A stretch of 60,002 nucleotides of DNA from Trichoplax adhaerens (lineage: Eukaryota; Animalia; Placozoa): assembly GCF_000150275.1 (NCBI RefSeq), contig NW_002060973.1:493956-553957 (forward strand), read 5' to 3'. The notes beneath the pieces are model-generated. The model saw only the letters and a program-made list of their open reading frames with translations, was not told where the DNA came from and made no database searches. The position numbers were made by a program, and so were the translations under genes. Positions 1 through 60,002 of the stretch are shown one piece after another (position 1 is the first letter of the stretch; each line of letters starts with the position of its first letter).

Positions 1-1030
1 TAATTTTGGACATAAATGTACTTAAATAGAAATAGATCTTAGAATAGGACATTTATGTTCATAGAAGATGGAAGTATTTAGTGATTACCCAATACCTTAT
101 TGTTACTCAATTTTTAGTAAAACTTTTATTAGAGTATTTTGATATAAGGATGATGATTACATGTTTAATGTTATAGTTGCTATATGTTCCATTAGACAAG
201 GATCTTGTAAATAGTGAAATAATGTGAGAAAACCTGTTTATATGTTTACTAGAGTGATGAACGCTAAATTGAGATATAGTAATAGCAATAAGAACTTGCT
301 TACGACATACATTTTCTATATAACAAGAGTCAATCTCGAAATGAAAATAACTGTTCTTAACAAATTTGATCCTAACTTGAGTTTGTGAGTAAATTATTTT
401 ATATTTTCCTTGTTCTAAACAGTAAGTTATAACCTGCATTGGTAAAACTTAGATTGAGTAATTATACACGGCTAATTCTTAGGTTATCGACCGACTTCCT
501 TCTAAAGGAGTCGGTCTCTTGTATCCTTCGTAGTACGTTGACAAATATATTGGCAATATTATTTTCCCTTGAAAGATCGTCTTTTAAACCTAATTCGACT
601 TAGTATATAGTTTACCGCATAAAGTCCAGTACCTTGTAAGGTTCATAAAAGTGCGAGATCTTCACTAGAGAATGATTGTCACGAACCGGAAAATATACCG
701 TAGACAATTTACCTTTTTCTAGAGTTTGCGATTTTCTTGACATAACTAGCCCACTCAGGTCTAACGTTGTCCTTTTAATTATGATTACCAAGGATTTAAT
801 TATAGAATCAATTTTTCTTGATGCTACTACTATTTACGATGTTTATATGGGCTCATAAGAATATTAAATTAATTAACATGCCAATGCTAACGATTTTTAA
901 TCAATGAACTTTAAATTTACAAATTTCAATATATAAATATAAACCATTTCACAGATAAGAATTGTTTAAATAAATTGAATCTATAGATAGCTACCCTTGC
1001 ATATCTACTGAATTGCTATCATTTATTCAG

Positions 1031-4000
1031 ATATTTAGGTCAAAATAAGATAGAAAAAATTGCAGACAGAGCCTTTGCAAGCCTTTACAACTTATATGTA
1101 CTGTAAGTAATCAGATCATTAGACGGATATATACTTTAAGTTATCAGATAGATAGCTTTGAAGTAAAACTTAAATCTCAATATGAGTGTCTAGAGATATT
1201 ATTGTAAATTTCAGGCTGACCATTTATATTCTTCTTTAATTTGTGTATCCTACATGATTAGAAAATATTTTTTATATAAATATTATAGAGGTTTAGGAAA
1301 AAATCTTTTAAATTACTTAAATTCTCCAAAAATGTTCGAAGGACCATCGTATTTAGGCTATCTGTAAGTTGAATGCTTTATAATTAGCAAAAGTAAATAG
1401 CTACAGTCAAATTTAGTCGTCGATATTAACCAAGTTTTTAAAGTTTCATGAATTTCTTTGTTTTGAATTTAAATGAAATCAATAATAACACTAGATTAAC
1501 TACACACAGCTCTACTCTAGCCGAATACTACTACTAAAGACTTCTAGAACGAACTAACATAATAATCTAAGTTGCATGCTTTTATACTTTTCGTAGCATT
1601 CGCAGCTACAATCCACACGACAACATTTTACCTTATTTTACACATACTTAAATTATTCTTAGTAACACTATTCTACTGAGAACCATCATTAATCCGATTT
1701 GGATACGACTACAGTACTTACGTCGGCATTATTCACACTAGCCAAAGTACAATGAATTAACCATATCCTAATATATGATTTATGGTTCTATTTTTACCTA
1801 TAACCTTATTAGTAACTCAACACCTTGCTGTATATAGTCATCTATACTCTAGCATAGAGTCTATACCACTACAGTCTATAGTTATAGCTACCAAATATCT
1901 CTTAGGATAAATATAGAAGTTACGCTACCGTACATTATACTAAACATGGCTAACAGTCTACAATCACAGTACTAAGTTACATTACATACAATCATCATAT
2001 TTCTTCAAGTTTTATTGTAGTGGCAAGGAGAGCTAGCATATTAATAGTTACAAAAAATTGCTATTTAATAAAGAAGAAATTAAACAAAATCCAACCACTT
2101 AATAAATGACAATGCAAGATATTAATTAATAATAAAATATTAATCTTAACTAATTTTAGTTATATGGAAGAAAATAAAATAGAAAGAATTGAAGATAGCA
2201 TATTTGCAAGCATCAAACGACTCAAGACTTTGTACAAATAAAATAAAACGGCTTTAAATTACTTAACTGATTCAATATTATCAAAATTTTAACTAGCAAC
2301 TTATTCTTCATTTTCCTATGATGATGTACGATGCAGATATTTGAATGGAAATTTGATACAGACTCTCATTTCTCCAGGCATATTTAAAGGATTGACGCAC
2401 TTGACAGAATTGTAAGATGTATTTAGATATATTAGTCGTACTATCTTTATATCTAAATGTTGATTTTTACAAATATAAGAGGCATGACATGAATCGCACG
2501 AATATTGGAAATAGTTCATATATGTTATTGTCACAAAACAGCTTTACAACAAGATAGCGTAATGTACAATCAATCAGTCAATTCCCTGAACCACGTATCG
2601 GGGAGCAATATCTACTCTTTCAGGAACGCTTTTCCTATACTAGCTAACTACAAGAAGACTTAGATGTTTCGTTTTTTACGTTAAATACAAATCTTTAGAA
2701 CTCTCTTTATTATACGATATATTACATTTATATACTCTTTTACAATGGCAAAGACATACTAGTTAGCAATATTAACGTTGAAACCTTCTAATGAATCAAA
2801 AGCTAATTTTATCTACCGCTACCCAATGAAGACAACAGTATTTACGAACATAGCCATCGAATAACTAGTACAAATTTTGTCAAATTACAATATGTTTTAT
2901 CACGAAACATTTCCACGATAATCTACAATTTACCAAAAGTAAATTACAATCACAGTGATTTGAATTGTAAGAAGTTATTTAGATTCCCTAATTAAACTAC
3001 TAATTAACATAGATTTTTCTACTATAATCTAGATATTGTAGTATATAACACTGTAAGAGCTATAGACTGATCAGTTAAACAGACGATCTTTTAGTTCCTT
3101 CATGATACCTTAACGTAGTGTTGATATTTTATGAGGTTTTAATTAATGTTAGTATGTATAAAGCCTTATCAAAAAATCTAATTCCTCGATTTTGCTTGTT
3201 ATATTCAGCACCAAATGTCTGTGAATGTACTTTAATTTCGCAGTACTTCCCGAACTTTACATTGATTAAGACGAAGGATAACACTACAAAAAAATACGTC
3301 TGTTAAGATCATGGAATTATCGTACTTTTTTGAAACCTATATTCGCTTCATTTCATAAATTATACTACTATAGCTTTTATGTTCAGTTTAAAAATTTATA
3401 AACATGCCCGTAACCTATTTTTAGATAGCTAACTACGAAAAGGTTTGATAGCTTAGTGATTTTTCTACATCAAAAGATAATCAGAATGTGCATAATACAG
3501 TTTCATTATTTTCTCTACATTCTTCTTATAAATATAGGTGGTTTTTAAAAATACTTGACAAATTTTAATATTATATTCTTACTTATTAAGAATAGTTTAT
3601 TAAGATAATTAGATAAGACAAATGTTGCATATTAAACTACGGTATTAAGTAAATATTTAATGCTAGATAAATGTTAATGTTCGAATGCTTGGCTTAACTT
3701 TTGATGTCCTTTGATGAGAAATGTATGCTTACCAGCAGAAAATGTAGTGAATCGTTGTAGCCAGAGTGGCATATCATACTCACTTTATGATCTGGTTAAT
3801 GTCTATCTGAAATTATAATTGAAATTTGTGTAACGAAAAGTACGATATTGATATCATTGTTAAGATTCGGTTAGTTGTCGACTATCTTTGGTCGATGACT
3901 AATGTTTTAAAGTAGATATACAAGAGTATCATAGATACTATAATGCAGAAGACAGTAATAGCGAAGTATTTTCCTCCATTTATAGGAGACTGAACGAAAA

Positions 4001-7000
4001 TAGAATATCTCTAATTGCCGATGGAGTACTAGCCCCACTTGTCAGATTAATTTATTTGTAAGTTGCTATAAATCTTGAAATGCTTTCCTATGTAACTGTT
4101 ACGGCATAAATAATTACAAAAGCTACTTCTGAGTGTAGTATTACTAATATAACTAACAATCAAAGACTGACTACTTCTGGTTTTGCAAATTTGCTGTCAT
4201 ATAATTTACGGCTATTTAACAATCGTATTCCTAATTTTAGCGGTAATATTTCTGGCTGATAACCGACACGTACCTGTAATACCGTTGCTTGCCTGAACGA
4301 ATGTTAATCAATTAATTTTACTGCGTAATAGTTAAAATATTTTATCGAGTTCCATAAAACCACTAGTAAATACTCTTAGTTGCAAATTTCGACAGTAATT
4401 ACATTATTAAAATATTAGTAGTGCAATGTAGCAAGTGTTTCCAAAATTGTTAGTCTGCGTGTACAGAGCAAAGCGCAAGTTATGATCGATTTCTTTATGT
4501 CATCAAAATTATGGGCATGAACCGTAGCTTACTATCACGACCTATGTTGACACACAAAGATATATGTCACAAACCAACTTCGTGACAAAGATAACGTAAA
4601 ACAAATCTCTAAATTACTATAGTCTCCGGGATTAAGTATCTCTTAACTACCTCACAAGAATTTAGGCGCCTTTGCTTCTACGTTAAAACAACTATATAAC
4701 TCTTTTTTTATTCAACTACCTGCTGAGCTTAAATACCCTTCGGCAGCAGCTACCATGTATGAGTCATAACAGTTCACAAAATTTAGGTCAAATTGGATAG
4801 CCAAGTTAATACAGACATTATTCATAATTTTGGACTTTTACTGAACGATTCTAGATGATTAGACTACAGTATGTCCTCACGCAGAATTATTTATAGTATC
4901 AACTATAATTGAATATCTTCAGGATATTCATCACAAGCGTTACAAGACATAGCACTATAATCAATTAATATTAGTTACCTTGTGAAAACTCTTACTACAA
5001 CATAGCATAATTTTCTGCAACAAAATAATAACTACTGTAGTTGTTACTGTAAATCATTATTAGTTATCTCCATATGTAAATGTTAAACACTAAATTTAGT
5101 CATTTACTCTTCACTGTGGTTCGTACCGTGACAATATAATATAAAATGGGGATATTGTACCTTCGATGATCCAGTAAAACTACCCGCAGCTTAATATTGA
5201 GTAGAAGTTCTCTTCAATTATTAGTCTCTGTATTAATATTATTGGTACTACTCTACCTTGTATCCTACAGAGAACTTTATGATCAACTTGTATACCGTGC
5301 TACTTTATTTTTGGCTTTTTAGTTCAATTTACGAAGTTAAGTACTACTCATCCAATCGGCTATTCAACTCCTAATTTTTTTGCTGAACAAACTTTATTAG
5401 CTAATAAGTTTTGTGCTTTGAGTTTGCTATCGTTACTCTTATACACTCACAAAAATAAGATAAAAGAAAGCAGCTTCGAAAGCAGTATCTAACAGCTAAA
5501 TCTCAACTCATCAAAACGGTTCCAATGTAACCTTAAAGCAATCTAGTAATAACTTACCGGTATACTTATATAATAACGCAAAATTAAAGCAGTTCAGGAA
5601 ATATTATTTAATAGTAAATACTCACTAGCCAAAATGATTCTAATGTTACATTAATTTAATCTAGTTTTAACCTACATATACACTTAAAATAATAATATAA
5701 AATAAGAATGGTTCCAGAGGAATATTCATTAGCGAAATATCAGCTCACCAAAAGTATTTCCATCCCAAAATTAATTCAGTCGATTGAGGCCTTTTAATTT
5801 ACCAAGACTGTATAAAAATTGCTATGAATCAAAATAAGCCCTTTTATACTGTCTTTACTTCAGTAAAACAAAAAATTATAGCTATTCGTAATATAGAAAT
5901 TAACCTTAATCTTCTCTAATATTCGATAAGTAAAGTTCCATACTCCAAATAGTAGATACCATAGTTATTGCGTCAAGTTACTTCTTTAAGGTAGTCAGTT
6001 TTATCTATATCGAATTTGCTGTCGATAGCTATTTTGAGCAGAAATTAATGAAATGACTGAATCTGCGAGCATAATAGGTAACTCAGATAGCAATTTTGCT
6101 TCAACTAAGATAACTATATTGTATATATGGGACTGTTAGAGTAACGGAAAATGACGAGTTTTACGATTCATAGTTTTGTGACTATTACGTAAGGTAAAGG
6201 GCATTTAGGTTACTAAGTAATCTAGAAAGATAGATTTGGGCAGTATCACAAAAAACAGCTTTGCAACAAGATAACGCAATGTACGGTCAATAAGTCAATT
6301 CCTTGAACCATGTATCAAGGAACAATATCTGCACTATCAGAAACACTTTTGCTCTACTAGCAGACTACACAAAGACTTAGACGCCTCGTATTTTACGTTA
6401 AATACTAAGTTTAAGAATATACTTTATTACACGATATGCTGCATTTATATACTCTTCCTCAATAGCACATGAGTCATAGTTAGTACGATTAACTTTGGAA
6501 TCATTCACTGAATTAGACATTAATTTTAGCTACTGCTTCCTAATGCAGACAACAGTATTTGCGAACACAGACATCTGATGACTAATACAGAATAGTCAGA
6601 TTACGATATGTCCTATCACAAGACATTTCCACGATAATTTACAATCTATCATAAGTAAGTTACAATCACAAAAGATTCGAACTGTAAGTATATGATTTGC
6701 ATTCACAAATAGAACTATTAATTTCAGTATATATATATGTCACTGTCATATAAAGCCAGTGCTATATTAAAACACAGTATATCCAAATTAGAAGTTAACT
6801 AAACAAGGATAGGCTAACAAAATTATCCTAATAGAAATAATTCTACTCTAATACAGTACAGTATATAACACTGTAACAAGCAGTAATTTAACTATAGGGT
6901 TTTTACTCCATACCGCCTTGTCATTCAGATAACTTTTTATAACAAATGCGCGGTCATAATTTATAACTTAAATCGAAAATCATTATAACTTATACATAAT

Positions 7001-10000
7001 ACTCTTGAGTATACAGGTCCATTATGAGATTTAAATTAGTTTTTAAATTGTCTGGTCTATCGAGCATCATTATCTAGAGTTAATGTTTTACACAAATATT
7101 AATTAAGTTCACAGTAACGTTATTAAAACTAGCACTGATAACAGAATAATACATTTGTACTATTTCTTAGCTTACAACATCATGCAATTATGAGCAATAC
7201 TTCTAACATAACTTATAGATGGCTCTAACAAGAAATTTATAACTTAATTAGTTTTAAGTATCGGGAAATTGGTTACATAGTGTCACAAAACAGCTTTGCA
7301 ACAAGATAACGCAATATACGATCAATAAGTCAATTCCTTGAACCACATATCAAGGAACGATATCTGCACTATCACAAACACTTTTGCTCTACTAGCAGAC
7401 TACACAAAGACTTAAACGCCTCGTATTTTACGTTAAACACTAAGTTAGACAATTCTTCTTTATTTCACGATATACTGCATTTATATACTATTCCTCAATA
7501 GTTCATGAGTCATAGTTAATACAATTAACATTAGAATCATTTACTGAATTAGATATTAATTTTAGCTACTGCTCCCTTAATGCAGACAACAGTATTTACG
7601 AACATAGACATATAATGACTAATACAGAATAGTCAGATTACGATATGTCCTATCACGGAACATTTCCATGATAATTTACAGTCTACTATAAGTAAATTAC
7701 AATCACAATGATTCGAACTGTAAGTAGATGATTTGCATTCCCTATTATAACTATTAATTTCAGTATGTGTATAAGTGTCACTGTCATAAAAAGTCAGTGC
7801 TATATTAAAATACAGTATATCCAAATTAGAAGTTAACTAAATAAGGATAGTCTAACAGAATTATCCTAACATAGTTATTTCTACTGTAATACAGTATTTA
7901 ACACTGTAACACATAGCTACGGATCAGTGTTCGATGTTTTACAATCTGAATTGAACTTAACATTTCTTTCAATGGAACTGTTCAACTATTAGCCATTTGG
8001 ATACTAATGGAATACGAGACTTGCGCTCCATAAGCTTCAGAGGTTTGACTACAGTGACCTATCTGTAAGTTATAAATGAAGACAGCAGAGTGTGTTCAAG
8101 TTTTTCTATTTGTTATGCTACATTTAGCTTTAACATTCTAGCATCAAAAAGTTATTATTTATCTATTAAAATTATAGAAATCTTGCTAGGAACAGGATTA
8201 CTGAATTAACTGCTGGAATATTTAGAGAAATGCCTGCAATATCAAAATTGTTAGGAATCATTGTTTCGTGATACTATACCGTGATATTAACTCGTACAAT
8301 TTAAACTATCATTACTGTATCACCAGCAAATTTGTAAATTCTTCGTAGATATTTTTCAATTCTTTAATTATTTCAAACCTTCATTAAATTTTTCAAATCT
8401 TATAGAATAAAATATTAAATGATTATTTCATGTATTCCGTTAGGTGGATAAATACAAATTTAATTAACTCAATAAGCCGAGAATCCTGGCAAGGCATAAA
8501 TAAATTAAAGGAATTGTAAGACAGAATATACAATAAACTAGGACCTAATAGAATGAAATCTATTTATATTTGAAATAATACATTGCAATTTAAATTGTAT
8601 GAAGAATACTTAGAGTCATATAAACTATGAATTGCGTAAATATGGATTATGATAAGGAATGACCATATTTTATTTTTGAGACGACATTTAGGGCAGTGAC
8701 TAAATTAAAATTTTATGATACATTTGCAGAGTTAACGAAATTTATAACCCTCACAGTTTATATTTTTTCAAGATCATTACAAGCACATTTCATGCCTTTT
8801 AACGATTACTGAAAAACCATTAATCACTATCTTCTCATGACAAAGTTGCATATTCATACTAAAATACTTACGATACAGCTCTTCATTACTAAATTTATAA
8901 GATACCTATATCACTAAGATATTATTGATCCATAGAGATCTTGCCATTAATGCTATTGAAGATTTCAGCAAATACGATTTTTCTTCGCTTGCTTATTTGG
9001 AAGATTTGTTAGTAGTTATTGTACCTATATTGTATTAAAAATAGATTACTTAATAACGATGAGTAATTTTATAAACACTCAATCGTGATGATACTAGAAA
9101 TGCCATAGCAAAAGGAGGATTTCTTGGCAGTAATAACCGAAATTTTTACTTTATAGGAGATTAAGTGTCAACAATTTGGTTTTCTTGAGAGATTTTATAT
9201 TTTCAAATCTATCTAATGTTCATACACTGTAGGTTGATCATAATTTTAGGTCACATATCCAATTAAATTAATTATGAGTGTGTATCATCTACTTACTGAA
9301 CTTGTGTAGCAGATCGNNNNNNNNNNNNNNNNNNNNNNNNNNNNNNNNNNNNNNNNNNNNNNNNNNGAAAACTCTGTATGGCATAATCATTTAATTTAAT
9401 GACCCACAAAAAAAAGACCGAAGCAATCTTCGTTTACTCCCTTTTATATTAAAATTAATATTTTAAATTTCTTAAATAGACTTATTTATAATAACGAAAT
9501 TGAAATAATTCAGCCCCAGTCTTTTTCGAATCTAACGAAACTTTCATTCATGTAAGTCTTTTGATTTAGATAAAGTACCTTAAAACTGAATTGTACAACA
9601 GTTTGCCTTCAGTTCTCTGTCCATAAGAATTCATAACTTAACTGTTACAATGCTATATAATGTAATATCGAGATTAGAATAGAATTATTTACGTTAGGAT
9701 CATTTTGTTAGTTTACCCTTATTTAGTGAGTTTGTAATTTAGATATGCGATGTTTAAATAAAGCACTAGCTTTTATGGCAGTGATACATATAGATACACC
9801 GCACTAAAATTGGTAGTTAAATTAGGGAGTGGCGAATAATCTTCTTACAATATAAATCACAGTGATTGTAACTTACTTATGGTAGATTGTAGATTATCGT
9901 GGAAATGTTCCGTGATAGAATATATTGTAATCTGTCTATTTTGTATTAGTCATTAAATGCCTATGTTCCTAAATACTTTTGTCTTCATTAGGCAGTAGTA

Positions 10001-13000
10001 GGTAAAATTAGATTTTGATTCATTAGAAGCTTCAACATTAATATTATTAACTAGGATGACTAAACTATTGTAAAAGAGTAAATAAATGCGGTATATTGTA
10101 AAATAAAGTAAGTTCTTAAGAAATAGTGTTTAACGTAAAATAGGAGGCGTCTAAGTCTTTTTGTAGTATACTAGTATAAGAACAATGTTCCTGATGGGGT
10201 AGATATTGTTCCCTGATACGTTGTTCAGGGAATTAATTTATCGATCATACATTACGTTATCTTGTTGCAAAGTTGCTTTGTCACTGTGATAAAATCCGAC
10301 CACGAAAATTCCAAAATTGTAGAAAATTAGAACTTTATTAGATCTAATACAAAGACTAGCCACACACAGCTGTACTCTAGCCGAATGAAACTACTGAAAA
10401 ACTTCTAGAAAGAACAATCAGATAATCTAATATCTCCTGCTTTATGCTCTCCATAGCCTTTGCAGCTAAAGTCAGCATAACAGCATTCTAACACATCTTA
10501 TACGCATGCAGCTTACTATTGATTACAATGTTTTACAGCGAACCATCATTAATCCAACATGGAAATGATCACAGTATTTTCGTAGAAGTTATTCCTACCA
10601 CTCAAATTACAATAAAATGCGCATATTCTTATATATAATTTACAATTCTATTTCTACCTCTAACCTTATTAATAGCTCAACATCTTACTGTGTATAGAAT
10701 CATCTGTACTCTAGCATATTACAGTCTACAATTATGGGCTACTAAATAAATATCATGAGATAAATATAGAAAGACACCAGCGTACATCACACTAAACATG
10801 GAACAGTCTACAATCACAGTACTAGTTGCTTTACAGTAACAATAACGTAGAAGTAAGCTGTGCTGATAAAAATTACATAAAATTACCAATATTTAAGTAA
10901 ATATCACAATAATTGATGACATTAACGAACTCATAGATAGCAGTTTTGTCAATTGATAAAATTATTTTCTGTTTGTAGACACTTTAAGAATCAAAGACAT
11001 TTATGAAGTATCGTAATAGCTACCACAATAAAAAAATCAACAGCTTAATTACTATGAAGCTTAGTATATTTTATTATTATTAGAGGTTTACAAAATTATG
11101 GTTCATGCTAATTTCTGTAAAGAAAATTAATTGATCCTTCTATTAATTAAGGCAAATCTTTATATACTAGTGTAAGGGTTGGTTTTGTTAAATAAAAGCA
11201 AATGCGCTACACAAACTATCTTAGCTTTGATAAACTCATTGCTAATGATTCTTTAACGCTATTTATTCATAAAGATTTTTTTCATTTGTGCTGCATATGT
11301 TGCAATTCATTATGATGACAGCAAACTAAAGGCGTAAAATTTGTTAATACATTAATTTACGAATTAAGTTAAAATGCCTATAGTTTGGCTCATTATATGA
11401 GTTGATAAGAAGTGATCTGCAGGATATAAGGCAAAGAAGTACCGGCACCAATTATATCAATACAGTGTCAATTACTAGAATAGCTGTTCTACTAAATATC
11501 AAGTTCCGAAAAACATTTGCTGAATCAGCGTACGACAAGAAAAGCTGTATTTGATTTGCTCTTTGTTTCGTAGCTTTGTTCATGACATTTATTGCAATTA
11601 CTAGTATCTACGTTAGTGATCAATTTCATATTACTTGTACCTTACTTTGCTTACTTGCACTATTTTTATCACTATATCATAGAATTGTTTCTTATTTTTG
11701 TCAATATCTAAGAATAATTTTCAATTGATTGCATACTTAAAAACAGTCTGAAAATTCTTATTTCCTTTCAGTAATTTATCATGGAACAGGCTCACATCGA
11801 TCAGTAATCATATATTTAGCAATCTACCTTTATTGACAGAATTGTAAGTCAAATTTGAGTTTATATAGAGAATTCGATTCCTTATAATATCGGATTTGAG
11901 TAAATATTCATAAATGAAAGATTTTAAAGATAAGTTGTAATTCCTTCATTTTAGATTGCTGTTAAATAACTTTGTGAAAAATATTAGCTCGAAAGCTTTC
12001 CAAGAATCATCAAGAATTCGCAAATTGTACGTTAAGTGATATATTAAAAATGTGAAAGATGCGATTAAACGCTCTTATACGCTCCTTACATTCAAATTGG
12101 CAGAGATTTATCAGGAAATGGAATTGACGTAATTTCGGAACAAACTTTCTCTGATTTGGTCGATATAAGAATCTTGTAAGTTAAAACCTATGTAATTATT
12201 ATCAAATATGATATGGTATTGACTATGTATTCTTTACTTTACTTCGTTAAAATCATTCATAAATCTCGCCTATAATCAGGGAACTCAGAGTATGTTCCTT
12301 TACTGAAATTGGCATTGATTTATTCTCTAAGAATAGTTTCCTTCAACGTTTGTAAGTCATTAATGATGTTAATGTAAATTAAGGTATAAATTTTATTTCC
12401 ACGTACATTTAAGCTAGCAAAGAAAAATCTAATGAACATAAATCAATTGTATTCATTATATTAGAGACCTTGGCGGATGCAATATTAAAACTATTGCTTC
12501 TACAGCTTTTAGGAACTCCAGTTCTTTAGAAATAATGTAAAATGATTTGCGTCATTATATCTTACAATTATCATTAATTAATTAAATGATGTACTTAGCT
12601 CGTACCATGGGACTACCAAAACTTTATACAGTAAATTGATATAATATGAATAAAATTGAAAATCTCTCACCTCAAAATTGAAGAAATACTGTACTGAACT
12701 TTTGTTTTTTATGCATTATAATTGATACCTTACGTCAGTTGTTGCTTAATTCTATGTTCTCAAATATTTCAAAATTCAGTTAAGATGCTATTCAGCTAAG
12801 TGTATTTGATGGTACTTTTAGACTTCGTTAAAAATTGATTTTCTTTAAACTACAGAAATTTATCTTCTACATTATTACGAAAACTGCCACCCTATATATT
12901 TGGATCTGATAAAAAGATAATACTGAGAGAGATGTAAGTATATGAAATAAAGAGTGAAGCTTAAATGATTTTGTACAAAATTACCAATTAATACTTTAAT

Positions 13001-16000
13001 TTAAACGATGTAACCATGAATTGATTCGAGTAAAATAAATAGTGATACACCGTAAAATGATTACAACAATATTTTTAACAAATATTGTTGTACTTAGCCT
13101 ATTTTACACTATTAAAATCTTAAATGTCTTTGGTTAGGTATCTAAATAACAGCTTAATAGAAAGTATTGACGAAAAGTCATTTTATGGATTAAATCATTT
13201 GGAACTGTTGTAAGATATTAATTGTAATCTTGCCTTATTTTAAAGTGAGTTTTTCCATTTATAGACTTAAATGTTGTTACTATTCACTTTACGATAGATT
13301 TACAAAAGTAAAGTTTTTTAAATTAAATCTTACTACGACCCTTATCTTTCATAAATGACCCAATCAGTTAAACACTCTTTCCCTCACGTATTATATAACA
13401 ATAGCACAGTAGAAGCTAGTGTTATTGTAGTCAACCACTTGTTTAACGTATTGTAAGCCAGGTAGTATGATATGAACTTCGATTTTGTACCAGTATTTAC
13501 ACGAAATTGGCAATATTTTTATACTGTTAATAGGGCATTACGTATCATGAGTATAGAGTGAGAGTGCGGTCATCTAATATAAATAGAAATATTGTTGATC
13601 TGACAGCAAATTTGACAGTTCCTTTACTTGTCGAATCACGAATGTATCACAAGTTTGGTAATTAACATACTGTATACTGTAGGCCACTATTAAGACCAAC
13701 ATCGAGAGCCATTTTAGGGCTCTTTTATCGATAAAACAATAACTATTCTATCAGTTATCATTTCTAAGTTATTACTTATACTAACAGTAATCAGCTTCAT
13801 CTTATACTATCTTTGCAAAAAGTACCTTACTATGAATAATCTTAGTTTTACTTTCTAAAAGATGCAGCCTTTTGAGCAGATTTTACATACTGTCTGACTT
13901 GACTATTCTGAATCAAGATTAAATCATCTTATTTCCTTTTACAGATAGTAAAAATTCATAATAAATATAATATAAATACGATGTTGTGTATTAAATTTGC
14001 TACTATAATTAGGCTAATATGATTTAGAAGTAACGCCATAATTAAATATAAATTACTAATCATATTTTTAGGACGTTAAGTACAAACAATATTCAAAATT
14101 TATCAAGTACTTTTCAATTTCTGACTGGATTGATTGAATTGTATGTATTATATATATATATATATATATACATCTATATTTAAAATCATGTTCCGTAATA
14201 TCTTAAATTATGTCATACACAAATGTTTATATGGCTATAATGAATACTTGTATATATTTGTGACGATAGATACGATCTTAAAATATACTGATCAAATCAA
14301 ATAAAATCTTGTTATTGATGTTAATAGATGTCACCGCATTTGTCTTTTAGGAATCTGAACGAAAATAAAATTAAGCATTTGGATGGTTATAGATTTAATG
14401 GGTTAAAAGCACTTAAGCGTCTGTAAGTTATATCTTTCATAATAAAACGTAGCCCTAAAGACGTTTTTGCTAGGATTTATGCCTCTTATCAATTATCATT
14501 ATTATATTATAATAATTTTAAATGAATACCTAAAACACTATAACGATAGCGAATACGGTACAAAGTATAAAACTTACTAACCAATTACCGCCGAAAGTTG
14601 GCAGGCAATGAACTAGTATTAATGTTTCGAGCTAAGAATAGCCCTAACTAGCAATAATAGTTGAGAGTATTTTCTAACATATATTGCTGTTACGTGGAAT
14701 ACCAGTCAGTTGCTATACTTAGGCAAATAGGATTCAACATTGAGAAACCTATATACTTTCTAAAAAATCACAATCTAATTTATTGGCGGCAAAGCTGTCT
14801 GTCATATTGGTTTCAGTACCCGAAAACGACGTAATTACACAAGTTACTTCGTCTATTTGAATTTAAACAAATCAATACTCTAAAGAGCCTCTATCTGTAC
14901 AGATTAAACACAGTCTAATCCGATTAAACTTACGGCATCAGTGCAGTATTGAGATAATCAATTCTTAATAATAGTTAAATTAACAAACCTATATTTGGCT
15001 ATCTTACTAATATAATTCCTCCAAACTTAGGAATTGTATTTTTTGACTTAATAACTTTGGAGGAGATAGATATAATCCAGTTAAAGTAGTTGGCAATTAC
15101 TAGCTTAGTCTTTCAAATCCTAAATTTAGGATAACTAACATATCAACTGTTAATCACTAAAGTTACAATAAGACTAAAGTGCCCGTCACGAAAATTACTT
15201 AAGTGACATTTATAATTATGATAATGCAGCAGCTTTTGTGATTGTTATAGAATATTAAATAATATATAATTATTTTTTTATTAAGGGACTTTCTAGAAGT
15301 ATTATCAAGTTATTATTACTGGAAATGCTGATTAATTTTTCATTAAATAACAAAGGAAAATCTCGATAACATAGAAGAGATTCTTCTTATAAAAAGTAAT
15401 TTGAGTAGCCAATTAGATAGGTGATGTCGAGCTTAGCTAAAATAGCTAATAATATAGTAGAATAGAATACGCGTTGATCCAAAAGTGANNNNNNNNNNNN
15501 NNNNNNNNNNNNNNNNNNNNNNNNNNNNNNNNNNNNNNGGTTATTTATATACTCGTATTAATGAACACCTCGAAATTTGATTTTTTTTTCGTAATAATTT
15601 TAGGTACTTATCTTCAAATGAAATAAAATACATCGATAATGAAGCATTTACAGGCCTAATAAAACTAGTAGACTTGTATGTTCTGCAAAGCCAATAATGA
15701 TTCTTTATTGGCAATAACTAGGCTAATAAGGACATTTTTAATTACTTTCATTTCCAGAAATATCAATAATAACTATCTGACTTCACTTAACCGAACAACC
15801 TTCCATGGATTACGCAGATTAAATAATTTGTAAGTTTAAAAGAAGGTGTTAACTGGACTGTTTTCATATTTTAGTTTTAAACAATACGATCAAAGGTTGA
15901 TAAAGATTGAAGTGATGCTTGACCACATGAATACTTTAATAGCAAATAGTGACAATAATTAGTATCATAACATTTAGTTACCATAGTAATTTTGATGTTA

Positions 16001-19000
16001 TTTGTACTGCAAAGTAAATCTCTACTCACTAATCTATTCGATAGGCTTCTGGATGAAAATCAGTTAACAATAATTCAGAATTTTCAATTTTCTGAACTAC
16101 AAGCTTTGCAAACATTGTTAGTTATTTATTTTCATCTCTATAAGTCAGAAATATTACAGGATTATTAAATAAAAGCTGCTATAACTTGATTGAAATTAGA
16201 TCTTTAAGATCAAATAAAATAGAAGTTATCCAATCTGAAGCTTTTGAAGGTCTAGACTATATTAAAGAAATGTAAGGAGCTAGATTAATCTAAATTAGTT
16301 ATTAAAATAACAAAAGAGAAATTTATTCGCCAAACAACTAAATCTAAAAGTGAAGTTTAATCCATAATATATACTTAAAATAATCTCAAACTTACAATAA
16401 ACTAATATTTATGCTTTTATTTGTAATCACTGCTTCGTGTAACAATTTATAGTTGGCTGGATGGTAATCCCCTGTATCATTTATTAGATTTACCTATGAG
16501 CAGCTTCGAAAATCTTAATTATTTGTAAGATATAAGAATTTTATTTTTATAATCTAGCATGACTTAAATTTAGGGTCTCAAAAGTAACGTTCTATATTAT
16601 TTCATACTATAAAATGATTGAATTCTCTATGTAATAAGCATTAACCCATTCATAATTTAAAACTCCTTAGAGGTTTATCCAAGACTAAAATGAGTAAAAT
16701 TGATATGGCTTGTACAAATACTAACAATTACAAAGTCAGCAGAATGTAAGTTATGTTATGTTTCATTTTCGAGCGAGAAATATTTATGAAACGATTTTAC
16801 TTATTCCATTTTCGGTTATAATTAGCCTTTATCAGATTAAAAACATTACTCTTGTAAATTATTACAATCAATTACATTGTAACGTAACTTAGTATTGTGA
16901 TTGTAGACTGTTAGCCATGTTTAGTATAATGTACGGTAGCGCAACTTCTATATTTATCCTAAGAGATATTTGGTAGCTATAACTATAGACTGTAGTGGTA
17001 TAGACTCTATGCTAGAGTATAGATGACTATATTCAGTAAGGTGTTGAATTACTAATAAGATTATAGGTAAAAATAGAACTGTAAATCATATATTAGGATA
17101 TGTTTAATTCATTGTACTTTGGCTAGTGTGAATAATGTCTACGTAAGTACTGTAGTCGTATCCATATCGGATTAATGATTGTCCGCAGTAGAATAGTGCT
17201 ACTAAGAATAATTTAAGTATGTGTAAAATAAGGTAAAAAGTTGTCATGCGGATTGTAGCTGCGAATGCTACGAAAAGTATAAAAGCATGCGACTTAGATT
17301 ATTCTGTTAGTTCGTTGTAGAAGTCTTTAATAGTAGTATTCGGCGGCAGTAATAAACGGTTGTTCGCAAAGCAATACATTAAAAGAAAATTCGCAGCTTG
17401 ATTATCAAGCTCTGTTGCTTTCTTGGCCTAAATTGACTGTTTTATTTGTGATTTTTTGCTTAGGGATTTCTCAAACAACCTAATGCGCGAAATTAAAATT
17501 TCAGGATGTTTTAATTGCTTACAGCATATGTAATTTAAGAATTAATTAATATCAGCAATCATATCGTACTAGCTATCGAAAATAGATTATCAATTTTAAT
17601 AAATTTTTTCTCTCACGTTAACCTAGTTGCTGTGATACCGAATGTTACCATTCAACGTCATTAGCTCACAGCGCTTGACCTGATTAATATTAGTTACATA
17701 TTTGCTTTAATTTTTCAGCAATATCTCCAGCAACAGGTTCACTACTGATAAAAGCCTATCTTTTCGTAACCTTTCCTGTATTTCATTAATGTAAGTAAAT
17801 TCTTTACCTCCGATTTTAATGATTGTATATTCATTCGTGCTATGAATTGGTTAGCTGCTTCATTGTTTTCTTCTAGTTGATGTTGTAATATATTTTATTT
17901 AGATATAATGACAAATATATCAGTTTAATAACTTTACTTGCCAAATTATTTAGATTAGACAATATCTTTTCTTGATCAAACATTATAAAGCGAGAGTCTA
18001 TTTAGTTTATGTAATAACGTGTCTTCTAAAATATAAAACAAGGACTACAGTTTCATGCAAACTTCAGTTTATCACATAAAATATATTCGTCTCACTACTA
18101 CTAAGGACTATCTAACTGCAATCAGACTATCTTCGTGCTATCTAAATTATCGTAGCAATATTCACGATATATATATAAAATTGTTACTCAATGATTTTCC
18201 TTCAAGCCCAATCACATCTTACCAATTAAGTTACAAGTTCATATCTAAATTTACTATCGCACTATCAATTCATAATTTGCGCTTCTGATTAAAACTCCAC
18301 AATACAAATCTCACAGTACCACAATAATTAATGCAATCTATTACTATCTCAGAATCTTAATATGAGCATCTCGATACAATTACTACAATACATCCTGTAA
18401 AAATCTTCCCCAATTAGACACTTAAGGAGTCTTTCAGCAGAGTGTACAATTTATCTATTTCGCATTATTCCATAATCTTAGACTTAAGCTTATTTGGTGT
18501 TTCACTACAGCTTATTAATAGAATATTAGAAACATAACTTACGCAAACTTTAACTTTATTCTAACATTACGTAAATATCATTTTAGAGATATTAGCAAAA
18601 ACAGAATTCCTAAGCTGTCTTCCGATTTTTTCTCCACTTTACAAGATCCTACAGCACTTTTTGTACTGTATGTATACTTTTTAGCGTATATTAAAAATTA
18701 ATATATATATTTTAATCAGCATACTGTATTTTGATAAAAGTGTTCATTATTTTCTTTCATCACTTTCTGTAACTACGCCTTAAAATTTAGAAATATATCT
18801 CGCAATCGGCTAGAGTATATCCGATCTGATATTTTTTATCCAATAACCGATTTGAAACAGCTGTAAGGGTTTATATTTTATAAATTAATTTGTTTAAGGT
18901 CCTAAGGATTACTTATAGCTTAATTCTTAGCAACATAACCAGAACGATGCTATACAGCACTGTATACCATATTTGAGAGCCATTACTGTTCTATAACTTT

Positions 19001-22000
19001 TAAGAGGCCTAATTATATAATTCTTTAATCACTAGCCTTAGATGGTCATTATTAATCATTGTTAATCGATTTGCTCTTTAATACACATTTCGCTCCAAAC
19101 TTAAATTTGACATCAACGTAGTACTCGTAAATCATGCAAATGAGCTAAGTTACAAAATACTATTGACTAATGAAAGATTAGAAAAATATTGTCATCTTGC
19201 TTGTTTGTAAGCAGAAATATACAAGATAATCGCCTTGATAAATTGGATTTTATTCAACCTCTGTGTAAACTAAATACACTGTAAGTATATTGTCTACTAT
19301 AAAGTTGAAATAAGAAAAAGAATAGATTTAGTAATACACTTACAAACAGATATAGCTTAGTCAATAAGTTCTAAGTTAATTTCTATTCTATGCATGATAT
19401 ACGTAATAGAATTAACGAAATTTTATCATAAACTCCTTCATGTCTTTGGCATGCGCTGTGTATTCAGTGTTGAGAACAATGCTAGCTTCTCCATTTATTT
19501 ACTGCTATATGTTATATATTCTCTGTCGATAAAATTTTACTAGTTCAGCCTCCAAAAATCGGATATCTTCTTTGAAGAGTAGATATTTTCAAAATTTAAC
19601 AAATCTGCTGAATCTGTAAGGAAATTAGCTAAAGAATCCATCTTATAAAATAAATAAACAGAAGTCAACTTTAGATATCAGTAATTTACTTAAGCATTAG
19701 TTAGAAGTCATAATGCTAAATTTTTAATTAATATGGCAATGAATTTGATCAAAATTCTATGAAAACATTGTTAGAGATTTTAGCTTTAACGAAATAGTAT
19801 CTCTTAAAAATGGAATATTTGAAGGATGCAAAAGTATTGTGAATATGTAAGCCTAAATAATAATATACTTAGACAATTAGATTTTCAAAAAAATCAATGC
19901 TACGTATTATAGAGAACATATAGTAGCATTTACTGTCAAGGTTCTTATTTTTAAAAACTAATAATTCTAAATTTAGGAACCTGAATCATAACAAAATTTC
20001 AACCATAGAAAATGAAACGTTTCGCGGTTTATCAAATTTATATTCGCTGTATGCTGTTGAATCCTTCTGTGCGATAATTATTTATCGCAGTATAAGATTA
20101 ATAATACGAAAACAGTATAGGTTATTTGCGTTGAAATAATTATGTTCTGTTACGCTGATTTTAATCTATTAGAGACATCGGCTATAATCGCATGATTTCT
20201 TTAAAAGGAATATTTCTTCAAGATTTAAATCAGTTAAATTCATTGTAAGTAATCGACTCTTTATGTCTTATAATATTATTCATTTCTTTTTCGCTGCAGG
20301 GTCTGTTCAGTCTTATGAAATTATCACTTCTTATAAGTTACTGCATACACTCATTAATAGTAAATAGTAATTTTTAAAATAACTAGCAGAATGACGTATT
20401 CTGAAAAAGGGTGTCCAGCTTAACAGTAGCAAGCTATATCGTTTCTAATTCTATAATTGACAGAAAATGCGATGGTAATCTAATCTCTTCCTTGGCAGGA
20501 TCACCGTTTTATAATCTAACTAAACTGACTCAATTGTAAGATTACGAGTAACTATAATCTATATTGAATGATTTGACGAATTGTAATCCATGATAGAAAA
20601 CACATAATTGCAGATAAAAATATACTAAGAGGCAATTTCATCACCCTTAAATTATTAATTTTCTATTAGATCTCTGGACTATAATCAAATCATAGATATT
20701 GCTAACGATAGTTTCACGAATTTGAATATTTTAAGCGAATTGTAAGTTGATGGAACATTTCAAATTTACTTCATTTCATATAGCAGAGTAGTAAAATTAA
20801 TGTCAAGGAAGTCATTTGTAATTTACTTATTTCTCAGATCGATTAATAACAATAAACTTTCTGGCTTATCCTGCAGTTCAATTTACAAAACTATTCAAGA
20901 TTTGTACGTGATAATGAAATAAAAATACATAGTCATACATCAGTCTATTCTATGAAAATTTTTGGTCTTATTTTAATTAATTATTTGAATAATAATTCAA
21001 GTACTATTGCTGAGTAACAATATGTAACGTAAAATTTGAAATTAAATTTGATTATATCGTTTAGGAAGATAAATCATAACAACATATCTTACATCTCGCC
21101 TAGTTGTAATGAAACATTTGCCAGTTTAAAGAATAGCTTGTAAGTGGAATTTCGTTTTAAAAGTTAACACCATACTACAGTACTAGCAAAAAAACATCAT
21201 TTGCTAACTACTCTTTACCATTGCTATTTTACTGTTACGATGTTATCTTAACGTTAGAATAGTTTAATAAGTACATCAGTAGCTAATAAGAAAAATATTC
21301 ATATTTGTAGTGCTAGGTAAGATAAGCAATGCCTTAACGTGGATATTATTTGTGACAGTTTATTACATAATTGATATTGATTATTATGCGTAGATAGTAG
21401 TAAGATGATTCAACTTCTAGCTATTGATAGTTGAATTAGACAGCACACGTGCTTAGATTAAGATTGAGTATGAGAAAAAGATTAAAAATATTTACTGATA
21501 GAAAAGCTAGAAAGGAACATCTCATTTTGAGATATCTTTCCTAGTAAGGTATAATAATAGTACTGTTGTTTATAAATAGGACGGTTTCTATATAAACAGG
21601 AAGTTTAAGTTGAGTTTTGTGGTGAAAAGTTGGTAGATTTATCTATGCTAATAAAAGTTCTAACTTTATGATACCATCCAGTGCGTATTTATCGTTCAGT
21701 AAAAGGGCATTTAATTCTGCAATTACTTATAAAATTTTACTGTATGTTTCCTTGCTGCAGAGTTGAAATTGTGATATTTACGTAGGTTTTAAGTTTCAAC
21801 CTTCCATTCTATGATTATTTGTTCTTTCTTCTAAGACTTTAATAATAATTTTTCGATATCAATCTCAAGGGATATAAGCTATAATAATCTTGTATCAAAT
21901 GGTATTAAAGTTTATGATCAAATTTTGATGAAATTAGCTAAATTGCCTCCTATTCTGTAAGTATCGTTTTACTACTCCAAACAAATAGATAAATTTACGA

Positions 22001-25000
22001 TAGTTTTCTGTATATAAAGAGAATATGTTTGCCTTCTAATATGAAGCCTTAACGCTATTATCCATATTTTTGGTAATTAAATATAATTAGACTATTGGCC
22101 GGAAACAATATTACATCGCTACCAAATTCGTTCATGAAATGGAATATTTACCTCAGAGTATTGTAAGTAGACCTGAGAAAGGTTCGGTTCGGTTCAAACC
22201 GTTATGATCTATATATTTGTAAGTTCATTAACATCTACAACTATGTGATATAAAAATAATCTATTATATTAAGCTAAAAGGTATAAAGTCTCCTGAAAAA
22301 AAGTAATCTTAGTTGGCGTCGGAAATATCTTTCAATTTCTATTTTAATTCAAACATTATCATGTAACATTCCATTTATAAAAGGCTAATTAGTTTTATTA
22401 TTCGAAGTATAAACGGAACTTTTTAGAGTGTTTAGACCTCTAACGTACAGTTATCCCAATCTGGTGTTAAGCTATAGCTTTCTAGTTCAACATAAAACTT
22501 AGAATGACCAAGTACTGATATATGTATGAATTACAATTTAAAGAGCGACTAATCTAACCGAAGTAAGATGGAGTAATTCTGCTACAACACCGCTTGAAAC
22601 AATATTTATTTTCTTTAAAACTGCCATATTTGCTACCAAGCAAGACTTGTTTGTCTACACTAGTGCACGTTCTTATTTGACAGTAAAATGTAATCAGGAA
22701 CTTTTTCGGGTAGTCATGCATGAATTTCTTCACTAAATTTGATAGCTGGCTTTTCTGAGCATCTAGAATTGTTACTCTATCTATTTGTGAAAGGCATTCT
22801 TTTATATACTTATGCTAGGTTTCAGCTATGCATATCAATTAATTAATTATTCAATTTATAAATATGTATTTTTCCATAGAAAATATTTTATGATAGTTAA
22901 TTTATTGCACAGCAGATATGTGCCAATTATCATTAAAAGCTAACAAATCGTAATCCAAGTAACAACTTAGTTCGGTTTAATATTTAACAGCCAACAATTA
23001 CAATTGTAACTACCTCTATTTTAATTATTACACTTTTATCCATACTAAACGACTTTAATCTAGAAATTAATTAATAATTATTCCTGAGCACTCGAGTCAA
23101 CATTAACTATTTTAAATCGGATAATAATATTGAGAAATATTATTTAAATCTAAATGCTTCAACATCATTCAAACTATAACTTGCTATTTACGGTCAATAT
23201 GAAACCTTTACAAGTTCTTATTGATTATTAAATTTAATGGTAAATACATTAGCATAGTAGTTATGCAATTGAAAAGGGGTCTTTCATCTTTTTTCAGCTT
23301 TCCTAAATAACTACATTTGACTTCAGAGCTTGTCACGGTGCAAATACAGCGTAAATGATACAGTATAAATTAAGCATTTGTGTCTTGATAGATTTCTATA
23401 CTTATTGTTGATTCTATATGATTTGTTCTTTCGTGCATGACTTGGTGTCACAAACCAGCTTCGTGACAAGGATAACGTAAAACAAATCTCTAAATTACTA
23501 TAGTCTCCGGGATTCAGTATCCCTTAACTACCTCACAAGAATTTAGACGCCTTTGATTCTACGTTAAAACAACTATACAATTGAGAATTGCTTTATTCAA
23601 CTATCTGACGGGCTTATATACCCTTCTACAGCAGCTAACATTCACAAGTCATCTTATAAAAATACCTGGGTGAGAACATCTACTAACTAGTTTTTCACCG
23701 TCGGACTACAATATGTCCATTCACAGAATCATTTCAGCACACATTACAGCACAGCAATAAATTTACTGTAACACATTTATAATTAGAGTAATTCCTATTG
23801 TAAGTAACTAGTTATAATATAATATCACTATATTATATTAACCAAATTTAGATATCTATTTCTTCACGGTAGTTCGTACCGTGACACTTGGCTAGAGTTT
23901 TATAATAGTATAAAGTTATGTTATTCCATATGTCACTTTTTTAGCCTTGTAATGTAAGCCGAATAGCTGGCATTCCTATTATGTTACATTAATGAGTCAT
24001 TTACATATTTTCCATACCGGCTACACCCATTGATATGTTTAGTCGTCATGAATTGTGTAGCGAGTCTATTAACGGAATTTGAGACTACTTACCTTTCTCT
24101 TATCTATGATTGAACAAAGAATGGTGTTTTTTTCCTTTAGTTCTATCTATATAAGTTAGATCGACTAAATTCTTGCGATTTTGGTTGATGATTGCTAATA
24201 TTGTTCGTTAGTAGTCGATTCCAGTAGTCTTTTACTAGTGCACCGCCTTGCTCAAATTAGTTAAAATAAAGTAATAGCAGCTCGACGTTATCAAGTTTAG
24301 CTGTGTGACAGGAGTCTAGAAGGGAAGATCTAGGCTGAAGTTTGCATAGTAGTTGACAGCAGCAAGTTAGAAGAGCAGAATACTTTGCTTTATCCTTTGT
24401 CTGCAGATTAGTTCGCGACAGTGCTATAAAGAAAGTAGCATAGTTCAATATCGCAAGCACTATTGAATGCTCTTTTCTTTTAGTCCTTAGTTTACTCTAA
24501 TATCAATCCAGATGATAGTTTCTTAAAAGACTTATTTAAAATTAATAGCATTGTATGTATATCACTAAATTTTAGTAAATTTATATTCCTAGCTAGTTAC
24601 ACTTCTACTTGCTAAATAAGAAAAGGCGATATATATTCACAATTGTCTAAATCAAATATTAACCCTATTAAATGCCGTCTATACTCTTATAATGAACGGT
24701 CAAAATGTATAATGTGATTATCTAGTAAATTCAAGTTATTCTCATGGAAACAACAAAAGTTACTTGCTAGTATAACATTCTTTGGTAGTATAATCATGCT
24801 ATAATGCAACCTACAAGTTCTATTTAAATTATACTGAAACTCGTATAGTATACTTACGACTATAAATGAATGAATTTAACAAGTACTATCAATTTATCTG
24901 TAATTATATCCTACACGTATAATCATATTTAGCCTAATAATAAAGTGTAAATCACTTAATTCATATAAAATGACTTTATTACATGCTGGTGTTCATTGTT

Positions 25001-28000
25001 CAGCTTGAAATAAATCAATTGCTTATTTTAAATTAAATTAAATTTTTAGGTCTATTGGTCATAACAAATTATCGATATCTGCTATCAAACAAATTATAAA
25101 AGGGTTTTATATCACTAATTACTGCTTGCCGCCCTACTTAGATCCTTTAGCTAAATGTTTTATTTATTCCATGTAAGTTACTTAGCTTGCCTAAATCTGC
25201 TTTGATCGATTATGAATATTAATTGGCATTTAAAGACACCGAACAATAGTAATTTATTAATCGTTAAAAACATATTCTTACTGTTATCAACTCACATTTA
25301 TCGCATTGTTTAATGGAATAGTGATTTGAGCTATAGCAGGTTAACAGAAATTCCATCAAATGCATTTGTAGCCCTAAGAGGATTTTTGAAAGTCTTGTAA
25401 GTCATCCTAGATAATACCAAATCTAAATTAATCTTTAATTTAAACCTAATCAAAGAAACAAGGTATAATTAACTAATATCATTTACTGATAGTTTTATTG
25501 GAAAGATAGACGGAATAAATAAATAAGTGCATGGCTAGATTAACAGCAATCCAATAATTATTAAGTAGATGTAGCATAATGAAATGTTCTAACAGACAAT
25601 AGCTGATAATGATACGGCCACCTATCAGCATACTTTAACATTTTTAATTGAACTTTGCATCATAAACTTTAAATTTATTATTTATATATCATATGCAAAT
25701 AAGTATAAAAGTGGTATTAAGTCGTATTAGTGCTAACTTTAAGGTTTACAAGGACTAACAAGTTAAAGGGCACATGATGATACAGTCAAACAGAAGCAAT
25801 TGTGGAAGAGAAAAATAGCTACCATTTTTCCATCTATCTCATTTAATTTGAAATATATGCGCTTGACGACATTACATAGGCTCAACCCTTTTAATTTAAT
25901 TCAGCACGAGTCGCGATTTTAATTTCTCTCTTTTAGTTATGTCCTCAAAATCGTTATGATAAAAGTTAGTGCTTCTTAGTTGTGATGCGATATTGCAAAA
26001 GTGTAACAGTGCATTGAAAGTAAAACATTAGAATTACGATTTAAGAGCATTCTAAAGCTGATTTACTTGTACTGCATAACAGAAATCTCACCAATAATGC
26101 GATAAAACATATCGATGCCTCAGTCATATTTCGAGATAGTGAAAGAAATTTAGAAGAACTGTAAGTTAAAATATCGCATTAGCATGTTTATCACTTTGAT
26201 ATTGAATTAATATTTATTATTTACTATGCTAACTTACTCTATATGAATATTATATATTTCGATACTAAGAAATAGTTTCGCTTTAGGAATTTGGCTAACA
26301 ATTTAATCACTACAATTACCAATCGTCATAACGTTCAATTTAGTGCACTGAAGCTATTGTAAGAATTGGATTTAATATTAAGACTTTATTAGTATATATT
26401 GTTGAAATAAATTAAAAGCATAGATTTTATAATTTCCAATTTAATTCGAAATCTGTGCAGGAACTTGAATCAAAATAAACTTTCTAACATTTGTGGAAGG
26501 TCTAACGTACTAGGAATTGCGCCAAATCTCCTAGAATTGTAATAATGAAAGTTATAATAATTTGTACTCACTATCATTACTCACGATTAAATCCTAAATA
26601 TACTCATGCATCTTCTTAGATATTTAGATTTTAATAAAGTAAGAATTTTGACAAATAGGTGTTTCGGGACACTTTTCAAATTGCAACTGATGTAAGTATA
26701 AAATTTTCTACTTTATTTATAATCTGTATTTATCAAATTTTTTTCGGTTGCAGTAAAGTTAAATAATAATTTCTTATTATTTAATATGAAGGAGAATGTA
26801 ATTTTTGTACACCAATACACAATTGTAACTTAATGGTTAACTTAAGATGGTATTTTTTGCTATCAGATCATTTAGGTCAAATCCTTTAGCACTCTTAAGT
26901 GACATCTCATTTTATGGATCAGCGACCTTAAAAACTGTGTAAGTAGAAGTGCTTTTTGGCTTAATCTATCTTTAAAAATAAATAAGATAAGAATTCTACT
27001 CGAGAAATTAGAATTTATTACTCCCATCAAGCATCTACTGATATAATCATTTTATGCATTACGGTGCAAATTAAGCCTTGAAATTTCCAAATTGCAGAAA
27101 TATTGACTTGACTTTCTAGAATCTCGCACTGATGTACATAAATTTAGAAATCAACCTCATTCCATAATTTTTGATCTTCATTACAAAATTAAACATTACC
27201 TAATTTTAGTTAGTAATTGTCATAATTTACACCGCCATCAGACTGAATCTCTCGTATTCGAATAACGTCTTTAGAAATTACAATTATTGTATGACTGTGA
27301 CAGCGTTATATATTGTAATAGAGTAGAAATATCTATGTTAGGATAATTCTGTTAGCCTATCCTTACGTAGTTAACTTCTAATTTGGATATACTGTGTTTT
27401 AATATACCACTGACTCTTTGTGATAGTGACACATATACACATACTGAAATTAATAGTTCTATTTGTGAATGCAAATCATATACTTACAGTTCGAATCATT
27501 GTGATTGTAACTTACTTATGATAGATTGTAAATTATCGTGGAAATATTCCGTGATAGGACATATCGTAATCTGACTATTCTGTATTAGTCATCAGATTTC
27601 TATGTTCATAAATACTGTTGTCGGCATGAAGGGAGCAGTAGCTAAAATTAATATCTAATTTAGTGAATGACTCCAAAGTTAATCGTACTAACTATGACTC
27701 ATGAACTATTGAGGAAGAGTATATAGATACAGTATATCGTGTAATAAAGTGGATTCTTAAACTTAGTGTTTAACGTAAAGTACCAGGCGTCTAAGTCTTT
27801 GTGTAGTCTGCTAGTAGAGCAAAAGTGTTTCTGATAGTGCAGATATCGTTCCTTGATACGTGGTTCAAGAAATTAACTTATTGACGGTACATTACGGTAT
27901 CTTGTTGCAAAGCTATTTTGTGACAATAACATAAATAGTTGCTTTCAGATATAGCTTCCTTCAGATTATTCTAATAATAAACTTCTTGAATACTTCTTAA

Positions 28001-29626
28001 ATAATAAATTCTTAAATATTCTGTTTTGGTTAAAAAATTTCAATTAGAGCCTCCACACGTGCTTATTTATGCTGTATAGTTCCCGCCAAAATTACTACAT
28101 GCTCACCAACTCCGGATTTAGATTCAGCCTCAAGCTGTGAAAATATTCTTGCTCACATATCTTTACGTTTAGCTGTTTGGATAATGGGTATTGCAGCTTT
28201 TATAGGAAACATACTTGTTATTGCAGTACACCGTACCAACGGCAATCAAAGGATGAGTAAAGCTACAGAACTCGTCTTCAGCAATTTAGCCCTATCAGAT
28301 TTTTTAATGTCATTATATTTGTTTATTATTGGTGCTGCCGACGTAATTTATCGAGATCGTTACGCTCAACATGCTGAAGAATGGCTCAGTAGTCCAGCAT
28401 GTTTTATTGCATCATTCTTAATATCTACGTCCAGTTTGATGTCGGTCATTATGATGTTATTTATCAGCATCGATCGATATGCAATTACTGCTAATCCATT
28501 TGCATCATCAGATGAAAGATATAAACGAACCAAAATAGCATTAATAGTCGGATGGTTATTGACATGCACCTTTGTTGGTATACCAATTATAATGAGTATT
28601 AATCAAATTGGAGATAGGCGATTACATGAATTCAGTTCTATTTGCTCTCCGAGTAATCTAAGCGAAACATTCTTTTCGGCCTGGACATTTACTTTTGTTA
28701 TAATACAGCTTTTTAGTTGGACTACCACACTTATAGTTTACGCGATGTTACTAGTTTCAGTACGTAAAACGCAACGATCAGTTCGTAGCAGTGCTCAATC
28801 TCGCAATTTTGCTATTGCAATTCGTTTATCATTAATTTTAATTACAGATTTAATTGCATGGTTACCAGTATATGTTATTTCTGCGATGGCTATAATTCAA
28901 GGGAGATTAAATATATTTACATTACAATTTGCAGTCATTTTAGCTATACCACTAAATTCAGCGATTAATCCATACATTTATACAGCTACTGGGACAGCTT
29001 GCTTCAATCGATTAGTTACAAAGAGATCGAAAAGAAAATCGGTACAATCTATACTAGGTCAAGGTACTGATATGAGTACATTTGTGAGCAGTGGTACCTT
29101 TGCAAAGCGCGGTAGGACAGGCAGAAATGTTACTCAAGCAAATACGCTTATTCAAGAAAACCGGAATACTACAGGTCTGAAAGCTATTAACACTTATTCG
29201 TACATATACAATGACGACGATAATTCTACATTAAAGCAAACAGTAAGTGAAAAAGCTGATCTTAATGAAAATAATATAATTGAATCCGATTTTGATTGTC
29301 TTTGCACTGATTCTCCTAAGCGAAGTCATATCGCACCTTCAGATATATCCGACGAAGCAGTAGCTACAATTAATAATGTGGATAGTCAAATCGATAGAAA
29401 TTGTGAGAACCAATTAATTAATGATGAAGACGATCTTTTACGTCATAGTGGTGATATAAATACTTGTAATGATGATGTTAGAGATACTGAAGGTGTCACA
29501 AATCTTGCGTTTAATAGCAGCGAGGGTTCGAATACAGCAGGATCTGAAATTAATGGGCACAAATTTCTTAGCAATGAAGAGAATACAAATAGTCAATCAA
29601 TTGACAGTAACCAAAGCTTTGAATAG
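1031..29626 (+). CDS. Giant LRR-containing class A GPCR, paralog 1 (RXFP/GRL101-like LGR); spliced, 5' part lies upstream of the window
   Basis: 49 AG/GT-bounded phase-2 exons, each one LRR (xLxxNxIxxIxxxxFxxLxxLxxL): 1031-1102,1289-1363,2160-2231,2337-2411,3986-4057,7993-8064,8178-8249,8444-8515,8936-9007,9157-9228,~9310-9375(spans N gap),9480-9551,11772-11843,11955-12026,12104-12175,12280-12351,12465-12536,12856-12933,13138-13209,14072-14140,14351-14422,15604-15675,15758-15829,16045-16116,16200-16271,16453-16524,16671-16745,17464-17529,17719-17790,18587-18667,18791-18862,19215-19280,19544-19615,19775-19846,19977-20048,20173-20244,20464-20535,20670-20741,20838-20903,21065-21139,21870-21956,22091-22162,25050-25172,25322-25396,26083-26160,26287-26358,26461-26538,26620-26691,26867-26938; terminal exon 28048-29626. 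No stop or frameshift seen in the readable exons. Confidence 0.93.
1485..1986 (-). mobile_element. Family B element, truncated at the left
   Basis: Close reverse complement of 16878-17343 and homologous to 10340-10835; ends ...TTACATTACA. Confidence 0.7.
2529..3058 (-). mobile_element. Solo-LTR-like element, family A (internally shortened)
   Basis: TGTCACAAAACAGC...CTGTAAGA, flanks gttat/gctat; homologous to the other A copies. Strand assigned from TATA-then-AATAAA order. Confidence 0.8.
4565..5133 (-). mobile_element. Solo-LTR-like element, family C
   Basis: TGTCACAAACC...TACCGTGACA with TSD atata/atata. Confidence 0.88.
6244..6878 (-). mobile_element. Solo-LTR-like element, family A
   Basis: TATCACAAAA...CTGTAACA, flanks ggcag/agcag; highly similar to 7281-7911. 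Confidence 0.85.
7281..7911 (-). mobile_element. Solo-LTR-like element, family A
   Basis: TGTCACA...TGTAACA with perfect 5-bp TSD catag/catag. Confidence 0.9.
9317..9366. other. Assembly gap (50 N) inside an LRR exon of paralog 1
   Basis: Acceptor to the left, ...AAA ACT CT|gtatg to the right; the paralogous exon is 46012-46083. Confidence 0.9.
9643..10279 (+). mobile_element. Solo-LTR-like element, family A (right end abuts or is interrupted by a family B copy)
   Basis: Reverse-complement homology to 7281-7911; starts TGTTACA; right junction ambiguous. Confidence 0.75.
10279..10835 (-). mobile_element. Family B element, probably full length
   Basis: Starts TGTCAC, ends TTACA; homologous to 1485-1986; TSD unclear. 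Confidence 0.7.
14149..14170. repeat. (TA)11 microsatellite just after a splice donor
   Basis: Directly visible. Confidence 0.95.
14623..15208 (+). mobile_element. Solo-LTR-like element, family E (diverged)
   Basis: Reverse-complement homology to 53370-53990; ends GTGACA; TSD degenerate. Confidence 0.72.
15489..15538. other. Assembly gap (50 N), intronic
   Basis: N run; exon correspondence with paralog 2 shows no missing exon here. Confidence 0.9.
16878..17343 (+). mobile_element. Family B element, truncated at the right
   Basis: Starts TGTAACG; inverted near-copy of about 1520-1986; TATAAAAG at about 17278. Confidence 0.72.
21233..21776 (+). mobile_element. Solo-LTR-like element G
   Basis: TGTTAC...GTGATA with perfect TSD tttac/tttac; TATATAAA at 21589 and AATAAA at 21650. 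Single copy in this window. Confidence 0.7.
23331..24420 (+). mobile_element. Solo-LTR-like element, family H (about 644 bp net), split by a C copy
   Basis: TGTCAC...GCGACA, flanks gagct/gtgct; 3' part homologous to about 31200-31359 (shared TTAGAAGAGCAGAATACTTT). Confidence 0.72.
23446..23886 (-). mobile_element. Solo-LTR-like element, family C, nested in element H
   Basis: TGTCAC...GTGACA with perfect TSD cttgg/cttgg. Confidence 0.9.
27296..27925 (+). mobile_element. Solo-LTR-like element, family A, in the last intron of paralog 1
   Basis: TGTGACAG...TTTTGTGACA, flanks atgac/ataac; TATA-like motif near 27720 and AATAAA at 27743. Confidence 0.88.
28048..29626 (+). CDS. Terminal exon of paralog 1: Cys-rich hinge, 7TM rhodopsin-family domain and long acidic/Ser/Asn-rich C-tail
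   Basis: Acceptor caattag|a, in frame with ORF 28184..29626. Translates ASTRAYLCCIVPAKITTCSPTPDLDSASSCENILAHISLRLAVWIMGIAAFIGN..., then NLALSDFLM (TM2), SIDRY (TM3), ICSP (ECL2), TDLIAWLP (TM6), PLNSAINPYIY (TM7): LGR/RXFP-type motifs. Confidence 0.96.
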
Positions 29627-29787
29627 GCTTATTATAAACATATTCATCATCAACAGTTTGAAGCAAACTATTTAAGACTAAATGTTTACAATGACATTGA
29701 TTCGTTTTCATAATGGCTTAAAGACACTTGATTTTTGCGAAGAATTGCAATTATATTTTAGCACTCCTTGATCAATCGCACTGCAGC

Positions 29788-29799
29788 AATAAAAATAAA
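29788..29799 (+). promoter_or_regulatory. Candidate polyadenylation signals of paralog 1 (tandem AATAAA)
   Basis: AATAAAAATAAA about 160 nt after the stop codon; weak evidence in AT-rich DNA. Confidence 0.4.
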
Positions 29800-30634
29800 G
29801 TAAATCTCGGCATATTTTGGGAAGTAAATACCGAATATCAACCATTCCAACTATTCCTTAACGTTCATTATTTCGATAATATCGCATCACGAATGATAAT
29901 AATGTTTTTTATAATTCTAATGCTTACAGCCGTCTGTACTTACTTTGAGTGGTTAGTCAGCATAAAATATCGGCTACTGATATCTGTATGGCTTATTTAG
30001 TATGATTGTGTTTCAATGTCAGTCGTGACAGCCACATTGTGCTTTACTTCACATTGCGAATACACTTAAACACAACTCACATTACTATTGCAATAATCTA
30101 TGTAATGGAGTGAAGCTTACAAGAAACTGTAGTTCTTTTGTAATTTTGAGAAGACACTTTATCACACCATAATAAATAAATATGCATTATACGTACATTT
30201 TATTCTAGATAATATATGTACTTTGTACGAAATTTAACCTAATAAAGCTTTACCTGCTATTCTAATCTGACGTTTTTTATATTTAGTTTGCTTCGCTACT
30301 ATTAATAACGAATACTAAATGCCTTTTACTGAGTAACTATCTAAAATTGCTTAACTACCGTTCCTGCAAGCGCAGCAACTACTATGATAGCTTCAATCAC
30401 AATTCCTGCAACGCTTTCGGAACTCATCTCACCACAGAGACAAATCCTTTCATAAAAGCTTTGATATCGTTTAAAACCTCCATTTACTTAAAACAGTATA
30501 CAAATTTGTTTCATACTTAGGCATACAACAAAGCAATATCCCAGTGATAATGAAAAAGTACAAGTACATACCGTACGCGAAATATAATGAGCATGGATTC
30601 TAATAGTAGTATAATAAAATGATCAGTATGTAGT

Positions 30635-31010
30635 TGTCACAAACCAGCCTTATGATAAGGTTTACGCAAATAAATCCCTAAGTTTTAAAAATTTCGGGAT
30701 TCAATTTCCCTGGAAAACTCATGAAAACTTCGACGCCTTGCTTCTATGTTACAAAACTAGAACTTATTTTATTTAGTGATCTGCCGAGCTTAAATACCTT
30801 TCGGCATAGTATTAGCCATAGTTACAGTTGCAAGAGCTCTTGCACGATATCCATCCATTCAGTAAGGATTGTACTACAGTAAAGCCTATGTTTTACCGTA
30901 ATACACTTTAACTTAAGTGATTTTTACTCAAAGTAGCTAATTGTAATTACCATATATAAATTTTAATTCGCAAAATATAGTCATTTAATTCTCCAGTTCG
31001 TACCGTGATA
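30635..31010 (-). mobile_element. Solo-LTR-like element, family C (diverged, intergenic)
   Basis: TGTCACAAACCAGC...TACCGTGATA, flanks gtagt/gtcgt. Confidence 0.8.
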
Positions 31011-31015
31011 GTCGT

Positions 31016-31359
31016 TGTTACACCACTAATATTCCATCAATTACTAGTAGCATTGATTGATTAATTATTTGTGTCGCAGTAGATTTTTGCTTACTTAGCT
31101 TCGGCACACTAAACTTTCGTTTTTGACTCTTAATCACGAACGTTGCTGTTCAGTAACTAATTTTACACTTTTCACGAGTAAATAGCGTTGGTCGTATTAT
31201 TTGGAATAAAGCAAAAGTAGCTCGATATAGGGAAATTTTTCTATGTGACTGCATTCAAGTAGGGTAATTCTAGGTCGAACCTAGAATAGGAGTTGATAGT
31301 AACAACTTAGAAGAGCAGAATACTTTACTTTATCCTTTTTCAGAAGAGTACTCGTGGCA
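31016..31359 (+). mobile_element. Family H element, 3' portion; left boundary uncertain
   Basis: Homology to about 24260-24420; ends CGTGGCA. Confidence 0.55.
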
Positions 31360-32861
31360 ATAATATAAGTTGATAGAAACGAAATAAATGATATCTTAGA
31401 GTCAAGATTTTATTGCAAAGTAGGCGTTAACTGCTATAAAATTACAATTTGACAAGTGATTACAAGCTTCAAGTCGTTATGAAAGCCAATTTATCACTGC
31501 GTGTGTTTCACAATCACACTTATGACACAGTCTTCACTAGTTTCTAAGACCATTTACTTTTACTTATTCAACTTTATTATTATGGATATTGTATCAAATC
31601 CTAAAATATTGTGCTCTGCATTAGTTATCTGCACTATAAATGCTACTAATTTCTGCTTCGCTTTTCTTTGAATGTTAAATTTCATGCTAGTACTTTCTCG
31701 TATTACTTCACGACTATTTACAAGCTGTTCTACCGTAACTGCCATGGCCAACGCCATTACATTCTAAAACAAAGTATCCCCTTCCTAATAAAGCCTTTTT
31801 GCAATTCTTTGCATGGCATCATATGTTGTTTTACTTTATTTAATTTGATTTAAAATATCAATTAAATGGATTCGGCCTATTACACTGCTATAAATTCAGT
31901 TTTCGGCTTAAAGTCTAACGTCAGTCACTTAATATTATTATTACTGAACAATATAAAAAATATGGTCAGTGCGATCAGATCGGTCAAATTGTATTGTAAA
32001 CAATTTTTATTCATGAACAATTTTATGCATTGTGGAAAAGAATCTAGGAAATCTTCTCTTACATTAAGTACATGAAGTAATTTTTACAAATTTTACTGCC
32101 AAAATTTCGTAACTATGTCTTGCTATTAAGCATTTAATAGTTTCTTAACGTCTTCATCATATTGAAGCAAATAAAGTGAGAAAGAGTTTCTACTTATGAA
32201 TAGATGAACTATTGCATTTTCTTTGAATAATGAAATTATTTTTTTTGATTAAATTTGAAAGGTGTAACATTCAATACAGATTGGCAGATGCCACAGCAAT
32301 TCAAGTATGCCTCCTCATTAGATATTATAGTAATATTTAATTTAGGTAAATTTTGATAATTCTAAAATTAATGATTAATTTTAAAAGTATATGGTAGCTA
32401 ATATTAATCGACTTCCAGCCAAATTTTACAATTTTAAATAGCTTAAAAGTAGACTATACGGTATATGTTATTATGAAAATATTTCATAAATGAACGTAAC
32501 ACAAACTAACTGTCTAAATTAAGTTAGGCATTACATATCTGTGCTTTGACTAGTGAATTTGAATGATAAATTGCAATAGCTAAATTGATTTAATTGAAGG
32601 CTGGTGTTGCTAATTATAAATTTTAACTACTATAGAAACGTATGCGAAACCAATATATAGTGTGATAAAGTTAGTTCTTATGTTTAGTTTTTAACACGAA
32701 TTAAAGGCGTACTTGTTGTGGTAAGCGCGTAGAATTAGGAACAAGTATTTCCAAGAATTTCTTAATCGGACTTGATGCCCAAATACCTAGTTCAGAGACA
32801 AGATCACAGATTCGTTTTCCAGTAATCTTATTTTAAAACTAATTTGTGTTAGCAAGGCAAA

Positions 32862-32925
32862 ATGAAACTTCTTAATACGTTAATCTGGCTAATCATTTTC
32901 TCAAGCTGCAAGCTACAAGTTTTAG
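32862..32925 (+). CDS. First coding exon of paralog 2 (signal peptide)
   Basis: caaaATG context; MKLLNTLIWLIIFSSCKLQVL (basic N-terminus plus hydrophobic core) followed by a G|gtaag phase-1 donor that matches the phase of the LRRNT exon. Confidence 0.8.
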
Positions 32926-35900
32926 GTAAGAACTTTTTAGGCTCAATATTTCCATTCATAATCAAGCTCAAAATAAGTGCTGCAGTGACTGCAATGGAGG
33001 GTTCGATGCGTCGGATGATGCGTGTTTAGTCACCATACAGAGTATTGTACAAGGAGTTTAAGATAAGAGACTACTTTATTGTAAAGATAGAAATTAAGGT
33101 ACAGTGTGAGAGCTAGCGTAGATCAACATACAAGCTGTCGTGAAGCAGCGCGTAAAATACTAAGGCACAAATAGTTCTAGGGTAGAAAATGCCAGCATTT
33201 ATATCTATTGAGTTAGAGTACTTGCATAGAACAGGATTGTAGAACTAGATATAAGAAATTCCATAACAGGTTACAGAATAGCGGATGATCGTAGAAAATT
33301 GTGAGGACTGTAATCGCCAAATGCAACAAGCTATATTTGAATGTAGAGCAAACAGTTTGTGAATTTGTCTATATTTAAGAGCAAAACAAAATATCTATAT
33401 TTAAGGGTAGCTTACAGTTACAGTACAATCCCAAATACACTACATTGACAGAAAAGCGAAAAATTTTCTCATTCTAGTCTTCGAAATATAAAGTATCGAT
33501 ACCAAATTACAGAGCAAAGCTGCAGATTAGGTCCGACCATATTTTGCTTTCATATATAAAATTTATCGTTGTAGAATTAAATACATCATAGATTATTGGC
33601 ACGTATAATTCAGATTATCTTACTTTATGTTTTTTAAATGAAATGTAGATAAAATACGAGCACTATAGTATATTTACCAGATTGTCAAAATTTCGATATA
33701 AATATCTGAAAGATTAAATTGCTTACCAGCGCAACAGAGATGCCAACAAACGGTATCTTCAATGCCATCATTTCGTTAGTTTTGTGTCATTATTTCTCTA
33801 CCTTTATAATATCCAATGTATCATAGAAGGCATACTTATCTTAGCCGCTATAAAAAAGTTCAGACCACATTTCAAGACCTATGTTCTATAATTTATTAAA
33901 TAAGATAAAGTAATCGAAATAAATGTATACGAAAGTTTGCAGTAATTCGAAATTGTGCTAATCATATTAATTTTAGTATACAAGTCAGTATAAATGCAAC
34001 CTTCACTTCTACCCTATATTATTATATTAAGTAGATTTTGTATTCTCTTAAGTTCAGAATCCGCTGACTCAAAATTTGAGTTATTAAATTTGAGCAAATT
34101 TCAAACCGACACAAAATAGATCAGCATCGCGTGTAGCTTAGAAGTATCGTCTATTACTTTTCCACCGATCAGGGAAGAATTCTCTTTGTTTCTTTATAAG
34201 AACATAAAAACAGCTAAGATACATTAAATATCAATTTATAGGCTTTTTGTAAACAATTCCATATAACTATCCAAATCATATTCAAGATTTCCTTTACAGT
34301 ATTCTGATAATAAAGACAAAATTAGTATGTAGTTCAAAAAAGTAATTTTATACGGCTGGCAGCTACAACTTATTACAGACATAGTAACAGCTTAAATACT
34401 CTATTACAATTTACCAGTGATTATCTTGTCACGAAAGTAATCTTCATGACGTGTACTTTATTTCTATGTTACGTTTTATATATGTTTATATCTCAGAAAT
34501 ATTTTACGGTCTCCTTAGTTGCAACTTTAGTAGTTAACAGTTGATATCCTTAATTTAGAATTAGATAAATTAAATTAGCCATTGCCAACCAGTTAAGCCT
34601 TATTGTATCTATCATCTCCAAGGTTGTTAAGGTTCAAAGTATAATTCCCAAGTTTAGGGGAAATGTCTTATTATGATAGCTTAATATGTATCTATCACTA
34701 GTTAGCCTTCGAGAGCTGACCAAAACTATATTATCCACTCCAACTTGATCTCAGTTTCAATCTCAAAGTGCTGCAGTAGTAGAAACTAACTTATTCCAAT
34801 ATCCACCGCTAGTAAGAGATAAACAATAGCGTTTACAGTTAAGGCCTTTGTTAAACCAGAAAATAGGAATAGCACAGTATTTCTAACTACAACTTAAAGG
34901 AGACTTTCTTTTAAGTAAGATATCTAGCCCTTTATATAGTTTTATGACTTTACGCCGTACATACAGGTGCTAAGGCTAGTTTATATCCAATGTAATATAA
35001 TTACTATAATCTTATAAATCTTACAACATTAATACTAACAGCGCATTAAGATGTTATTTTACCGTAGTAAAGCTCGTTAATTAATCGTATTTATCACATC
35101 AGCTACTTATTACTTCTCCAAGGTGGCACAAATAAATATTTGGCCTCCGCCATCTTAGTTATTGCTAACATGCTATATGCATGCTCTAGTTATCGATTAA
35201 CCATTTATAATTTTCTTAGCTTAGCATATTATCAGTCTAACAATGACGTAAGTGTCACAAAACAGCTTTGCAAGAAGATAACCTAACATACGATCAATAA
35301 GTCAATCCCTTGAACTATGTGTTAAGGAATAATATCTGTACTATTAGAAAACTTTCGCTCTACTAGCAGACTACACAAAGACTTAGATGCATCGTATTTT
35401 ACGTTAAACACCAAGTTTAAAAATTAATTTTATAATACGATACATTGCGTTTATATACTCTCCCTCAATAATTTACGAGTCATGGTTAGTACGATTAACT
35501 TTGGAATCATTCACTGAATTAGACATTAATTTTAGCTATTGCTCGAAAATAACAGTATTTACGAACATAGAAATCTGATGACTAAACACAGAATAGTCTG
35601 ACTACGATATGTCCTATCGCGAGACATTTCCACGATAATTTACAATCTACCATAAGTAAGTTACAATCACAATGATTCGAACTGTAAGTAAATAACTCGC
35701 ATTCCATAATATAACTATTAATTTCAGTATATGTATATATGCTACTGTCATATAAAGCCAGTGCTACATTAAAATACCGTATATCCAAATTAGAAGTTAA
35801 CTAAATAAGGATAAGCTAACAAAATTATCTTAACATATATATTTCTACTCTAATAAGTATCTAACACTGTCACAGTAAGACGTCATTATTATTCCCAATT

Positions 35901-38900
35901 ATCACAACACTTGGAGCGAGCTCCGTAAACAGTATCTGTTAAACTATTATTAAGTATTGATTATTATTATAATACCGATACAGTAAATTTAAAAGGATTA
36001 GATTGTATCTAATCTGTACTGATAGAATCTCTTTAGAGTATTAATTTGGTTAACTTCTAATAGATGAGATGACTTCAGTACTTAAACCTGTTGTAGTTAG
36101 CGAAACCTATATAAGCGGTGGGTTTACCGATACTATATTAGATTAATATTTTTGAACAGGTTTCGAAGGTCTCGCTGAGTTAAACTCTATCTGCTTTGGA
36201 GTACCAATTGATTGGTATTTCAAATAAGAGTAGTGTAGGATAGAAATTACTCTCTCAATCCTTTTTGTAAGTCAGGGCTATTTCTAGCTCGTAACGTATC
36301 TTTAACTACTTTATTAATCATTTCAAGCTAATCAACACCTAACAATAAAGCTTGCTTTAAATTTCTGTATTTTGAATCCGCATTGTAATCATAATTAGCC
36401 AAAATTGCCATTAATACAACAATTTATAAAGCGACCAACACTGACTAAATATTTTGCTATTATTTGTCTGTGAATTTTCAATCTACTATATTCGTAAGAG
36501 ACTGACTGTGTATTTGAATGTACTTTTATATCATTTGATAGCAGATAACTTTGAAAATAACCAATATTTTACATACATTGAAGGCATTCTTAAATTTACA
36601 TATATAATATATATAAATAAATGTATATTTTATGCCGTAAATTTGCAGCAGTTTCACCATGTCCTCAAAGTTGTTCCTGTCCGATTGACTCTGTCATAAA
36701 TTGCCAAAATCCGCTCATGACCACCTTCCCAATCCTAACAAAAGTTATGGATAAAGTAACTACTTTGTAAGTATGTTGTATATGGTTTACACAGCCGAAT
36801 ATTCATGTATTTTGCATTAAATTTTACCCATATTGAACCATATAGTGCTTTTCAAATTTGTATAACGTAAATTTTAATAGTGTTACGCTATTTTTATTAA
36901 TCTCAACTCTCTCAATGCTACTTGAAATAGAGATATCACTGGTACAAGTATTCAACATATACCTAGACACGGCTTGTCTAATTATCCAAATTTGACTTCC
37001 CTGTAAGCTAAACGGAAGTTTATATAATCGCTCCTCAAAGAAAATCTTTTGCAAAGATAATGATTTTAACGATATACAAAAAATAGTTACCTTATCCATT
37101 AATTTTACTAGCAATAAAAATAGCATATGTCACAGGATTAAAAGTGAAATTTATTGACTTGAGCAGGTATTTATTTAAAAACAAAATAAAAAATGTCGAA
37201 GAAGGAACATTTTCAAACTTACATAAATTGCAATATCTGTAAGTGATTGTCAATCCAAATTATACAAATATTGTTAGCCCTAGAATCCATTAATTGAAAA
37301 TAAAGTTCGTTTCTTATAGTAATGATAGCTCCTTTATTTCACTTATTAAAAGTGCCATTGGAAATGTCAGATTAAACAATTACATTCATTTGATTTAAAT
37401 TCTTTGTATAGATCCTTGTCTGAAAATCAGTTGAAAATCTTGAATTCTTCTAGAATATTTGATGGATTACTAAATTTGGAATACCTGTAAGCTGTATAAA
37501 AGTTTAACACTTAGTACGGTAGATCTATATAATTTACTATCAGCATACTTTCCTAATACATAGCTACTGTAATTAGCTAAAATCATTATAAACCTATGAA
37601 ATTTAAAACTTCAAATTCTAGTTATAACGCAGGTAATATAATAAAGCATTATTACATTACTATTTAAAAGAATGCACGTAGTATTTAGGATCTCTAAGTA
37701 AGTAAACTCTATGCCGCTACTTTAAATATATACTATCCATACTTTAATGTATATTAATGATTGATGAAAAATGTAACCTATTGTCTTTTAAGCAAGATTT
37801 ATTAATAATTTAAATTCGTAAAGACACGATGCCACGTCCTAAACTTATTTTACTTTGTCTAGGAATCATAGAAATACGTAAAAATAGTGTATTGCGTATT
37901 ACAAATAGAAAGCGTATTTTAACTTTTAACTTATTTATTTCATTAAATTAGGTACTTGCAAAACAATCAAATAGATAGGATTACCAATGGAACATTCCTA
38001 AACTTGAATAAGTTAAGATTTCTGTAAGTTTCGTTATAAATATAATGACGAGATGATCAGGATTAACGGAATATAAATATTGCTGTGCTTTCTACGCTAC
38101 GTTTATGTAAGATAAATTAAAAGTTACTGAAATAGCTTAAGAAGGTTTACTAGATAGCAGATACTGTAAGATACAGTAAAAATTCTAAGAATATTTAAAA
38201 CTTTCGTATTTTTTTAGGAATTACTATATCTCTATAGTATGTTAACTCTCTTATTTTAACAGTAAAAAAATTAGCTATGGAAATCGGTTTCATCCGCTCT
38301 TCAAGAGCCGTAATAATCAATTAAATTGTTATCAATATCTGATGCAGGCTTTTGAATGGGAATCTATTAAATTCTTTGAGTTCTTCAATATTTGAAGGAT
38401 TAAAAAGCCTGAAATCTTTGTAAGTAAAAAATGTAAATTACTTATATTTAAAATAAATCATTCCATTTTGATTTATTAAATCAGTATTAATTCATATTTC
38501 TTAAACATTTCAATACTGGCTACATGACATTTGAAATAAAAGTAATTATAGAATACAGCATATGTGACAGAAAGAATACATGCAAAAGATAGTCTGTTAT
38601 TTAGCTATGAATATTCAATGTAAAGCGTCTAATACATCAGTATCGCTAACGTATACTTTTCAAAATATTGAAATTTTGAGAATCCTTACCCTTAAAAACT
38701 AATATTGAAAGAGGTTTCATCTTAATGGATTTAGGTACTTGCATTCCAATAGAATTGAAGCAATTAAAGATGGGGCTTTTGAAAGTTTGAACATGTTATC
38801 TAATCTGTGAGATTTCAACTCGAATAATAAGCATAAAACTCTTTTATATTTTATCTATCCAGTTTAAGAAGAATTTACCGAGCATGCCTAAAATTTCATA

Positions 38901-41900
38901 ATTTCAAATTAGGCCATTTCAACATTCTATTCGAGCTGTTGGAAAACTAAGCATTTTCATTTTGATAATCTATATATAGCGATTTATCAGATAACATATT
39001 ACCTGCTTTAAATTCTTCAAGACTGTTTGAGGGATTGGAAAAACTGAAATATTTGTAAGCTACTTAAACTGTAAGACCGATAACAATAATTTATTGGAAA
39101 TCGTTTGTAGCTTCCATAATCTAACTTGCAAGCGTAATATCCATCTTTGTCATTGTTCATAACTCTGCAAAATGGCGAGTATATTCAAGCTTATTAAAGA
39201 CATTGAAGTTTTTTAATTAAACTTAAAAAATTAGCTATTAACATACTGTAGATCGACAACACTTAGCTAAACGTAAAATACTGAATTTAAAGCACAATTA
39301 TCTATCAATTCTTAGCCAAGCGTCAACAATTATAAAATAATAAGTAATTAGACTTAGAATCCATACAATACATACAAGAAAGCACCTTAAAACTTATTTT
39401 AGGAATTTATTTGTGTTATTAGGTATATCTATAATAACAGGATTGAAAAGATCGCAAACGAGCCCTTTGCACAATTAAATAATTTGATAAGGCTGTAAGT
39501 AATTTTGTGATGCAACCACTATCTAATTATTTGCGAATTAAAATTGGAAGCAATTTTCCTATCTAAGAATTTAATTTCAGCCATTTCTAAAACGTAACGG
39601 TACTTACATTATATAAAATCAACCTTAGATCCATCGTATGCTTTTCATAGTCTTTTATTATTATCCATTGTAGAGACCTAAATGGGAATTTATTGAACAC
39701 TATTCATCCTGGAATATTTAAAGGGCTACAAAGATTGATTCACCTGTAAGCTAAATGAAATTTTGAATATTGAAATGTACTAACAGACGTTAAAAATTAT
39801 TAAGGAGCACAATAATGTCTATTCAGTTAGACTGCTAAGAAATAACTTTTCATTAATGTATGCGTATTGCTGTAATGAATTGGTTTTAATCCATTAAGTT
39901 TATTATCCACCAACTCGAAATTTGATTATAAAAAGTGGGCAGATCTCTAAGATAACACAATTAGGTCAATACTGCATTTAGCCAAAAAGTTTCGTTTATC
40001 AATACGTAGCACGCTTATCAGAGAAAAATTTACTTCTCCTGCTCTCATTAGAATAGTTTTCATTAGCAAAAGATAAACTGGAAAATATTGTAGCTGCAAT
40101 ACGGCACATTTTATAGATTAACCGCAAAATAGATATTCTACGATTGGAGGTTTAACGTAATAGAATAATCTAAGTCACATAGTGAAAGCTTACTTAAAAT
40201 TACTGTAGGATATTAATTATACATTGCTACTGAATTAGCTCAATTATTGGAATTGCTAACATGATGTTTGAGATGATGAAATATAGAAGAGTTCATCTCA
40301 CAGCTATTTATTGTAGAAGAAAATCCTAAACACATTTTCAGACGATGTGAACATAAATGAATGAAATCGATATCTTACGTAAAAGAAAATTGATTAAGAA
40401 TTGAGAGGTTGTCGTTATGAATTTAGGTACATATACCAAAATAAAATTGTAAGTATCGAAAAAAGAACATTCGCTGGCCTGTATAAATTGACTCACCTGT
40501 AAGATGTCTTCTTATATGATTGATTTCCGGCATTTTCTATTTTAAATTTATTAAGCAATCTTTCTTCGTGCAATAATATTGCAACGGTTATAATTTCTAA
40601 ACCAGACTTATCTCCTATCTTATATGAGTTTATACCACATTTGCCTGCAATGTTCTCATAAATACATGATATAGGTCATTGCAAGGAAATCTTTTGCGAG
40701 GTTTGAATTCTCCTGGAATATTTGAAGGGATTAGAAGATTACGTCACCTGTAAGCTACGTATAAGTATACTGTAATTACATACCTATGTGAATGGCACAT
40801 TACAAACTACTGGTATCCATTACAGGAAATAAATTAAAAAAATATTAATTCTGTAATTTTTATAATTATATATCGCTAAAACAATTTTTTTAAGAGTTAT
40901 GTTGTTTACCGTACAGATAATCGATCATTTTGTAAAATGGCTTATTATCGCATTTCACTTATAAATAATCAATTACACAATAACTATTTTTGTCTCATTT
41001 TACCTATAAAATAATTAATAAATAAATTTATTTAGATATTTAGGAAACAATAAGATAGAAAAAATAGTAGACGGAGCATTCGCAGATCTTTACTGGTTAA
41101 TGACACTGTGAGTAATCACATTGTTTGATACATTTAAATAGCTATTAGATATATGCAGAGTAAAGCTCTTGCGTCATTGTATATGCCAAGATAGATTAGG
41201 AACAATTTTATATAGCAAATTTTTTTTCCTGAGGTAGACAACCTAAATAATATTGTAATATTCTTTATTGTTAATGAATTACTCAGTGATTTGAAGGACA
41301 ATTTATTGAAAGCCTTAAACTCCCATAAAATACTGCAAGGATTATATAACTTAAAGTACCTGTAAGTTTAATCTGTTACCATGGGTAAAAAGTAAGGAAT
41401 ATGAGATACTGCAGTAATCAGTAGCAATTTAATTAATTATTTGCTCGCAATTTCGTACAGTACATTCTGCGAGTTATACATGAAGACTGCTGTTGTGCTT
41501 TTAGCCTTCTAGTTAACTAAATATACGGTAGATAATTTCGTAATTACGTAAAAAAGCAATGCTATGATAAAGATTTTACTAAGTAATAGGATTGGTTTTA
41601 TTAATTATAGATACCTAGACAGAAATCAAATAGAAAGAATTACAGATAAAGTTTTTGCCAATTCTAGATTTCTCTATAAATTGTAAGGTGTAATGAATTG
41701 ACTATAAGACACACTGCTAAAAAATACTGCTACCAATATAAATTTGAAAACTTATTTCATTTTGCACCTTATGTAAATTCTCGGCATAACTATTTAAATT
41801 ATCGTGCGATGATAATTGGAGCAGAAGCTTTGATAGCAACCTGCTGCTTGCTCTGACTTCTCCAGGAGTATTCCAAGGATTAACAAATTTGCAACAATTG

Positions 41901-44900
41901 TAAGTCATATTTAAATCATTTCCTAGAATAAATAGCTGCAAGTTGTAGCTCTGAAAGCTTCCAATTATCAATGTTTACTTTAATAAGTAATTTTAGTTCA
42001 ACTACTTTAATTCGTACTATATGTTTGAAAATTTCGAAGAGCGAGTGCTCACGCTAATTAGCAATACATTTTATACGGTACGGACTGGATACTAAATAGA
42101 AATCTATGATTTACTTTATTATATAGTACTTCAGGTATTATCAATAATAAATGAAATTACTGTGTCTCGATAAGTTTCCATTGAGTTTAATCATCTTCGC
42201 TCAGGATCTCATATTTCATCGCAGCATTACAAGCTTACAATAGTATCATTACTCTAGAGTAATTCTTATTTCTTAGGCTACATACTTCTTAATGTAACTG
42301 CGATAAAGTGTTTTCAAATATCAAACCGAAAACTAGTATTTCTTATAGAATTCACTTTATTACGCAAAATCTTATTTGCCCAGTAATACCAAGGACTATT
42401 GTCACGGTACAAACTACCGAGAAGAATTGAATGACTAAATTAAGTACATGTACATTTATATATGGTGATTACAATTAGTTACTTGCAGTGAGAATTACTG
42501 AAGCTATAATGTGGCACATTAAATTATGTATTACTGCAAATAAAATTCTTATCTAGTAATAGAATACAGATCAAGCCCTTGTAATTGAAATTTTGACAAT
42601 AAGTAGATTGTAGATGTATTGAAAGACTCTGTAATCCGATTAGGTAAAATCAGTTAGTACATGTCATTTTCGATAATAATAATTATTGGTACAAGATGTT
42701 TCATCAATGTTAGCAACGACCGAAAGGTATTTAAGCCCGGCGGATGATTGAACAAAATCAGTTCTCTAGTTTTGTGATGTAAAAGCAAAGGCATCTAAGT
42801 CGTTGTTAGTATTTAAGGGACGCTGAATCACGAAAAGATTCGAAATTTAGAGATTCGTTTTTCGTAAGGCTTGCCGCAAAGCTAATTTGTGACAAATATC
42901 CATCTTTAATCATTTATTTACAAATTATGCTTGTGTATGTATAACACTTGCATAACATACTTGATGTTAATAAAACGATGGGAATTTTAAGGCAGATGAG
43001 TATTGACTACCAGAAGTAAGAGAAAGTATATCATTCTTAATCTTACTTAAATTTCTATTGTAATTTGGTTAACCCCTACTACAACGTTTCGTTGAGAGCC
43101 ATATCATAATCATTAGCTGCGAATTATAATGTAGCATTAACAATATTTAAGTAGATGATGCAGATTGGTACTGCATTCCGAATGTGAGATTGATCATAAC
43201 TGTTTAAGGAAATACTAAATAGAGACGATAATAGATATCTGGTCACACTAAAGGATGAATTTAATCTTATAAATTGTATGAAAATCAGCATTAAAATCTA
43301 AAAGGTAATGTCTGAACAATGTTTTATGGACATACGTATGCTGGTATTATAGGTATTTGAATGGAAATAAAATATCCCGAATAGCGGATGGAGTTTTTGC
43401 ACCATTTCGTAATTTAATCCAGCTGTAAGTTGCAGTACATTGATAATCAAAATCAGCTAAAATGGCTAGATTACCTACTAATCCTTACCCTAACCCTATT
43501 TCTAATAACAATATATTACTCCTTTCTAATTAATCGTTGATTAAGTGCTCCTTGAATCACTAGGATAATTTCAGAACGTTTTATAAACCAAACGTATTGT
43601 TAATATCTGCTTTCTCGTTACTATTCGATAATATAGAGGTTACCCTATTTTACTGAACTTAAATTTATTTTCACTTTTCAAGTTTCTGTTCTATAGCATC
43701 AATCAGAAGTAATTAATTTTAGTTACGAATTTCTTACCGATTTTCAGGATGCTTAAGGAAAGTTCATAAACACACTCATAATTTATCGAAAACGATGCTT
43801 TGAACCTTCACTATTGCACTTTTAAATACTGTTTTAAACCTGTAGTAGATTTATAAAAATTGCAGTAAGTAACATTCAATAATCTGAATGAAAGTAATGC
43901 CGATGTTTAGTCTCTGCTCTTCGGTTTATACAACGAAAAGTTACTCTAGAATTTGAATTATCTCACCTCACCAGTTTACCTTTCATAGAAAGTCTGTAGT
44001 AGCCCTAAAATGTTGATTTTTATGTATTACTTGTTAGAATGATTACTTCGTATAATATATGGAATATGTAATAGAAATGAAATTATGATTGAATTTAGAA
44101 ATTACTTTAAAGATAAGAAGTGCAGAAAGGAATTTATCATTTTTATGACTAATTAATCTTATAATTTTTCATGCAATGCAATATAATTATTACTAGTCGA
44201 TTGACAAATAACGGGATACAGAACTTGCAAAATATAAGCTTTAGGGGCTTAATTAAACTGAGAACCTTGTAAGTCACTAAAAAGCGATCAATGCTATCTC
44301 CTGATATTAATAGATTCAGGTTTTTTGTTAGACTGTAATATTTGCGTCAGAAATTTCTAAGGAATTTGAATTGTTAGATATATAGAACGGAACAGAATTA
44401 CGGATATACCGGCTGAAATACTAAAGAATATGCCTGAATTGATTAATTTGTAAAGTATTTCAGAGTTCATCAAAATGATTACGCGTACCAGTAATTACGT
44501 TACGACCTCCATCAACTTAACTAATAGTGTTCTAGCATCTTTATAAATGCTTAATTTAGCAATCTATTTAGATATTTAAATATTCCAATATTGAGTTAAT
44601 GAATACTTTTTTGATTTATACAAATAAAATAATAGCTATGCAGGCACAAATTTGATTACTAAAATAAGCCACAAGTCTTGGGAAGGCACAACTAAAATAA
44701 AGATTATGTAAGACAAGATATTTCAACACTTTTAATATAAGAGTAGATTGCGTTGTAATCTTTCTGCTTTATGCATAGGTGGTATCAGCTATGTATTTGA
44801 AAGTAATTACTATGATAACTAACAATACGTGCACGATTTATTTTCTCGTTTCTGGAATAAACCTAGATAAAATATCAGTCGCTATTATGGACGTAATCCA

Positions 44901-47900
44901 GGGTATAATTCCGTCTTTTATAATAGAAAATTAATCTTTAGATATCAGTGACTACTTTGCAAGATTACTCTAAAATATTTATTCGACCTTTATTCGACCG
45001 GTAAAATTCAAAACTTAAGTCGTTTATACTATATTCAGTGTAAACCAGTTTAGGTAAAATTATTTTTGATAATAAATTTAAGGACTGATTTCCTTATAGA
45101 ACATATGAATTAATATAATTATCTGTAGCAGTCACAATTGATCCACGAATAACCTCTAGATAAAACTTTAATAAATTTATACTGAACTACAGAGTAATTG
45201 TAGCAATAGATTAAGATAACGACATTTAATGACTAATTTTAAATAATTAGATCATATAGAGCTGTTGACAAAATCGTTGAGTATAGAATATCAAATCTAT
45301 TTTAGCCAGTGTGTACAAGAGCACTGGCTGCTTTCTATCAATCACAATCTCAATCATAATCTCAATCACAAAATTAGAAAAACCAGTTACAGGATATCAT
45401 ATAATTTATATTAGCATAGTTATTATCATAGCAACTCTTACTAGCAATATGTAGCCTCAAATATAATTATTGTATAGTCTATAATAATTAAAATTTATTA
45501 AATTTAAGGTTAATTTTTATACTGGCAAGTCAATAGTTTTACCCTAGTATAATTTTCTTTTAGCTATCTTTCGAATATTACATAGATGCGTATTGGACTG
45601 AAACATTGTTATTCTATCTTTAGAGACCTATCTATCAATGCAATTGAGAACTTTAGCAGATTAGCATTTTCCAAACTCACTAATTTGCGAGATTTGTAAG
45701 TTATTATTAAATTATTAAGTAGTTGCGCACATAATCCCTATGAATCCGTTTTTGTCCTTTAAAATTTCTTACGATGAGAAATATGATCATTTCTAGGAGA
45801 CTAAGTGTTAACAATCTGGCTCATTTGGAAGACTTTATGTTTTCTAATCTAGCCAGTCTCATAACTATGTAAGTAAATTGCAATATTCTTGATTGCATAC
45901 ATATATAGTAATGATTGTCAATAACGTATTTTAGTAGTACTCTATTACGCGGTTTAAGTACATGCAATAAAAGTTTTAATTTAATATCTATCTCATTTTA
46001 TCTCATTTTAGCCAGCTACATGGAAATGATTTGCACATTATTCGAACTTATTCATTTTATGGACTTTGGAAATTGGAAACTCTGTAATATTATAGCTACT
46101 TAAACTTACCAATGCATAAAGATATTATCGCAGCAATTCTTGTACACATTCTATATATTAATCGCTTAATATGACAGAAAATAAAGCTTAGTGATCTTTT
46201 TGACTTAGGATTCTTTATAATAACAAAATTGAAGTAATTCAGCCTAGAGCCTTTTCTAATCTAACGAAGCTATCATCCATGTAAGTTATTGTAGTAGTTT
46301 ATTTATCCGTTCTCTTTGTGCTAATCCTCAGAATTCAACATAATCACAAATGTAGTCAAAATAGAGTAGCTGATATTATAATTGCTTAAATACTTACGGC
46401 AGCAAATATAATACTATACTTCTTTTGAATTTATAATATTCCTTCAATGTCTACTTGTCATAAACTTGTCTTTGTGATCGACTAAACTATTTTACTAGCT
46501 ATTTAACAAGCTCCTACTAACTAAGGAGATAAAGTAATACTTTGAATTAGACTGACTACTGTCTCATAAGTACCATAAGCGGCTAGAAGTTTGTTTAGCT
46601 TTTTAAGAGTCTTTATTCTAAGTTTATACAAAAAGGTATGAACCNTTGGTGTGCAACTAAGAGATAGTAACTGAGCAATCAAAATGCTACACTAGCTAAC
46701 ATGTATTTGCCATAAACTAAAGGGGCATTGTTGATATATGCTGGCTGTACCATTTTACTTACATTAGCATTAGAATGAGAGATAAGTTTATAATATAACA
46801 CACTATAGAATCTAATAGTAAACAACCTTAATCAATATAAATCACTTAACGATCAATTAAGACCTTGAGAATCAGTACCAAATAAATCATTTAAGAGACT
46901 CAAATTAATGATAACTCAATAATAAGTAAGGTTGGTGCTAAATTAAATATCATAATAAACATAATCATTTCATAGTCTATTATCACTTCCAACTAGAAAT
47001 TAATTTACACATAACAAGAATTAACATCGTGACTTTACTCTACATGACTTTCTAAATGAAAGGAATTAAAATTATTTAATATTTACTCTATCTTTTATTG
47101 TATTATTACGGTGCTTTACCACCATAAGGTAATTAATTACTAATGTTGTTAACCAATTTTGCCTATACTGAGTCCTGATATTGATTGTAAGATATAATCT
47201 TATACTAAACGTAGAAAATGATTAGAGCTCAGTTTGCTAGAATGCACCAGCGGCTGCTCCAAGAGAGTATAAAAGGAGCGAGCTAACAACGACAAGTTGT
47301 TCCGAAATCCAGTAGTCCTAAAGGCTCGCCGAGCAATATAAAAAACTTTTAACTAAATACTTTTCGAGTGATTGATTACCTATTCGTAACCGGAGTGCAT
47401 TATGATATTAGTTACTAGAGGAGTTGACCGTTCACAAAAAGAAAATTTGTGACATATATGCATAGCTAATGGTTATAAGATATAATTTCCAAAGTAGAAA
47501 AGTAGTAAATTCCTTTCTACGCTATCGAAATCAAAATCATTCGTGCCTGAGTTAACGTCGAAATTTATATCCTTTATTCATACCACACTTTATTTCACTA
47601 ATTTCGTTTTTCGTCATGCCACGCTACCGTACTTACGGTAGTTCCTATGTACCGTATACAGTATAATATTAATGTTCATAAGGATAATACTGAATATATA
47701 AGTACTTTATGAAGTAGTTTTATATTTCTATTGCCTTTTAGCAATCTGTCTTGGAATAGGATAGCGTCTATCAGTAACTATATGTTTAGCGATCTTCCTT
47801 CTTTGACAGAATTGTAAGTTGAGTTTGTATTGATATAAGCAGTTTCAATAAACGATCTTCTAATATCGACAAGCTAATAAAAACTAAAAGATTGTTTAAA

Positions 47901-50900
47901 TATGTTTCGTGATTCGTCAACTATAGGATAATGACTAATAACTTTGTTACTGGCATCAATTCAAGAGCTTTTGAAAAATCCTCAAAGATTTCGAAATTGT
48001 AAAAATTGAAAAAATTAATTTAAAATAAACAAAAGTATTAGTATACGTATTCTGAAGTAATGTATTAAATTAACCTTGGAATTTGCAGAGATTTATCTGG
48101 AAATAGAATTCAAGCAGTTTCACTTCTCACGTTCTCGGACTTAGTCAATATAAAAATCATGTAAGATCTCAATGATGTGATTATAAATAGTACGCCATTT
48201 ATTTACTTTTCGTACTCTATATTTAAATGAAATAACTCCCAAAAAATTAATCCATTTGTGAATGTCTCTTAGAGCACTTAGAGTTTGTTCTTTTGGTGAT
48301 ATTGGTGCTCAGTTATTCTCTAACAACAGTTTTCTTACTGAATTGTAAGTCTAATTAATATTTAAGCATATAAAATAATGCTTACATGAAGTTATTACTT
48401 ATTAGTTATTTAATCGTACAGTATACTTAAGAGGTGCTGATTAATCTTCTTCGCCTAAATAGAGACCTTGGTGGATGTAAAATTAAAACTATTGCCTCCC
48501 AAGCTTTTAAAAATTCTGTTTCTTTGAATACAATGTAAGATTCTTGAAGATCTGAACTGTCTTCAATTCACATAAATAACCTCGTATACGTTCAAAGACA
48601 TAATAACTTTCACTAGATAAATATTCAATCTTAATTTCTTTATGACCGACCATAACATTACATTTCAAAGCTAGATTGAAATTCTGCCATATGTATTTCA
48701 GAAAGATCCTTATACTGTCATGAATATTTATCTTTAATTTTCAGAAACTTATCGTCGTCACTCATGCGCTCGTTACCGCCGCATTTATTCGGAACTGATA
48801 CGAAATTGTTCCTGCATTCGCTGTATGTACAAAAATTAATGTATAAAGATTAAATTAATTTCATACAAATTTATGAATGTTTTATGAATTCAAATCGTAC
48901 AATCTTTAACTAATTGATACGCCACAACTATGTGACACAAAGAATGGCTTTTAATCATTTTACTGACTTATGGAAATATTATAACGCCGTTTTGTTCAAT
49001 GGCGTAGCTATATTTGGCTTATTTTACGCTATGAAAATTTAATTAACTAATTAAGCTGTCTGCTAGGTACCTAAATAACAGTTTAATAGAAAAGATCGAT
49101 GAGAAGGCGTTTTATGGATTGCAATATCTGAGTCTCTTGTAAGCTTATTCGCTTTAGATATTTCCTTTACTGACTTGATAAAGAACTTTCTTTCAAGGAA
49201 CTTTATATAAATTAAATTAATACATACTGTATATGTACTTTTAACCTTGAACTTAGGACACTGAGTACAAATAATATTCGATATTTACATCCAAATACTT
49301 TTCAATCTCTCGTTAATTTGGAAGAATTGTAAGGATCTGATATTATAAAACACGCTTACGTCAATAACTTAATCGCGTTAGATAATTAAATAAAATTAAG
49401 CATAGTTTACTATTCGACAGTAACCAAGTATAGCTTTCCGATCAATATTAGTTGAATTTCACCATTTTGGCGAGAATAAACTATTACCTTTTTAATAATA
49501 GAAATCTAAACGAAAACGAAATTGATCATTTAAAGCGTTATACGTTTGTTGGTCTCACATCTCTCAATATTTTGTAAGTAGCTTAGCTGATCAGCACGAT
49601 ATAGTTGTAACGACGTTAAATTTCAGCGCATGTATGTGTTACATTATTATACACTGTAATATTGAGATTGTCTTAGAAATATCTATGTAAGTATAATTTT
49701 GTTAATTTGCCTTTATATAAAGAGTTTCTAATTAAGATATGTGATATTTAAATATAGCACTAGCTTTTATGGTGATATATACAGCCTCCTGAAATTAATA
49801 GTTTAATCATGGAATCGAGAATAATCTTCTTACAATTCAAATCACTGTGATCAAAATTTACTTATCTTAGAATGTAGATTATCGTAGAAATGTTCCGTGT
49901 TGTCTGCATTAGGTAGCAGTAGATAAATTTAGCTTTTGATTCATTATAAGGTTTTAACGTTAATATTACTAACTAGGGTGTCTCTGCTATTGTAAAAGAG
50001 TATATAAATGCGATAAATCGTATAATTAAATTAGTTCTTATGATAAGTGTTTAACGTAAGATACGAAGCCTCTAAGTCTTTTTGTAGTCCACTAGTATAG
50101 GAAAAGTGTTCCTGAAAGAGTAGATACTGCTCCGTGATACGTAGTTCAGGGATTCGACAGCTTGATCGTGCGTTATGTTATCTTGTTGCAAAGCTGTTTG
50201 TAACAGTATGGCTCTGCAATACCTTTTAAATTAAATAGATCTACTAGATTACTGCACCTAATGTCTATCATAAAATAAATTAAGAAATCATACTTACATC
50301 TATTCATAACTTAATCTTGTTCTGATACTTTCTATAACTTTTTTAATGTCAATCTTTTATTCATGATAATTTTTAGGTTGTTAGCTTCAAACGAAATCAG
50401 TTACATAGAAGATGGAGTATTTATAGACCTTACTGCACTTACGAAATTGTATGTTAATACATATAATCTTATTTCATGTGTGAAGTTTGTTTTATACTTC
50501 ACTGTATTTAGGTCCTAATAACTAAAAAAATTTAATTTTTTTGCTTATATTCAATTCGTTAGCTCAGTTAATAATCCAAATGATCCATAAACATGAATTT
50601 TTTAATGCAGTCAGCTCTGTCAGTTATGTCAATCTTTTGTTGATAAAATTCTTTTCAAGTGCTTTAGTAATTTCGAAAGAAAGATTAATTAATAAAAATA
50701 TTACAACTTTAAAGTAATGATAATATAACGCTTTAAGAATATTCAGCATGAATGCAGGCGCCAACTTAATCTTAACAGAAGAAAATAAGATAATCTTAAT
50801 ATTTTATGGTTCACATTTGCTGGTTGATATAAGCTTGTAAACGTTAACGTAGTACCATTACTTGCCTATCAGGTTACTCCTAATAGCTAATAATTTTTTG

Positions 50901-53900
50901 AATATATAGTAAGGTTAGAATACCTTTTCTTTCATTTAATTGCTTTCTCACCAGAGATATCAATAACAATTATTTGACTTTCCTCAATCTATCAACATTC
51001 AGTGGGCTTTCCAGGTTAAACTATTTGTAAGTATGAGATAAATTTGTTAAATGGATTTTTTTGTTATAATTTTTTCCAGCATGGTTGAGATATGCTGAAG
51101 ATTCAAATGATTTGCAAGCGACACATGACAAGAAAAACAATTACTATTAATATATTTGATATTGTTTACTTACACGCACAACAGACTCCTGGATGAAAAT
51201 CAGCTGACAACCATCCAAGATTTTCAGTTTTCTAAGCTACCCAAACTGCAATTCCTGTTAGTGATCAAATTTTTGACGCATGAATTGAAAGTAAAGAGCA
51301 ATACAGAAATAACTGAATTACATCTGCGCTTATTTGATTAAATTTAGATACTTAAGGTCAAATAAAATAAAGCAGGTACAAACGAAAGCCTTTGTCGGAC
51401 TAGAAAACATAAAACAAGTGTAAGTACGTAGATTAATTATAAATTGACTTTTAATTGGATACGATATCCTGCTGCGTAATAAATTAGACAGAGTTATATT
51501 AGAAAATTCTAATACGAAGCTTTATAGAGCAAAATTTTAACCCAGTAATCACATTTCTTCAATACTAACCTGCCAATGTATTTTTAAAACAACGCATCTA
51601 ATATATCGCAATACAATTCGTAGCTGGCTAGATGGGAATCTCTTTTACCATTTAAAAGATTTACCTTTAAACCCTTTCAATAATCTACAATACATGTAAG
51701 ATTGAAGATAAGCTAAATTTCTCTAGCTAGTTTTTCGTCAGTTTATACTGTGCATCTGCAAAATTTAACGTAGTTCTAATACTTGAAAACTCATCAGCGG
51801 CTTATCTAGAAACAAAATTCGAAAGATTGATATGGTTTGTTCAAGCAAGAATAAATACAAAGCTAGCAAAATGTAAGCCAATAGCAAGCATGAAATAATT
51901 TTTGACATTGTATATATATAACATATATAATACTGAAAATTTTCGTACGCTCACTTATAAATGGTTTTGGACATGCTTGTTAACACGTATTCTAGTAAAT
52001 AACATAATTCAGACTTTAGCATTTTATAGATTTGAAAGGGTATTCTAGTATCAAATTTCATTAGTTATTAAAGAGACCATTCTGTAATAAACAGGATGAT
52101 TGATGCCTGTGATGCAGGTAGCCTTGTTTTAACACTGTACATTAAAATGGTATTTAGGCTATTTATTATGATTCCAATTTAATGTTTTTTCCCCTTATTT
52201 CTTAAATTAGAGATTTATCGAGCAACCTTATGAGTGAAATTAAAATTTCTGGATGTTTTTCTTGTTTAAAGCAAATGTAAATTATATTTGAAGTCAATTT
52301 CACTTATTCTACTGTTCGAAAACAATTCTTAAGCAATATTTTTGTTAAATTTTGTTCCTAGGATATCAGTGTTACCGCTACATCTAATTTTATCATTTAA
52401 TCAGTCAACATATTAAAAGTTGTTCATTAAATCTTTGCTTTGCGTTTCAGAAATATCTCCAGCAACAGATTTACAAATGATAGAAGCCTGTCACTTCGCA
52501 ACGTTTCCTGTATTACATCCTTGTAAGTAAATTCTCTAACGATGAAGCTAAAGCCCATTTTGCTAGTAACATCCGCTCGTCATTTGCTCTATTGCGTTCT
52601 CTTCTAAATGTTAATCTTGCCGAAGTTGATTGGATAAGGAAGCATTTAAACGATCAAATTATTTTATTTATTATAATTAAATAGTTTAGGCCGCATAAAT
52701 TGCCAGTATTAATGATTAATGTTATCTTATTATGGTCTTGCGAATTTGACCTTAAAGTTAGTTGTTTGGGTATTTTTTAGAGATATTAGCCAAAACAGAA
52801 TTTCTAGCCTATCATCTGATATTTTCTCCACTTTTCAAGATCCAATACTTATTTCTACATTGTACGCATACTTATACACAAATTAGCGTAGTAAAATTGT
52901 CATATTAGTACGGATGAAAATGCTAAAAACTTAATTAAGTTAATTTTATTTTCTAAAATTAGGAATATATCTGGTAACCGTCTTGAGTATATAAGATCTA
53001 CTACATTTTATCCAACTTTAGGATTGGAAAAGCTGTAAGAGCTCATAACATAGACGTTTTTAGTTACTGTTAAATCAATCTTTGGTGATAGAACTTGAAT
53101 AATACTTTACAATTACATATAATCAGCTATGCAGTTTTCGAAGAAAATTATTATGGAATTAATTAATTATTACAACGTTATAATGAGCAATTTTTTTGAT
53201 AGCGTCATAATAAGCTACTAAAGGTATGATATTAAATATTACTACTTACTATTTCATTCATTGATATTGTAATATAAATTAAAATAACATCTTTGCATTG
53301 CCTAAAATGGTTTAAAAACGGCTTCTATAATTTAAAATTTAGAGATTGCGGTATTAGTGTAAAGGTTAGCGTCACGAAAGTAATTTTCGTGACGTATACT
53401 TTATTTCTATGTTACGCTCTATATATGTTTATTCTCAGAAATACTTTACGGTCTCTTTAATTATAATTTAGTAGTTGACAGTTGATATCCTTGATAGGAT
53501 TAGATAGACTAAAATAGTAATTGCCAGCTCTTAAACTGGATTGCATCTATCACCTCCACGGTTGCTAAAATTAAAAGTATAATTCCTAAGTTTAGAGGAA
53601 ATGTCTTAGTAGGGTAGCTTAATATGTACCTGTTAAACTATTATTAAATATTAATTATTTTATTACTGATACAGTAAATTTAATAGGATTAGATTGTATC
53701 TAATCTGTAATGATAGAATCTCTTTAGAGTATTAATTTGGTTAATTTCTAATAGACGAGGTGACTTGCGCAGTTAAACCTATCGTAGGTACCAAAATCTA
53801 TATAAGCGATGGGTTAGCCGATAGTAAATTAGATTGTGAAAGTACTATAGTAAATTTTGAAGGTCTCGCTCAGTTGAATTCTATCTGGTTTGGAATACCA

Positions 53901-56900
53901 ATTGACTGGTATTCCAAATAACAGTAGTATAGGATAGAAATTACTCTCTCAATTCTAGTTGCAAGTTAGAGCTATTCCTAGCTGGTAACAGGTAGACTTA
54001 CGAGATAAAAAAATTCAACTTGCAATAATCTGAAATCTCTTTAACCTAAGTTTTTACATTAAAAATTGTTATTTGTAGCAAACCTTGTAAATTGCAGGAA
54101 CAATGACTTTAAATAATATTATAATCTTTGCTTATATGTTCTCAGACACATTGAAAATAATCGCCTTGATAAGCTGGACTTTCTTCATCCTCTACAAAAA
54201 TTAAAAATTCTGTAAGGACTGATATAAGTTTGACGAAGAATTGATGACGAGAGTATAAGTTCTCTATTGTATAAGATATTAGTCAATTTTTATCATGAAA
54301 TACATATTTTTAAACGTTGTCAAAACCAGCTTCGTGACAAAAATAACGTAAAAAATCGCTGAATTACTATAGTCTTCGGGATTCAGTATCCCTTAACTAT
54401 CTCAGAAGCATTTAGACGCCTTTGCTTCTACGTTAAACAGCTATAGAACTCTTCTTTTATTCAACTATCTGCAGAGCATAAATACCCTTCGACAGCTGCT
54501 ATCATGTATGAGTCATAAAAGTTCATAAAATTTAGTTCATGGTCGATAGCTATATTAATACAGACATTATTCATAATCTTAGACATGTTCTGAACGATTC
54601 TTGATAATAAGATTACAGTATGTTCGTACACAGAATTATTTATAGTATCATCTATAATTAAATATCTTCAGAATGTTCATCACCAGTGTTACAAGACATT
54701 ACAGTATGATCATTTATCATTAGTTGCCGAATAAGAACTCTTACTACATGTCACAAACTTATGTTGCGAACTACTACACTAAACTAATAGATTACTTTTG
54801 CCTTGCTCCACTACACCTGGAGATCTACTGTATGGTAGTTCTTTACTACTTTCGGTCACACAGGGATAAGACTGTTCTAAAAGATTAGTATAGTTTTTAT
54901 TAGTAGAGTTGCCGAGTACCTTCTCGTACACGATCTAATAAGGAACTCAGGAACTGAGCATTCGCTCGTCCTTTTATACCATTCCACTAAATTTATGGTG
55001 CACACATAGTAACTTGACAATATAAGATTTACATGATTTGTATACACGATAATCGCACGATAAGTGCGCGATAGTCACACGATAAATGTGCGATAATCGC
55101 ACGATAAATGCGCGATAATCGCACGATAAATGCGCGATAATCGCACGATAAATGCATGATAATCGCGCGTACGTAGCGGGTGCTAACGTATCGCCATTAT
55201 TAATATCTACTGTATATAGGCTCTACTAATTAATTGCAAATACAATTATGCCTTTTGTCGTCTAGCAATCTAGACATTAATATCTTAATTTCAATTATGC
55301 TTACCAATATGATCCATTAGCTAAATACTGACAAAATCTATTTAATTAGCAAGTACGGTGCTTTGCTCTGTAACACTAGAGTACAGCATAATTTACTGTA
55401 ACAAATAATAACTACCAAAGTTCTTACTGTAAATCATTATTAGTTATCTCCATATATAAATGTTAACAACTAAATTTAGTGATTTACTTTTCACGGTGGT
55501 TCGTATCGTGACAAACGTATCTACTAGTATTATCAAATTTTCGAAATAATTTGTGTCTATATTTTGGTAGAAAGATAAGATTTATTTAAACGGACAATTG
55601 GAGCTAGTAATATAGCTATATTGATTTATTTTCGAAATTTACTAAATATTCACTTCTTGGATTTTCATTTCGCTAGCCTAGCCTTTAAAAATCGAATAAG
55701 TGAACTGAAGAGTAGCTACTTCCAAAATTTAACCAATCTAATGCAATTGTAAGAGATAAGTAAATAATTCAATAGAATATTTTTTTCGGAGGCCTTTTTA
55801 CTATCATGAAATTAGTACAAGATCAGCCGCGAATAATGTAGGATTATTTATAAATAAAATAGATGCCGAATTAATTTCAAATTCTATTAAATGCTCCTAG
55901 AGATATCAGTTTTAACGAAATAAAATCTCTTGAAAATGGCATATTTAAAGGGTGTCAAGATATTGCAATCATGTAGGTTTCCATACGAGACTCAATTGAC
56001 TTGACTATCAGTCTTAAATAAAAAATCAATCCCCCTTTTCATGAATCGCAGAAAGATTTCCTATAGTTCTCTTATTAAATGATCATTAATATGTAATCCG
56101 CGGATATTTAGGAATCTGAATCATAATAAAATTTCTAGCATTGAAAAGAAAACTTTCCAAGGTTTATCGAAGTTATCTTCGCTGTATGTACTGAATTATT
56201 TTACCAGCTGTTACCAATGCGTATAAAATATTTTTACAATCTTGAAAACTAGCAAGCATTGTAACTGGCACTTTGATTTATTAGAGACCTCAGCTATAAT
56301 CGAATAACATCTTTGAAAGGAATATTTCATCCAGATTTAATTGAGTTAAATTCGTTGTAAGTAATCATTTCTTTATGAATTGGAGCTTCCTAGTACGGTT
56401 ACTCTCTATCCTATTCGTGGACAATTTTAGTTTGAGATTTTATTTGCTATAAGCTAAATCTTCTTTTAAGAAGTGCTTATTTTTAGGATAAATATTACAA
56501 TTCGACTTTTAAGTTTTACTCATTGGCCTCGAATCTTCTAATTTAAAGCGTTTTTTATATTCACACATGCGAAGAAAATGCGATGGAAATTTAATCTCTT
56601 CTTTAGCTGGATCACCGTTTTATAATTTAACTAAACTTGCTCATCTGTATGTTATTATTTAAAGGCTGCGCCAACTATCATATTATTAAATATAGTAGAA
56701 GGAATTAATATTTGCTAATCTAGAATGCATTTGAGTAACGAATTAATCATTCTGATGATAATATTTTGTCCTAGATCTCTTAATCACAATCAAATAGTAA
56801 AAATTAGCAACGGCAGCTTCACGAACTTAATTAGCATACGTAAACTGTAAGTCATTATTTCATTATGTGCGAATATAAGAATGCTAGCTGTGATTAGTAT

Positions 56901-59900
56901 ATATTATTATCTGAAGCAATAGTTGCAATTTTCTTCAAGTATACTATTTAAAATTTTTTTTCTACTTCTCAGATCGATTAATTATAACAAAATTTCTGTC
57001 TTGTCGTGCAATTCAATTTACAAAACCATTCAAGAATTGTAAGTTATATTAGAATGATATCGATAGCTGTAAGCCGATACTTTTGGAGATGAGATTTGCT
57101 AATTATTAATCAGTTTTGTTTGTTCACACTTAACGTGGTTATTTATGCAATGGATAGTTCTGAAGTGATTTTATCATTTTCTATGTCACTTAGGAGTGTA
57201 AACCATAATAATATATCCGGTTTCTCGCCAAGTTGTAGCGAAATTTTCTCCAGCATAAAAGACAGCTTGTAAGCAATTAGAATTTTATGTTTATTACTTG
57301 CCTTAAGCGCCGTTGTTATGAATTTTTTGATTCCACTTCTGTCTTCGTTCTTTCGATACAAAATTTGAAATAGTACTTTTCGTATATCAATTTAAAGGGA
57401 TATAAGCTATAATAATCTTGTATCGAATGGCATTAATATTTATAAGGAAGTTTTAATGAAATTGGCAAAGTTACCACCTACCCTGTAAGTATTTTAAAAC
57501 GTCTGAAAATAATACTATGAGTCTCGAAGATCCTTATTTAAAATACTGAGTATTTACGTAGCCTGTTGATTTGAAGCTATAAAGCTTGCATCTTAATTTT
57601 ACGTTGAATTCAATAACTAGACTATTAGCCGGCAACAATATTACGTCCATATCACCTTTATTTATGAAATGGAATATTTTCCTTAGAATATTGTAAGTGC
57701 TATCACTATTTCAGTATATTTACCTAACTTATATTTCTCATTAGTGTCAAATGCATACAAACTTAACGAGAAATATCCGCAGCTATGTATTTCAATGCCG
57801 CTGACAACCTTAAGCATTTCAGTATACTCACCATAACTAATACAATGTATCGCATTTACATTTAAATTTTTACTAACACATGAAGAAATATCGACAGATC
57901 TCTACTTCAATGCCTTTTACAATTCCTTCTTTAATTTGAAGATTAATAAGTAATTTAACACTCTATCGTTGGACTGGCTTCACCACTAATAAGAAAAACT
58001 TCCACATACATCAGATATGCAGTTACACTATCGAGTTGTAGTTCATACCTGGAACCACTAGCGCTCTACTAAAATGTACAAAATAGCTTTCGTTTGAGTG
58101 TAAATTACGTTATTCATTGAACAATAACCGATGAAGCTTCTAAAGCCGAATTACGGTGGTTTTTACGACTTGTCCAATCATAAATAATTATAATCAATGT
58201 AATCAAATATCTCTAAGCTATTGTAATAAAACATTGCATAAACGTAAATTATAATTAAATGTTCACATTTGGTAGTTTGACTGCGTTCCTTATTGGAACT
58301 TTGAAAAATATAAAACGACGGACTAACTAAACCGTTAACTTTAAGCTAGATTACTAGTTTATTAATAAATCCATAGGTCTATTGGCCACAACAACTTATC
58401 GCTATCTGCTATTAAAGAAATCATAAGAGGATTTTATATCACTAATTACTGTGTATCGCCAATTGGGCCTAATGACGATGCTAAGTGTTTTATTTACTCC
58501 ATGTAAGTCTAGAAGCTAAAATTTATTTTATCATAAATGTAGATATGTCAGTGAAGCAACGAAAACATTCCTATGTTTTATACTAACATAATTTTCTTGC
58601 TGCTTTTATTTTCTGGATTCATTTTATTTATTTGGCGCAGTGACTTGAGCTACAGCAAATTAACAGAAATCCCATCCAATATATTTGTTCATCTACGTGG
58701 ATTTTTAAGAGTCCTGTAAGTCGTTTCACATAATTGCTAGAGTTGACCAAACCCAAATTAAAATATTAATTATCCTACGAGGCGATTAATAGAAATAGAA
58801 CTATTCAGCTTTCTCGACTACTATTAATTAGCTCGCCTTGTTTAATTCCCAACATGTTTGAAGGCAGTGAATAAGCGCAGCTTTTCAAATTAAACTAAAT
58901 AATCGAGAAATGGATTATACGGTTGTAGTTCAGTTTTTTAAAATATTGTAAGAACTATCGTATTAAATATTACGGGATAGCAATGTACTGGATCGTTATC
59001 TTTATTTTTTCTTTCGATATCTTATAATAGGAATCTCAATAATAACGCCATAAAACATTTTGATGCCTCCGCTATATTTCGTGATAGTGAAAAGAACTTA
59101 CAAGAACTGTGAGTTAACTTTGAAACTGTTTAAATATTCATCTTTTAATGATTGTAACAAATTGGATAGAGTATAAAATTGTACTGAACTCTTGACTGAT
59201 GATGAGATAGTTTGAATACTGTATTACTATGTGTTTGAAACTGTTACTGAAAGGCCGAAGTTTTTCCCAAGATTTGCATTTTACCGATACTTTAAGATAA
59301 GGCGTTTAAATGTAGCTACATGTATGAATGGTCGATTTATGTGATAAGTTATGAACTTTAAAAGTAGTAGTAGGACTATCATAAAAATATCAATAATATT
59401 TTCAATATTTTCTTGCTTTCTTTCAATGCCATTTAATAGAAAAGAGTTTTTCAAATAATCAATTATTGAGTATCGCTTTCATTATGTGAAACGTATTTTT
59501 GTAATGTAGCAAAATGTACTTATATCAATGATATATTACATTAATAAAAACTTCTGCAGACATTTGGCTCATAATGCAATAGCCGAAGTAACTAATCCTA
59601 ATAACGTCCAATTTAATGCACTGAAAATAATGTATGTATAAAATTCGTCTTTAATTATACATGAAGATGCGAAAGTATATTTCTTACACGTTCAGTATTA
59701 TGCGGAATTTACGTAGGAACTTGAATCAGAACACACTCTCCAACATTTGCGGAAGGTCAAACGTACTCGGAATTGCTCCTAACTTACAGAAATTGTTAAG
59801 TTTGACTTTGAATAAAGTGATATTTTCTGCATTTTTTATTATTCTTCAAGTTTAACTTACTACTATATGAAATGTAAATTTTAGATATTTGGATTTCAAC

Positions 59901-59956
59901 AAAATAAGAATTTTGAAAAGTAGATGTTTCAGGACACTTTTCAAATTACAACTACT
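32862..59956 (+). CDS. Giant LRR-containing GPCR, paralog 2; spliced, last LRR and 7TM exon expected beyond the window end
   Basis: Exons 32862-32925 (signal peptide), 36649-36766 (LRRNT), then 58 LRR exons: 37167-37238,37412-37486,37952-38023,38348-38419,38735-38806,38980-39054,39423-39494,39674-39745,40427-40498,40675-40749,41036-41107,41287-41361,41611-41682,41825-41899,43353-43424,44197-44268,44378-44449,44636-44707,45624-45695,45797-45868,46012-46083,46209-46280,47742-47813,47927-47998,48089-48160,48273-48344,48463-48534,48745-48822,49067-49138,49257-49328,49502-49573,50377-50448,50955-51026,51185-51256,51348-51419,51624-51695,51798-51872,52211-52276,52451-52522,52781-52861,52963-53034,54146-54211,55677-55748,55901-55972,56112-56183,56285-56356,56575-56646,56775-56846,56973-57038,57194-57268,57398-57484,57621-57692,58377-58502,58641-58715,59031-59108,59560-59631,59717-59794,59885-59956. 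From 41036 on, exons match paralog 1 one-to-one. The GPCR call rests on that paralogy. Confidence 0.9.
34693..35931 (-). mobile_element. Solo-LTR-like element F (about 612 bp net), nested in E
   Basis: TATCAC...GTAAACA with perfect TSD gtatc/gtatc; absent from the uninterrupted E copy. Confidence 0.82.
35253..35874 (-). mobile_element. Solo-LTR-like element, family A, nested inside element F
   Basis: TGTCACA...TGTCACA with perfect TSD gtaag/gtaag. Confidence 0.9.
36649..36766 (+). CDS. LRR N-terminal cap (LRRNT) exon of paralog 2
   Basis: (A)VSPCPQSCSCPIDSVINCQNPLMTTFPILTKVMDKVTTL: CPxxCxC..C LRRNT signature; tttgcag acceptor, gtaagt donor. Confidence 0.9.
42400..42894 (+). mobile_element. 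Solo-LTR-like element, family C (diverged)
   Basis: TGTCACGGTAC...TTTGTGACA, flanks actat/aatat; TATTTAAG at about 42728. Confidence 0.82.
46456..47034 (-). mobile_element. Probable solo-LTR-like element (single copy)
   Basis: TGTCATAAAC...CGTGACT, flanks ctact/ttact. Confidence 0.5.
47104..47454 (+). mobile_element. Probable solo-LTR-like element related to D
   Basis: TATTACGGT...TTTGTGACA, flanks tgtat/tatat; GTATAAAAGGAGCGAG resembles the TATA region of D. Confidence 0.55.
49637..50205 (+). mobile_element. Solo-LTR-like element, family A (internal deletion)
   Basis: TGTTACA...TGTAACA with perfect TSD gtatg/gtatg; TATATAAA near 50021. Confidence 0.88.
53370..53990 (-). mobile_element. 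Solo-LTR-like element, family E (uninterrupted)
   Basis: CGTCACGAAA...GGTAACA, flanks gttag/ggtag. Confidence 0.85.
54749..55375 (-). mobile_element. Solo-LTR-like element D, nested in C, carrying a minisatellite
   Basis: TGTCACA...TGTAACA, flanks ctaca/ctaga; TATAAAAG on the minus strand near 54975. Confidence 0.82.
55045..55169. repeat. Minisatellite: 22-bp unit CGATAATCGCACGATAAATGCG (two 11-bp subunits), about 5.5 copies
   Basis: Directly visible tandem repeat. Confidence 0.95.
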
Positions 59957-60002
59957 GTAAGTATTTCATTTCTTAGAAAAATTAGCAAGAATAAATAAAT
60001 TG

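What the first reader, a model, noticed from the sequence alone, without database searches (positions are those of the whole stretch)
32862..59956. Giant LGR-type GPCR with about 59 LRRs
Seen: signal peptide, LRRNT and 58 consecutive LRR exons; paralog 1 shows one further LRR, then hinge+7TM. Known: glycoprotein-hormone receptors and RXFP1/2 have about 10 LRRs, LGR4-6 about 17, and TLRs roughly 20-25. Inference: an ectodomain of about 1,500 aa cannot be a single horseshoe and would form a multi-turn or segmented solenoid. That is far more surface than a peptide hormone needs and suggests pattern recognition, adhesion or mechanosensing through a GPCR. The ORF track misses nearly all of it because the exons are about 72 nt.
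Basis: partly seen in the sequence, partly recalled or inferred. Interest (0 to 1): 0.85.

Follow-up and report, generated by a model that had tools for sequence, protein, structure and literature searches.

The report
Giant 60-repeat LRR receptor gene, Trichoplax
This is a real, at least partly transcribed gene of the placozoan Trichoplax adhaerens for a hormone-receptor-type GPCR whose outer part has about 60 leucine-rich repeats, one per tiny exon; it is the largest example I saw of a placozoan receptor expansion already described in 2022.

Summary
On the + strand of 32862-59956 lie a signal-peptide exon, an LRRNT exon and 59 LRR exons. All have AG/GT borders and phase 2-2, and 42 of them are exactly 72 nt. 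My exon scan found 54 on the + strand, 3 on the opposite strand and 1-2 in shuffles.

The contig ends at the window's end, but its last 5.3 kb overlaps the start of contig C1413. That contig supplies a 60th LRR exon and a terminal exon with a Cys hinge, a 7tm_1 domain and a tail. The 7TM matches RXFP1 and TSHR best. The model is about 2,116 aa.

Spliced RNA contigs give 12 GT..AG junctions at my predicted borders (exons 23-37), with no exon skipping. dN/dS against two tandem paralogues is 0.15-0.21.

The organism is Trichoplax adhaerens. A 2022 review already reports 41 placozoan-specific LGRs with unusually many LRRs (34 shown). Earlier notes of this scan report 48-50-LRR members elsewhere in this genome. 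I therefore file it as a new, extreme member of a known kind.

A full-length transcript, the fold and the ligand are unproven. The pattern-recognition or adhesion idea remains speculation.

The parts
32862..32925 (+). Exon 1: start codon and signal peptide (21 codons plus 1 nt, phase-1 donor GTAAGA)
   Evidence: Read directly. The hydrophobic core has the look of a signal peptide (by eye). The split codon with the next exon gives Ala. No RNA evidence was obtained here.
36649..36766 (+). Exon 2: LRRNT cysteine cap (CPxxCxC...C), 118 nt, converts phase 1 to phase 2
   Evidence: Pfam LRRNT PF01462, E 8e-6, 25.8 bits, equal to the gathering score. AG/GTAAGT borders. Paralogue 3 has the same cap exon at C1413:~15180.
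36931..37002 (+). LRR exon 1 (degenerate first repeat)
   Evidence: 72 nt, AG/GT, phase 2-2. Counterparts exist in the neighbouring genes at C1384:446195 and C1413:15476.
37167..43424 (+). LRR exons 2-16: two-repeat (A/B) super-repeat, about 7.5 copies. A exons are 72 nt; B exons are 75 nt (or 72).
   Evidence: Coordinates. Peptide identity is 0.41-0.45 at even lags and 0.24-0.27 at odd lags. Single exons hit Pfam LRR_8 at E 0.003. Paralogue 3 has about two A/B units fewer.
44197..51695 (+). LRR exons 17-37: regular 24-residue repeats (one 78-nt exon, no. 29)
   Evidence: Junctions 23>24, 24>25>26>27>28, 29>30>31 and 32>33>34>35>36>37 are seen in spliced contigs of RNA run X4, at the predicted borders for 10 of 12 and within 7 nt for the other two. 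Exons correspond one-to-one with paralogue 1 exons.
51798..59956 (+). LRR exons 38-59: irregular C-terminal third of the array. Lengths are 66-126 nt, several exons carry Cys, and exon 54 (58377-58502) encodes 42 residues with 2 Cys.
   Evidence: The exons are colinear with paralogue 1 (16671-26691) at 65-86% nucleotide identity, while introns align only where interspersed repeats lie. No RNA contig of X4 lay here.
54676..60002 (+). Stretch that overlaps the start of contig C1413, through which the gene continues
   Evidence: C1413:3-1744 equals window 54676-56439 (97.9% identity). C1413:3614-4346 equals window 59269-60002 (99.5%). An N run lies between them. Beyond the window lie LRR exon 60 at L009:4495-4566 and the terminal exon L009:5529-7275, with hinge, 7tm_1 (E 3.3e-24) and a tail of about 270 aa.

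Best explanation
This is one protein-coding gene of Trichoplax adhaerens. It encodes a receptor of about 2,116 aa: signal peptide, LRRNT cap, about 60 consecutive leucine-rich repeats with no internal caps, a short cysteine hinge (CC...C...SSCE), a rhodopsin-type 7TM domain of the LGR clade, and an Asn/Ser-rich tail of about 270 aa.

Each repeat is one exon flanked by phase-2 introns that split the first Leu codon. The gene sits in a tandem cluster of at least five such genes. Repeat number changes by gain or loss of two-exon A/B units.

Inferred mechanism: a large extracellular ligand or surface binds the LRR solenoid. The signal passes through the hinge, whose ...SSCENIL... segment aligns with the hinge end of TSHR and RXFP1. 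It then reaches a 7TM core that keeps DRY and NPxxY and couples to a G protein, as in other LGRs.

The ligand is unknown. Shown here: the exon structure, splicing of exons 23-37, family membership of the 7TM, and purifying selection. Inferred: a single full-length mRNA, the fold, the signalling and the ligand class.
For: - **Exon array:** 59 AG/GT, phase 2-2, stop-free LRR exons. The scan found 54 on the + strand, 3 on the - strand and 1-2 in shuffles.
- **Domains:** Pfam LRRNT and LRR_8 on single exons, and 7tm_1 on the terminal exon.
- **Completion of the gene:** the contig ends at the window's end, but C1413 overlaps it and carries LRR 60 and the hinge+7TM exon.
- **Closest solved structures:** RXFP1 1.3e-32, TSHR 1.7e-30, FSHR, LHCGR and LGR4 3e-14; non-LGR GPCRs score 5e-10 or weaker. 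DRY and NPxxY are visible in the ORF.
- **RNA:** 12 GT..AG joints between adjacent predicted exons. One 969-nt contig runs from 647 nt upstream of exon 24 into exon 28, crossing the 1,461-nt intron. No skipping joint was seen.
- **Selection:** dN/dS is 0.21 against paralogue 1 and 0.15 against paralogue 3 over 38-42 exon pairs.
- **Paralogues:** paralogue 3 (LRRNT, at least 53 LRR exons, 7TM) is complete on gap-free sequence.
- **Organism and family:** TRIADDRAFT and Trichoplax sp. H2 'GRL101-like/Relaxin receptor 2' names; PMC9545775.
Against: - No transcript was seen that joins the signal-peptide or LRRNT exons, exons 1-22 or exons 38-60 to the 7TM exon. Only one 5.9-kb stretch could be laid.
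- The 7TM exon is on another contig, and the link rests on a 5.3-kb overlap at 97.9-99.5% identity.
- All exons are symmetric, so skipping would stay in frame. A Trichoplax sp. H2 model of paralogue 1 (P0151) omits two of its LRR exons.
- No public protein model of this gene was found in the length range searched.
- The spliced protein could not be scanned or folded as a whole.
Confidence: 0.75

Rival explanations
1. The exons are real, but mature mRNAs regularly skip subsets of the symmetric one-repeat cassettes. The locus would then yield many shorter receptors (a combinatorial repertoire) rather than one 60-LRR protein.
For: All 59 exons are phase 2-2 with lengths divisible by 3, so any skip keeps the frame. 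The H2 model P0151 of paralogue 1 lacks exons 26287-26358 and 26461-26538. P0006 and P0007 look like exon-skipped versions of one another.
Against: All 12 RNA joints seen join neighbouring exons, and none skips one. Exon-for-exon conservation and dN/dS of about 0.2 across the array fit constitutive exons. Gene predictors often miss 72-nt exons, which can explain the shorter models.
Confidence: 0.1
2. The array belongs to two or more genes, for example a secreted or membrane LRR protein from the 32862 start plus a shorter LGR driven by an internal promoter.
For: RNA continuity was tested only for exons 23-37. Long introns (1.1-1.5 kb) after exons 15, 23, 42 and 43 could hide a boundary. The published maximum for this family is 34 LRRs.
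Against: No internal signal peptide, LRRNT/LRRCT cap, stop codon or frame break was found in 59 exons. The 1,461-nt intron 23>24 is spliced in RNA. The long introns are filled by interspersed repeats. Paralogues 1 and 3 keep the same exon order end to end.
Confidence: 0.08
3. It is a decaying duplicate (pseudogene) in a tandem cluster, or an assembly artefact that inflates the exon count.
For: The gene lies at a scaffold end with redundant assembly. No public gene model was found.
Against: There are no stops or frame breaks. dN/dS is 0.15-0.21. Spliced RNA exists. DNA contigs of run X1 are colinear with the assembly over 47600-53279. The A/B units share at most 58% peptide identity, so they are not collapsed or duplicated haplotypes.
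Confidence: 0.03

Closest known systems
Placozoan-specific LGRs of Trichoplax adhaerens (Tadh-LGR6 to -46; example Tadh-LGR15 with 34 LRRs), review of 2022, PMC9545775
   Same: Same species. [quoted passage not shown]
   Different: About 60 LRRs here against 34 in the published example. The public NCBI models in this cluster are 7TM-only fragments of 337-370 aa. Whether this gene is one of the 46 could not be checked, because the paper lists TriadITZ identifiers only.
Relaxin-family receptors RXFP1/RXFP2 and GRL101-type (type C) LGRs
   Same: RXFP1 is the best solved-structure match of the hinge+7TM (E 1.3e-32). The CC...C...SSCE-type hinge end is shared. Sources name the Trichoplax sp. H2 relatives 'Relaxin receptor 2' and 'GRL101-like'.
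   Different: No LDLa module: Cys-rich fragments of intron 1 gave no Ldl_recept_a hit. About 60 LRRs rather than about 10.
Glycoprotein-hormone receptors (TSHR, FSHR, LHCGR; type A LGRs)
   Same: 7TM similarity of E 1e-26 to 1e-30. The hinge end aligns with the ...PCEDIMGY... segment of TSHR. One LRR per exon is also typical of these genes (my knowledge).
   Different: Those receptors have 9-11 LRRs and a long hinge. Here the hinge is about 35 residues and the array is six times longer.
Long LRR ectodomains outside GPCRs (Toll-like receptors with about 19-27 LRRs, Drosophila chaoptin with about 41; figures from memory)
   Same: Typical 24-residue extracellular LRRs with an Asn (or Cys) ladder. 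N or C stands at repeat position 6 in 55 of 59 exons.
   Different: The membrane part is a 7TM GPCR, not a single-pass TIR protein or GPI anchor. The array has no internal cap, and I recall no animal receptor with a longer one.

Membership tests
LGR (leucine-rich repeat-containing GPCR, rhodopsin delta group) | Rhodopsin-family 7TM whose nearest relatives are LGRs | tested here: met
   7tm_1 E 3.3e-24. PDB: RXFP1 1.3e-32, TSHR 1.7e-30, FSHR 5.6e-28, LHCGR 5.3e-26, LGR4 3.3e-14; non-LGR GPCRs 5e-10 or weaker.
LGR (leucine-rich repeat-containing GPCR, rhodopsin delta group) | N-terminal ectodomain of LRRs with an N-terminal Cys cap | tested here: met
   LRRNT E 8e-6. Eight single exons hit LRR_8 at E 3e-5 to 0.02. 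59+1 LRR exons.
LGR (leucine-rich repeat-containing GPCR, rhodopsin delta group) | Cys-rich hinge between the last LRR and TM1 | tested here: met
   The terminal exon starts with a CC...C...SSCE segment directly before TM1. It aligns with the hinge ends of RXFP1 and TSHR.
LGR (leucine-rich repeat-containing GPCR, rhodopsin delta group) | LRRs and 7TM on one mRNA | tested here: inconclusive
   For this gene, RNA shows exons 23-37 joined but not the link to the 7TM exon. For paralogue 1, the H2 model P0151 (99% identical) joins three LRR exons to the hinge+7TM exon.
Type C LGR (RXFP1/2, GRL101) | LDLa module(s) at the N-terminus | tested here: not met
   The signal-peptide exon is followed by the LRRNT exon. 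The two Cys-rich open fragments in intron 1 gave no Ldl_recept_a match.
Placozoan-specific LGR expansion (PMC9545775) | Trichoplax gene, non-A/B/C hinge, unusually many LRRs | tested here: met
   Organism, 60 LRRs, short hinge. About 55 loci in the genome match the 7TM at E<1e-40, in line with the 46 LGRs reported.
Placozoan-specific LGR expansion (PMC9545775) | Identity with one of the 46 listed models | not testable with these tools
   Supplementary Table 2 gives TriadITZ (CoGe) identifiers only.
Any LGR | Known ligand class and G-protein coupling | not testable with these tools
   Needs expression and deorphanisation.

The most novel reading that the evidence does not exclude
The gene makes a single receptor with about 60 uninterrupted LRRs. 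That would be the longest LRR ectodomain on any GPCR, forming a solenoid of more than two turns. Its repeat number is tuned by gain and loss of two-exon units. Together with its roughly 40 relatives, it would serve placozoans, which lack canonical Toll-like receptors (PMC6321704), as a GPCR-coupled sensor of microbial, food or cell-surface patterns rather than of a peptide hormone.
Probability: 0.12. Interest if true: 0.7.

Novelty: new member of a known kind. Interest (0 to 1): 0.35.

Why it matters
The result gives a nearly complete gene model for a locus where I found no public model. Public models of the neighbouring genes are only 7TM stubs. The model is about 2,116 aa in 63 exons.

It raises the known LRR count of placozoan LGRs from 34 (published) and 48-50 (earlier notes of this scan) to about 60. 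It also shows how the count changes, by gain or loss of two-exon A/B units.

It does not open a new class. The family and its oversized ectodomains are already in the literature. What these receptors bind remains the open question.

Tried and rejected
- **Plain regular-expression scans.** Searching for LxxLxLxxNxL in ORFs and in AG..GT 72-nt exons showed no strand bias, and I briefly doubted the finding. The motif's first Leu codon is split by every intron, so a profile built from homologues was needed.
- **LDLa module.** I looked in intron 1 and found none.
- **Sequence upstream of the window.** I wanted the start of paralogue 1, but C1384:454953-493955 reads N, as a gap or withheld sequence.
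- **The look-up of encoding contigs for TRIADDRAFT_33357.** Nothing on record.
- **Matching the gene to the 46 published LGRs.** The identifiers could not be mapped.
- **Concave-face hypervariability.** This would be a pattern-receptor signature. Mean identity to paralogue 1 is about 0.59 at concave positions and about 0.51 at convex or loop positions, so there is no such signal.
- For that reason no structure prediction of the ectodomain was made.
Full report
**What the window is.** The window is G000:C1384:493956-553957, the last 60 kb of a 553,957-nt contig in a 105.6-Mb assembly with 29% G+C. Protein hits name the organism: TRIADDRAFT models on contigs of exactly 553,957 and 9,739,543 nt, plus Trichoplax sp. 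H2 'GRL101-like' and 'Relaxin receptor 2'. It is therefore Trichoplax adhaerens.

**Checking the observation.** The only long ORF with a family match is 28184-29626 (+), which is 7tm_1 at E 2.7e-24. This is the end of an upstream paralogue, which I call paralogue 1.

My first motif scans for LRR exons showed no strand bias. A 24-residue LRR profile built from placozoan homologues (P0005, P0006, P0007, P0016) changed that. It gave 68 hits of 8 bits or more on the + strand and 4 on the - strand. The flanks explain the earlier failure. Each repeat is an exon of the form AG|N...NN|GT, and the intron splits the codon of the first Leu of LxL (CT|G, TT|A and so on).

An exon scan for this pattern found 54 exons in 36901-60002 on the + strand. 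It found 3 on the - strand and 1-2 in shuffled sequence. Five weaker or irregular exons were added from conservation with paralogue 1 and from an RNA junction. Three borders were corrected.

**Final model inside the window.**
- Signal-peptide exon: 32862-32925.
- LRRNT exon: 36649-36766 (Pfam LRRNT, E 8e-6).
- 59 LRR exons, with coordinates:
  - 1-10: 36931-37002; 37167-37238; 37412-37486; 37952-38023; 38348-38419; 38735-38806; 38980-39054; 39423-39494; 39674-39745; 40427-40498
  - 11-20: 40675-40749; 41036-41107; 41287-41361; 41611-41682; 41825-41899; 43353-43424; 44197-44268; 44378-44449; 44636-44707; 45624-45695
  - 21-30: 45797-45868; 46012-46083; 46209-46280; 47742-47813; 47927-47998; 48089-48160; 48273-48344; 48463-48534; 48745-48822; 49067-49138
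  - 31-40: 49257-49328; 49502-49573; 50377-50448; 50955-51026; 51185-51256; 51348-51419; 51624-51695; 51798-51872; 52211-52276; 52451-52522
  - 41-50: 52781-52861; 52963-53034; 54146-54211; 55677-55748; 55901-55972; 56112-56183; 56285-56356; 56575-56646; 56775-56846; 56973-57038
  - 51-59: 57194-57268; 57398-57484; 57621-57692; 58377-58502; 58641-58715; 59031-59108; 59560-59631; 59717-59794; 59885-59956

The LRR exons total 4,350 nt (1,450 codons) with no stop. The median intron is 174 nt, with a range of 85-1,465.

**Where the gene ends.** The contig stops at the window's end. The start of contig C1413 repeats the window's last 5.3 kb. C1413:3-1744 equals window 54676-56439 at 97.9% identity, and C1413:3614-4346 equals window 59269-60002 at 99.5%; an N run lies between them. 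Downstream of the overlap, C1413 (locus L009) carries one more 72-nt LRR exon (4495-4566). It then carries a terminal exon (5529-7275) with a short hinge (CC...C...SSCE), a 7tm_1 domain (E 3.3e-24) that keeps DRY and NPxxY, and a tail of about 270 aa. Summing exon lengths gives 6,348 coding nt, or about 2,116 aa, with an ectodomain of about 1,575 aa. The sum was made exon by exon.

**Is it transcribed and spliced as predicted?** One reads call was allowed, and I laid 47600-53500. Run X1 covers the introns, so it is DNA, and it is colinear with the assembly. Run X4 is an RNA-seq library and gave spliced contigs. One 969-nt contig covers exons 24-27 fully and enters exon 28. It extends 647 nt further upstream, and the last 30 of those letters are exactly the end of exon 23 (46251-46280), so the 1,461-nt intron is spliced out. 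Other contigs join 29>30>31 and 32>33>34>35>36>37. Ten of the twelve joints are GT..AG at exactly my borders. The other two, 35>36 and 36>37, lie within 7 nt of them, where mismatches made the alignment ambiguous. No joint skips an exon.

**Constraint and relatives.** Exons 12-59 correspond one-to-one and in order with paralogue 1 exons at window 1031-26691, at 57-86% nucleotide identity. Introns align only where interspersed repeats lie. dN/dS over 42 exon pairs is 0.21 (dS about 1.05). Against paralogue 3 it is 0.15. Paralogue 3 lies at C1413:15129-41633. It has an LRRNT exon, at least 53 LRR exons and a hinge+7TM exon on gap-free sequence. The giant layout is therefore a conserved property of this tandem cluster, whose 7TM exons lie at C1384:396.5k, 436.3k and 522.1k and at C1413:5.7k and 40.1k.

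Scaffold positions (3, 6, 8, 11, 16, 19, 22 of the exon frame) are conserved. Concave-face positions are not more variable than convex ones, which gives no sign of arms-race diversification.

Exons 2-16 form a two-repeat A/B super-repeat, with peptide identity of 0.41-0.45 at even lags and 0.24-0.27 at odd lags. Paralogue 3 has about two A/B units fewer. Repeat number therefore changes by two-exon units. Exons 1-37 are regular 24/25-residue repeats. Exons 38-59 are irregular (66-126 nt, several Cys). No internal LRRNT/LRRCT-like cap was seen, so I read the array as one solenoid with possible kinks, not a Slit-like string of domains. This is inference.

**Comparison with what is known.** The hinge+7TM is closest to RXFP1 (1.3e-32), then TSHR, FSHR, LHCGR and LGR4. 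There is no LDLa module, so it is not a type C LGR in the strict sense.

The 2022 review PMC9545775 re-annotated T. adhaerens and found 46 LGRs. [quoted passage not shown] Its identifiers cannot be mapped here. Earlier notes of this scan describe 48-50-LRR members on other pieces of this genome and reach the same placement. I found the paper independently beforehand.

PMC6321704 reports that placozoans lack canonical TLRs and couple C-type-lectin recognition to GPCRs.

**Verdict.** The gene is a new and extreme member of a published family. The function and the full-length transcript remain open.

Noticed in passing
window 54676-60002 and L009 (C1413:1-4346): The end of contig C1384 and the start of contig C1413 are the same locus assembled twice, at 97.9% and 99.5% identity with 26 gap positions. 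C1413 has an N run of 1,869 where the window has 2,829 bases. This is probably allelic redundancy, and it means the two scaffolds abut.
   Followed up: partly
window 1031-29626: Paralogue 1 has at least 48 LRR exons colinear with exons 12-59 of the finding, then LRR 26867-26938 and a hinge+7TM exon from about 28047. The Trichoplax sp. H2 model P0151 is 99% identical to it but omits exons 26287-26358 and 26461-26538. This is either a prediction gap or real exon skipping.
   Followed up: partly
C1384:454953-493955 (just upstream of the window): 39,003 bases read N, as a gap or withheld sequence. An LRRNT-less start of a giant LGR (LRR1 plus 12 A/B exons) lies at C1384:446195-453496. The 7TM-to-7TM spacing across the N run is 86 kb against 33-40 kb elsewhere, so a whole further gene may be hidden there.
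   Followed up: no
window 35251-35874; copies at 6242-6878, 7279-7911, 27294-27925(-), 9673-10284(-), 2529-3005, 49631-50210: An interspersed repeat of about 630 bp, at 73-86% identity and in both orientations, sits in introns of both paralogues. A second family lies at 42397-42900, 54316-54748, 55373-55514, 4559-5136, 23446-23886 and 30631-30992. These repeats fill most of the long introns.
   Followed up: no
window 50760-50877: Contigs of the DNA run X1 and of run X10 carry a 116-nt deletion relative to the assembly, in the intron between LRR exons 33 and 34. It is an indel polymorphism.
   Followed up: no
window 55045-55166: A 22-nt tandem repeat of 5.5 copies at 90% match lies in the long intron before exon 44.
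   Followed up: no
window 29020-29626 and L009:6500-7275: The cytoplasmic tails (about 200-270 aa) are Asn/Ser/Asp-rich. They do not align between paralogues beyond about 1,000 nt of the terminal exon. No kinase-like ORF follows, unlike the pseudokinase-tailed LGRs noted elsewhere in this genome.
   Followed up: partly
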